Shown piece by piece: positions 1 to 64,000 of a stretch of 64,000 bases of DNA; positions within the stretch are counted from its first letter, which is position 1; each line of letters begins with the position of its first letter. Below the pieces are notes generated by a model, which did not search any database, was not told the origin of the DNA, and saw only the letters and a list, made by a program, of their open reading frames with translations. The translations under genes were made by a program, and so were the position numbers. This DNA comes from Elsinoe ampelina. Its lineage: Eukaryota. The stretch lies in NCBI GenBank assembly GCA_010093995.1, contig ML992507.1:617576-681575 (forward strand), read 5' to 3'.

Positions 1-509
1 ATTGTCGAGATGGAAGGCGAGATGGATCTCAACCCTACAATAGCCAAGAACTTACTTATCATTGTCCTCCAGCGGTTATGTACGAGTCGATTTATTTTGC
101 GTCACAAAAGCCTTGCTCCATACTCACCATGTAAAGCATGGAGTCCTTTCGATTGAAAATGATCGAACGATATCCCAAGAAGCACCACGGAGAACAGAGA
201 TGTGTAACACCGGGTAGTTCCAAGAATAGGCAAACATGTTCTCAGCTGGAAACGGCTCCAAAAGAGCGAGACAGGAGATACAGGGTCAGCTGGATATTTG
301 GAGCGTATTCGATCACTCAAACGGTCCAGGGGTTCCAGTATAGGACAACTATAGATGAACCAAGAATTTTGATCTAGAAGCAAAGGTGGTGGAGCTCGCA
401 GCTACCTCGGAGCTATGATAAGCATACTACACACCCGCCATGCGTCGCCCAGTGCAAGATGGCAACCTTGGTCTTGACAAGAGTCTGAAAAGCTCCCCCT
501 CTGGTCTTA

Positions 510-1208
510 TTACTCTTCGTCGCTCATATCAGAGGATAAAGAGGAGGATTCGTGGCAAAGACCTTCCTGTCTTGCTGTTTCTCGGAGTAAGCCAGCCTCT
601 TCGTAAGTGAGCAGCGGACTGCGAGTTGCTGCTTCCATATCCGCTCGAAGCTGTCGGCGCCTCAAACGATAGAGCTGGATCCGTTCAATCGCATCTGTCA
701 AGCTCTCGTGGTCGGATGAGGAAGCCGAAGATGGAGAATCAGGGTCTCCATAAACCGTGTCAATGTCTCTGATGGTAGTAGCGAATCTCACCAAGAAGTC
801 GTTAAACCTTCTCGCCCTATCCTGTCGTCGTATCTCCCTCTCTACGACCGCGTCTACTGCCTCATTCATTTCTCGAGCACTTGTGACCCTTGTCATAAGG
901 TTTTGACGCTCATCCATCAGTTGCTGATTTGCCGCTTCTTGGTTCCCAGCGTTCTCGTTCTCATCAACATAGAGCAGAGATCGAATGACCTGATCAGGCA
1001 GGGAAAGATGATGAATAGTGATCTCGCCATCGGTATTCAGTGATGCATCTTCGGAGATCCCCAGAGACGCCTCTCTACAGGGATGACACAAGGCGACCGC
1101 TCGCAGATGGACTTCGGTGTTTTGTTGGCAGCTTTCTCCTTCCTCGCAAGGTCTTGTCGCTTGAACGCGATGACGACATGATGGTCGCCAATTGATAGTG
1201 ACACACAT
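510..1208 (-). CDS. MC1: Met-Cys Cys/His-motif (putative Zn-binding) protein, 232 aa, coiled-coil and acidic/Ser-rich tail
   Basis: Starts MCVTINWRPSCRHRVQATRPCEEGESC-x13-CHPC; purine at -3 of the ATG; same Cys spacing as MC3. Confidence 0.8.
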   Translation of the reverse strand: MCVTINWRPSCRHRVQATRPCEEGESCQQNTEVHLRAVALCHPCREASLGISEDASLNTDGEITIHHLSLPDQVIRSLLYVDENENAGNQEAANQQLMDERQNLMTRVTSAREMNEAVDAVVEREIRRQDRARRFNDFLVRFATTIRDIDTVYGDPDSPSSASSSDHESLTDAIERIQLYRLRRRQLRADMEAATRSPLLTYEEAGLLRETARQEGLCHESSSLSSDMSDEE

Positions 1209-1792
1209 CTTTGACCACCGTCGACGATGCTATGGGAATCGCGAAATAGAAGAGTCCAACGCGAGGCAGGATTTGGATGGATCGGACTGAGGTCTCTGCT
1301 TGACTGTCTGCATATTGGAATGGTACTGATAAATATTTCCTCCAAGCAGCCACGACACAGATCCTCGCATCTGTGCGACGCGACAAGTGTCACCATTGAA
1401 GTGCAATGTGTGAGGTTGAGGTATATTTGGCTGGATGAGAATGCTTGGAATTTTGGTTCTGAGAACAACTGTATCACCGATACGTAGGTATTGGATCTCA
1501 TTTCACCAAGTCAGCAAACATGTACGCCAATTTTTGGCGTCAAGTCACAGCTTGTGACCCATACTGACAAGCAAGAAGTACCGATAGGTAACAGGAAGTC
1601 CGCTTGAGGAAAATGGCATTTCCTACACCTTTGATCATGCACGTGAAATCACAACATCTTCGACATCCTGCTGGCCTCGAAGAGAAGCCCTTTCATTCAG
1701 TACTACAATGTTGGAGAAAGCTCGAGTCTAGACAGGAGCTGCGGTAGATATACCATCGTCTCTTTGATTGGCTCAATCATCTCAATACCTCT

Positions 1793-2266
1793 TCATGACT
1801 TTGTCCCAAGTATCACCACATTAGTCGGAGCTTTTGGCTTGCTCAAAGTAATCACTCTCGCGTTCGAGCCATTCCATCTCATTTGGCGACGCTCCGCCGC
1901 TCTATCTCGTCGAATCTTCTGACGAGCCAGCCGCAATTCCTTCTCCTTAGCACGATCTTGCTGGTTCAGAGGGGTACGAACCAAAAAAGATGGTCGAGGT
2001 CTGGTTCCAGAAGTGTTGGCCGGCTTGGTAGCGTTCGAAATGTTTCCTTGTGGTATTTGATAGTGCACGGATGGTGAATTTCTTTTGGAAGTGCTCGTGA
2101 GCTTCTTGGATGGTGCGATATAGCGACAAGTGTTGCACACGCCTTTCTCAAGGATAATCTCCGGACGCTGGACTGTCACTCCATGGTGGCAGAGTGATTG
2201 ACAGCAACTTGCTTCGGGCTTGCCCGAACAACCACAAGCGAACTTTCTTACAAGGATTCGACACAT
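1793..2266 (-). CDS. MC2: Met-Cys motif protein, 157 aa (internal ATG of ORF 1793..2446)
   Basis: MCRILVRKFACGCSGKPEASCCQSLC-x17-CNTC; basic tail RLARQKIRRDRAA nearly identical to MC4. Confidence 0.8.
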   Translation of the reverse strand: MCRILVRKFACGCSGKPEASCCQSLCHHGVTVQRPEIILEKGVCNTCRYIAPSKKLTSTSKRNSPSVHYQIPQGNISNATKPANTSGTRPRPSFLVRTPLNQQDRAKEKELRLARQKIRRDRAAERRQMRWNGSNARVITLSKPKAPTNVVILGTKS

Positions 2267-3042
2267 CGCCGCAAAGAATTTCTGTAGGCTGTTTGAATTG
2301 ATTGAGAGAGATAGGTCCAAGCAGTCTCTAGTGAGAGCTGAGAGCTGATCGAAGGCAAGTGAATGTCTGAGCAGTAACAGATAAGATAGGAAGGGGATTC
2401 TATTCTCCAGAATAGTGGGAGGCTCCCCAGTACCTTTATGTTGCATCTCTCGCAGAATACACGTCAGGTATCACACGTTGCCCTGGCCAACATGCCGCGT
2501 GGTAACACCGATGACCATCAATTGGATTAGTGCGGTCTGATCGACACGAATCTCTCTGATACATCCCTTAGCCCCCATAATCTCGGAGAGACAGGCATCA
2601 CGGTTTGGTTATTCATCTTGAACCACCTGTTTGCTACGAGTGTGATACATACACCCACTGAGTGACCTACCCCGACGGTGACCTACGGTACACAGCATGA
2701 TCGTTGCAGAGACCCGGAATCTAAACGATTTGCCAAATTCTGCTCCCGACGAACTCAGAGTGTTTTGCTGGTCCTGTGTACAAAAACCAAAATAAGCTAA
2801 GTCCAGTCTATGCAACATTGGGTAGATATACTTGGTATTGAGATATCCAAGAACTCCTCAACTATGATTGAGACTTGATGGAAAAGATCAGAATGTAATA
2901 CATGGAAGCCCAAACTCCAGTCAGAAATGGTCCAGTCCGTCTATTGTGCTCGTACGGCGCCTTTGCGACCAACGCCGCTCAATTTTCGGATCGCCATTTG
3001 ACATTTCGTACGCGCTGCGGTTTGACTGCGTTCTTGTTTAGC

Positions 3043-3786
3043 TCACATTCTCAGTCGTTGAGCAGTAGTCATCTTACTCTTGAGATCACCGCAAATGATG
3101 TTGCCGTAAGAGATTCCGGCAGCTGCTGTGAGACCTTCATTGGGAATGGGCGTCCCCCAAGACACGAAAGCTGACAGGTCAAGCTCCGGTGGATCATATG
3201 CCATCGCTAGAGAACAGAGATGCTGACGCCGACATACCGCCAAAGCATTCTTGGATCTCTTGAGTGCGTCTCGGATTTCGAGATCATCCAGGGGCTGACC
3301 TTGGGCCCATTCATGCACATCCCAGCTAATGTCAAGTAACTCCAGGATCTCTTGTGCGGAGTACCGGAAGTTATCGGTGGTTCGCTGAAGAAGCACATGC
3401 ATATCTGGGTGGATAGTGTCATGCTCTCTTGGAAGATAGAGTTGACTGTGTCCGGGCGACCACCGTCTGGAGATGAGTTCCGAGAGTTGAGTGAAAATTA
3501 TGGCTTCACAGCGGTATTGCAATCTCCTAGTTGGAGCAGTGTAGTCGAGCAAATCAACAAGCTGACTGAGTGGAAGTGAAGGATTTACGACAAAGAGGTG
3601 CCCCGAACCGTCGAGGAAGACAGGAGTCGAGTGTGTGGAGGGTGTCACGCGATGACACTCTCTACAGAGTGTCGTGACAGTGATATTGACTTGTTCAGGG
3701 TGTGTGCAGGTATTTTGAGGTGAACAGTGGTGCAGTGAAGAGTAAGTGTGTCCACAAGCCGTCAAAAGTCTGGTGAGTTCGCACAT
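3043..3786 (-). CDS. MC3: Met-Cys motif protein, 247 aa
   Basis: MCELTRLLTACGHTYSSLHHCSPQNTC-x13-CREC; shares an SLP..Q...LL.Y segment with MC1. Confidence 0.8.
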   Translation of the reverse strand: MCELTRLLTACGHTYSSLHHCSPQNTCTHPEQVNITVTTLCRECHRVTPSTHSTPVFLDGSGHLFVVNPSLPLSQLVDLLDYTAPTRRLQYRCEAIIFTQLSELISRRWSPGHSQLYLPREHDTIHPDMHVLLQRTTDNFRYSAQEILELLDISWDVHEWAQGQPLDDLEIRDALKRSKNALAVCRRQHLCSLAMAYDPPELDLSAFVSWGTPIPNEGLTAAAGISYGNIICGDLKSKMTTAQRLRM

Positions 3787-4810
3787 GTCCGGATTCTCAG
3801 GGTTTCAAGAGGGACTGTTCTGACGAATTTGGTCGGTGAAGCTGAAGATTGACCGTCCACTACTCAGAGGCGCGCCATCGTCTTATATTTCTTCAATCTT
3901 ACTGCAGAGTGTTTCGGCCGATGAATCCACCATCAGACTAAAGAACGTACAATATGAGATGATTGGGCTCAAAGGACCATCATGTGGTACTACCTCAAGT
4001 AGAGATATGAATACTTGGCAAATCGACTGGTGGTTCTTCAACGAAGATGCTCTAGAGGATAGCAGCAAACATACCCTGACCACAAGTTAAGGTCTCATCC
4101 GAGGTCTTCCGCTGACTGGTTGGTGAAAACCATCATATCATTGGCTGCTTGATTAACTTTCCCATTGGTACATGTGTCACGCATGCCAGAATGACTACTG
4201 AACCCTCGATTGAATCAGCTTCAATGTTACCGCTTTTAACGACAATAGCAAACATTCTCATTGGTCGACACGACCAAAGATTTACAATAGAAGTTCCGGA
4301 AGTCTAAACTCAAACATACTCCCGGAACTCTTCTGTCTCAATAGAGGTGACCTCGGATGTATTAGATCTGCGGGACTTCGCCCCCGAGAACTTGATGGAT
4401 GCATTGTATCGCGATCAAGTCGGACTCACCCACACCCCTCCTCGCCTCATACTTGGCTCATAACTTACAAAACATTTTGTCAACACAGCTCGTACATGAA
4501 TTGCAAAACACGGTGGCCATACAGTTTTGGCATCTCGAAGAACGACGATGACTTTTCGCGAAGCTGAATATACTTGAAGACTATCTACTTATCTCAGAGT
4601 CCCAAGGGAAGTCCAAATCATCAGCGCTTCGTACGAGCGCTACGTACAATCGCTCAGGAAGAATTGGACCAAGTCACAAGTAGACGACCAGATCATCTTC
4701 TTGGAATTCGAGCGGTCCGATCCTCACGTGCCCGTACGCTACCTACCAACCTTGAATGGCTCTACCCCGGCAGAGCCATTTTGACTTCCCTGATTTACTC
4801 TAAGACGTCT

Positions 4811-5191
4811 TCATGCCGCTCTGTCCCTTGAGATCTTCCGTCGAGCCAGCCGCGCTTCCAGTCGCCTTACGTGCTCTTCGCGGTTGAGCACCGGTTTTGT
4901 ATTCATAACAGACTTGCTGATTTTGGTGGATGATGCTTCTATGTTTGGACCAATATGACCGGTTACTAGCTGTTGTTTTTGCGGACCAGAAGCTGAATCG
5001 ATGGATAGTGACAACGGTGCGGGCCGACAATGGGTAAAGATCGCATGCTTGCAACCATCACAGGGGCTGCTCGTCGGTACCACCTGTACTTGTTGGAGCC
5101 TCACGCCGTGGAAGCACAGTGATGAGCAGATACTCTGCTTGGGCCGGCTTACGCAGCCGCAGCTGTGTTTCTCCCTGTAAGTCTGGCACAT
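4811..5191 (-). CDS. MC4: Met-Cys motif protein, 126 aa, paralog of MC2, possibly C-terminally truncated
   Basis: MCQTYREKHSCGCVSRPKQSICSSLC-x17-CDGC...RLARRKISRDRAA then TGA. Confidence 0.78.
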   Translation of the reverse strand: MCQTYREKHSCGCVSRPKQSICSSLCFHGVRLQQVQVVPTSSPCDGCKHAIFTHCRPAPLSLSIDSASGPQKQQLVTGHIGPNIEASSTKISKSVMNTKPVLNREEHVRRLEARLARRKISRDRAA

Positions 5192-5969
5192 AATGATGAT
5201 GAGTCTGCTACAACTGGTCACTCTGATTGAGCTGCCATCTTCTTCTGTACTCACAGTGAAGTCAATTGTCAAAATGGTATCAAAGGGTCCTGCGAGGGAG
5301 GTCAAGCCCGAGTTCTTGAGGAATTGATGGTCAGAAGTGCGCTTCATACGATCTTTCATCTTATAGAACGCTTTAAGGAGCGTCGGAGACTTTGCCTGTG
5401 GATCTCATTGCATTATGTTTGTCGCACAAGGTCACCGTTGTCAAGCGATATCTTTGATTTGTAGGTTCATATGACTTCGTCATCGTCATGAGGTGGGCCG
5501 TTTTCATATATACACCGAGCGGATACCAACGATAGACATACTGCGATTGGACCATTTTAATTTGTGTGACTCATGGTATCACCTAAAACTGTGTTCAGAT
5601 TTCCAAGCGCCCATGACAAAATCGCATGTACTACTCATGCATATTCGCGTGAAGGTTGCACGAAGAGTGGCTCCAGCTTTACCAGTCTGAGCTGCGTTAT
5701 ATTGGGACTGACCGTAAAGTCATTGCCGACATAGCTGCCGTTCCGATGGATACCTGCTAGATCTGACTGTAATTCGTCATGACAGTCCGAGGTTTTCAGA
5801 ATGCACTTTCAGCACAAGGGAAGACTTAGTCACCAGATACGATGAATGAATTGTCCCCGATACGGTGGATGAGCCGATTTCGAATTGTCCACTCGGGTTC
5901 TTGTTTTCGTGCTTTGCTTCAGCTATGATACTAGTTAGCTTGATGCGAGACTCCACGGCGATTCGGGTC

Positions 5970-6242
5970 CTACTTCTTCACAACTTTCACCTTGGTGAAG
6001 AACCGTTTCCACAGAGATGGCTTTTCCCTTTCCAATATCTGTAACCTGGGTCGTCGTTGATTTCGTTGCTTGATGTTCTGGTCGAGTACTCTGGCACACT
6101 GATCACAATTGCCCTCGTGAACTTCCAGACTCTTTCTAGGTTCATCTTTCTCTGCGATACAATTCTCAGGAGCCAGGCATGGTATGTTGAACGACCAGTA
6201 GCATTCGCACCCTTGGTAAGTATGCATGCGCTGGGTGCACAT
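5970..6242 (-). CDS. MC5: Met-Cys motif protein, 90 aa
   Basis: MCTQRMHTYQGCECYWSFNIPCLAPENC...CDQC, basic C-terminus. Confidence 0.78.
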   Translation of the reverse strand: MCTQRMHTYQGCECYWSFNIPCLAPENCIAEKDEPRKSLEVHEGNCDQCARVLDQNIKQRNQRRPRLQILEREKPSLWKRFFTKVKVVKK

Positions 6243-6662
6243 CTTGAGGTATCACGACCGATGTCAATGAAGAATGAAAGGCATTTTTTCCGCATTATAT
6301 CGTCTGATCGGGTCCAGGCGATGGTGCTTGCCACGTAGAGCCTCAGCATGGACCGCCCTCATCAATGTCAGGACTGCGTTTTGGGTTCGACATTGGCCAG
6401 TATAGTTTGTGTCACTGGGCGAAGCGAGGAGGATTGTGGAGACAAATGAGCCAGAATCTGGAGAAAACGACCAGTCTCTGGATTTGATTGCTGCTGGTCA
6501 AGCCTATGATACCACGCTAACGCTATTGAGCTTGCAATGCGCTGGTCGATGATTTACAAAGTATGCCATCCATTCCCCTGCTTCTCATCTGTGTGTCACC
6601 TTCAGCTTTGTTCTTGGGTCATTGAAAACATGTCAGCATACCCGTGGCCAGTCCTATCAGTT

Positions 6663-6830
6663 TTAGTCTGCCAATCGGTGGCTGCACACGGGACATCGTG
6701 TCTGGTAGACTGTCCTAATCCGTTGCCAGGTGTTCGGATCGAGATTATGTTGACGAGGATCCGAGCAGTAGACCGTCAGTGTTCGGTGATGATGACCGCA
6801 TCGCCAGAAGTACATGATGAAGTAACACAT
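6663..6830 (-). CDS. MC6: minimal Met-Cys motif microprotein, 55 aa (absent from the supplied ORF track)
   Basis: Hand translation: MCYFIMYFWRCGHHHRTLTVYCSDPRQHNLDPNTWQRIRTVYQTRCPVCSHRLAD*; C2/C11/H13/C22/H28 spacing identical to neighbour MC7. Confidence 0.75.
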   Translation of the reverse strand: MCYFIMYFWRCGHHHRTLTVYCSDPRQHNLDPNTWQRIRTVYQTRCPVCSHRLAD

Positions 6831-7136
6831 TGCTTGGCGCCTGGTGATGAGAAGCCCAATGTTGTTCGCTATTGAAAGGCGAGCAGAATGCTGCTCCGGG
6901 GCTACGTGGATCTATATGTCCTCATAGACGCTGCAATGCGAGTTGCGGCCGAATGAATGCCGTTCTTGCATTCAAAAAGTCGGCAGTCTACAATGTCAGC
7001 ACAGATGTGTGGCAGGGAGAACGCCCATGTGTAATGATCGTGGTACAGAATGCTGTAAGACTCTCGTTGCAATCTCTTTTGTGATCAGCTGTAGAGAAAG
7101 TATGGAGCTTCGTTTGACAAAACCCAGTCAAAGCCT

Positions 7137-7547
7137 TTAGCGCTTTGATGTGCGCTTGGAGCTTCCCCCAACGCTCCTACTGCGTCTACTCAATCCTCTG
7201 CCTGTCCGCTCACTCCCTGCTCCACGTTCACCACAGGCAGGATCGATGATGTATCGGCGCTGCAACTCTCTCTCCTGTAATTCCTGTTGCTGGGTCTGAG
7301 CAGCTGCTTGTTGTTGCCAGGCGGCCACTCGTGCTGCGGCTGCTTGGCGTTGTCTTTCTGCTTCGGCTTGTTCCGCAGCACGTTGCGCCATCTGAACCCT
7401 GAACTGACAGTGTGCATTACAGCCGTAGTTCCTCTGCTCGATGATTGGCGTGGCGTCGTTTTCGTGATCTGGCCAGGTGCGGCAGTACTTCTTCTCAAGA
7501 GTAAAGGTGTGACCACAAGCAAAGTGGAGGTATAGTTGTTGACACAT
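7137..7547 (-). CDS. MC7: Met-Cys motif protein, 136 aa, Gln/Ala-rich helical and basic tail
   Basis: MCQQLYLHFACGHTFTLEKKYCRTWPDH...CNAHC. Confidence 0.8.
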   Translation of the reverse strand: MCQQLYLHFACGHTFTLEKKYCRTWPDHENDATPIIEQRNYGCNAHCQFRVQMAQRAAEQAEAERQRQAAAARVAAWQQQAAAQTQQQELQERELQRRYIIDPACGERGAGSERTGRGLSRRSRSVGGSSKRTSKR

Positions 7548-8167
7548 TGTTGCAATAGTGACTCGATCTAGCGCAAATTATGTTATGAGTCCTCTGGGGA
7601 TCATGATCGTGCTGGCTTTTGTATTGCAACAGTTTTCGGTAGTGATCTATGCCAATGTAGGGAATTTGTCATTGTGATCAGTGCAACAACAAACCACATT
7701 TGACCTCTGCGCTTCGTGATCAAATGAATAACCTGTAGAGCACTCGTAACGGACTACTCAAGAGCGAGGCCACCGTTCCAGAGCTTCGAGACACGAGCCC
7801 GAAACGCCTAGTCAAGACCACAGTCATAGCATTGTGGACGGGACAGTCAATGAATCTCGATCCGCTGGAAACTCACTACCACCGATCTTCATATTGTGCT
7901 CAGTTGCGGACATGATAGAGAGAGGGAACTAGATCCGAGGTTTTGACAACGAGACGAGTGGGAGAATGATGGGTTGAAATTGGAGCTTGGCAGGTGAGGT
8001 TGAAAGGAACGGGAAGCAGGGTCCACCGCGGCAACGTGACGTGTTCGACTGGTCACTTTTTTCCACCCATCCTTCTTTCTTCAACGTTCATACCTCCGAT
8101 CCCAATCCTTTGCTGGCAAGCTTTTAGGAAAAATCGTGGTGCCAGCACATGGTCCGGCGCCTGCGCG

Positions 8168-8830
8168 ATGCTTGTACGACCACGCGTGGATGATGACCTG
8201 CCGGCTCTCGCGGAAGTCCTCCGTTGTGTCCACGCAGAGAGTGGATACCCGGTCCAAGGAATCGACGACCCGATCAAATTCCTATCAGAGGAATCTCTTG
8301 TCAAAGCTTGGGTCCTGACTACACCGGACGATCAACCAATTGGTCAGTGCGTGGTTTCGGAGGTGCACCAACGAGATGAGAGACTACTTAAATGGGAACA
8401 ATATCTCTGGAGATCGAACGATCCAGGTGGATCAGGCGGCGAGGTCACCAAATCGAAGTATCTTGCGCTCGGACGATTGTTCGTAGATCCTCTAGCGCAT
8501 GGTCAAGGAGGCGGTGAGAAATTGGTGCAACAAGCAGTCGATTGGGCGGGTGGTGTGCTCATGCGGCGGCTGATATTGAACGTGCTTCTGAAAGACCCAG
8601 CTGCCATCGCACTGTATCGCAAGCTTGGTTGGACCGAGTATGGTGAAGGTACACTCACGAACGCGCAAGGTGAAAAGTACAAGCAAGTATACTTCATCGG
8701 CCCTGTTCCAAGAAGAATCTCGTCAGCGGCATCACAGACGGTGGCTATGGCTACAAACGGCAGTGATCATTGGGACGAGATTGAGAAGGTCAGGTCTGCT
8801 ACCAAGAAGAAGCCGAGCGGCAAAGTCTAA
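8168..8830 (+). CDS. GNAT-family N-acetyltransferase, 220 aa
   Basis: Acetyl-CoA motif A RLFVDPLAHGQGGGEKL and motif B AIALYRKLGW; start taken at ATG 8168 (MLVRPR). Confidence 0.85.
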   Translation: MLVRPRVDDDLPALAEVLRCVHAESGYPVQGIDDPIKFLSEESLVKAWVLTTPDDQPIGQCVVSEVHQRDERLLKWEQYLWRSNDPGGSGGEVTKSKYLALGRLFVDPLAHGQGGGEKLVQQAVDWAGGVLMRRLILNVLLKDPAAIALYRKLGWTEYGEGTLTNAQGEKYKQVYFIGPVPRRISSAASQTVAMATNGSDHWDEIEKVRSATKKKPSGKV

Positions 8831-9351
8831 GATGGCTGTACGAGTTGCATCCGGATCCCAGGCGGCAGATCTTCACGCTGCACAGCTTCCGCCTCTAACA
8901 GCTCGACCCAAAGGTCCAGCTCGGCGGTGTCTGCGAAGGTGCCGATCTCATCTCGATTGCCAGGACCATTCACATCCCACCCAGCCCTGGACACCATATT
9001 GTTCCTGACGAAAGCCCTCAGCCACGGTCTGCTCCTCGCAATACCCTCATCTCGAAAATGGTTCCTTATCCACTCCCATCTCAAGGTCTCATCGATCGGG
9101 ATCGCTGCGGTGATTCGTTGAATCAGACTTGCTTCAGGTCGATCTCGACTGATAACTCCGTCGATGTTCTCGCCGTTGACGCACCAGCCACATGCGGATG
9201 TGTCATCCAGAAGTACGATCTCCACGTGCTCTCTATATTCGCGGACGAACTGATTGATGGGATCTGGCACAGCTCGCTCGCTACAATTCTCGAACACGTC
9301 GTATGGATGGATCCTACATCCGCCGAATCGTACAAAGGTGTGCTTGCACAT
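8827..9351 (-). CDS. MC8: Met-Cys motif protein with shared C-terminal helical domain, 174 aa
   Basis: MCKHTFVRFGGCRIHPYDVFENC...CGWC; C-terminal RPWLRAFV...GPGNRDE...ELDLWVELL...EDLP. Its stop overlaps the GNAT stop. Confidence 0.8.
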   Translation of the reverse strand: MCKHTFVRFGGCRIHPYDVFENCSERAVPDPINQFVREYREHVEIVLLDDTSACGWCVNGENIDGVISRDRPEASLIQRITAAIPIDETLRWEWIRNHFRDEGIARSRPWLRAFVRNNMVSRAGWDVNGPGNRDEIGTFADTAELDLWVELLEAEAVQREDLPPGIRMQLVQPS

Positions 9352-9642
9352 TGCTTTCAAGTGTTTGCAGGATTTGCTTCGTGATGGAGGATTGGTTAGG
9401 ACTGAAGCGGAATTACCTGTGGTCAGCACACTGATCGGACAGGTGCAGTCCTTTTTTCGTCCACTGTACAGTGCTTGACGAAGCTGCGGCTATGCAGCTA
9501 TACCTCGTTGTGTCAACTTCCGACAGCGTCTCGAGGACCAATGGGAACACCGCTTACACACAGGCTTCATTGTGGAGGACAATCGAGGCATTCTGTATTG
9601 TCCCGGACTAAACATTATCGATTTAAGGCACACAGAATACGA

Positions 9643-10506
9643 CTATCTGCGCTGACGGCGATGCATATTGCCGGATGCTCTTGCTTCTCTCGCCAATCTG
9701 AGATCTCGGAACCTGATAATTTCTGCAGCGATGTCCGGCATCTCATCCCGGATGAAGTTGTCCAACTTCTCGCGGGACACCAAGACATTGCGCAGCCTCT
9801 CCTGAACCCAAGTCGGCGATTGATTGTACCTTGCCTTCCTGTCGTATATCAAAGAGACCCAGACATCGTACTCGTAATCATCACGTAGCTCCGTCAACCC
9901 GCTCGTCCTATGGGGATTCCGCTGTCGAATGTCTTCTTGCAAGAATCGATCAAGCCATCTCCGAAAGTCAACCATCGACATCGCATCGAACTGAGCTTCG
10001 ATGATGCTCTGGCGGGATTGGAAGCTTGACAAGATGATTGGAGATCGCTGGTCGAATGTGACTGGACCGTGAGCTTCCGATACTGGCGTTCTGCTACTGG
10101 AGATTGCCGGGAGTCTGCTGCCATAGGCCCAAGACTGAGTAGTTGGTGTACTGGTCGTCAAGGAGCGGCCTTGTGCATCCATGAAGGATCTCGTTGCTGA
10201 CCTTTCGGGATCGCGTGCTTCGGTCGGTTGATTTGCCAGGGACACAAGCCACATGCTTGCCTGGCAATCTCGACAGAGGTCGGCTCCTTCGATATCTTTG
10301 GGATGGGTACAGACAGGAACGACCGATCCCGATCGTTGATCGATCGCTGTTCTACAGCTGGAGCATGGGTCCGAAAGGTCTATGTGCCTGACATGAATCC
10401 GCCCTGCAGGATGTCTCTGGCAGTAGTCCGACTGCAAACATGGGCGGTATTCCGACCGAGGGTGGCGGCGACATTGATCTTGGAAGATGATGTCCGTGAA
10501 ACACAT
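9643..10506 (-). CDS. MC9: Met-Cys motif protein with extra CxxC and shared C-terminal domain, 287 aa
   Basis: MCFTDIIFQDQCRRHPRSEYRPCLQSDYC...DPCSSC, second CTH...CRDC; FRRWLDRFL...EYDVWVSLI...SPTWVQERL. Confidence 0.8.
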   Translation of the reverse strand: MCFTDIIFQDQCRRHPRSEYRPCLQSDYCQRHPAGRIHVRHIDLSDPCSSCRTAIDQRSGSVVPVCTHPKDIEGADLCRDCQASMWLVSLANQPTEARDPERSATRSFMDAQGRSLTTSTPTTQSWAYGSRLPAISSSRTPVSEAHGPVTFDQRSPIILSSFQSRQSIIEAQFDAMSMVDFRRWLDRFLQEDIRQRNPHRTSGLTELRDDYEYDVWVSLIYDRKARYNQSPTWVQERLRNVLVSREKLDNFIRDEMPDIAAEIIRFRDLRLAREARASGNMHRRQRR

Positions 10507-11107
10507 GACGTTGTACGGCTCAACTTGCAACACTGAGATTTGGAATTGCCAACCAGGATCGTGGCAATACCGGTATTTATGGTTATAATGGTGCCTGTCG
10601 ATATTGCCAATAGAACGGCCAGTCCCGTCATTCAAGTTGTACAAGCGCCTTCTTGGTGTCACAGGACAGGTCGGTGCCGCAGGGATGCCATTGCAGCTGT
10701 GGATCAAAATGGAACTGGGAGCACCATAGACCGGTCGTCGGTAGATGACAGGTCGTGTCCGAACCACGTCAGCAACCTAGTAGCGACTAGTACGTACGCT
10801 ACTTTGGCAGTCTCCGATCATCGCATCTTCCTTTCAACGACCAATGGCCTGTACGGTATTCAAGCGACGGGGCGGTCCGCAATCCCATCATACTCCGGGA
10901 CGACAGCGGACAGATTGAGATTCTGTGACTATCATATCAATGCAAGGATCGTCAATTGGACTTCGATATCATAGTATGACCACTTGAGCCTGCTCAGGTA
11001 TATATGCATTATCTACGCTGTCTATAACTCATTCCACGGCTGCAAGCAAGATCGCCTGGCACCGGCCGTCAGTACATTACGACTGCCAAAAAGTCCTCGT
11101 CTACCTC

Positions 11108-11389
11108 TCATGCTTCGATCAAGAACTGGCGGATGTTCCTTGGTGCATCCTTGCGCCTGACCCTTCCGGACCGGATGAGTGAATTCCAGAACCTGATCTC
11201 CATCTCTCTGGCCATGAGGTCTGCATCCGACACAGTTGGCGGGCCCATGGGATGACCAATACTGGCCAGAGTGGCTTGTCGAAGCATTTGGTGAAGCCAC
11301 ATGCTGAATTGCTCCAGTGGCATGGTGAGGAAAGCTCTGTTCACCGCCGCGGCCAGAATGTCGGACCGAGGGGGAGGTTGTGGTGGCAT
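11108..11389 (-). CDS. Stand-alone copy of the array's C-terminal helical domain (no Met-Cys motif), ~93 aa
   Basis: MPPQPPP...MPLEQFSMWLHQML...GPPTVSDAD...EIRFWNSLIR...KDAPRNIRQFL aligns by eye with the tails of MC8-MC12; start uncertain. Confidence 0.65.
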   Translation of the reverse strand: MPPQPPPRSDILAAAVNRAFLTMPLEQFSMWLHQMLRQATLASIGHPMGPPTVSDADLMAREMEIRFWNSLIRSGRVRRKDAPRNIRQFLIEA

Positions 11390-11831
11390 TGTCACAAGGT
11401 AACGAGAGTGACAATCGAGAGGGATGAATGTCGTGCTGCGAGACCGATGATCACGGGGTCGTTGACTGAGCAGAATCACGGTAGTGTGAAGTTGATGGTT
11501 GAATGACTTCTACCGTCTTTTATCCCATGTCCCATGTTGAGGACCAAGCCCAGGTGAGGAATGTGAGCCAGATACCTTACGCTCGGACTCTGTGATGCCC
11601 TCATCTCGCAACAAGATAACAACTCGACTGTGGTGCGACGGACCGCATCCTATCCATTCACAGCGGTCTGACAATCGCCTCCCAAAACACGGCAATTGAC
11701 CACAATCTTCATTCAAGCGCCTGCACGGTCAATCTTGATATTTGGTAGAGTCCAATCGTTGAGTCGTTGAGATACCATCACTTGTCAACGAGACCGGATT
11801 GACTTTGATATCTATATCTACTGGATCTTGC

Positions 11832-12323
11832 TCACCCCTGTGGCGCCTCAACCTGATGCAACCTCGTTTGCACCCATTCCGGTGCATCTTCCTTCTTGTA
11901 CTTTCTCAGGTACACAACGACACTCCAGAACCATACCTCTAATTGCTTTCCCATGCGGTCCACTTCGTCCAGATTCCCTGGTCCATCTTCACGCCCCATC
12001 CTGGTCCTTGCATCAGTGTGGACAAAGTACGCCAAAAATGTCCGGAAGCCATGCGGGTCCATCCGGTTCGCCGCATCCATGATGACTCGTTTACGGTCCT
12101 CTTCTGACAGGGGTTGCTTCCCTGTACCTGGATTGTACTGCGGGTAGCCGGGTTGGCCTTGAAAGGACACGGCGCAAATCAAGCAGGGGTCGTCGGAGAT
12201 TTTCTCTACTTTCTCCACTCTGTCCCAGTTCTTGCGGCATTGATGAGAGTCCGGACATGCTTTGTAGTCATTGTCAGGATGTCGTCGACAGCCGTCGAAG
12301 TAGGTGTTGATGATCATGCACAT
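11832..12323 (-). CDS. MC10: Met-Cys motif protein with shared C-terminal domain, 163 aa
   Basis: MCMIINTYFDGCRRHPDNDYKACPDSHQC...DDPCLIC; FRTFLAYFV...GPGNLDE...EVWFWSVVV...EDAPEWVQTRL. Confidence 0.82.
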   Translation of the reverse strand: MCMIINTYFDGCRRHPDNDYKACPDSHQCRKNWDRVEKVEKISDDPCLICAVSFQGQPGYPQYNPGTGKQPLSEEDRKRVIMDAANRMDPHGFRTFLAYFVHTDARTRMGREDGPGNLDEVDRMGKQLEVWFWSVVVYLRKYKKEDAPEWVQTRLHQVEAPQG

Positions 12324-12900
12324 GCTGCTCCTGGTTGATGGGCGACTGAAAGTTGCTCCAGATCGACGGCGGCTGCGGAGCACGCACATACATTGCTATT
12401 CAAAGTGCAAATCATCATCATGGTTCCTCCTGAATAGTACAAAGAATGGAGGCAATGGCTGGCAGATGATCTTGCGACACGGCGCCTGAGGACAAAGCAA
12501 ACGGCGAGTGTAACACAATTTCGGCTCGGATACTTGCATGCTAGACCGTCACATGTTGCGTCCTAAGTCCACCAGCCACACAATCGATGAGAATCGACGC
12601 TGGGCGCTTATGTCTGAACGTAATCCCTTTCGGCTATCACTGATGACCATCGACGTGTTCATCCACACCACTCGATCTCCATTGATGAAGGTGGCGTTTT
12701 GGGCATCTTCTGTGTAACCACAGCCCCTCCACTGCCCACTGTCATACAGAGCACAAACAAATCCAGAACAGCAGGCATCCTTTCGTCGCAATCCAACAAG
12801 GATTCAGGAACTTCATCGCCACCGCTCTGACAAGCATCCCTACCCCCAAGAGCATCGCCGACCAGCATCCCATCCGCCACAACAAGCAAAGCTACCCACC

Positions 12901-13443
12901 ATGTGCATCCGCCACTACATCACCCACCTCTGCAACCACCAATACGCCGGCATCCAGCAATGCTCCCAGCACGCCCAATGCGCGCATCTCGCCAGCATCA
13001 ACCCCACTATGATCCCCACCCGCTACCTCGTCGACCCCAACGTCTGCCCCACCTGCCTCTCGGCCTGGGGCGTCACAGGCGAACACACTAGCACTGCGTT
13101 CGAAGAACAGACCCCCCTGGAAAACATGCAGGAGCGGGACGCCTTCATCGACTCCATCCGCATGCAGATGCAGGCATCCGGGAATTTCGGGACGTGGTTG
13201 CACGATTATCTGCTTAGTGAGACGATGCGGTTGGTGGGGACGGAGTACACGACGTTGGACGCGGCGACGTCGGCGGCGAGTGTGCAGGAGTTTCAGTATT
13301 GGGCGGAGTTGGTCAGGCGGGATCCGGTGCGGTATCACGAGGCGCCAGAGTGGGTGCAGAGGAGGTTGAGGGAGGAGCAGGCTGTGAGGGAGAGGGAGAG
13401 GATTTTGAGGAGTAGGCAGGGCAGGGGAAGGGGGCGGTCATAG
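12901..13443 (+). CDS. MC11: Met-Cys motif protein with shared C-terminal domain, 180 aa (only plus-strand member)
   Basis: CCACCATG start; MCIRHYITHLCNHQYAGIQQCSQHAQC...CPTC; NFGTWLHDYL...QEFQYWAELV...EAPEWVQRRL. Confidence 0.82.
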   Translation: MCIRHYITHLCNHQYAGIQQCSQHAQCAHLASINPTMIPTRYLVDPNVCPTCLSAWGVTGEHTSTAFEEQTPLENMQERDAFIDSIRMQMQASGNFGTWLHDYLLSETMRLVGTEYTTLDAATSAASVQEFQYWAELVRRDPVRYHEAPEWVQRRLREEQAVRERERILRSRQGRGRGRS

Positions 13444-13582
13444 GTTCCAGTGAGGCGATGTGCGACGGCTGAGGAACTGCGGGTTGCTGGGGTGTCAAGA
13501 GTAGTGGTTTGCTGGATCGTACTTGGCTACTGGAATTGCATCCAGCTTTCCGCTCATCCCCATCTTCTTCCCTGGGAGCACC

Positions 13583-14143
13583 TCATCGCCTCCGACCCCG
13601 CTGCTGTTCCTGTCCCACCTGCTGACCCACCAGTGCTCTGTACGCTCGCATCCGCGCACGAACCCAGTCCGGCGCATCCTCCAACCTACTGGGATCCGCC
13701 TGGATCACCTGCTGTCAGCAGCCCAGCTCCTGAGTCTGTGCGTACTGGTTCGCTTCCTCCACATTCCTCGGCCCGCCTATGAGACCAATCCGAAGCAAGC
13801 TCTCGTTCCTGCAGAAGGTCCACAGCCAAGATCGGAAGTTTGCCGGGTCCAGTCGTTTTCTCGTCTGCTCGATGAGGGCGAAGCGCTCGGCGGCGGAGAG
13901 CGCTCTGGGTCCGATCACAGCTGGAGGCGTACCGGGTGTGTTGGCTGGTACGGATGGCTGAGTGGCTGTTGGGTTGCCGGTGCAGGTCGGGCAGGGCGTT
14001 TGGCTTTGCAGCGTGCGGATGGGGATTCGAGCGGTGTTGGAGGATTCGTTGGCGTAGCAGACTCGCCAGTTGAGACAGTTTTGTGTGACGATGGAGGGGT
14101 GCTCGGAGCAGGCGAAGAAGTAGGTGGCGAATTTGATGCACAT
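13583..14143 (-). pseudogene. MC12: Met-Cys motif gene with in-frame TGA (13715-13717) at a conserved Trp; nonsense allele or recoded gene
   Basis: MCIKFATYFFACSEHPSIVTQNCLNWRVC...CPTC...QELGC*QQVIQADPSRLEDAPDWVRARM...GRRR*; homology continues 43 codons past the TGA. Confidence 0.75.
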
Positions 14144-14616
14144 CTCGCTGGGAGTGAGATCGTGTGAGCAGGGATGAGCATTGTGGGAGCTATTATCTTT
14201 TTGGTTATAGGAGCGATACTGTTGGATGGGGTTGTTCATGTGGATCGGATGCAGAGAGCTGCAGAACAAAGAAGTTGCGTACTACCTTGGGCGTCTAGCT
14301 TTGGTGCAACCATAACTGTCGCTCGGTCGAGATGGTGTGTGTTACATTGTGACGCTTCATTTACAGTATGCCATTCTGGTGGTTTAGTCACCGCAGAGCC
14401 AATGCAACTAGGGCGAGATGCTGGAAAAACGGGCCCACCGGAACGAATGATGAGACGGAAGGAAGCTGTGTGCCATTGGATTCACGTGCTGTAGACTGGT
14501 CGATCTTCTCAAGAGACGTCAACTCAGAAGTAAATGCCGTTCGTGGTAGGCCGAATGATCAGTTGTATCCCCGTAGTACTGATCGATGTGCCCAATCGTC
14601 CTGGTATATGATCAAT

Positions 14617-16407
14617 CTAGTAGATATATCGGAAGTTCAAGTTCTCTCGATCCGTCAAGTCCTCAAATGCAGTCCTGTCATGACCTTCGACCTTTCTTCT
14701 CTCCATCAGCTCATCCGCAGTCAAGCCTTCGTGACCTTGAATCCTATCTCTTCGCTTGTTCTCCTTTGACAGCATAAACCAGAAGATGCATATCAAGACT
14801 ACCTCTAGCAGATGACTGACGATCATGGACCAGATTCCGAGATCGTATCGAGGTGCCTGAGATGCAAGATAGAAGAAGGGACCGATGATATTGCCAGTAC
14901 AGTAGCCGAGGAAGAGCACGGCGTTGGTCACTACCTTCTTAGTGTGTCCAGCAGTATTGGCTGTTTGTAGCGAGAGCATCAGGACGAATGCGGCATTATA
15001 TGGTCCAGTAAGTAGATAGCAGATGTACCTACCAGCATGTTGTGACGCCGGGACAAATCGAAGACCAAAAGCTCCAGCAATGTTGGGGCAGAGAAACAGG
15101 AGCACGAACTTGGTGCGGTTGTTATTGGGGAATCTATCGTTCAGGAAGACACACAGTCCAATCGACAAAGCAATGAAGGCTCCATAGGGAGCTTGCATCA
15201 CCGCTGCGAGCAATGGGTCGTTGAAAATGCCACGGACGATGAGAGTGCCGAAGTTGGAAATTCCGCCGTTTGGAGCTGTAGGAAAGTCAGCAGAGCGTTC
15301 TTGGTGAAAGGGGCAGGGTAACGTACTATTGCAGACTGTCCCGAGGAGATAGAAGAGGTAGATCTTCGGGTCTCTGAAGGCTTCCCAGACTTGGTAAAGC
15401 TTGAGCTGCTTATTCTCCACACCGGTCTGGTTGTCCTTGAGGCGAATGACAACGATTCGCTTCTCATGGTCAGTGAGGAACTTGGCAGTAACAGGACTAT
15501 CTGGCATGAGCCACATGATGACTGCTCCCCAGATAGTGCAAAGCGCTCCAATTATGATAAACTCGAACTTCCAAGCGGGGATGGAGGCCTTGATGTTGCC
15601 GATACCGTAGCCGAGCAAACCTCCAACGGCGATGCCAAATCCATTGCCGAGATACCACATGCCCATTCGCACTGGTTGTTGACGTCTGGTATACCACATT
15701 TGAGTGATCAGCATGAAAGCTGGATCCGCACATGCTTCTGCGGCTCCAGAGAGAAATCGAAGCACGGCGAGGGTAGCAAATGAATTGCAAGCGGCTTGAA
15801 GCATCAAAAAGATTCCCCAGAGGATGATATTGAAACCAAGGTATCTAATCATATCAGTATTGGCTGACATGAGGGTCATTGAAGGTAGAAACCTACTTGC
15901 CCAGTGGAAACTTCTGCATCAAGAAGTTGGTCGGAAAAGCCCAAGCAATGAAACCGAAGTAGAAGATGCTGCTAAGCCAGCTGTATTGGCTGCCGGTGAG
16001 TGACAGATCTTCCCTGATACAGTATTAGACAGTGCTGGGGAGATTACGATATTTCTCATACCTAATGCCATAGAGCGCAGCATAAGAAAGTGTCGTCTTG
16101 TCTATCTACGAGCTGTCAGTAGGGTTCCAGGGTAGAAGATGAGCCTTCATACGTAGAAGAAGATGTAGTTGACTGCGATCAAGGGAATGATGAACCAGTC
16201 GATCTTCTTAATGATCCTTTTCTCCTCTTCTGGATCGACCTCCATATTGAAGTCGTGGTTCTCGAACAGCTTCATCGCAACATCTGCCGACTTGGTATGG
16301 CCCTTTGCGCCGGCCGCCAACGCAATTGCAGCGACGTCTTTGGGCACCTCATTGTGTTCCACCTCTTGCTTCGCCTTTGCACTTTCCAGGCTCCTGGTGT
16401 CAGACAT
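14617..16407 (-). CDS. MFS transporter, allantoate permease (DAL5-like, ACS family); 5 exons
   Basis: Exons 16407-16153, 16105-16062, 16013-15897, 15844-15327, 15275-14617 with GT-AG introns; motifs KIDW, DKTTLSYAA, QYSWLSSIFY, WYTRRQQ, AGHTKK, FEDLTDRENLNFRY. Confidence 0.92.
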
Positions 16408-17007
16408 GTTGACCTTCTGCTCAGCTCTGAACACGTAGGGAAAGATAGAGATAAAAGCAGAAGCAGTAGAAAGAGGTCCAGCCCGTCATCGCGAGTGAAT
16501 CCAAAGACCGACACGGAGAAAGGATTCGGCCGACTTACCTCCTACGTAGTCGATCGTCACGGCCACCATACAAACAAGCAAGCAACATCAAGCATTGAGG
16601 CGCGACGAGCGACGACGGGAATAATGAGGTGCGGGGAACGAGGGGAAAGCTTGTGGGGAAATAAGCTCCGAACCGCCACGAGTGCGGCTCAATTTCCTTT
16701 TCCGAAACAATTCCGAAATGCTAGGCTTGGCGTCGGAAATCCCCTCCTCGGTCCCAATCCGTATTCTCGTCAACCTCCTACCTTATGCTCTTGATACCAA
16801 GTGAGAGCTATACAGATACTCAGGCTGATACGTTTGCTAGATGAAGCATCCGCGATGATGATACCCTCCTGTGCATGCGAATTGCTTGAAAAAGGTTTCA
16901 AGTGCAAAGCCTGTTCAAGCACATCGATCAATCACTCCGTCGGATCATTTCATTCTAGACCACGCAGTATCGAACCTTTTCTATCAACAGTTGCAGAGTG
17001 AAAATCT

Positions 17008-17412
17008 CTATCTCGCCGGCACAGGCGCCGATCCCGGTTCCGGTCCTGGCGGTGGACCCGGGTCAACCCCAGGAGGCATCGGCGCCCCCGGCGGACCATC
17101 AAAGTCATCATCGTCGTCAGACGATGATTCATCCCCCTTCTTCTTCTTTCCCTTTTTGTCTCTCTTGTCTTTGCTGCTCGACCTCGATTTGTGCCTTGTC
17201 CAGACCCTCTTCTTATCCTTCTTCTTCTGACTCTTCTTCTCCTTCTTGCGAGCAGCAGCACAAGCCTCGCATCGTCCTTCTGTTCTGATGATGCCAGCGC
17301 AGTGCCAGTTTAAGGAGCAGCGATGGCCTTGGAGTGCGTGGCGGGGGCAGTACCGCACGATGTCTTCGATGCAGAGGCAGTGCTCGTAAAGCTTGCGGTA
17401 GTAGTGGCACAT
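17008..17412 (-). CDS. MC13: Met-Cys motif protein, 134 aa, Lys-rich/acidic/Pro-Gly tail
   Basis: MCHYYRKLYEHCLCIEDIVRYCPRHALQGHRC...CEAC. Confidence 0.8.
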   Translation of the reverse strand: MCHYYRKLYEHCLCIEDIVRYCPRHALQGHRCSLNWHCAGIIRTEGRCEACAAARKKEKKSQKKKDKKRVWTRHKSRSSSKDKRDKKGKKKKGDESSSDDDDDFDGPPGAPMPPGVDPGPPPGPEPGSAPVPAR

Positions 17413-17761
17413 GGTTGGGCAGAGGGAGGACGAAAGCCGTGTGTGATGTCGTGTGAACGTTGCTTCGGTGTGCTCTGGTTATCTCTGGTCTGAGGAGTGT
17501 CTTGTTGACTGCCTCCGAGCAGATGCAACGATACATCCTGCATTTATGGCTACCACAGTCCCTGAATGACAGGGTATGCTTCATCGTGGTAGAGAGCCAA
17601 TCCATTTTCACGGCTTCCCGGTAGGTGATGCTGGAAGGAGAGTTGGAAGAATGAGCGGCTACGACTTTCAGATTGTCCTGCATACTGGTGCCATCTTCTG
17701 CGTACAAACAAGAACCAACATCATGCAGATCCACAACACAACAATCTTATTCCGTGCCACC

Positions 17762-18091
17762 TCAAATCCTTGATTTCTTGTACTTCCGTCCTTCTTCGCC
17801 CTCCCCCTTAGCTTTCCGCTTCACCTTCTCTCCCGTCACAGCCACGGAATCCTGCTCACCCCGTTTCGCTTGTTCCGCCTTCCTAGCCGCCCTCGCCTCA
17901 TCTTTCGCAGTAGTACAAGCCGGGCATCTCGCCGCGAACCACTTCACGGATCCCGGCCATTCTTTGTCTTTGGGTATGGCCATACGTCGCTCTCGACATG
18001 GCTTGCCTTCTCTTTGGGCTAGCTCGCAGGGAAGTACTCGGCTGGAGGTGTGGGTGCATTTGGTGAAGCAGTGGAGGATTGCCTGGCACAT
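17762..18091 (-). CDS. MC14: Met-Cys motif protein, 109 aa, basic tail
   Basis: MCQAILHCFTKCTHTSSRVLPCELAQREGKPC...CPAC. Confidence 0.8.
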   Translation of the reverse strand: MCQAILHCFTKCTHTSSRVLPCELAQREGKPCRERRMAIPKDKEWPGSVKWFAARCPACTTAKDEARAARKAEQAKRGEQDSVAVTGEKVKRKAKGEGEEGRKYKKSRI

Positions 18092-18476
18092 GGCTGGGCC
18101 GGGGATGGACAATGTTTCGTGGAGGGAGGCTTATGTCTGTGAGGGAGTTTCAAGAGATCAACTGGTCGCGTAAATTCACAAGTGATGTAACGATTTTGTG
18201 CAATAGTGATCAGGGCTACCGTGTGCACGATTGGTGACGGTGTGCCGTGCCAGCTGGTAAGCGCTCAACTGTGCAGTCAATCACAGCATTTCACTGGCTT
18301 GCAAATAGTCGAGTTAATTTTCGACACGTCCGGGATGTCTTTACGGTGTCCTGCAATAGATTCATAGTCTATAGGTCAAGGCATTGTGCGAGATGTATGT
18401 AGAGAAAAGCACACAGTGGTGCTGCGTACAAATTGTAGCTATCGAAATCTTGATCAATGTGGGAGGGAAGAATCGA

Positions 18477-19217
18477 TCATCGCAGGGGAGTTCTCCCAGC
18501 TGGACCATAGCCTACCGACGACAGCTTCGACGTGTTTGCCATGGTCTTGAAGCTTGGCGTACGTCCAGATGGAGGATCTGGCGCACGAGGTGGACCGCCT
18601 CCTCCGTCACTTCCTGGTGCGGTACTGGGGCCGTCATCCTCGTCGTCTCCTCCACCATCACTTCCAGAACTCTCTTCAGAATCTTCTCCTAAGTCTTCCT
18701 CGGAATCCTCCGAGCTGCTCGAGGAGGTACTCGGAGAGCTGCTTTCACTCGATGAAACTGTTTCGGGTGACTTTGGTCGCCTAATGAAAGTCGTTTGGCT
18801 GAGTAGCCGGGCATGTTGCGGGTCGTTAGAGCTGCCCTCACCAGTGTCTCCTCGCGGATAAATCCTCCTAGTCACCATCTGGAACGAGACATGCCGGTAG
18901 TTCTCATCGTATCCTGCGTTCTCTCGTAACGAAGCTTGTCGGGCATAAGATCCCCTCTGAGACGGCACTGTTGCGTGGTCCGGCCAGACAGCATCTTTAG
19001 CAGTCTTCATCGCCCTGCCAAGTCGTTTGCAACTACTCTCCTTGCCCCTCCTCCGACAACGACGACATGATCCTTGCACTTGAACTTGATCACCCGCAGA
19101 ACCTGAAAAGAAAGGTAGAGCACAGTCCCTCCCTGATCTTCGTGTTCTCGAGCATCGTTCAATCTTGGTCTTTGTATGGTGACAGCCAGTTCGAGTCTTC
19201 ACTATTCTGCGGCACAT
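18477..19217 (-). CDS. MC15: Met-Cys motif protein, 246 aa, Arg-rich then Ser/acidic disordered tail
   Basis: MCRRIVKTRTGCHHTKTKIERCSRTRRSGRDC...CRRC. Confidence 0.8.
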   Translation of the reverse strand: MCRRIVKTRTGCHHTKTKIERCSRTRRSGRDCALPFFSGSAGDQVQVQGSCRRCRRRGKESSCKRLGRAMKTAKDAVWPDHATVPSQRGSYARQASLRENAGYDENYRHVSFQMVTRRIYPRGDTGEGSSNDPQHARLLSQTTFIRRPKSPETVSSSESSSPSTSSSSSEDSEEDLGEDSEESSGSDGGGDDEDDGPSTAPGSDGGGGPPRAPDPPSGRTPSFKTMANTSKLSSVGYGPAGRTPLR

Positions 19218-19829
19218 CTTGACTTCTACCGTGCGGAAGAGGGATTCGTGCAGGATGAATGAGTCGTGCCATCTTGCTGGATACTGTATGTCCTATATAC
19301 AGAAATCAAGAGATTGCATCTCAAGGCCGTGACTGAGGAATATCCTTGTGCTAGCACAAAATCGAGCACAAACCAGCCAACAATGATCAAAGCAGAGCCC
19401 ATACCCAATCGATAATTTGTGGTTCACCATTACTGTATGTCAGAGAATGATTGAATAGGGATGCGGTGTTATTGTAGACTGGAACGAAGAATGATTGGAC
19501 AAATACCGTACTCAATAGGATGAAAGGCGATACTTCACCCCAGTGAAGCAAACTTGTGTACGTTCATCACGAGCGATCACAGGCTTGCTCAAATTTCCTG
19601 ACGCAAGCCGTGCGCCACTTACACAGACATCATTTCCAGACACAGAATCGGCATCGAATTATTTTGTGATGAACCAGAGAGGAGAGAGTGATGTTCAAGG
19701 CAGCAGACGTCGTCGGAGCTTCTCGGACCGAGACTTTGCCGCTTCTTGAGGTCAGTCATTCCATCAAGGACATCTCACTTCCAAGACCAGTCTTCATGGA
19801 CTTCAAAAGCAGAAGATTGATATGAGTTG

Positions 19830-20683
19830 ATGATGGCATCTGAAGAAAAATTCGCGATACATGCGGCGTGCCGCGAAGGGCAAAGTAAGCAGCTGATGGC
19901 TCTTGAATCCTGATGGCGGCTGATTGTCCTCCAGCGAACAAAGTCGAAGCGCTGCTCAATGTTTGTGTTCCTGCGGTAGCACAGCGTAGACGCTCACATG
20001 TGATAGACCAATACCAAGCTCGCGACCAGACGAGACGACGATGATCGCCTTCCGATCCACTGGGCTGCGTCATATAACCGCCGACCTATTGTCGAAATCC
20101 TCGCAGAACGCAAGGACTTTGATGTCGATGCACAGGATGGGTCAGGATGGACACCACTCATGATCGCTTCCTCCATTCAAGAAGGTGATTCCTTGGTGGA
20201 TCTACTTCTCGCCAAGGATGCGGATCCCAACATGAAGACGAATTCTGGTCAGACGGCCCTCCACTTCGCCGCCTCGAAATCCAATCTCGACGTTGCACGA
20301 AAACTGCTGGCACACAAAGCGTCAGCCCGGACCAAGGACAAACGAGGACAGCTACCTCTGCATAGGGCCGCGGCAGTAGGCAATGTGCCCATCATGAAGC
20401 TTCTGCTGGAAGCGAGGAGTCCTGTCAACGCTACGGACGCCGATGGATGCACGGCTTTGCATCATGGTGCGTGCTTTTGCAGCCCTTGTGTACAGAAATC
20501 TGACCAGCTGCAGCCATAGCTGAAGGCCACGGAGATGCGGCACTCGTCTTGCTCAAAGCATGTGCAGAATTGGACAAGAAGGATAACGGTGGATCATTAC
20601 CAATCGACCTTGCGCCGGATGCTAAAGTCAGGAGCTATATCATTCGAGCAGCTGAGGAAGAAGGCATAGAGCTGAAGATTTGA
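19830..20683 (+). CDS. NAS6: Ankyrin-repeat 19S proteasome assembly chaperone (Nas6/gankyrin); 4 exons
   Basis: Exons 19830-19884, 19935-19960, 20007-20466, 20514-20683; IHAACREG, DDDRLPIHWA, DGSGWTPLMIA, GQLPLHRAAAVG, TALHHAIAEGH. Confidence 0.85.
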
Positions 20684-21465
20684 AAGGCGCAGGATTCATG
20701 AAGTGTTTGCCTGCCTACTTGACATCATAAGAAGCTTGCCACCTATGCAAGCCCGCACCACTTGTATCTCGACATGGTGAGCATCCGACTATATGGTAAA
20801 GGCATCTTGAAACGACGCTCAGCCGCAGCCGATGGGAAAGATTTTCGAGCATTTGCCTTCATCTTTAAGGCAAACAAGGAATGGACGTCCGCGATCCCTG
20901 AGAGAGCTTATCTGTCGGGGCTGATAGCGGGACATCAACCAAGCATAGCAATGACAAGTACTGTATGTGCGACGTGGACGAAAAGACAAAATCCAAGGGT
21001 GGTGGGTTGCGACGTGGCTGGGAGACGGGCGGGGCTCCGACGCCATCTCAAAATGTAGGACAATAGCGACCCAGTTTCGACAATAGAAAATTCCAACCTG
21101 GTTCCACAAAATCCATCAGCTATCATCTCATGAGCAAGTAAAATGATAACATCTTCATGGAGGATTCCAGACAATAAGAATGTTGAAAATGAACCGTGCA
21201 ACATGGACGGGAGGCTTTCCACGCATCTTGCCGGCTGGAAGAGTCGTGCATGGCCTAAGTATTGTCATTGCTATTGTCACAAATGCAAGGAGTCTCTCAA
21301 TACTAGACTATTGTCAACCTCGAACAATCTCAGCTCGATCGTTCACAGGGTATATCATCCAGGTTTGAGCAGGTCTTTCTTTCCATCATCAACCTCACTG
21401 CGATCCCATCCCACCATACCTTGACCACGTCGCTCTCCACTGTACCACCACAATTGTACATCATC

Positions 21466-22221
21466 ATGTCACCAACACCCAGCCCAGCTCTCATCAAGCT
21501 ACTTCAGGTCCTCGCCGAACAAAGACGTCAACGGACTCTTCATCAACAACAACTCCTACATCAGTCCATGGCACAGGATCTGCCACCTCCCTACTCACCA
21601 TCGACCACCCCCAACTACCGCAGCACGACCTCTGCCTCTGCCGTCGGCGCCCAAGCCATCCATTTCGATCCCACCACGACAACAATAACCCTCAACACCG
21701 GTCCCCGCATCCACGGCTCCAACAACCGCATCACCCTCCCCTCTCCCTCCACACCTACGTCCTCCACTCCGACCCCAAGCGGCACCACATCCAGCACAAC
21801 CAGCATATCCACCCCACCTATCCTTCCCAGCAGCCCCCCTAGGCCAGCCCCTCCCCTCTCCAACATACCAGGACAAGACCCCCACCTCCTCGCCTTCCTC
21901 CTCGCCACCATCCACCGGCTGAACACCTCTCCCTCTCCCGCCCACCAAGGTCCAGCTACCCAGCCCACCAACGATAGCAAGCCCTCCTATGCCCCGACCA
22001 CGCCGCTGCGTGTGAACGTGGTCATCAACTCCGGCTTGACGGTCATGGGGAATGGCAACGTCGTGAGCTACGTTTCGGCGGGGCAGGCGAGGGCTTCGGC
22101 AGGGCAGGAGAGGGCTTCGGAGGGAGGGAAGAGGAAGAGGGGGGCAAGTGAGGAGGGGGTCGAGAAGGAGAGGAAGGGAGGGGGGAAGAGGGTGAAGAGG
22201 GAGGCGGAGGGGGAGGAATAA
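21466..22221 (+). CDS. Uncharacterised low-complexity protein with PPPY motif, two G-x-x-N beta-rich segments and C-terminal basic NLS-like patch
   Basis: LPPPYSP; ITLNTGPRIHGSNNRITL; VNVVINSGLTVMGNGNVVSYV; GGKRKR/KRVKRE. Confidence 0.7.
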   Translation: MSPTPSPALIKLLQVLAEQRRQRTLHQQQLLHQSMAQDLPPPYSPSTTPNYRSTTSASAVGAQAIHFDPTTTTITLNTGPRIHGSNNRITLPSPSTPTSSTPTPSGTTSSTTSISTPPILPSSPPRPAPPLSNIPGQDPHLLAFLLATIHRLNTSPSPAHQGPATQPTNDSKPSYAPTTPLRVNVVINSGLTVMGNGNVVSYVSAGQARASAGQERASEGGKRKRGASEEGVEKERKGGGKRVKREAEGEE

Positions 22222-22662
22222 GCGCAGAGTCGATGCAGAACTTGAGAGCATGAGAGCACGTATGGTGTGAGAGGGAAAGGGAAGCGGGAAGGGGGATGAT
22301 GTTCGGCAGGGTGAAAGGACAGCGTGGGATTCGTCAATCGGAGCGACATGCTTGGCGTCTAGTGCTCTCTATTCTTGATGATAGTGTGGAGTGCTCGGAG
22401 AGTGTTAAAGTGTTAGCAGTCTGTCATGGTTGATGAATGATATTCTTAGTAACCCCGAAAGGTTCAAGCAATGTTTCAACGCTACCCCTACGCAATCCAA
22501 CCAGGTCAATGACTCGAATACTGTGGAAAGCCGTAGAGGAGAAATGCCGTCAAAGCGGGTGATAGGATTGGTCGTCGACGTCTTCCATTTCGCATAGGCT
22601 ATTGCTGCTACTGCAAGCTCTCTCTGCACTCCTTGCCTACATCTGCGCCCCTGCCTCTCCTC

Positions 22663-24472
22663 CTACACCAAACTGATCCTCACATCCCTTTGCAACACCT
22701 CCCTCAACACCTCCAGATTCCCCGCCGCCTGCAACCCGCCCTGATCTTTCCTCTCCCTCTTCAATCTTTCCGGCAACACCACCAGACTCTCCACCAACAT
22801 CGCCTTGGCCATATTCCCATAGAAACCCATGAAGCGTGGCACCGCGCCGTCGATCAGCCCCTTCAACAGCGTAACGTGCGTACTACCCACGTCCGGAGTC
22901 TTTGTGCTTGCTACACTCGCAATGGCGTGCCAGTAGTCGTGATTCGGCAAGGGGTTCTTGTTTTTGCTTTTACTGAAATCTCGTAGGGTCAAGGCTGCCC
23001 ATCCTGTTGCGAGACCGGCCATGCGTTCAAGGTGGCGCTGTTCACCGATGAACGAGTTGCCTTCTCGCCACCATCCGAGGCGAAGTCGACCAGGGACTGT
23101 GGTCTGAGGCCCTGAGATGCAAAAGAGAGGTGGGCAGACGACGTGATATTTTGCGAGTAGGATGTCGATCAGGGGAATGGTCGTGCCAACTTGAAAGGCT
23201 GGTGTGGCGAAAATGCTCACTGCTACTACGCCCACAGGATCGGCGGTTTTGGCTCCCCCGGACGTTTCGGAGATGAACTGCGTGATGATGGATTTTGCGA
23301 AGATGTTGAGTAGATAGATGAGGACACCGGAGATAGGAATGGGTTGACCTGGAGCTGGGTGCGGAACAGAGATTAAGAAAGGCGATATGTCAATGGAGGG
23401 GTTGTTGAACTTGACCGCTTCTTGCAATGTTGTCTGAATCTGTGTCATCTTGAAATGTGTAAGTATTGGTCAGATCCGAAATGTGTTGAGAACTTACCGG
23501 CTTCCGATTCTTCGTCTTGTCAGCAGTGAGTTGACCCATGCATTTTACTATCTCGCGACGCCAGTCTCCTAGCTTGGTCTTCAAGGCTGGGATCTTTTTG
23601 CTCTCGGCGATCACATATTGCCTCATCTCCTTGAGCCGTTTGTGAATGTCCACATATCTCCTGTGTACCTCTTCAAATTCCTGCTGAAGAGAATCCATTC
23701 CCACGGGAGGATGAGACGCAGTGGCAGCTGCCGTGGTCTGTTGTGTTGGCACTGAGGCTAGAGTAGGTGCTGCAGAGTTCGTTGTTGCTAGTGCTGCAGG
23801 TGTGGATGCTGCTTTCTGCGCCTCCTCTCTAGCCTTGGCCGCCGCCGCCGCGGACTCTTTCGCCTTTTGCTTGACTAAGGCTTCTTCTTCTTGCTGCTTT
23901 CGCATTGCTGCTTCGGCTGCTTCAATCTTCAATCGTCGTGCCTCTTGTTGCTTCGTCTGATACTCCCGAATCTCCCGTTCTTCGGCCTCTGTTCTCGCCG
24001 CTTCCTTTCGCTGCTGTTCTAGGCGCTCACGTTCTCTCTGTCGCTCTTCGGCCTCCCGAGCAACTTTCGCTTGCCTTTCCCGCTCCAGTCTGTCCTTCTC
24101 TTCTTCTTCCCGTCTCTTCCGCTCCCTCTCAATCTCCAACTCGACCCTCTCGCGGGCGATCTCCGCATTCCGTCGCACACGTTCATGTTCGGATGCAGCA
24201 AAAGCGAGTGCCGCGAGGTGAAGCTCGGCTTGTTTTGCGACCTGCTCATCCAATTGGTTTTGGACCGTCCTTTCGTGATCAATCAAGAGCCTGTGAAATT
24301 CTTGGACGATCTGACGAGATGGGCTGTCTGTCGCATTACGGTCTGGTGAAGCATATGACTGTATCATACTCCGTCTACTCAGTTGTGGGGATGTTGTCTG
24401 GGGCCTGGTTCTAGACGTTGTTCTTCTCAGCGGACTGCTAGTCGCAGTATTGCTGGGTGTAGAAGGGTCCAT
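22663..24472 (-). CDS. GLE1: mRNA export factor Gle1; 2 exons
   Basis: Exons 24472-23498 and 23448-22663 (49-nt GTAAGT..AAG intron); long coiled coil followed by YLLNIFAKSIITQF, CPPLF, HLERMAGL...LRDF typical of fungal Gle1. Confidence 0.85.
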
Positions 24473-26291
24473 GTTTTCGCGTCACTAGCGCGTTGTGCAA
24501 TGCTAAGTGATGGCGGAGTTGCACTGTGAAGGAAACGAGTTGGTGATGTCAGGACTATGCCGACTCGTTCAACGAAGAGTAGATAGGAGCCATCGCCTGA
24601 CAGTCATTCGTCCATGCAGAGTGAGCGATAGCAAACATGAGTGAGGTGAAGGTGGAATTTCTGTAAGGAGCGACAAGATGAAGCTCTGTTACCTGAAAGT
24701 GAAGGATCTGCCGGACGCGGCAATCTTTGCCGGTGGAGCTCCAGAGCCGCAAGCCTTCTTCCGTTTGCAGGACAGAACCCCTCACTTGTGCCATAATATT
24801 GTGCTGATGAAAATGCAAGATACCGTGCTTATTACAAGGGATCGTGCTATCACGGTGACCAGCAATTACGGAGAGCTTATTGAGACAGACTCAATCATTG
24901 CGCATCTGTCGAGGGAGGTACGGCCTAGGATACAATTACTTCAGGCAGAAATCACTTGCAAGCATGGGCGGCGACCAGCTGCACCGATATCAGCAGATGC
25001 TGAATAAAGTATGGTCGTGACGGCTCCGAACAATGTCATGCACCGTGACGTGCTCTTTTGATGTAGTACGGACGCTCGACATCGAAAGCGCTGGCTCGTA
25101 TCGGCGGACCCAGCAGCGGGGCATTTTTGCCTGCAGACGCTTTCTGCCGTTGGCGTGTTTCCTTTTGATGGCAATTATCAGGTCTTGGATGCAGTGGCCC
25201 CGGCAGTGGCCCCGAAGAGGATCCGAACAAAGACGAAAGAGGGCACGGAGAATGCTCGAGGACACGGTGCCCGTTTGGACTCGAAGAAGATGCAGCACGG
25301 ATAGCAGGGCAGAACTGGCACATCTGTGACGAGGTTCAAACATGCGGCGTATCAAACCTGGCAGATCTAGGTACCGTCGGAGCTTTGGTACCACAGATCA
25401 AAGCTTCCAGTGGCAAGTGGTCAGATATTGTATTTGAGAGACCAATGTACCTGATGATAAGACTCCTGCTGCAATCTCGACCGTGTGATGCTGCGAAGAT
25501 GAGCTATACTGAGCTGCCGAGCTACGTTTTGTGCTGAAGAGAAAGCTGAGGTGTCCTCAAGGGTTCAGGTTCCATTCCGAGGGTTGGACCGAATACAGTA
25601 TCGTCATAGGCTTTTTCCCGGGCGGCGGAACCGTGCTCCAACTCTTCCGTGACGGGAGCTGTGGTCGAGGTGCACCTGGAGCCCACACGCAACCTAGTCC
25701 TCACTGGTTACCTTATCCCCAGAGCTACCTCGTCAACTACATCACAGCTCATTCAGACATCTTCCTTCCCTCTGTCCATCACGAACCACTCTTTCGCACC
25801 TTCCTTTGCTCTGCGCTCTCCTCTCTTCGCATCACTCCCTCCGTCTGGCAAATCATTGAGACAGCCCGTCTCGTTCCCGTCCACACAAGGAAGCCACGCC
25901 CGCTGCACTCCTTGCGATACTGCCTGGCTTCGTCCAACATCGCCTGTTGATCGATCATTACCGATTTAACACCCACTCGCAATCCCTTCACCATCAGAGA
26001 TAGCATCAGCAGTTTATCAGCAACCAACGCATCACTGACCTTCTGTTCATTCAGATTGTCTGTCGTACGAACTTTACAGCCAGCATATTTCGCCAAGCTT
26101 CGACTTGAGCAATTTATACCATTAGACCATACATATCTGTCCATCACGTCGGTATCCTTCATACCGCAGTACAGTACCAAGCTGACTCGAGTCGCAGACA
26201 AATACCACTCGTACCCGAGCTTTGTCGACTCGACCGCTTGCAGCTTCACGAACTGGCCCGCTTTGAGCAATCCGTTGTCTACCTTTAGATT

Positions 26292-29200
26292 ATGGATCAA
26301 CAAGGACAGACTGGACCGACTGGTCCTGGAGGAAGAAGATTACACATCGCTCACAGGAGAAGTCCATCAGAAATGACACCTCTCATGAGTTCGTATCAGC
26401 TTGACCCACACACAAACTTCTCTAACATATTGCAGTGGAGCAACTGGCGCTTGCGCAACAAATCGAAATGCTTCAAGCACAGCAGCAACAGATTGCGGCC
26501 ACACATCAACAATACGTCAATCTCGGCATGATTCAACCTCAACAGCAACTGCCAAATCAAACATACAGCCAAGTCCAAGGTCATCTCTCCCCACCAACGA
26601 ACTCCTTCCAATTCCCTCAGCAGCAACAATTCAACCAGCAGCAATTCAATCAGCAAATGGCACAACAGTCTCCCGCACATCGCCGCAACCAGTCTGCGGT
26701 GCCCAACGTTGGCATGGGTCCACCACCTGCGCCATCAGCGGGGACTGGTGCTGCTTTTGCAGACTTCAACTTTTCCGGTCAGAAGGCGGAGAATCAGAAC
26801 CCGAGAGGAAGAGGCGGCGGACAACAAGGTGGTGGACACGCACGAAGGCATTCGCTTGCACTTCCCGAGGCGAAGAAGGCTGCCGAATTGGCCGAGCAAA
26901 AACGCAAAAACTCGGCGTTTCAATTTCCAGGTCCAGCAGGATCGGCTTCCCCAGCTGCCAACAATCGTTCTGTGAGTCCGTCAGGAGTGGACAGTCAGGC
27001 ACAGGCTGTCAACAACAACTTGCGCGTTCAAGGCGCTGGTCGGGGTGGTGGCCACGGCAGGAGTCAGAGTATGGCTGTTGGGCGAGGTGGACGAGGTGGT
27101 CCGGTCGGCTTCCAGTTCCCACAACCAGGCTCTGAAGGTCAGTCCGATATTCAGCGCAGAGGCAGTCAAGGTCACGGTCGCACTCAATCGCGAAACTTCG
27201 ATGGCAACTGGCGCCAACCTCAACAGCCTTCCCAAGACCAGCAGACCATGGGCAACTTCCAGATGAACCAGCACACTGGAGCTCAGCCATTCCAGCCAGG
27301 CCACCGGAACAGAGCTTCCATGAGCCATCAATCTGTCGGCTCTTTCGGAGGCTTCCAATTCCCAGCTCAGCCGCAAATCCTCCAACTTCCACAGGGACAA
27401 GTTCTTGTGCAGCCCGGTATGCTTCAGGGTCAGCAGCTCAACCCGCTTCAGCTTGCGCAGATCCAAGCATACCAGTCCGCAGGACTCCAGCCACCCATGC
27501 CTGGCATGCAAGGTCAGGGTCAGATGAGCATGCAGCAACAACAGCAGCAGCGGAAGACTCTCTTCACGCCCTACTTGCCACAAGCTACTCTTCCCGCTCT
27601 CCTTGCTGATGGACAGCTTGTTGCCGGTGTCCTCCGAGTCAACAAGAAAAACCGCAGCGATGCTTACGTCACCACCACCGATCTGGATGCAGATATCTTC
27701 ATTTGCGGTAGCAAGGACCGCAATCGAGCTCTCGAAGGAGATATGGTTGCCGTCGAGTTGCTCGATGTCGATGAGGTCTGGAGTCAGAAGCGCGAAAAGG
27801 AAGAGAAGAAGAAGCGCAAGGATATGGGGGATCCACGCAGTGGCAGCATCACTGCTGTCAACGACGCTACAACTCAACCCGAGTCATCTGCTATCGAAGG
27901 CGGCATCCGTCGTCGCGGCTCTCTCAAGCAGCGTCCGACCCAGAAGAAGAACGATGACGTTGAGGTCGAAGGTCAGAGCTTACTCTTGGTTGAGGAAGAT
28001 GAGATCAACGACGAGCAGAAGCCACTATACGCCGGACACATTGTTGCAGTCGTCGAACGAGTTGCTGGACAGATGTTCTCCGGCACCCTCGGTCTTCTGC
28101 GACCCAGCAGTCAAGCTACCAAGGAACGACAAGAAGCTGAGCGTGGTGGTCGCGATGGTGGCAGGAACGACAACCGCCAGCAAGATCGACCAAAGATCGT
28201 CTGGTTCAAACCAACGGACAAGCGCGTTCCTCTGATCGCCATTCCTACCGAGCAAGCTCCAAAGGACTTTGTCGACAAGCATCAAGACTACGCCAACAAG
28301 ATTTTCGTCGCCTGCATCAAGCGATGGCCAATCACCTCCCTTCATCCATTTGGAACCCTTGTTGAGCAGCTCGGTGATGCTGGTGACCTTAGGGTGGAGA
28401 CTGATGCACTGCTTCGCGACAACAACTTTGGTCCGGATGAGTTCTCCGATGCTGTCAACCGCAGTGTTGGCTTCGACGGATGGTCTGTCGCTCAAGATGG
28501 TGAAGCCGGTGTCAAGGATCGACGCGACTTCAGATCTCAGCAGACCTTCAGCATCGACCCCAACGGTAGCGGCGAGCTCGACGATGCCATTCACTACAAG
28601 TCACTCGACGACGGCTTTGTTGAGATCGGCTTTCACGTCACTGACATTGCTCATTTCGTCAAGGCTCAATCTCTCGTTGATCGCGAGGCTAAGAAACGTG
28701 GTACTGGAGTATACCTGGTCAATAGATCTGTCAACATGCTTCCAGCCAAGCTCTCTTCTGACATTTGCTGCCTCAAGCCTGGCGAGGAGCGCTACACCAT
28801 CAGTGTTGTCTTCAAGGTCAACCCTGAAACTGGTGTCATTTCCGAGAACGACACCTGGCTGGGCAAATCCGTCATCAAGAGCTCCGGTCGCTTGACCTAC
28901 AGCGACGTCGACACTGCTATCAGCGGTAGTGACAACGTGACGGCTGGCGCAGAAATAGCACAGCAAGTCAGGTCGCTCCACAACGTCGCGCAACGACTTC
29001 GACAAGCCCGCTTCGGTGATCGGTCGGTGCACATTCCTTCGCTCCGCTTGATGTACCAGCTTGACGATGAGAACGTTCCAGTTGAGCAGAACATTTTCAA
29101 CACCTCTCCGGCTCATGAGATGATTGAAGAGCTTAGCCACCGCGCCAATGCGTTTGTCGCCCAGAAGCTGATGGCTGCTCTTCCGGAGAAGGCACTCCTC

Positions 29201-30385
29201 CGTCGTCAAGCGCCACCCAACCCGAGACGACTCCAGATGTTTGCCGAGCGCATGACCAATATCGGATACGAGGTCGACACGTCCAGCAGCGGCGCCTTGC
29301 AAAACACTCTCTTCAACATTCAAGATCCCGACACTCGCAAGGGCATGGAGACTCTGTTGATCAAGTCGATGAACCGTGCCAAGTACTTTGTTCCCGGCAA
29401 GGTTCCGCAAGACCAGTGGCAGCACTACATCCTCAACTCGCCACTGTACACTCACTTCACCAACCCCACTCGCCGATACGCCGATGTCATTGTCCATCGC
29501 CAGCTTGAGCATGTCCTGTCCAACAATGGAGCAGATTACACCGAGGATGTCGAATCTTTGTTCAAGACGGCAGATGCTTGCAACACCAAGAAGGACTCGG
29601 CTCATGCGGCGCAAGAGCAAAGCGTCCACATTGAGTCGTGTCGCGCCATGGATCGCAAGAGCCGTGAAGTCGGCGGCGACCTTATCAGCGAGGGCATTGT
29701 CCTCTGTGTTTACGAGTCTGCCTTTGACGTCCTCATCCCGGAATATGGTTTCGAGAAGCGAGTCCACTGCGATCAGCTGCCTCTCAAGAAGGCCGAGTTC
29801 GACAAGAACAAGCGCCTGCTCGAGCTCTACTGGGAGAAGGGTGTTCCTTCATCAGCCTATGTTCCGGAGGACGAGCAGCCAAAGGGCGGCCGAGGTGCTT
29901 CCAGCGGTCAATGGAAGCAGCGATCCAACAACCAGCAGCAGCAGATGGAGACTGGCACCATGTCAGCTTCTGCCACTGACGCCCTATTCGACGATGATGG
30001 AGAGAGTGTCTCCGACCTGGCAGGTGACATGGCTGGCGTTTCGCTCAACACCGACCGCAACACGCAGAGCCTGCCACCGTCGCCCACGCACAATGGCGTC
30101 TCAGCTCGTGGTGTGCAGAGAGCCAAGTCAGACTCCAGAGCTCTTCACAAGAGCACCCCTGAGTCGAAGATCAGCAACAAGGAGAAGTACATGAAGCACT
30201 TCAAGCTGAGAGAAGAGGGCGGCGAATACATTCAGGATGTCACAGAGATGGCCAGGATCCCTATCATTTTGAAGACGGACATGACCAAGAGCCCGCCGTG
30301 AGTATTCTGACCCTCTTCTTGAGAATCCTCACTGACAATTTCCAGTTGCCTCACAATCCGTTCCGTCAACCCATACGCGCTATGA
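26292..30385 (+). CDS. SSD1: RNase II/RNB-family pseudonuclease RNA-binding protein Ssd1 (Gul-1); 3 exons
   Basis: Exons 26292-26388, 26436-30297, 30346-30385; RRLHIAHRRSPSE, Q/N-rich N-terminus, HARRHSL, RKTLFTPYLPQ, DRNRALEGD, YTHFTNPTRRYADV. Confidence 0.95.
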
Positions 30386-30837
30386 GTATCGATGCTGACC
30401 ACACGCGTCCGGACACATGAGCACACCGCATCACGAGCCACCGACATCAAGCATCGAGCATAGTGAGCCAGGAGAGGTACATACCATCGTTCAGGGAGGG
30501 GGAGAAAGCGCAAGAGAGTGGAAGATGGTGACAACGAGAAACAAAAAAGAGGACGAGTGTAGAGCTGTCCATGAAACGGGATAGAAGTATTGTTCAGCGG
30601 TATTATTGTCGATGTCCAAGACCGCAGCGCTCACGACCCCAAACCAGCCGATCACGCTCCAGTGTATCAGCTGAGTGCATGAACAGTTTTGTATGTTAGT
30701 CCAGAAAGTTTTATGGAAATTCTTATCAGCGACAGTCCTGCTCCATTTTCTTCGCTACTGTCCCTCTCATGGTCCCCCTTTCCTCGGTCTACCTTCAAAC
30801 CCCGCCCAACCCCTGCCCTTCGACCGATGGTGAGGAA

Positions 30838-31876
30838 TCAGAGAAGCATATTCAACTTCCACACCACCTCTGGCAAAGGGCGAGAGGCGATGGGTTTCCA
30901 CTGCCCTATCTCCCTATCGGTGGGGACGAGCACGATGCTCCCTCCTTTGGAGACGGTGCCGTCGCGGCTGGGTTTCAGGATGGCTTTGGCGCGGACGAGG
31001 TCCTGGAGCACGCCCGGGATCTTGCGGCGGGCTTCGTCTTTGGGGACGTCGGCGCTGTTTTCGGGTTAGCGAGGGGGGGGATGNNNNNNNNNNNNNNNNN
31101 NNNNNNNNNNNNNNNNNNNNNNNNNNNNNNNNNNNNNNNNNNNNNNNNNNNNNNNNNNNNNNNNNNNNNNNNNCAAAAGAAGAGGGAGGAGGAACTCACT
31201 AGAGCAGACTCAAATGCGGCCTGTACTCGCTCTTTTCCCACGATTTTGCCGTTTCGATGTCGTTGCCGTAGCATCCTTGTGCGCGGAGCACGGTGGCGAG
31301 AGCGGAGAGGCCCGGGGAAGGGAGGGTGGCGTTGAGTGCGAGTTTGCGGAAGAAAGGGTCGCCGGCTTCGAGTTCGTGGAGGTTGATCTCGATGGGTAGG
31401 GCGGGGGAGGTGGTTGCTTGTGAGGCCTGGGATGGAGCTGGGCCCGAGGTTGGCGGAGAAGTGGGGTCGGAGGGAGCTGAGGGTGGTGCTGGTGTGGTGG
31501 CGGAGATAGAGGCGTCCTCCGAGAGGGCGGCCTTCTCGGGGTCGGAGGGGGCGGTGGGTGCTTGTGGAGCAGGCGGGTCGAGGTTGCCGGCTTCCAGGGC
31601 ACGCTTTTCAGCCGAGGCAGAGTCGGTGCTTTCTTTCTCTCGGGTCTCGTTGGCTGCGAGGAGAGCTTCGATGTTGAGTTCTAGACTGTCTAGCCATGCT
31701 TGTGCATCATGCTCATGGAGAGCAGGGTTGATGTGTGATGTGAGGGTGATGTGAGGGATGAACGTGGGTGGCTTGTTCGGGGCGAAGCGCATGGGTACCA
31801 TAGACGTGATTTGTGTTTGCATTGCCCTATTGAACGGGTCTTTGGGTGGGATTAGCCATAGTGATGAACCTGGCAT
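30838..31876 (-). CDS. 2H phosphoesterase, 2',3'-cyclic nucleotide phosphodiesterase (Cpd1-like); intron spans the assembly gap
   Basis: MPGSSLWLIPP, two HxT/S motifs (PHITLTS, PHLSLLY); exons 31876-31200 and 31054-30838 ending IVLVPT...WKPIASR. Confidence 0.85.
31084..31173. other. Assembly gap (90 N)
   Basis: Run of N next to a poly-G tract, inside the phosphodiesterase intron. Confidence 0.99.
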
Positions 31877-32596
31877 TGTGGCGGTCGTATGTGTGGATTC
31901 AGGGGCAGGATTTGGACCAAAATGACACCAAATCGATATTACTCAACTGAGCAGAACGAGAACTCCAAGACCCTCCAGTATTTTGTCTCGGAGCCCTGTC
32001 GCCCTCTGTAGTAATGCTGACTGTGATCTAGCTTTGTCGATAGCTAGAATGTAGTGGTCGGTATCGTGGAGCCGGCTTCTCACAATTCCGTGGTATACTG
32101 GAGATATCCTGATGACATGCACTGATTTGCCTCGTGCCACGCCTAGCTAGAGCCTCAATCTCATTGATCTACAGGATCCGGGGACGACGACCTTCTTATA
32201 GCAATCGTTCAGCTCTGGCCGGTGTCCATGTCTCAATCACATGCAACGGTCGAGCTAGTCTAGGGTTGTACCCTATGAGATGAGGTTGATGCCAAGAAAC
32301 CTTTCCTTTCTTTTGGCATGCGGCTCTTTCCAATGACAGTCCAAAAACGCGTTCAAGGGAAAATCATCTCCCTTGCAGCTCGACGCCAACCACAATTCAC
32401 GACACATCTCATCCGACATTCATCGCCAGCACATTGTCGCATACTTGCGCAACCACCTTTGACAGAAAGTCACCATCACGCTCCATGCAAAACACTGAAA
32501 TATATCACCGATTGAGCTCTTCATCGCCAGCCGCGCTTCGGCGCGCATCCTTGGACCTTCCTTACCTGTAGCTCGATCGACCACTCTGCATTCACC

Positions 32597-35030
32597 ATGG
32601 CGAGTCTGCAACAGCCTAGGAGGAACATACCACAAGCTTTCGTCAGCAGCTATGCTCCGCGCATACGGGCATTCCCAAACTCCCTCCTCACCCCGAACAT
32701 ACCACAAAACGTTATTCCTCCCCTCCGAACTACTAAGCGTGGTACAACCTCGATCAATTATGCGGACGATTTCGAGGATGACACATTCGAGGACAGTGAT
32801 GCGCCTAGGCGGCCTGCGCGCAATCGTCGACAACAAGAGGATCCCAATGTAGGCAAGCCAGCTGAGGAAGAGCAGAGGAAGGGGTTGATTGCGCCAGTCG
32901 ATGTACAAGCGATATGGCGTGAATGGATGGGCAAACCAAAGCGCAGCATGACAGAGAAGCAGGTACAGCTGCAGGCTGTTCTGCCTACAAACCTGGTGCC
33001 AATCAAGATCAACCTGGATATCTCTCCATACCAACCAGAACCGCCGTTACCGAAGCCTGGCGATATGAGAGAGCGCGGTTTAGACGAGAACGCGCCTGCT
33101 TACAGGCTTCCGGAAGTAACGCCGGCCTACAAGTTGACCGACTACTTCATGTGGAATCTGCATGAAGCTCTGACGACTCCTGATCAATTTGCCAAGGTTT
33201 TGGTCGAAGATCTGGACTTGCCCACCGTCAGGAAGCAGGAGTTTATCAACAGTATAGCACTTCAAATACGGACACAGCTTGAGGAGCATGCCACTATCGA
33301 GCTTCATCCGTTCTTCTCGCGCGACAAGCCGCAACCTCTGCCCACCATTGCACCACTACGACCCACATTGTCACGCGATCAGTCCCAGACACCGTTTGTA
33401 GGCATACCTTCGGGCAAGCCGAATGGCATACTCACCAATGGTGACTTGTCGTCTGCTCCGGAAACACCTCTACCCAACGGGACTACCTCGGAAAAGAACA
33501 TCACTGTGACTGCTGCACAGTTTGACCCAGTGCACAACCCGGACGACTCATTACGATGCATCGTGACAATCAGTCTGTACGTACAAGGCCAACTCTTGAG
33601 CGACAAGTTCGAGTGGTCACTGCTACATCCTCCTGGTCTCCCAGAGATCTTTGCGAAACAGACCTGCGCCGATCTGGGACTTTCAGGAGAATGGATACCG
33701 GCACTCACACATAGCATTTACGATGCGGTATTGCAGCTCAAGAAAGGATACGTGGAGAACAACGGCAACCTTGTCGGTGTGGCGAACAGCGGCGTGGGAG
33801 CTTTCGGCGAGGTGGAGAACGAAGCTGCGACAGTTCATGGTGATGGAAGTGTTTACCTTGACGAAGGTGCTGGCTGGCGCTTTGACGACATGAGCCTGGG
33901 TAGTTCCTGGGAACCACGAATGGAAGTTCTCAGCATGGCCGAGATCACAGCGCGAGAAGGCGACCGTGATCGCCAATTGCGTAGGATGCGCCGTGAGATG
34001 CAAGCACGAACAATTGTCCCGGCCTCTCACCGCGACTCTTTCTATGGCGGGATTGGCGAGACGGGTGGAGACGAGGCACTGGGTCGTGGCGAGCGAAAGA
34101 GGAAGAAGCGCTACAGGTCGAATTCGCCCACGGGCCGCGACACACCCGATGTAGGCGCGGGCGACCAGGGTGGGAAACTGTCCGACGGCGAACGGCAAAC
34201 CTGGCGGTGCAGTCATTGTCAAGTCTGGGGAACAGCCGTATGGGCAGTTCGCGACGGGCCCGCAGGATCTCGAACGCTTTGCAACAACTGTGGTTATCTG
34301 TACGAGCAATCGCGCACTCTGCCGCCTTGGAGCAAAGATCTCTACGCCGGCGAGCGTGACGCCGGAAGCAACAGGTACATTCCCACTGCTTCGCATTTGT
34401 TTCCTTATGCTCCCTTACGTCCAATGCGTCCCGCTCCTGCTTCGTCTGCTTCTCCGTTCGTCAAAGCAAATACGCGCTGACATTTACAGGCCTGTACAAC
34501 CAATGCCTCGACCGGGGGCCACTCCGCAGCCCGACATGTCTCGATTCGTCCCTAATCCTGCTCGTGCCCATCAGCAGACTTTCTTCCGACATAGTAGCAG
34601 TTTCACAGGCCAAACGCCTTCGAATCTTCCGGAACAGTATGCAGCGACTGTACGTGGAGGTGGTCCACAGATGTTCGAAGATTATGCAGTGGAAGGTGAG
34701 GATCTGGATTGGACGAAAGTGCAGGACCCAAGAGAGAGGAAGCGCCTCCAGAATATCATTAATGGCCGGAAATACAGAGAGCGAAGGCTTGCTCAAGAAG
34801 GGGAGTTGGATAGTCCAGGACCTGGAGGAGGCATCGGATCGTTCCAGGGTAGTTTCCCGGGCGGTGCAGGGTTGACGAGACCCGAGACGAACGGGGTGGC
34901 ATATACACCTTCGCCAGCCGACGGCGCCAGACCTCAGGGTCAACTGAACATGGGTGTACAGCCGGCGCAGGGGTTGAGTCCAGCGGTGGGACAGACGCAA
35001 GGGCTGGGGCAGGGCCAGGGGTATAGGTAG
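32597..35030 (+). CDS. SFH1: RSC chromatin remodelling subunit Sfh1 (Snf5 domain + GATA-type Zn finger + basic motif); 2 exons
   Basis: PQAFVSSYAPR, RTTKRGT, DYFMWNLHE, DKFEWSL, CADLGL, CSHC..W...RDGPAG.RTLCNNCG; predicted intron 34375-34489. Confidence 0.88.
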
Positions 35031-35363
35031 ATACTACCCAGACCCAAAGAGATGGAGCGCATGAACGAGACACCGGAACCTCCGGTCGGAAAGCCGTCGG
35101 CCAAGAAGCCGGTCAAGAAGAAGCCAGTGAAGAAGACGCCTATCAGGAAGTCATTGAATGAGAGGATCACGGAAAGCCAGAAGAGCAAGCCAACGCCTGC
35201 CGAGAAAGATCTGGCTGTGGCGCAGGCGGCCGTGAGGTTTCTGAACGATTTCAGAACGAAGCATGGACTTCCTGCTCCTGAGTAGACGGCTGACAGACAA
35301 ATTTCGATATCTCAGCAAGTCCGCTGAGAGTGGGTATCTTTCTACCTACGACTTCATCTACCG

Positions 35364-36781
35364 TTATGATCCTCCCACGATGCCCTGCGTAGTCTTGACA
35401 TAACTCTCCCACTGCTTCTTCGCCGCGCCACTCGAAATACACCATCTCGCCCGCCTTACACCCTCCTTCCACCTCAACCCCCCCGGCCCTCTCTCCTCAA
35501 TCACCTTCCCATCATCCCCCTCCCCCATCTTACTCGTATCCGCCTCACAAATCCCACTAACAGCCAACAACGCCGCCGTATTCATCAACACAAACGTCAA
35601 CACCGGATCATCCGCCTCCAGCTCCCCAGCCAACAACCTCTTCAGAATCCCCGCATTCTCCGCCGGCGACTTGCCCCCCGCAACCTCACTCAACGCCCTG
35701 GGCCCAAGTCCAAAATCCTCCGGCCGCACCGAGAAAGGCAAAATCTCCACATCCTCACTCCCGTACCCGCCCCTCGACGGACTCGTCGACACCCATCCAT
35801 GATCACCCCCGCTCCCCGTCCTGCGCCTGAGCAACCAACACCTCGTCGGTCCCGCGCACGAAATCTCATCCAGGTCCTCCTCGCCACAGACGACGAGGGC
35901 TTTCTTGGCGCCGGAAAGGCGTAACGCGTCGGCGAAGACGGGGCCCATGTCCTTCTTCGCGACGCCGAGGACGCGCGCCTCGATGAGGTTCGAGTTGTGC
36001 ACTGGGTTGGCGAGGGGGCCGAGGAGGTTGAAGATTGTGCGGAAGGGGAGCTCGCGCCGGACCGAGGCGGCGTGTTTCATTCCCGGGTGCCATTCGCGGG
36101 CGTAGAGGAAGGCGTAGTTGGTGTGGGTGTACAGGGTGGAGAGGGTGTGGGGGTTGGCGGCTTCGATGGCGGGAGGGGGGGTGGAGGAGAGGAGGAGGTC
36201 GGCGGAGCCGGAGCGTGAGGTGGAGGCGTTGTTGCCGTGTTTGGCCATTAAAAGGAGGGGGGAGGCGAGGATGGAGGAGGTGGTGCTGACGTTGTAGGTG
36301 TTGTGGGAGTCGCCGCCGGTGCCGACTATGTCGAGCTGGGGAAGGGTCAGGTTGTAGTTGTGGAAGGCAAGTGTGGCGATTGAGGAGGCATAGAATGGAT
36401 TGAAGGGGGCAAGTGGTGCAATTGATAGATAGTGGAACGAGCTGGGACAAGGATACTTACAAGACCACCCTCATACCTCCCTTCGGCCATGTTCTTCGAC
36501 TTGACCACTTCCCGCAACTTCTTGATATCGGTCTGACTTGCTGCATCTCTCATTGCTTGAGCGCATGCTGCTAGAATATCGGGTCTTCGATCTAATTGTG
36601 TACTGTGAAGGGCATAAAGTAAGCATCCTGTCTGAACTGGTGATATGCTGTTTGAAAAGATCAGAGCAACAGCAGCAGCGATTTCGGAGGCGGAGATGGA
36701 ATAGAGCGTTGTCGTCGGATCCGCCAGTTGGAGCAGCAGTGGCGAGATTGACACCGGCGGTGTTGTCGTGTCGCCAGACAT
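35364..36781 (-). CDS. TRP4: Anthranilate phosphoribosyltransferase; 2 exons
   Basis: Exons 36781-36461 and 36335-35364; DIVGTGGDSHNTYNVST, KHGN..STSRSGSAD, RTIFNLLGPLANP, LDEIS. Confidence 0.95.
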
Positions 36782-37069
36782 TCTGTGTGTAGAGTATTGC
36801 GTACAGCTCCACTGACAGTGTTTTGAAATGTCAATGGCAAGTAGAGGAAATGTATAGCAAATATGTGACTCGACCAAGCCCTCGACCCTTTGCTGGAACC
36901 TGGAACATTGGCCCGAGGATCAGCCGAAAAGTGATGTTGAAGCTCGAGAAAAAGTCGCGAGCTTGACATGCTAATCCCCGGCCCAAAGTCGCATTCATTT
37001 GCTTCTTCAATACAGTCTACACATCTAGCGGATCTTGTATGGTCATCTGGGAGTCGTAGTCACACAATC

Positions 37070-38077
37070 ATGCCTCCTCGAATACCGTTCCGGCCTCGAG
37101 CCCTCCGCCTCGTCTCCTCCAACTCACACTTCCCGACCTGCCAATGCCGGTGGGCCTCCCTCGCGACGTCGCCAGCAGCATCCTTTGACGCATCCCTTCC
37201 TATCTCACGGACACCGCCATCGCAGCCGACCTCCCACAAATCGCCTACACTCCGCAAATCCCAACTCCACCGGCAGTACCAATCCGTCTTGCGCTCCTCC
37301 CCCCTCCTCCTCATTTTCCAACACAACAACCTCAAAGCCTCTGAATGGGCCGCCATCCGAGCTCAACTCGTCACCGCTCTCGAGAAAGTCGACGAAACCC
37401 ATCCTTCTCCCCAAAGTATCGCGCAAGGCACGCGCATCCAAATCATCCACACAGGCATCTTCGAGTCGGCGCTCAAAGTCGTCGAATTCTGGACTCCCCC
37501 AGCACAAACCAGCACGTACCCCTCCGACCCCAAAGTCGCCTCCAGCCTCCAACTCAACCACTCCACCACACACGGCCTAAGTCAAAAAGCATGGAAAGAG
37601 TCGAGTCGGGCCTCGAAGACGAGAAAGCACGGTCTCGAGCCACTCCTCAGCGGGCCCCTGGCGCTGGTCACATTCCCGAGCGTCAGTCCCGAACACGTCG
37701 CCGCTGCGTTATCGATACTGAGTCCGAGTGAGAAATTCCCCGCGCCGAAACGCAAGGCGAATCCGGGGTACTTTGAGCCCGCGGTGCAGTTTGGGTTGCA
37801 GAAGCTGATGTTGCTCGGGGCGAGGGTGGAGGGGAGAGCGATGGATCAGGAGGGTGTGACGTGGGTTGGTGGTATTGAGGGAGGGTTGACGGGCTTGAGG
37901 GCGCAGTTGGTGGGGATGTTGAGCGGTGCCGGTGTGGGGTTGGTGAGTGCTTTGGAGGGGGCGGGGAGGAGCTTGTGGTTGACGGTGGAGGGGAGGAGGA
38001 TGGATTTAGAAGATGGGGAGAAGCCGAAGGTGGAGGAGGTCAAGACAGACGAGGTCAAGACGGAGGAGGCGAAGTAG
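37070..38077 (+). CDS. Mitochondrial ribosomal protein uL10m-like
   Basis: Arg/Ser-rich presequence; RKSQLHRQY, FQHNNL...EW..IR, LLSGPLA, LLGARVEG, LRAQLV.ML resemble fungal L10-family proteins. Confidence 0.75.
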   Translation: MPPRIPFRPRALRLVSSNSHFPTCQCRWASLATSPAASFDASLPISRTPPSQPTSHKSPTLRKSQLHRQYQSVLRSSPLLLIFQHNNLKASEWAAIRAQLVTALEKVDETHPSPQSIAQGTRIQIIHTGIFESALKVVEFWTPPAQTSTYPSDPKVASSLQLNHSTTHGLSQKAWKESSRASKTRKHGLEPLLSGPLALVTFPSVSPEHVAAALSILSPSEKFPAPKRKANPGYFEPAVQFGLQKLMLLGARVEGRAMDQEGVTWVGGIEGGLTGLRAQLVGMLSGAGVGLVSALEGAGRSLWLTVEGRRMDLEDGEKPKVEEVKTDEVKTEEAK

Positions 38078-38271
38078 AAGCTGTCGAGGTGCTGTATTTT
38101 TGTACAATTATAGATCAAACAGTTGCTTGTGGTCTACGTCTATCCATTCTACCACCCAAGATCTACTGTTCTTGCGCTTGCGTTGGCACATCACTGGCTG
38201 AGCGCGTCCCAATCTCAAGCGATCGCGGTATGCTGATGGAGCGTTTCCTCATCCTTTCCAGATCGCATGGA

Positions 38272-38913
38272 TCATAACTTCGGCCTCGCCTCCATGACCT
38301 TTTCCACCTCCACCCTGAGACCCTCTCTTATCAGCGCTGCAACCTCCTTCCCTTCATCGTCGTCCAGCTCTTCCCTTGCACCTCTCCCAAACATCTTCCA
38401 GCTCTTCAACATGCCTACGTCCACCTTGCCAGACCCAGTCCTAGCTTTCCTATCGTCGGGGTATCTTGGAATGAAATGAAAATGCACATGCGGCACAACC
38501 TGAGCCGCTCTATGACCATTATTCTGCACCACGTTCCAGTCTTCAAACTCCAGTGTCTTGCTCAATGCTCTACTGATCAAAGGCATCCAGAACCCCAGCG
38601 CTTGAGCCGGGGTGGTGCCCTCGTGCGGAAACGACCGCCGCCAGAGACTCGGTGATCGTTCCGAAGGAGATTTTGGGAATGCAGGTATATCCGATAGCTT
38701 CTCAGCATGCTGTCTTGTTATGAGCAGCACATGTCCTTGCGAAATCGGCAGTATGTCGAGAAAAGCCAAGACCAGCGGAGTCGACAGCAGGAGGTGACAT
38801 TGCGGATCGACTCGCTCGGGATCTGGATCGCGGGGTACAGGCGTGTGGTCATCGGGCGGAAAAGCCAGTGCAATTTTGCAGAAGGGGCATGCTTGAGGGT
38901 AGTGCTCCTCCAT
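38272..38913 (-). CDS. HIT-family nucleotide hydrolase
   Basis: CPFCKI, AFLDILPISQGHVLL, WNVVQNNG..AAQVVPHVHFH (histidine triad). Confidence 0.92.
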   Translation of the reverse strand: MEEHYPQACPFCKIALAFPPDDHTPVPRDPDPERVDPQCHLLLSTPLVLAFLDILPISQGHVLLITRQHAEKLSDIPAFPKSPSERSPSLWRRSFPHEGTTPAQALGFWMPLISRALSKTLEFEDWNVVQNNGHRAAQVVPHVHFHFIPRYPDDRKARTGSGKVDVGMLKSWKMFGRGAREELDDDEGKEVAALIREGLRVEVEKVMEARPKL

Positions 38914-39223
38914 TGATCGTGGGCATGGCAGGTAGGTGTGGTTGTGCGCAGAAACAGATGCGAGTGTTTCTGAATGACGTCCTGGAGCTTGGACCGAGGT
39001 CAAAGTCGAGTAGATCTGGTAGAAGTGCACACGTGATTTCGTGTTTTGTGGGGAAATAGGCAGCTCGCCACCGTCACGTCTTCCCGAGCCTTCTCGCGTC
39101 TGGACTTTTTGTCGTCGTGATTTCCACGCCACCTGGACTGTACTTTGCCTCTGGAACAGAAACTCACTTTCGTTACATATTGGACTGTACGAATACGTTT
39201 CCGAATCAACCTAGACCGCAACA

Positions 39224-40371
39224 ATGAGTGCTGAAGAGGAGATCGATCAGTCTGGCTACGAGGATGGCACCGCTGGCGGCCCTGGAGCGCCCACACCTGT
39301 CTCTGCTCTTGAGGGTATTGCAGGCTTGACGAAGCGAGACATTCAGCTGCTCATCGACGGTAATCTACACACTGTGGAGTCGATCGCGTATACACCGAAG
39401 AAGGCTTTGGAGCAGATCAAGGGTATCTCGGAGCAGAAGGCCACGAAGCTCTTGATTGAAGGTCGGTACATATCTCTAAACACTCTGATACTCTATTAAC
39501 AGTATGTAGCGTCCAAGCTTGTGCCCATGGGTTTCACTACCGCCACCGAGATGCATCAGCGTCGGAGCGAGCTGATTTGCATCAATACTGGCTCCAAAGA
39601 ACTCAACAACCTTCTGGGAGGTGGAATCGAGACGGGATCTATCACTGAGCTCTTCGGCGAGTTCAGAGGAGAGCGTAGCATCATTCCTCGCAGCGAGACA
39701 ATTCTTGGCTAATACTTCTCCAGGGCAAAAGTCAACTCTGCCACACTCTCGCTGTGACGTGCCAACTTCCGTTTGACATGGGTGGCGGCGAGGGAAAATG
39801 TCTATACATCGACACTGAGGGTACATTCAGACCAGTTCGCCTACTTGCCGTTGCCGGTCGCTACGGTCTTTCTGGCGAGGAGGTTCTCGACAACGTGGCA
39901 TACGCTCGAGCTTACAACACGGATCACCAGCTCCAGCTTCTCAATCAGGCAGCTCAGATGATGACTGAGACCCGATTCTCTCTCCTCATTGTTGATTCCG
40001 CTACCGCCCTCTACCGCACCGATTACATGGGCAGGGGGGAGCTCTCATCGAGGCAGACACATCTGGCCAAATTCCTGCGTACTCTCCAGCGTCTGGCGGA
40101 CGAATTTGGTATCGCGGTTGTCATCACAAACCAGGTTGTCGCCCAAGTTGACGGCGGACCTTCTGCTATGTTCAACCCTGATCCCAAGAAACCCATCGGC
40201 GGCAATATCATTGCGCATGCCAGTACAACTCGAGTGAGTTTCAAGAAGGGAAGAGGCAACACAAGGATAGCGAAGATTTACGACAGTCCTTGTCTGCCAG
40301 AGGCGGACTGCCTCTTCGCCATCAACGACGACGGTATTGGCGATGCCGAACCCAAGGAAGGAGAGAAATAG
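39224..40371 (+). CDS. RAD51: Recombinase Rad51; 3 exons, second donor non-canonical
   Basis: Exons 39224-39461, 39510-39670(?), 39724-40371; [59 protein letters not shown]. Confidence 0.95.
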
Positions 40372-40705
40372 AGAACGGACAATGATGATCAAAGACGGGC
40401 TTCAGGGACGGTTGATACCACATGGGATGCTATGCTGGCGTTACAATGCATAGCTGGGTGTTTCGGTTGCATGTTCATTACGATGTATATATTCATAGAA
40501 AAGCATAATTTGGTAGATTTCCAGGTCCATGGCACTATTGAGGTCGATTACTCGGTGTGATCTATAGTGACGGATCATCGGCCCGCTCGGCCGAGTGAAG
40601 TCACTTGATGTTTTGTGCTTCACCTGAGCTCTCGCCAACTTTCACTTTCGTTTCATACACCAATGGCACTTCTTCTCCAATAACGACGTCTCGTGCGCCT
40701 TCATC

Positions 40706-43700
40706 ATGGCGGTCATTGCTCCAATTCTCTTCACTGAGACGCGACTGAACATCCAGCCAACATCATCAAGCTCGACCTTCCACATTTCAACCGAGAGCTC
40801 ATCACTTTTCTCGTCGCGAAAGCGCATACGCAATGATGATGGTCCTGCAACAGACGAAAACGAGTTCGCACGCAAGTACCTGGCCACGGAGTCATCAATC
40901 TTCTTCCGATCACAAGACAAGGTTCCCCGAAGCATACTCTGGCGCGTTCTGGAAGAGGGCAAGGTGCTTGAGCTGCAATGTGTAGACTTGATTCAGGACC
41001 AGCGCGCGACTGCAGAATCACTGCTGACTTTCAAGCTGAGCTTTGGAAGTTCCCTCCGAACTAACGGAGTAGCATTCGCAGACTCACGCAGCCACGATGC
41101 GCTAGAGGTCTTTGCGCTGACAACTTCGAATGAGCTCTTTACTTTCTCGTTACGGCGAGATCTCTTACTTCGAACATCTGCACACTCCACAACAGACTTC
41201 GACTCCTCGGCTGTTTTCAAGTCATATCCACTATCGTCGTTCTCCTTCCGTCATCCACACAAACTCGTCGCTTTGAACGATCTCGAACTCCTGGTCTCTT
41301 TGGGAGATGGGTCATTGTTGCGCTTGGAGCGAAGAGCCGGGGAGACTGGTTCATCATGGAAAGAGCTTTACTTCACTCAAGGGGGGATCGCAAAGTCACT
41401 GAGAGGCTTGATACCTTGGAAGGCACAAAGCACGGTCAGACATGGCACTGTGGATCTCTCATCTACTACAGCCTCGGACATTCAATTATCGCCGGATGGC
41501 CAGCATGTCTTTACGGTCTCGATGGATCATACACTTAAAGCATGGGAGGCTAAGACTGGGAAGGGCGGATTCCAGATTGATCTGGTAGGCGAAGAGAAGC
41601 CTGAGGGCCGCATACAGCAGCAATATCTGATTGGTCCTGGTCAAAGCACGCTGCTACGGGTCCTAGAGGTCGAGAACCAGCCCGACGGAGATTCTTACTA
41701 CTGTGTGGTATGGTCACCTAAGCATCACCAATTCAAGTTCTGGGCTGTCCGAGATGCAGACTCGCAAGAGTATGGGGTTCGAGACGTCCAATCTGACATA
41801 CGACTTTCTCCTCCGTTGGATGACTTGATGGGCACCAACGTCTGGCAACTGGCTGATTTCGATCTCAAGCCTGGTACTGCTTGGCGGGACACTCAGATCT
41901 GGGTCCGAGCACGATCCGGCTCTGTCGTCCGCACATTCACGCTGATTTTCGACCTCCTTGCCGCGGCAGACGATCTCGAATATACATGGAAGCATCAATG
42001 GGCTGCTGTCTCCGAGGCTTCTTCACCAGATACCTATCTCACATCGCTACTTGACACGCGGTTACTATCTGACTCGTCACTGGACGATGACATCTCGATT
42101 TCTTCATCAGATGACTGGCTGCGCTTCCTTCTCTTTCCTGGCCGATTTACCACAGAACTTCTGGAGACCGCGTTGATCCTCTACCAGAGGAAGTCAGCAA
42201 ATGGTAATACTCGTACCTCTAGGGATGGCAGCAGACCGCTGCAGGAACGATTGCGCGATACGATCGCTGCGAAGGTTCAGTCCAGCCTGGGACGGAATAC
42301 TGACATGTCTCTACACTCGGCAGAAGCCGCGACACAATGGAGGTCGTTCTATCAGATTGCCAAGTATTTGCAGATCCGGCGTGGTGAAGCGGTGTCAATA
42401 TCATTGGATCGTAACACGGGGCTGTGCTGGTCAGTGCGGAATGAGCAGGTCGCGCCAATCAGAGCATGTAGCGAGATCGAGGTCTATCAACACAACAGAG
42501 CCATCATTGACGAACAAGAGGACGACTGGATTGTCAACAGCATGCCCCTTGCAGACTCCTTGCCGGATGACCTTTCCTTATCTGCAGCACGCCTCTTTGC
42601 AGCTGCCAGATCTTTCCGCCACAGCCTCACCACATATTTCAACAGATCATTTTCCCACTTGGCATCGACCTTCGCACTTCGTGATGCCGACACAGATTTT
42701 TCCCAGCGATCGAGAAGGACCGCTGCAAATCCCCTCGATCAGCTCTTTGTGCAATGCGACTTTGGCGGTGAAGTCCAGGATGAGGAGTTCAACAGCCTGA
42801 CAGAATCTGTGCGAGACTTGGGAGGCCTGGGTGAACTTGAGAATGATGTTTTCGAGTACCTGCTCGACCGGCTGACTGAGCTGCCTCGAGGTCAGAATGC
42901 AGACCATGCTCTTGCCAGGTATGGCGACAAGGCTACGACTAAAGCCGCGCAAGAGACACTGGTCAGGGGCAGAGAGACTCTGTTGGATCTTCTAGCGCTT
43001 GTAGTTTTCATGTCACAGGATCTCGAGAGCGATGAGCTGGCAAAGAACTTCAAACCTTGGAGCCTCTACAGCACAATAGTTGCGAAGCTGCGACAGCACG
43101 ATGTCTTGCTCTGGATGGCGAGCAATACCCGACTTGAGCCAATCAAGGCAAGGAGATCTTCCGACACGGATAATCTGCGGTCATCACAAACATCACCGTC
43201 GCAACCATCAATGACAGTCTTGGAGAGCATCTTCATTGGTGACTGGCAAAGCATGGCGTTTCCTAATGAGCCGCTCGCTTCACTGCTCACGTACTGGAGC
43301 CGCGCATGGACCTTCGGCCCCGACCTGATGGTCAAATACGATGGTATCACGGCCCATGTCTTCGGCAATCTGATTAAGCATGAAGATTACCATCTTGCGT
43401 CCGACTTTGCCCGCTTTCTGCCACGCAACTCTTGGACGATATATCTCAGAGGACGTCTCTACCTTGGTGAAGGAGACCATCAGTATGCTGCAGCATCCTT
43501 CAGGCAAGCCGCTGAGGACTTGTCCGTGCCTTCTAGCAAAAAGGTCTTGCCAATCGAGAGCATCGACACTGCGAATCTGGTCTCTGCTACACAACGCGAG
43601 CTGTTCAATGCAGGGCTTCCACGTTTCTTGATGCATTGCTGCTATCTTTTCGAGACAGCGAAGCTGCTCTCCTTCGCCGCCGACTTTGCAGAAGCAGCAT

Positions 43701-44657
43701 TGGCTGAGCTCGGCGGTCAAGAAGACGGAGCGCTCGACTCATCGTTCATGGAAATTGATCAACGCAAGCGCAGTCTACAGGATAGTCCTGCCGCTATGCA
43801 AGTCGATCTGGCGATGGAGGAAATTCAGCTTTTGAAGACCTCCGAGCTGAAGGAGGATATTCTGAGTAGACTCTTCGCCAATGCTCTTCAGACCGCTCGC
43901 TACGACACTGCCTTCTCGGCCCTGGTCAGCTTCACCAACCCTGCTATGTGAGTTTATGGAAATATGTTCATGTCTCTTTTTACTGACGCATCACAGCAAA
44001 CGCTCGTCCCTGACTCGGCTGTTGACAGCATTGTTGCCCTCATCTCCATCGACTCTTCTCGATCTGCCATTCCCAGCATCACTCGATCCAGAAGTCGATG
44101 CCACTCTGCTGTCTCTCGCCCGAAAGTCACTTACTAGCACATCCTCAGCAGCCGCTGCAGCGCCCTCACATATTCAGCTTCTCTATTCGTATCGTATATC
44201 ACGAGACAACTACCGCGGTGCGGCCGAGGGCCTTTTCGAATACCTCCAGTGGCTGAAGGTACAGGACGAGAGCGAGTACGATGCCGCACACCGTGTGTCA
44301 GAAGGACTACGAAGCCACGATCAAGTCAACGGCTTCGATGCAGAAGAAGAATCGAGGTGGGAGACGGAGGTGACGGAGACATACCTGCTTCTCATCAATA
44401 CTCTAGCATGTTGCGGTAGTGAAGCATGGATACTAGCAGAAGCAGCATCTGGCCAAGGGCAAGGACGCAAGGTGAGCGGAAACCTTGGTGCTAGCACGGT
44501 GAACGGCGACGCAGGCAGTGCGAAGAGAAAGGTGGTGACACTGGAAGATGTCAGGAGGGAATATCAAGCTGAGTTGGATCGGAGAAGCGAGATCGCTCAA
44601 GGGCGCTTCCCATTGATTGGCAATGGAGGGGAGGGCATGGAGGTTGATGTCTTCTAG
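40706..44657 (+). CDS. NUP120: Nucleoporin Nup120/160; 2 exons
   Basis: ~1300 aa; LATESSIFFR...PRSILWRVL, DHTLKAW, FKFW, WLRFLLFPGRF, NYRGAA, YLLLINTLAC, RKVVTLEDVRREY; intron 43948-43996. Confidence 0.88.
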
Positions 44658-46016
44658 TCGAAGGTCTGGGCCTTGGGGGTTCTTAAAAGTGAAATTAGGT
44701 TACTGCTAGATGATACCCAGCGACAGCATGAATGAGATGTCGTATCCTGCCAGCCGGCTGTGCCATCTCTGAAGACATGCAATCCGATCATTGCCGCCTG
44801 GTTGATCGATGTCCAGTGAACCGATAGCAGCTGAGCATCATATCATGTCGAAGCAGCAATCGACTACCAGATGTCGAGTATCGCTAAATGCGTCCGGATC
44901 AACAGAGGGACTCACTATTTAAAAGTCTTGATCGCGGCCTCGACTCATTTTCTACTACACTGGTAGTTCTTTCTGGGAAAAGTACTGCCTGCGGATTCCT
45001 GAAATCGACTTCACCGCAGCCACTCATCAAAGAGCACCACCTCTACTACTCAACAAAGGCTCGGATGTTGCGCACCTCCAGACCAACCGCCAAACACTGC
45101 CTCATGCGCTCCGTTTACCGACGCCCTTCGTGCTCTGATCAGGCCTCAACGTACCCTACGAGGTCGTCCTGCCTCTTCGCCCCCTGCTCAGTTCAAGAAG
45201 ACTACTACTCGGAGCCTCGCACGTTGTATGTAGTATACGTCAGAGTGTACGCCTAGACAATGTCTTGCAGGTAGTTGGCCGATATTTGAGCCTCTCTGTG
45301 CTACTTGTGGGCGACGGCCCAGACGTTGATTTCACGGAGGGGAATATGCGGAAGGTACGCAGGACTCACGGGACGAGGTCGGTCTTGTGGTGTAAAATGC
45401 AGCAGATAAGGCACCGAGTCTATCTTAACGACCTTGATCGACGGGTAATAGCTTGGCAGATGGCCGCTACCATGCTCTAGTAACCACTCGAAGACGGACG
45501 CTGACAACTCCGTGTACATCGGAGGCCTTGTCTTGTGAATGAGGCATCATATCGGCCCTAGCCAGCAGGCATGGGACAGCTTCAAGCTTTTCTAACCAGA
45601 ACTGGAGTGACTCAATCAGACTTGCAACTCACAGCACGTGCCTCATGCAAACCCACGGCCATGGATCTAGTGATGACCAGCTTTGGCGAAGGTGTGTCCG
45701 CACACATGTCTGGGCAATACACTCAGCACGCTCGGAAACGATTAATCAAGTTGCTGCTCAGTTATAGTCCCGCAGAAAAGGACTTCCTTGACTAAGGCAA
45801 GATCATGTTGGGAACAGATGTCCGGCAGTGCAGACGTCATCGCCATCGATGATAAGCTGGGAACGAATCGCGAGAAAGATGTTGCCTAGCGTACAAGAGA
45901 AGCCAATGCCTCCACTTGCATACCGTGTGGTGTAGCTCGCCCTGCAGCGAGTTCCGCAAGCGATTTTATAAGGTGTGGTTCTGGATCTTCTCTAGCATGA
46001 AAGCCTCCACTTGGGC

Positions 46017-46190
46017 CTACGTCGAGCACTCCCAACACTTGGAAGTGGAGTCAGATACATATACCGGCATAGAGCACAGCGAGTCGTTGGGCGTTGCTAG
46101 ACACTCTCTGCTGGTATAGCTGTCCAGGTAGAACCACCGGTCAGAGTCGGGGTTGTATCGTATCCGAGAGGAGAAGAAGTCGCGACACAT
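46017..46190 (-). pseudogene. Decayed orphan member of the Met-Cys family (57 codons to first TAG, frame remnants continue)
   Basis: MCRDFFSSRIR(Y)NPDSDRWFYLDSYTSRECLATPNDSLC...KCWECST*AQVEAFMLEKIQNHTL*NRLRNSL...; codon 12 is TAC where the family has TGC/TGT. Confidence 0.5.
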
Positions 46191-46654
46191 CGCGTGTCAT
46201 CCCTGGAGCATCTCAGAACATATCACGATGCCCTGGTAGTTTGCTAGCAGGGATACTACCATAGTTACATGTCGTACACAGTTCAGAGGACTGCTACCAA
46301 CTGCAGTGTAGGATGCAGGGGTATAAGGCATTTCCTGATCCTGGGAAGATTGATTAAGTGTCAGGCCTGCAAGTGCCACGAGGCGAGCTATGAGGTCCCA
46401 CCAAGCTAGAGGACCAGCTGGTAGTTCCTGAAACTGACGATGTCCGACCCTATAAGTCATCCCTAAGGTCCAATCCACGCTTTTCACATTTCACATGGCT
46501 GCCTGATTTCTTCCTATATATAAGTCTGTTCCTTCCTCCTTTGTACTCTCCTTCCTTCGTCTTATACCACCTTTATCTGCCTTACCTTAGCCTACTAGCA
46601 ACTACTACATCAACCCATTTTACCATTACTCTACTAGCCTACTCTATCACTAGT

Positions 46655-47161
46655 ATAGCTCCAACCCTGCTTCTTACTGTGAATGGTCCTCCTGGCACTG
46701 TCTAGGCTAAGGCTATCCTCATAGCTACAAAGGCGCTTGCCGGCTAGCCTGTCAACACGGATAAGTGCACTGTAGAGGATAAGCTGGTTTGTTTATCACT
46801 TACATCTTACTTATTATAATATACTAATTATTTGCTATAGATTGGTACCTCTCAAATTTATATGTGGCTTAGTCTAGCTATTAGTCTCCTCTTAGAGAAT
46901 AACTCTCCTACACGCTTCTACCCGCACATTAAGGAACTAGCTAACATGCTCTCCTTCTAGTCTGGCCTAGTATACTTCCAGGACTGCTATAGGCCTTTGC
47001 TAGCTATGCCAGACAGCATCAGCATTGCCGACAAGCTGTCTAACAATGGTCTGGCCTACTACAAGGTCCAGGAGGATAGGGTGGCAGTCTTGATGATCAC
47101 TAAGCTTTTGGCCGGCAAGCGGGCAGTCCATCTGGTAGTTCCGAAGCTCTTTCACTACTAG
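46655..47161 (+). pseudogene. RIP-like mutated spliced gene relic
   Basis: TATA-like box near 46515; ATA in place of ATG at 46655; 54-nt intron 46787-46840 (GTTTGT..CTAAT..TAG); in-frame stops 46703, 46745, 46958, 47159 are all TAG; local TpA excess. Confidence 0.65.
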
Positions 47162-48437
47162 TATCCCGTCTACTCTTCTCGATGGAATGGACCTTATAAG
47201 AGAGGTAGCCCTACAAATGCTCCTCACAGGTCAATTCGTAGCATACAGAGGCAAGTCTACCAGCTGCTGGGGAATTCAACACCGCACAGCTGATCACATG
47301 GACCCGTAACATCGCAAGCTCGACACAGCGAAACCCTTCTACGCTGAGCTGGTCAAACTCGGCCCGGACGCTCACCCTCACGCAGTCTGCGTTTGAAAAG
47401 ACACCGTATCTGACCCAGCGATGCTCAGTTTCGGCGAACGCTTTTTCGCACACGTGCTCGGCTTATACAACCAGCACAATTGGAATCGATTGATACGACT
47501 ACTACCTCCTTGGGCTATGCCGTAACAGCCACGAGGGGCATCATTCCTACCAATGCTCGACCATGCTGGGAGCACGTTAGCGGCAAAACCGAATTTTGAA
47601 ATCTGTATCGGCCAAATTGTCGTCAAGTCGAGAGAAAGACGTCGCACAGAGGGCTGCGAAGGCAGATACGTATACTTGTGTAACATGCGGAAGCAACCAT
47701 TCACCACATGGTTGGAAGGCCTGCCTAAGTGGCGCACTCGGATTCGACTGCATGGTATGTTACAACTACCATCGCCTCCATGGTACAACACGCCCCCAAG
47801 ACGTCACTAACCTCAACGATGATCGCAATTCACGTCCGGCGTGACCAACAGGGGATGACGAATGTGCACATCCGGACTGCCACATGAACCCCAATGGCTA
47901 CAACTTCGACCAGGTTTAGTTCACCTGGAACTACGAGCTGAGCGGTCGGCTTTTGTTACATGCGGCTCGTACGTCAACAGAAACGGCTTCCTTATCGTTT
48001 TCACGGCCGGGAAGCGCATCTACGTCAATTGGCTCCCATCTACTACCATCAAGGCTCGCAAGCTGTCTCACCAACTTCGCCTGCTTCAAGATCTGCGCAT
48101 ACTCGTAGAATTATCCAGACAGATACACCTGTTGTTCGCCTCCCAAGTAGGTGGACGATACCTTTCTCTTGATTTCGACCTCTCCAGCTCGCGAACTTCG
48201 CTACAATGAGCTGGGAAAAAAATGCAGTATGTCGATATGTGTCTCTGTAGCTCTGTGCATTTGCGATCGGTGCTAGAATCGGCATGACTTCGGGGCTTGT
48301 TGTGGGATAGTGTACCCTCCTGAGAGTATCACACTCAAGTCGCCAATACCTGCGATAACGATGTCACTCGTCAAGATCTTGCCCGCTCGATCTAGACGCT
48401 TCTGAGAATCATAGCTTACATCACAGATCGAGCACCT

Positions 48438-51400
48438 TCATTCTGATTCCTGGTTGAACATAGTTGCCCTTGGCGCTCGGGCGACGGTCGGAGCATTTAG
48501 CCATTTGATAGCGTTGTCAAAAAGTGGATGATCCTTATGCAGCTCCGTCACTAGTTCGATGGGCGTTCTTTGCTTCTCTGCAGTCGACGGATCTCGCAGA
48601 TAGGTGATTGAACAAGAGCTCCTGATCGAAGTCGATGCCCCTGCTAACACCAGCGTTTCGACAACTTGCAGAGAACCTCTGTAACAGGCTTGCCAGAGCG
48701 GCGTTGTCTGGTCTGCGCACATGACATCAACCTCAATCTTCTTTTTGGATAGTATGTAATCAACGACGAGTCTGTATCCAAGACTTGCGGCCACCCATAG
48801 CCAAATCTCGTCAGCGTGGCGTCGGTCAATTCCTTTCACATTCAATGCCAAGAATACTGGTTCTAGTAGCTGAGTCTCTGAAGACAACGATCGTCTGTAC
48901 AAACGATTCAGGGAATAAGATTCTAGACCAGATGGCTCATGCGCGTACGTAAGAGCAAGAATCGCAGAGGCCTTGTCGAAGGCAGTCTCAGGAATTGTTT
49001 CGACCAGTCTATCGGGGGGCCTAAAATGACTACGATACAGCTCTCCCTTTGGGGAGAACAGAGAGGCTCTATGAGCAGCTAGTGGAAGCTCATGGAAAAT
49101 CGATTGTATCGTAACGAGCATATCCGCAGTAATCCAAGGTCCTGAGGAATGTGAATCAGGGTCGCGAGAAACTCGAAAATGATCCTGATTTTCCACGTGA
49201 GGAACGATTCGTGTGCGCAATTTTGCAACGCATCTTTGCCAATGGCCACAAAGGATGCTGAAGAACGCGTGCCTTGGGTTCATGAGGCCGATTTGTATGA
49301 ATGCTGCAGGGTCATCGAGGCTAACACTGAGCTCTGAAGCTGTGTCAAAGGTATCATAGTCGACATGACTTAATCTCGTCAATACGCCGTACAAGCATTG
49401 AGACGCTGCGTCTCTAGAGGATCGTTGTTGAACATTCCTCAAGCTATACTGCAGTAACCTCAAGTGATTCTCCCAGTCTTCGAGAAGATAGGTTATGAGA
49501 TTTTGAGCGTCACCGCACTGGGCCTCGTCCAAGGCTCGCGCAAGCCATCCCCGATCAAGCCATGCCCGATTAAGCCATCCCCGATTAAGCCATACTCGAG
49601 TAGTATGTCGCTTTGTGGCATATTTGTTCAAAATATTCATCAGAACGGACCATTTCCTTGTCGAAACAAGGTTCTCGAGCAGCTGATCGAATGAATGGGC
49701 GCTCATCCCGTTTGAGACATGGTGGTCCGGCACAAATTCATAAAGAGAATTGTCCAGGGTTGAGGAAAACAAGCTGTCAATGGTTTCCCAGCAAGCGTGC
49801 TCGTCCTCAAATTCACTTGCAATCGTCAGCGGGAGCTTTCCGGCGTGATCGGCCTGTTGCAACCAGATCATGGTTTTTTCGTTGGCGAGCCCCGGTCTCA
49901 CCGCGACAAGACGGCTCATACGAAAGATGTGCTCAATGCAGAGGGAATTTGCACCAATCACTGCGCAGTGCAGCGCATTTCGCCCTTGTCCTCTTACAGT
50001 GTTGACAGGATCCAAGGACTGTGCCAGCTTCCGCATATGAGTTTTATCACGGATGCCGCCTTCCATATACCATAATGTAATATTGTTGCGGCCATTGAGC
50101 GCAGCGACACGTAATGGTGTGTTTCCGTTTGCATCACTTTGGAAAATATCGGCGCCTTTGATCTTGAGGGCAATTGCGTCGAACATTTCAAGATTCCCGA
50201 GCTGTGCTGCCAAGTGTAGTGAAGATCCCTGCGTTTCTAGCATGATCGACCTATTCGCTAGATCCAGACTGACTTTTGCTGCTTTCTGGCTCCTGCTCTG
50301 TTCGATCGCGAGGATGAGGAGAGCATGATGGTTGTGGGAGATGGCCCAAACGAACAGCGCCAGAAGATGGTTGAACCAGGAGTGCTGTTGGGATGGCCAT
50401 GGATAGACTATAGAACTTGCTTGCTCGAACACTAGTTTGGAGAATATTGACCATGCCTCCGCGTCTTTGCTGGTGAGCTGCTTGTTGTTGGTAATCCAAG
50501 CGCGTCTGGCGAAGTCTATGAACTTCCCGCCGATAGTCCAGGTCATACCCGCAGATCGAGTGCTGTGGAGGACGACAGGGCCGGACACGCCTTCTTTACC
50601 AGTGAGTAAACGAAACCACTTTCCTGTTGTCTTAGAGGCGTGCGGTAGGTCGATAGTTGCTCTTCCACGTGGTTCGTGTCTTACCATCGCTTTCTCTCCG
50701 GAAAGAGATAAAAGGCAGTAGTGTCCAAGCTCCAATTGGGCAGATCTAAGCCCTGCTTCGAAATTGCAAGCCTCCTGCGACGACCCGGCAAATACGTACT
50801 GGCGCGCTGAGTGGTGAATGGGAGACAGAGTACCTTGCTCGTCAAGATATAACAGGTTGGCACAACTCCCCATGATTTGCCGTTCGGAAAGCTTCGTATC
50901 CGCTGTGTGTCCGAGCGTGGTACCAACCTTGCGTAGGATGAGGAGTTCTCGCAGCTCTTCAATGTGAATAGGTTCTGCAGTTGCACAGACGTATCGGAGA
51001 GCGCGCGAAGATAATTCCGCATCGGCCGGTCGAACGCGGCTGAGACATTTCCGGTAAGTCTCGTGAAGTGTGCCTGGTAGTCTCTGGTCGAGATAAAATT
51101 CGATATCTTGCTCGTCTTTGCAATCATCCCACATGTCCTGGACGAGCAGCTTGACCCATAGAAACCTGATAGCTTAGCATAGTCAGGGTTGGATGCGTGT
51201 TGATACTCACATTGCTCCAGTCCTAATGAATAAGGCATTTTGTATGCGCGAGAGGGTCACAATGTTGCTTACAATGGGTTTGTCCTCATTCTTCTCGTCA
51301 ACGAGATGCGAAATGTAGCGATCAAGATCAGCATGCAGACCACGGTTGACGGTAGATAGCTCGATGATTCGACAATTATCGAGAATTCTGTTGATATCTT

Positions 51401-53401
51401 TGGCCTCTTCTTGTCTCGCTGAAATAAACAACATGGCACCATTTGAGGTCAACTTCTTGAACGACCGCAGGAGTTTCAGCCGGGCATCCGATTCGCAGTC
51501 CTCGATTCCGTCCATAATGATGATCAATGAGTCCGCTTGTTCGGCGAGTGGCATGAACAGCATGTCCAGAAGATTGTTGAGGCTGGGACGGGGTGATCTT
51601 GGTCCATAGAGCGAAGTTATCACGGCAAGATGATCCTCCGCATTCCCAGGGTCCAGAATTATCAGCTGCTTGAGAAGAGCTTCTATCATGTCCATTGATG
51701 ACATCTTGTCCAGAGGCGCGGCGACGGAGCAGAATGAGATGATCTTCGTTTCAGAAGACCGCTGCGTAGTTTGAAGATGTTCTATGACCGTTGATCTGGC
51801 CCGGTCAACTGCAAGCAAGCAGACGTCTGACGCTCAGTACTCACGTGATCAGCGTCTTCCCGGATCCGACTTTGTGTGTTAGACATCGCCACCGATGGAA
51901 GGGAGGGGAACCTACTGATTCCTTTTAGTAAGAATGCGCCTCTCCCACATGCTTGCCAATCAAGAAATGATTCCTCCTTTAGCAGCCATTCCGTTGTTCC
52001 TGCAAGCTTTTGGCAACCAACGCGCTTCAACGCAACATCTGGATCGTATTTTGATATGTTATCGAAGAGGTTGAATGGTACACCATCCTGTGTCCCTATG
52101 CCGGATTAGTAGGTATGTCAAGCTGTAAGAGGGCGACAGACAGGTAGACCGGGTCAAGATGTTGTTCCAAGTCTCATTTCTCAGCAGACGTAACTGTCGG
52201 TGATAAAGGGTGAGCGTCTTGGCCGAAGATGCTAGTCGGGGTCAGCTGAGATTCTTGGCGAACGACGTGGATGAGTGTGATATTGCGCTGCCTCACGGAC
52301 TAATGATATTGTGCCAGACTTTCTCGGTGCATCAATTGCTCTGCGCATTTCTGGAGCCGCAAGAAACAATCTTCTTTTCTGATGTAATCATCTGTGATCT
52401 GTGCCACCACGTTGGATTTCTCGGGCTTGTCCATCTTGATGTCGCCCCCACTCGGTGCGCTGAACCTGAAACAGCGATGGTCCTGAAATAAATTTGTTCG
52501 ACTCTTTTGGAATCGTTCGGCAGTATTCTCGGTCTCAGTTGCAATGTCCTTGAGAGTGTTGAAGAGAGAGGAGGCGCTTTCGCCGACGGCCTTGAGCGAC
52601 CTGATGCCCGTGCCAACCGAGACGAGACAATTCAAGTTATTCGTCAAGGTCTCGTGTGGGCCGAGTATGTCCTGCATCTCTTCCCACAGCTTGTCTACAG
52701 GATTGTTGCAACCAGTGCCGCCATCAAGGAAGCGCCGTCTAGTAGGACCAATTTCGATAGGCTCGAAGAAGCTGGATGCTGCGGATGTTGCACGAGCCGC
52801 TTCCCAAATCTTAGTGCATTTGTATAGCTCGGCGGGACCACGAGCACGCGGATAAGAGGCAAGTATCTCGGTGGACGGTCCGACGCCTGTCGCTGTCACA
52901 AAGCTGAATCCGTCAGATAGGATGACTGAAGGTTATACCATGACTGACACTTTGCAGGCTACACCACCTTCGGCCTTCAACAAGGCTTCAGAAGCTTTGC
53001 CCTTCGACTGTATGATCTCCTTGATGCCATCTTCTAAAGCGTCGTGACTGTAGCGCTCTTTGATTTGACCTCTCGCACCGACAGGGATGTGCCGTTTCTT
53101 TGTGAAGATCTTCTCTTGAAGTCCGAGAAATGCTTCGATACATTCTTCAACAGACATCTCCAACCGGCCGAGCATGATAGCAATGAGCCTGGACTACATG
53201 TCAGCTGCATCCACTTTTCAGATATTCTTGCAGCACTGACCCGCCTGTACTTGTCCCACCGATCATGTCGAAGTAGTCGCATGGCTTCGGCGGATTTCCA
53301 CTCTCGATCTGTTCCATCAACTTTTGTATGATCAGTAGAGCCGAAAGTCCTTTGATGCCGCCGCCATCGATGGACAGCAAGTTGAGATTGCGACCGGGCA
53401 T
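48438..53401 (-). CDS. Fungal NLR-like protein: patatin phospholipase - NACHT - ankyrin repeats (multi-exon; patatin-NACHT junction inferred)
   Basis: Patatin DGGGIKG, GTSTG, FLDGG; NACHT GTTEWLL...W, spliced Walker A GIIGSGKT, Walker [25 protein letters not shown]; ankyrins [33 protein letters not shown] 90-nt linker exon 52231-52142 joins the frames. Confidence 0.78.
49542..49593 (-). repeat. 15-bp coding tandem repeat, ~3.5 copies ([20 protein letters not shown])
   Basis: Plus strand AAGCCATCCCCGATC AAGCCATGCCCGATT AAGCCATCCCCGATT AAGCCAT. Confidence 0.9.
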
Positions 53402-53834
53402 TGTTGCGAATGAGGGCTCGCCTTCCTACCAGCATCACTGTACCTGATAGTGTACTAAGAATGTTCGAGAGCTCAATCTTGTTGCATCTCAGCTACACAA
53501 AAGAAGGCACAGTCCGACGGCACGGGGTGCAGCTCCTCAGCGCTTGACCGTCCAATAGTTGACATGCTCCTTATGCATGGCGTCAATTAGCCCAAACACC
53601 CTACAAGCACGATGCGACCGTCCATAAGCCTGTTGCCAAATGATGTATATCACACTCATGTAATGATGGCCGCGGATGAAGTTGAAGTTGATCAAGTGGC
53701 AACACATGCTTTTTTGAGTTTCGCGGCCCGCCTACAGTACCGAACTCACACCTCGTAAATACACAATGCTCGGAATGGTCACGATACAAGATGTCGCCTA
53801 CTTATCTCTGGATCGATAGGTCTCTGCACCAGCC

Positions 53835-55109
53835 ATGAGCTTTCTCGTCCTTCCAGCTGAGATCCGCCAGCAAATCTACCTGCTCATCTTACCAGACCTT
53901 TCACAGCGTCTTCTCTACCCCTACGACCCCGACGCCTGGCAGCTCACTGAGATCCCCTCCAATCAACCTGGACGTGAGCCCGAGCAACGGATCGCCTACA
54001 ACTACCAGCTGCTGGCCGCCGCTCCCTTCCCTCTTCCCCTCCTGTACACTTGCAGGGACTCCCGACTCTTCTCTCAGTCGTGGGTTAAGCAGCATTCGAT
54101 CCTCCCTCTACATCCCGTCTCCGCATCCTCCACCCCCGCTATAGCTCCTCGACATGGCCCTCCTGGAGAACCCTCGCCAGATCAACCCTCCCCTCATCAA
54201 TGCTCCCCACAGCAACGCTCTCCCCAGCAGATATCCTACCAGCAAACGTCCCCCCAGGACCCTTCCCCTCAGCACTCCTCTCAACAAGTAGTAGTCGCTC
54301 AGTCATCCTTGCCCCGGGAAGCCTCCTCCTCCTCCTCCTCCTCCTCCTCCTCACCCCCACATCCCTCTTCCCCAACACCCTCGTCCCCACACCTCCCCTC
54401 CACCTCCACTGCTGAACCCCACAAACCTCAGCCCCTCTTCTACCGCCCCCCTTGCCCGGAACACGACGCGATCCTCCTCCCCCCGCACCCCCTAGGCCTC
54501 CCGATCCGCACCCCAAAAACACTCTCCCGTCTGCACTCCTGCCCGATCACTCCCCTCGCCTTCCCCCTCGCCATCCCGCGCTCTCTCATCGGCGACGAAC
54601 CCGCCTGGCCCTACTTCGTTGAGCGTCTGCTCGATGGCTCCCCGTTCGCTCCCGGGAAGGTGTATATCCTTCTCCCGCCTGCGAAGTCAGATAGTGGTAA
54701 AGGAAAGGGGGAGGGAGACGGAGAGGCAGGTGGAGACGGAGAGGGAGACGGAGAGGGAGGGCGAGGGGGAGGGGGAGGGGAAGGGGGAGGGATAGAAGGC
54801 CAGTGGAGTCGAAGCGCGGCCTTAGAGAGGCGAACAGAGGGGCAAAGAGAAACACAGCGGGGAAAGGGGAGGAGGATCGAGAGAGCGCAGGGGGGAGGGG
54901 AGCATAGGCAGGGTTGGGCTTTCTCCGAAGCCGCCGACATGGTGGAGGCGGATGCCGTAGACAGGCTAAAGGAGGAGATCAATAGGATGCTCGCGATGGG
55001 CCCGTTCACGAGGAGAGGGCCTTGGACCCAGAGGAAGTTAAGGCGGAGGGTGAGGGCGAGGGAGAAGACTGCGTTTGTTTTTGCCAGGGCGGCGGAGGTG
55101 GATATGTGA
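53835..55109 (+). CDS. Hypothetical protein with 2EXR/F-box-like N-terminus and low-complexity inserts, 424 aa
   Basis: SFLVLPAEIRQQIY...LLYTCRDSR; degenerate xSPxQ pentapeptide repeats, poly-Ser, Gly/Glu tract. Confidence 0.65.
   Translation: MSFLVLPAEIRQQIYLLILPDLSQRLLYPYDPDAWQLTEIPSNQPGREPEQRIAYNYQLLAAAPFPLPLLYTCRDSRLFSQSWVKQHSILPLHPVSASSTPAIAPRHGPPGEPSPDQPSPHQCSPQQRSPQQISYQQTSPQDPSPQHSSQQVVVAQSSLPREASSSSSSSSSSPPHPSSPTPSSPHLPSTSTAEPHKPQPLFYRPPCPEHDAILLPPHPLGLPIRTPKTLSRLHSCPITPLAFPLAIPRSLIGDEPAWPYFVERLLDGSPFAPGKVYILLPPAKSDSGKGKGEGDGEAGGDGEGDGEGGRGGGGGEGGGIEGQWSRSAALERRTEGQRETQRGKGRRIERAQGGGEHRQGWAFSEAADMVEADAVDRLKEEINRMLAMGPFTRRGPWTQRKLRRRVRAREKTAFVFARAAEVDM
54322..54351 (+). repeat. (CCT)10 microsatellite encoding poly-Ser
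   Basis: Direct reading of sequence. Confidence 0.95.
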
Positions 55110-55588
55110 TCCGATCCAGTGACGAGAAAGACGTTTGTGTCATCAAGGGAAGGTGCAGAAGGGGGGTGGGTTTTCTCCATCGATACCTGGATGGTAAATA
55201 ATGGATGGCTACGCATCAGCTTGTTGACAAGGTCACATCGGCACAGGAAGGTTGGACTCAAGGCATTACCACATCGATTCCTTCTTGAGTGACATGTACA
55301 TGTATCTTCCCCTTGCTCCTCTCCTCGTTCTGCTCTATCGCTCCTCTGCTTCCCTGGTGACCTTTTCCGACTCGACCAATCCCTGCAAGTCTGCCCGCTA
55401 GCAATACTCATCTAATCCTGCTTTGCTGTTCCTCCATCCAATATAAAGTAGAAGAAAAACCACAACGAATGGGTATGATCGTAGAAATCCATCAGAAAAA
55501 GCAAAGACGCTTCTTCTTTTCCTCCCTCTGTCCCCCTATCCTTCCGTCCCTGCTTGACTTTCTCTCCGGGCTCCTTTCAATGCCTCAC

Positions 55589-58321
55589 CTATTTCAACCC
55601 CAAATTCAACCAACTCATATCCTGTTTCGGCAACTCCTTGACCGGAGCCTTGCCCTCTTCTCTTCCGAATTGATTTGCATAATACGCGCTCGGTACCCCT
55701 CTAGGGAACACCGTGACCGTGCTCTCACGCTCTTCTCCATCCCGACCAGCAGCGCCCTGCTTGAACACCTTTGGCGGCTCGAGTGCAGGACTCACGTCGC
55801 CCCATTCCGATCCATCATAAGGATTGCTCTTGCGGACGCTGAGGCGATTCGAATCTTGACCTGGTGGCATGGGGAAGACAGCCGAAGTCTCTGGGCTGCG
55901 CAACTTGCCACCGCGACTTGAGGGCCCGAGGTTCTCTTTCGTGCCTGGGAAGAAGCCAGTGTTACCACGGGCGGATATGACGCGGCTGTCGTGGCCGTAG
56001 AAAGAGGCGGTGTAGTTCGAGCTCGGGGCACGGTTCTTATTGGGTGCGAGACCCCATGAGCCATCGTTCGGATCAGGTGTGTTGGCGGCCGAAGTGTTGG
56101 CAGAGCTGAGACCGACGGTGCCACTAGCATCACGAGTGGCGGTGAGGTTGTTGGGTTGAGAATGGCTGACAGTGAGCCCAGCTGGTGGCTTTACGTCGTA
56201 GGTATTCGACGTCTGACCACTTACTGGCGTCCAATTCGACGTTGAAGAAGGTTGGTGGAAGTATTCGCTCGAGTTGAAGGTGGAGTAAGTGTCGCGAGTG
56301 CGGCGAGATTCATCATCTTCATCGCTGCCCCAGCTGTCAACGCCTCGCGATGTCCAAGCTTCTGCGCCACGAACGCCCCCAACCTGTGCAGTCTGACCAC
56401 GGGCGGCTTCTATACTTGAGCCACGACGAGCAAGGTCTTCCGCGGAGTGGTTGAACGATGGTGAGCCGGTAGCCACACGCGATATGCGCTGCCCGTCTTG
56501 AGTCTTGTGGAAGTCGATGTCTAATGGCGGTACGATCACCGAAGAAGGGAACTGCGAAGGCATTGCTGGCCGTGAAGCATCTGTGTAGTCTGTGCCAACA
56601 GTGAAACCCGATGTGGTCGGGCCTCGATCGTATGCCGATGGAAGCTTGGTGCCATCGCCGTTAGCAAAGTACCTTGACCAGCCAGAGGAGCGCTTCTTGT
56701 CTGGCACGAGTTGTGATTCACGAGCGCCAATAGTCGATGCAGGAATGTATGGTGCGCCGGAGGCAGAGACGGGATGTTGCGAGACGAAGACCTCCTTGTC
56801 GCGTCCCCACATGTCCAACTCGACCGGACCCCGAATGTCGTTCTTCTTAACCGGCTTCGTGAGTGGTCGGGTAGACTCTGTGCTACCTCTGCCTCCATTA
56901 TTTGGTTGCAGGTTGCGGCTGCCTGTACGGCCGAGCTTGCCCGCGATGATGGCGAAGGAGTTGTGTGAGCTGTTGTGTTGAGTGAAGCGGTGATTGGGAG
57001 GTATTTGGGAGACGTCGACATGCGAGCCACCTGCTTCCTTCATAAAGGACGCGCCGCGGTCTTGGAAGGACATGCGGTCGCCCTTCTCGTCGATGTAGTT
57101 TGCCTGACGCCTCTTCTTCTGTCGTCGCCATCTGAGGAACAGGAGTGCGATGATGAAGAGAGCGGCGATACCGCAAAGAGTGCCAAGGGTGATTCCAAGC
57201 ACTCTGAGCATCCGTGGTCGATTCGAGTCGCCAGGGAGGATGGGCGGCGCTGAAGATGTAGCAGACGGTGCAGCAGAAGTAGAAGATGTTGATGGTCGTA
57301 CAGTGTTGCTTGAGGTCACTACTGGTGTCTGATTGTCGTTTGCCACGCCGTTGAAGAAGAGTCCATTGTCGACCCAAGTATTCTCAGCATTATTGAAGAG
57401 GTTGACAGGCGCGTCAGTGTTGCCACCACTGATGACCGCCATGCCTTGAGAGTTTTGCGTGACTGTGTAGTCTGATCGGACTGACTCTGGCGCCAGTGAG
57501 CTATTGTACGCCGGCCAGTTGTTCAATCGCAGATCTCTGGTCCGTTTTGACGAGCTGCGAATTGTTTGGCCAGTCTGCGCGGGGGTACCACCGGCGTTGA
57601 GGAGCACAATCTGCTTGATAGCATTGGGTGCTACAGTAGCGTCGTATGTGGTCAAGACCTTGCTGCCATCTGCACCATCCACGATGAGACCTTGTACAGC
57701 AGGAGCAATACCGTCTGTCAGCTCGGTCGAGAACTTGTTCCAACCTGACTCTGCATTAAAGAGCCACATTTCCTTGTTCCTCGTGTTGGAACCTATTAAC
57801 ACTGCGGAGCTGGTATCAAATGTGAGTAAAATGGGTTGGTTTCCTGGTGGTGCTAACGACGTGAATGATCGGATGTTGTATGGAGGTGAGAGGGAGATGA
57901 CGAAAGTCTGTGATGAGTAGTCTGATCGCGATTGGGGTTGTGAGCCAGCGTATACCAAGATGGAGTTTGCGCCAGGTAGATATGCAGCACTGTGGTCTGT
58001 CCGACCAACCATGTCTGGCGTCGGCGGCGTGAGCGTTTCCCATGATTTCGTGGAGAATGTGTATCGCTGAAGACCAGAGAAGTTGGACTCATCGGTGCTG
58101 CCTCCTATTACATAGAGGACAGCTTTTGAGTCGTCATTGCCAGGAGCTACACGAACACAGGCTGGATTCGTGACGGGAGTGCCCTGTTGTAGTTTTGACC
58201 ATGTCGCCTTCTGTTTGAGAGGTAGTGATTGGAATGAAGAGGATGAAAGGACGTAAAGAGTGTCGTTATCGATGGCCGAGCAATGTCCGTCCAGCGGCGA
58301 CTCGGGCCTGGGAGCGGACAT
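55589..58321 (-). CDS. Single-pass membrane protein with Kelch/galactose-oxidase-like beta-propeller region and disordered cytoplasmic tail, 910 aa
   Basis: Long ORF; kelch-like LYVIGG, GLQRY...W, ILVYAG, VISGG; TM VLGITLGTLCGIAALFIIALLFL followed by RWRRQKKRR. Confidence 0.8.
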   Translation of the reverse strand: MSAPRPESPLDGHCSAIDNDTLYVLSSSSFQSLPLKQKATWSKLQQGTPVTNPACVRVAPGNDDSKAVLYVIGGSTDESNFSGLQRYTFSTKSWETLTPPTPDMVGRTDHSAAYLPGANSILVYAGSQPQSRSDYSSQTFVISLSPPYNIRSFTSLAPPGNQPILLTFDTSSAVLIGSNTRNKEMWLFNAESGWNKFSTELTDGIAPAVQGLIVDGADGSKVLTTYDATVAPNAIKQIVLLNAGGTPAQTGQTIRSSSKRTRDLRLNNWPAYNSSLAPESVRSDYTVTQNSQGMAVISGGNTDAPVNLFNNAENTWVDNGLFFNGVANDNQTPVVTSSNTVRPSTSSTSAAPSATSSAPPILPGDSNRPRMLRVLGITLGTLCGIAALFIIALLFLRWRRQKKRRQANYIDEKGDRMSFQDRGASFMKEAGGSHVDVSQIPPNHRFTQHNSSHNSFAIIAGKLGRTGSRNLQPNNGGRGSTESTRPLTKPVKKNDIRGPVELDMWGRDKEVFVSQHPVSASGAPYIPASTIGARESQLVPDKKRSSGWSRYFANGDGTKLPSAYDRGPTTSGFTVGTDYTDASRPAMPSQFPSSVIVPPLDIDFHKTQDGQRISRVATGSPSFNHSAEDLARRGSSIEAARGQTAQVGGVRGAEAWTSRGVDSWGSDEDDESRRTRDTYSTFNSSEYFHQPSSTSNWTPVSGQTSNTYDVKPPAGLTVSHSQPNNLTATRDASGTVGLSSANTSAANTPDPNDGSWGLAPNKNRAPSSNYTASFYGHDSRVISARGNTGFFPGTKENLGPSSRGGKLRSPETSAVFPMPPGQDSNRLSVRKSNPYDGSEWGDVSPALEPPKVFKQGAAGRDGEERESTVTVFPRGVPSAYYANQFGREEGKAPVKELPKQDMSWLNLGLK

Positions 58322-59895
58322 GTGCGCGGTGAAGGAATATTAATTGGTATTCATGCAGTGTGAAGCGATGCCAGAACGTAATGAGATATCCAGAGGAGAG
58401 CAAACAGCGGAGTGTCACTGTGAATGTTGTATTGTCCGACCTGTCATTCGCATTGAAACATGTCGTCCGGTAAGTCAATGTAATCAGACTTGAGATTAAA
58501 AGCAATCGGTGCTCGAGTCGTGATCCAGTCACGGACGATATTGTCTGTCGCAGATACCAATGCTTCTCAATCGGTGGAGTGTGTCTCTGCTCTTTCTCGA
58601 ATAACAACCAGGCGTCGTGGGTCGAATGTATGGTCGAAGGATCAGGATAGGAGGCCGGCGGTGGTTGTTTCTTGATCGCGGGTCACGTCGCGTGCAGGGC
58701 AAACTTTTGTCCAGGCCGTTGCTGCGAAAAGAGCCGGCAAGGAATCGGGTGAGTCTCTAACGGTCCGGAGTGTGTTGTTCGAGGGTGGTATTGTATTTCC
58801 TTGGTGAGGTACGCAGTAACGCAAAAGTGGTCGAACCAGTCTCAATGAGGGTGTAGAATGTAAAAAAAGAGATGTCGCAGATCAAATCGAGGCAATGAGC
58901 GAGAGCAGCTGGACCGGCAGACGGCAAAGGGGATCTGCGCTGGGCAGTGTGTACGTTACGGAGGGTGAGGATGAGAGATGCAAGACCGTTTGGAGGACGG
59001 AGGGACAGGAGGTGCTCGCTCTGCTGCGCTCTGCTGCCAGTGTCGCTCCAGATTAGAGAGAAGGAGTGACAGTGGCTCGCCCGACCGTCTCTGACAAAGA
59101 AGCTAGCCCCCAAACAAGTCAAGTCTGTGGAGCGGCACGAGCGAAGAAACATGGCACTTGGGCGCATTGTTGGCCCCTGTCTTGTTCGCTCCTCTGCGAC
59201 TATGCCTTTTTCGTTCTTCTCCCGTTCGGTTACTCTGATCCTCACACACATGGCTTCGTCAGGGCTTCTCTGGCTTTTGGACAGAAACCGTTATCTTTCA
59301 AGGTCTCGGTGGTACAATATCCCAATACGATGGTTGCTATATTCAGCCTCATTCTCACGTGGCCATTTGTTTCTGTGGAAAATGATTGTTTGCCAATTCA
59401 TTTCACGCGGCCTTGTTGGTCCAACACTGCGCCGTCCCTTGACGAGTTCCCAAATCCCAACCCGCATGGCGACGATCTTCATCCTGGGGCTTTCAGCTTT
59501 TCAGGTACCATCTCGATGTCGCACAGCCTGACCGCCACTGTCACTGCATACGCGCCCGCTGAGAGAAAATTGCATCTTTTTCCCCCCTCAAATGCGCCAT
59601 CATCACTGTGGATGCAGATTCTCCACCATCGGCAGCATGCATGCACAACGTGCTCACTGACACCGCGTGTTAAGGGTTTCGCATAGACGAAGGCGACTCT
59701 GAAACGCAGCTAATCCGCGATCGACAGGTCCACATTCACACCAAAAAGAGCCAAGTCCGGTTCGTGGATCCGGGCACAAACCATCAAGATCCCTGCAACT
59801 TCCCATTATCCAAGTCTTACATCACAAATCTGATAAGACGACAAGCATCTCATGGTCGTCGAGCAATTCCATGCAGTGGGTATATCTATCACTCT

Positions 59896-61935
59896 CTACG
59901 GTCCACCATTGGCTTCGGCCGCCTCCTTCTCCTTCTTCCACGCCTGCGCCATCTGCAGCAGCTTGAGTGTCTTTGCAGAACTCTCATCGTCGGCGGGGAA
60001 GACGTAGTCCATATACTCCTCGAATTCGTTCTCGGCCAGCTTCCTCCGCTTCTTGACCCGCCGGGGCATTTGCTTCTCCACCTTCTCGATATCTTCCGCA
60101 GAACCATGAGTCTGCTCGAATGACTTCCATGCATTGAGGAGTGCAACTCGCTCGTCTTTCTGATCAAGATCCTTGAATGTCTTGTGCGCTTTGGTGAAGA
60201 TCTTCCTTGCTCGAGCTTTGGCTTCCTCGCTAATGGGTTTCTCTTCGTCCTCTTCCGCTTCATCGTCGCCCTCATCGGGCACGTTGATCTCGAACAGTGC
60301 GTAGCTGATCCAGACTTTGACGTGATTGGTCTTGGCGAGCAATCGCTCATACAGCGCTCTCGTACGGTCATACTCTCCTTCTTCTTCCTCAAAGTCGATG
60401 TATGCTTTCCAGAGCAATTCCGGCATATCAAGCTGGGGCTGATCGACTGCAAGCTCAAAGATGGCTCTCGCCCTGTCCACATCATCCAATCCGCGCTCCA
60501 GCTCAGCAAATTTGATCCAAGCTTGGCAATTAGCAGAGTTCCACTCAATCTGTTTCTCGTAGATGGTCCGACACCGCACAAACTCGAACAGCTTCAATTC
60601 AAGCTCGACGTACCCTCGGAATAGCTTGTCTTTCGGGCACATACCGATGGCCTGTCCAAGTGTCTTCCGAGCTTGTTGAAGTTGCATTTGTCGGACCTCG
60701 AATTGGGCCTTCATGATCCAAACCTTGGCAAACGTGAATCGTTTGTGCGGTATGAGCTTCAAGCATTCACCGTATACCTGTCTCGCTCGTTCCGCTTCGT
60801 TGTTGTCCAGTTCCTCCCAGAGGGCGTAGAAGATCCAAAGGTAGATGTACCGCCGCCAGTGCCGTTTCTCCTGGCTCGAAGGTACCTGCGCAATCGCCCT
60901 TTCGTACACGTCTCGTGTTCGTTCGGTATCGCCTGCTGACTCCTCTAGTCGTGCATAGTCAAACCAGGCATCGTAGTCCTTGGAATTTTCCTTGACGAGC
61001 TCCTCGTATTGCACCCTTCGTTTTGAAAGGACTACGTCCTCCACGCCTTCCCTGTCACCGGATTGCTTCTCGAATGTCGTATAATGCTTGTGGAGGATTT
61101 GACTCTTGCTTCTCGGCATGCGGTCCAGTGCATACTTGTAGATTGCTCGAGCTCGCTCGTACTCCTTCAGCTTCGCCTCGAAACGGGCGTAGGCAATGAA
61201 TACTTTCTCGTCGATAAAGTCGTCGCCCAAAGTCTCGATAGCCATGCCGAATACCTCCCTGACCAGATCACTTGTGCCGTTTTCCTCCTCAAACCTTGTC
61301 CACTTCAACCAATTCCTCGGCTCCGGGTGTACGATCGTGAATCTCTCAAAGATCGCCCTCGCCCTATCGAACTCGCCATATCTCTTCTCCAGCTTGATGT
61401 ACGCAGACCAAGCATTCTCGTCAGGCTCCCAGCTCATCCACCGCTCAAACACCTGCCTCGTCCCTGGGATGTTTCCCAGCGTCTCCTCCATGTACACATA
61501 CTTGTACCACAGCTTGTCGATTCTCGGCAGGATAGTCACTGCTCTGTCCAGCAAATTTCTCGCATGGTTGATGTTTCGATTCTTCATCTCGGCCTCGACA
61601 TACTTGATCCAGAGCGGAACATGCGTCGGATCCACGTCCAGCGCTCGCTCGAACACCGACCTGGCGCGACGATACTCTTTCTGCTCCAGCTCCCATGCCG
61701 CATACCGGGCCCAATTGCCCATGTTGAGTCTGTTGCGCCGAACATAGTCCTCGAATGTCTTGCGTTGTCGACCTTGGTATTCATGAAGTTCTTCGAGATC
61801 CGCAAATTTCGTGGTCGGCGCTTGTAGAGCAGGCTCCTGACGATCCACAGCTTCACGAAGAAGTTGTTCGGCGCTGATCTGAATGGGCGCCGCGGCCTTG
61901 TTCTTGACCCTGGGCGGGCCGCGAGAGGACTCCAT
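59896..61935 (-). CDS. CLF1: Pre-mRNA splicing factor Clf1/Syf3/crooked-neck (HAT repeats), 679 aa
   Basis: [63 protein letters not shown]. Confidence 0.97.
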
Positions 61936-62298
61936 GTTGACTTCTTCTTGGACTTTATCACCAATAGAGGCCTGTTGGAAAGCTCAGGGAGCCCGCAGGC
62001 AACGTCAAAGGTATTGTGGTGTAAGTGAGGTTGGCAAAGTGAAGACCCAAACTTTTGGTGCCAAGCAAAGAAGGCGCGCTCGGAATTAAGCGTTTAAAGC
62101 CGATCGCAGAAATTCAAGACCTCAAGAATGGAGCTCCACCACTCGCATATTCATTTCCGCTTTCCTGTCATTCACTTCTCGAGTGCCACATCGGGCTGGC
62201 CGAGATAGGACGTCTTGAACGAACTTACAAAACACATCGAATCTGGACCGAGGGAACTCCCAAAGTGACGGGCGCTTCCGGCGCGACGCTCACAAATC

Positions 62299-64000
62299 AT
62301 GGCGACAGTCGCAGATGAACTATTGAATGATTTCGAGGACTCTGGATCGGAAGGCGAGCAAGAGAATGGCGACCGCGATGCACCAGATGATGGAATCAAT
62401 GGATCCTCCGGCTTGAACGGCAGCTCTCTGGCCAAACAAGTTCTGACAGAACTCGAGGACGGCGATGACGACGACGGACAAGATGAAGATGAAGAGATGA
62501 CCTATGACAAGCCCGGAGCAGAGATTGAGAATGAAGAAGAGGCCAAGGAGAAGGCAGCAAAGTTGCGCTTAGCTGGCGTGAAGGATGTCCGGAGTGTCGC
62601 AAGTCTGATGGACACGCTCAAACCTGTACTAGAGGTAAGTTAAACCCATCCTGCAAGCTCAAATGCATTTGCTAAAGCTTCATTCTCAAGAGTGACAACG
62701 ACTAACTTGGCCGTCGTGCTGCAGAAAATATCACATTATCAGAATCTACCACCAGACAAGCAGACCAAGAACATTGGTTCCATCGAGGACAATCCTGAGT
62801 ACAAGCTGCTCACACAGTCGAACACCCTCTCCACGCAAATCGACAGCGAAGTCATTCTGGTCCATAAATTCATCCGAGATCACTACTCTGTACGATTCCC
62901 GGAATTAGAGCGGCTTGTACAGAATCCGCTCGACTATGCAAAGACAGTCGCCATCATTGGGAATGGTCCGATGGACAACATTAAGCAGATGTCACAGTCC
63001 AAGGACAATTCAGTCAAGCAGGCACTCAAGGATGTCTTGAACGGTCCTACTTTACTCACAGTCACTGTTGAAGCGTCAACCACGCGAGGTCAACCACTGT
63101 CGGAAGGAGAGTTGTCTATCGTACTCGATGCTTCTGTCATGGTCATGGATCTGGACAAGGCCAAGAACATTCTCACGGGTTATGTCCAGTCTCGCATGAA
63201 TGTCTTTGCGCCTAACCTTACGGCATTGATTGGGTCGAAGACCGCCGCACAACTCATCAACTTCGCCGGAGGTATCAATGGTCTTGCCAAAACTCCTGCT
63301 TGCAATCTTGCGCCATTAGGATCCAAGAAGCAGGCTCAGTCCGGACTTGCTACCAACGTCGGCCTTCGCCATCAAGGCTTCCTCTACTTTTCGCCCGTCA
63401 TCGCCGAGACTGGTATTCCACAAGATCTGAAGAAGCAAGCACTTCGCATTGTCTCTGCCAAGACTGTTCTTGCAGCAAGAGTGGACGCTGCACATCAGAG
63501 CCCTGACGGCTCGACTGGCGACTCGCTCAGAGAACAGTGTTTGACACGCCTGGAGAAGTTGCAGCAGGCAGCGCCGAATCGAGGAGCACGTGCTCTACCT
63601 GCACCCGATGACAAGCCCGCGCGGAAACGTGGTGGTCGACGTGCGCGAAAGGCCAAGGAGGCTACAGCTATGACGGAGCTGCGCAAGGCACAGAACCGTA
63701 TGGCCTTCGGGAAGGAGGAGGCAGAGACTGGCTATGGTGCAGGCGACTCGACGAAGGGACTAGGCATGATCGGACAGACCGATACTGGCAGGATCAGGAA
63801 CACACAGATCGATCAGCGCACGAGAGCGAAGCTGAGCAAGAAGAACCCCGGCTGGGGTGGCGCAACGCCCATGGGAGGGGCGAAGAGCACATTTCAAGGG
63901 TTCGGTGGTGCTGCTGGCGGGAGTGCCAGCGTTATGCGCCAGTCTGGATTGAGAACCAGCGGCGTTGGCGGTGGCGGTATGAGCTCGGTCGCATTCACGC
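62299..64000 (+). CDS. PRP31: U4/U6.U5 tri-snRNP protein Prp31 (runs off window end)
   Basis: Exon 62299-62634, intron to 62724, then open to the end: EDNPEYKLL, HKFIRDHYS.RFPELE, APNLTALIG, KTPACN, ARVD, RKRGGRRARK, NRMAFG. Confidence 0.95.

Follow-up and report, generated by a model that had tools for sequence, protein, structure and literature searches.

In Elsinoe ampelina, the fungus that causes grapevine anthracnose, the first part of the 64-kb window (the whole stretch of DNA that was analysed) carries a tandem array of 15 open reading frames (ORFs), designated MC1 to MC15, all of which begin with Met-Cys (Table 1). The array spans 18.7 kb with 14 of the 15 members on the minus strand, MC11 being the sole member on the plus strand. 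All 15 ATG-TGY starts are open for 55–287 aa, and the base at position -3 is a purine in each case (8 A, 7 G; 0.5^15 = 3e-5). The starts, the shared orientation of 14 members, and the purines reported in the initial annotation were all reproduced. In 11 members no other in-frame ATG precedes the Met-Cys one; upstream in-frame ATGs are present in MC2 (at -60 codons), MC4, MC10, and MC12. Additionally, a gene for an MFS transporter is embedded inside the array.

Table 1. Members of the Met-Cys array and a related headless ORF (window coordinates)
Feature	Position	Strand	Description
MC1	510..1208	-	232 aa; head C2, C11, H13, C21, C27, C41, C44 and acidic helical tail
MC2	1793..2266	-	157 aa; C-G-C head and basic tail; paralogue of MC4
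MC3	3043..3786	-	247 aa; C-G-H head and unique tail
MC4	4811..5191	-	126 aa; C-G-C head and basic tail
MC5	5970..6242	-	90 aa; C-E-C head and basic tail
MC6	6663..6830	-	55 aa; head only; RNA contig X1 6561-6866 over the full ORF
MC7	7137..7547	-	136 aa; C-G-H head ending in Cx3C and Gln/Ala-rich helical basic tail
MC8	8827..9351	-	174 aa; head without the fifth Cys and shared helical tail
MC9	9643..10506	-	287 aa; head, second Cys cluster (residues 48-82), and shared helical tail
Headless remnant	11108..11389	-	93-aa ORF; shared helical tail alone
MC10	11832..12323	-	163 aa; head and shared helical tail; within RNA contig X1 8103-14742
MC11	12901..13443	+	180 aa; C-N-H head and shared helical tail
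MC12	13583..14143	-	142-aa ORF (13715-14143), closed by a TGA in place of a conserved Trp
MC13	17008..17412	-	134 aa; C-L-C head and tail Lys-rich, then acidic/Pro-rich
MC14	17762..18091	-	109 aa; C-T-H head and Lys/Glu-rich tail
MC15	18477..19217	-	246 aa; C-H-H head and Ser/Asp/Glu-rich tail; right-hand end of the array

The members are united by a Cys/His pattern in their N-terminal heads. The whole window contains 28 Met-Cys ORFs with a length of 50 aa or more, and 15 of these fit this pattern; all 15 lie within 1–19.3 kb, and none of the nine Met-Cys ORFs in 19.3–64 kb fits. When all six frames were scanned for the Cys/His pattern without requiring Met, 16 matches appeared, namely the 15 heads and one internal register in MC13, with none elsewhere in the 64 kb, and the first head Cys was directly preceded by Met in 15 of 15. 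When the 15 heads were aligned with MAFFT, M1, C2, C11, C21, C49, and C52 (MC11 numbering) were invariant at a mean column identity of 27%. Pairwise BLASTP similarity of the paralogues ranges from E=2e-19 to undetectable. MC2 and MC4 (E=2e-19, 32% identity) are similar over their full length, and the single DNA repeat detected between members, 45 nt long and 78% identical, links the MC2 tail with MC4. The earlier description of strongly diverged paralogues that combine a constant Cys/His head with differing tails is supported.

The head has no match to any described protein family in Pfam, PDB sequences, or PDB folds. No zinc-finger family in Pfam-A, among them RING, PHD, LIM, GATA, C2H2, Zn2Cys6, TAZ, copper-fist, and CSL, reached its gathering score for the 15 proteins (hmmscan, E<=1); sub-threshold rows for DZR_2 (13.4 bits, cut-off 27) and IBR_2 (11.9 bits, cut-off 27) sit on the second Cys cluster of MC9, off the head. 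Searches of the head against PDB sequences returned 0 hits at E<=10, and those against PDB folds gave no significant match (Foldseek best E 0.16; VIA-align best Z 3.5). In line with the earlier statement that the spacing fits none of the familiar zinc fingers, no characterised domain was hit. The AlphaFold2 model of the head, run on a 15-row alignment with pLDDT >70 in just two of five models, reached pLDDT 78.5 and contains strands at residues 2–8, 14–20, and 40–44 and a helix at 50–55. In this model C11/H13 occupy a hairpin turn, and the helix begins at C49/C52. A model of full-length MC10 shows the same head topology followed by four tail helices at about pLDDT 84. The predicted three-stranded sheet with a short helix is compatible with one or two zinc sites.

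Beyond the head, the proteins differ considerably. MC8–MC12 have a helical tail in common, MC2 and MC4 share a basic one, and the tails of MC13–MC15 are K/R- and D/E/S-rich, those of MC13 and MC15 being detectably similar (BLASTP E=1e-7). Tail pI is 11–12 in MC2, MC4, MC5, and MC7 and about 5 in MC1, MC8, and MC15. The 5–10 Cys of each protein lie almost entirely within residues 1–60 (8/8 in MC2 and MC4, 6/7 in MC1), and the tails that follow are Cys-poor. As claimed earlier, signal peptides appear to be lacking: by a crude Kyte-Doolittle proxy, none of the 15 has a signal-peptide-like core (9-residue mean <=1.46 in the first 30 residues) or a transmembrane-like 19-mer (maximum mean 1.02). The notion of swappable tails is not supported: with 0 of 12 inner branches of the head tree well supported, tail swapping is indistinguishable from divergence.

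With one exception, the relatives that the head profile detected come from Elsinoe: it matched only eight clusters among 1.84 billion proteins, seven of them from that genus, and ESM Atlas neighbours in Ascomycota scored <=0.90, a weak lead; the wider occurrence of similar ascomycete proteins asserted previously was accordingly not borne out. Four members (MC9, MC10, MC12, and MC14) have orthologues with 72–92% identity in E. batatas or E. fawcettii, and the head Cys are retained as 6/6 or 7/7 in all five window-orthologue pairs (MC10 forming two). MC9 is 92% identical to E. batatas P0002 (head Cys 6/6). MC10 is 90% identical to E. batatas P0011 and 72% to E. fawcettii P0004 (head Cys 6/6), its length being exactly 163 aa in the three species without an indel. 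MC12 is 92% identical overall to E. batatas P0001 (186 aa), in which Y-W stands at the C-stop of the window. MC14 shows 76% identity overall to E. batatas P0005, with 56/60 identical residues in the head and 27/49 in the rest (Fisher p=3e-6), whereas in three of the four orthologue pairs the head is conserved no better than the rest of the protein.

Splice-free RNA contigs cover nine of the 15 ORFs: MC1 (3' part, X1 478-791), MC6, MC7 (full cover, X1 6859-7939), MC8–MC12, and MC15 (part, X1 18631-18863). For MC8, MC9, and MC12, contigs come from two studies. The RNA runs contain spliced RNA, since contigs join across the four CT..AC introns of the embedded MFS gene (all in runs X1, X3, and X4; one of four in X2) and across the GT..AG intron 19884-19935 (X2 and X3). 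The contigs over MC6–MC12 have no splice joints against four in the MFS gene, in line with the earlier remark that no introns are evident. As the contigs carry no strand information and one of them, 6.6 kb long, runs across several genes of both orientations, RNA cover is no proof of a sense transcript for each ORF. By codon usage the ORF frame is favoured only weakly, and in MC2, MC4, and MC6 there is no preference for it. In the public annotation, five of the 15 members were found and 10 ORFs were missing with the boundaries tried. Identical proteins are present for MC1 (P0006), MC9 (P0009), and MC15 (P0007), and MC10 appears as P0012, a 185-aa form from the upstream ATG at 12389. MC11 is represented by P0003 (329 aa), spliced onto sequence antisense to MC12; no such joint occurs in the RNA contigs across 13400–13840. 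MC2 in either start form, MC3 as an exact sequence, and MC5 were not found in the public protein collection.

Several members show signs of loss. The frame of MC12 continues past its TGA for 43 more codons (13586–13714), up to the stop codon of the orthologue at 13583–13585, and the premature stop is present in both strains, as contig X3 13400-13840 spans it and has its sole differing letter at 13572. In another strain MC8 carries the SNP 9117 G>A (X2, X3, X4), which turns CGA into TGA and creates an R79-to-stop allele. The headless remnant resembles the tails of MC8, MC10, and MC11 (BLASTP E=2e-5 to 5e-7), and a three-frame reading of 11100–11835 found no Met-Cys head upstream of it. Clustered, co-oriented paralogues together with a truncated MC12 (intact in E. 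batatas), the MC8 nonsense allele, and the remnant at 11108–11389 are what a birth-and-death tandem family presents, as the initial annotation had proposed. Moreover, all four second-strain SNPs inside MC ORFs are non-synonymous (MC8 R79stop and R69Q; MC9 F162S and S45P), and with MC12 truncated in both strains this suggests that some members may be decaying. With next to no DNA repeats between its members, the array is old, and it is turning over.

The same observations could be taken to mean that the array is mostly a graveyard, in which one functional gene or a handful of them (MC9 and MC10, for instance) stand amid transcribed but functionless or decaying duplicates whose ORFs survive by being short. 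The three lesions, the exclusively non-synonymous coding SNPs, the weak or absent codon bias, and the 10 ORFs not found in the public collection with the boundaries tried all fit such a reading. However, although the paralogues are saturated at the DNA level, none of the 15 has lost its Met-Cys, the four other invariant Cys, or an open frame of 55–287 aa, features that neutral decay would not have spared for so long. The full-length similarity of MC2 and MC4 at 32% identity and the head-specific constraint in the MC14 orthologue also argue against it, and we consider a graveyard unlikely. Most of the 15 look like real genes.

The reading preferred here, with a probability of about 0.55, is that of an old tandem family, so far detectable only in Elsinoe, of small, intronless intracellular proteins, each with an N-terminal Cys/His head that most likely holds zinc and a variable tail that serves as output. 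The first 45–60 residues would form an undescribed Cys/His module that starts from the initiator Met and most likely binds zinc, as one ion or two. A treble-clef-like site may be built from the C-x(1-2)-[H/C] knuckle, which sits in the first beta-hairpin turn, and the C-x2(3)-C at the helix start. Strand 1 begins with Cys2, which is predicted to adjoin Cys21 at the end of strand 2, and these two with the fifth Cys or a His could make a second site that staples the N-terminus. This putative two-site assignment follows from the positions of secondary-structure elements. The head would act as a constant docking or nucleic-acid-binding module, and the tails, whether a four-helix domain, strongly basic, or acidic with Ser/Asp/Glu, would give each paralogue a separate and most plausibly nuclear output. 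The family would have evolved by duplication, deep divergence, and occasional loss. We infer metal binding, the ligand-to-site assignment, localisation, and the adaptor or regulator role; the best guess is that the proteins are adaptors or regulators, small, intracellular, and stabilised by zinc. Neither joint action of the genes, as the term gene system implies, nor a role in conflict or allorecognition is supported. A bolder version is doubtful: a new class of zinc finger that works only at the very start of a protein, with the N-terminal Cys as a metal or redox ligand, and an ancient array that constitutes a panel of nuclear regulators or intragenomic-conflict proteins, gated in stability or activity by metal or redox state at that Cys.

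Three other readings carry little weight beside that of zinc-stabilised adaptors. There is a slim chance that the proteins buffer metal or carry Fe-S clusters, possibly in connection with the MFS transporter encoded within the array. Each head offers 5–8 Cys and 1–6 His in 60 residues, but Cys are limited to the head and Cys-free tails of 50–230 residues follow, unlike in metallothioneins; the dense C-x-C and C-x2-C clusters that fill most of a short protein in the latter are not found here. Moreover, the ligand spacing is fixed, as in a structural site, and the tie to the transporter is adjacency alone. A trifle less probable still is that the proteins respond to redox state, oxygen, or NO through an N-terminal Cys that is oxidised, acts as an N-degron, or serves as a bidentate metal ligand, with Met-Cys as the functional core. 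Methionine aminopeptidase cleaves a Met that precedes Cys, and all 15 members have Met before the first Cys. PMC11773813 gives Met-Cys N-termini as the defining mark of Cys/Arg N-degron substrates in plants and animals. Against this reading, a beta-strand is predicted directly after Cys2, Cys2 acts like the other invariant ligands, and no consensus like that of plant ERF-VII proteins follows Cys2. In budding yeast a Cys at the N-terminus is not known to destabilise a protein, and no fungal N-terminal cysteine oxidase is known. Least probable of all is an array of cysteine-rich effectors secreted by an unconventional route. The fungus is a crop pathogen, and the family is clustered, restricted to one lineage, and quick to diverge, with small and Cys-rich products. 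However, mixed Cys/His spacing with a helix-start C-x2-C is what intracellular zinc sites typically show, low-complexity tails so strongly basic or acidic are unlike those of effectors, and the crude hydrophobicity proxy noted above found no signal-peptide-like region in any of the proteins.

Should metal binding by the head fold be confirmed, an undescribed, obligatorily N-terminal Cys/His module would join the zinc-finger catalogue, and its 15 natural sequence variants would form a compact set with which to probe the tolerance of the fold. The array also reveals a blind spot of fungal genomics, as 10 of 15 small intronless genes were not found in the public protein set of a crop pathogen and one annotated model fuses a member to antisense sequence; such families may be systematically under-counted.

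Among known systems, the small zinc modules of the treble-clef and zinc-ribbon kind come closest. The nearest solved example found is the domain with the Zn(Cys)4 structural site of PerR/Fur (PDB 2fe3), which resembles the predicted head in combining a metal knuckle in a beta-hairpin with a C-x2-C at the start of a short helix. Foldseek (E 0.16) and VIA-align (Z 3.5, rmsd 5.4, 53 residues) each ranked it first, with scores far below significance. The head differs from it in having 7–8 candidate ligands instead of four, in always starting from Met1, in being eukaryotic, and in lacking sequence similarity. The copper-fist (PF00649; Ace1/Mac1/Amt1) is a fungal zinc module of about 40 residues at the extreme N-terminus, and its position before variable C-terminal regions is a further likeness. 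Its ligand order, C-x2-C-x8-C-x-H, is unlike that of the head, none of the 15 proteins matches PF00649 (E<=1), and copper-fist genes are not known to form tandem arrays. N-degron substrates such as plant ERF-VII and animal RGS4/5 expose a Cys degradation signal in a disordered N-terminus; they share the obligatory Met-Cys N-terminus (15 of 15 here), whereas the Cys of the present proteins starts a predicted beta-strand and co-varies with the other putative metal ligands. By analogy and without homology, the array also recalls the KRAB- and ZAD-zinc-finger clusters of animals, tandem arrays that evolve by duplication, divergence, and loss. There a constant effector domain is joined to variable C2H2 arrays, whereas in the present family it is the finger-like head that stays constant and the tail that differs.

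N-termini of the Met-Cys...C-G-H kind may be widespread in ascomycetes. In the window of Elsinoe ampelina, 15 Met-Cys ORFs (MC1-MC15) are best read as an ancient family of small intracellular proteins that is restricted to one lineage and evolves by birth and death. On this reading, their Cys/His module of about 45-60 residues (the head) is undescribed, obligatorily N-terminal and probably zinc-binding, and the tails diversify function. Translation from the 15 ATGs gave ORFs of 55-287 aa, all starting with Met-Cys, of which 14 lie on the minus strand. As the initial annotation had stated, position -3 is a purine at every start (A in 8, G in 7; chance probability 3e-5). Of the Met-Cys ORFs in the window, 28 are 50 aa or longer; 15 of these carry the head pattern, every one within 1-19.3 kb, and none of the nine in the remaining 45 kb does. 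A six-frame scan with C-x8-9-C-x1-2-[HC]-x6-8-C...C-x2-3-C, in which Met is not demanded, returned exactly the 15 heads and one internal register in MC13; the first Cys of every head follows directly on a Met. Alignment of the heads with MAFFT gave the invariant columns M1, C2, C11, C21, C49, and C52 (MC11 numbering) at a mean column identity of 27%. The array of 15 ORFs with a common head is confirmed and stands far above chance. In 11 members no in-frame ATG precedes that of the Met-Cys start; MC2, MC4, MC10, and MC12 have such ATGs upstream. No further array fragments were detected in the window by tblastn with all members and orthologues, and k-mer enrichment in the 400-nt regions ahead of the starts, against a mostly coding background, yielded no convincing common promoter motif. 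The remainder of the window consists of ordinary fungal core genes.

Features of the Met-Cys array and its surroundings (window coordinates)
Position	Strand	Feature	Observation
510-19217		MC1-MC15 array	
1335-6003		MC2-MC4 and final 34 bases of MC5	No contig of runs X1-X4; blank, not silence
6004-6242		Rest of MC5	Sole contig listed in the bin begins at 6561; blank, not silence
8103-14742		RNA contig	Single, unspliced, 6,640 nt, top depth of the stretch; six family members, both strands, and the GNAT gene
8168-8830	+	GNAT acetyltransferase gene	Embedded in array; its stop and that of MC8 overlap by 4 nt, convergent
9643-10506	-	MC9	Second Cys cluster past the head (residues 48-82), C-x2-C ... 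C-x-H ... C-x2-C
11108-11389	-	Headless ORF	Common tail present; no head upstream in any frame
12324-12389	-	MC10 upstream in-frame ATG	Also precedes Cys; Met-Cys start 22 codons ahead of the head
12901-14143		Public model P0003	Links MC11, across an intron, with an ORF that runs antisense to MC12
13572		SNP	Past the orthologue-defined stop of MC12; non-coding
14617-16407	-	MFS transporter gene	Embedded in array; RNA joints confirm its four short introns
16676-18009		MC13 and most of MC14	No contig of runs X1-X4; blank, not silence
19884-19935		GT..AG intron	Joined by X2 and X3 contigs
31083-31173		Run of 90 N	In otherwise gene-dense region; assembly gap or masked stretch
48438-53492	-	Neighbouring ORF pieces	Pfam matches to Patatin, NPHP3_N/NACHT and ankyrin repeats; looks like one fungal NLR-type gene (patatin-NACHT-ANK)

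Orthologues were found for four members. Identity to the E. batatas proteins is 92% for MC9 and MC12, 90% for MC10, and 76% for MC14, and MC10 is 72% identical to its E. fawcettii counterpart. Every head Cys is kept in all these pairs. Moreover, MC10 is exactly 163 aa long and free of indels in the three species. In MC14 the head (56/60 identical) is better conserved than the tail (27/49; p=3e-6), whereas head and remainder are equally conserved in the other three pairs. The one-to-one orthologues indicate that the duplications predate the splits of the Elsinoe species. Their age is also apparent from the near absence of DNA repeats between members, the exception being a 45-nt match of 78% between the MC2 and MC4 tails. 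The E. batatas orthologues bear the non-consecutive locus tags 5991, 6372, 6452, and 6519 (GNAT neighbour 6490) on one 1.92-Mb contig, although the tags may not be positional. Compared with housekeeping genes of the window, codon usage weakly favours the ORF frame, but not for MC2, MC4, and MC6.

A mostly decaying array was considered as an explanation, and signs of decay are present. The TGA that ends MC12 takes the place of a Trp codon of the E. batatas orthologue, and beyond it the frame stays open for another 43 codons, up to the orthologous stop. Codon 79 of MC8 is changed from CGA to TGA in a second strain, in three runs. Three further SNPs fall within MC ORFs, each of them non-synonymous (MC8 R69Q, MC9 F162S, and MC9 S45P, the last being the E. 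batatas state); a fifth lies outside coding sequence. The headless ORF is another mark of decay.

RNA cover over 1-20000 was examined in four sequencing runs (X1-X4) from two studies; none is on record as RNA, and their RNA nature is a guess from the run search. Contigs of X1, X3, and X4 are joined across all four CT..AC introns in the MFS gene, and X2 across one. These joints, with that of the 19884-19935 intron, show that the runs contain spliced RNA, and the patchy, non-uniform cover argues against genomic DNA as the contig source. Joint-free contigs cover the 3' part of MC1, the whole of MC6 and MC7, and part of MC15. The 6.6-kb contig, also joint-free, takes in the GNAT gene, MC8, MC9, the headless ORF, MC10, MC11, and MC12, and points to transcripts that overlap or read through where the array is most crowded. 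MC8, MC9, and MC12 are covered in the second study too. This agrees with the claimed lack of introns for MC1 (part), MC6-MC12, and MC15 (part). Transcription of the same regions was likewise observed; because strand information is missing from the contigs and adjacent genes run together in them, they show regional transcription and not the strand or the ends of individual mRNAs.

The public protein collection contains five of the 15 ORFs, and the other ten had no match there with the boundaries tried. MC1, MC9, and MC15 are exact matches, three profile-search hits being identical to the window products. MC10 is annotated from its upstream ATG (185 aa), and its orthologues of 163 aa in E. batatas and E. 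fawcettii begin at the head Met-Cys. MC11 appears as the spliced 329-aa P0003, which looks wrong given the RNA contigs over 13400-13840 and the 6.6-kb contig without a joint there. Evidently, small intronless ORFs of this kind are under-annotated, and the narrow family range in protein databases is therefore a lower bound.

Searches for relatives of the head hit no characterised domain. None of the 15 proteins had a zinc-finger match in Pfam at E<=1, and the head had no sequence relative in the PDB at E<=10. The best structural matches were PerR (Foldseek, E 0.16) and a VIA-align Z of 3.5. Among 1.84 billion representatives, a HMMER profile search returned only eight clusters at E<=0.001. Seven are from Elsinoe; the eighth, P0008, matches MC12 at 37% identity and has a tail as well as the head. 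Word-indexed searches found no relatives of MC11 alone, only P0004, P0011 (both MC10 orthologues), and P0003 with the head-plus-tail alignment, and only P0002 (MC9 orthologue), P0011, P0003, and P0006 (MC1) with the head alignment (longer option, E<=10); having missed rows of their own query alignment, they say little on family range. Scans of metagenome contigs with alignment A3 and with P0008 gave no relatives. Pfam-less Ascomycota clusters in the ESM Atlas, at 0.90 for MC11 and 0.79 for MC9, are leads only. One MC11 cluster is automatically named 'TAZ-type', an identity without Pfam support. The second Cys cluster of MC9 has sub-threshold Pfam matches to double-zinc-ribbon and IBR models. 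No published description of a Met-Cys head family was found in openly accessible full-text articles, and cysteine, zinc or tandem do not occur in a review of E. ampelina (PMC8295512).

The tails are diverse. A domain of about 90 residues, in which F-R-x-W-L, W, and A-P-E-W-V motifs are conserved, is common to MC8-MC12 and the headless ORF; it is predicted to form four helices (pLDDT ~84), and Foldseek and VIA-align gave no significant structural relative for it. The full-length MC10 model reached a best Foldseek E of 0.31 and a best VIA Z of 5.8 on the helical tail, values that for helical bundles are at the level of noise. MC2 and MC4 have a basic tail in common, those of MC13-MC15 are Lys-rich and acidic low-complexity, and MC6 is a head without tail. 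Basic and acidic tails of this kind hint at a location in the nucleus. A head-only tree, built to test tail swapping, did not resolve the branching. Regulation via the N-terminal Cys was considered as a rival reading, a Cys/Arg N-degron being described for Met-Cys proteins of plants and animals (PMC11773813). Metal buffering and unconventional effectors were further rivals. A crude hydropathy proxy agreed with the claimed lack of signal peptides, no signal-peptide-like or transmembrane segment being seen. A conflict role of the array is speculation, and nothing in the data points to a gene system.

For the family head, AlphaFold2 with the 15-row alignment reached a pLDDT of 78.5, two of its five models exceeding 70. 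It places strands at 2-8, 14-20, and 40-44, followed by a helix at 50-55, and the full-length MC10 model has the same head topology. A predicted homodimer of MC10 with four Zn scored 0.00, which counts neither for nor against. In the predicted secondary structure, Cys2 and Cys21 face each other where the hairpin opens, and we infer that the head may hold two metal sites. The C-x(1-2)-[H/C] knuckle falls on the turn of the hairpin and C-x2-C lies where the helix begins, a predicted arrangement like that of treble-clef sites.
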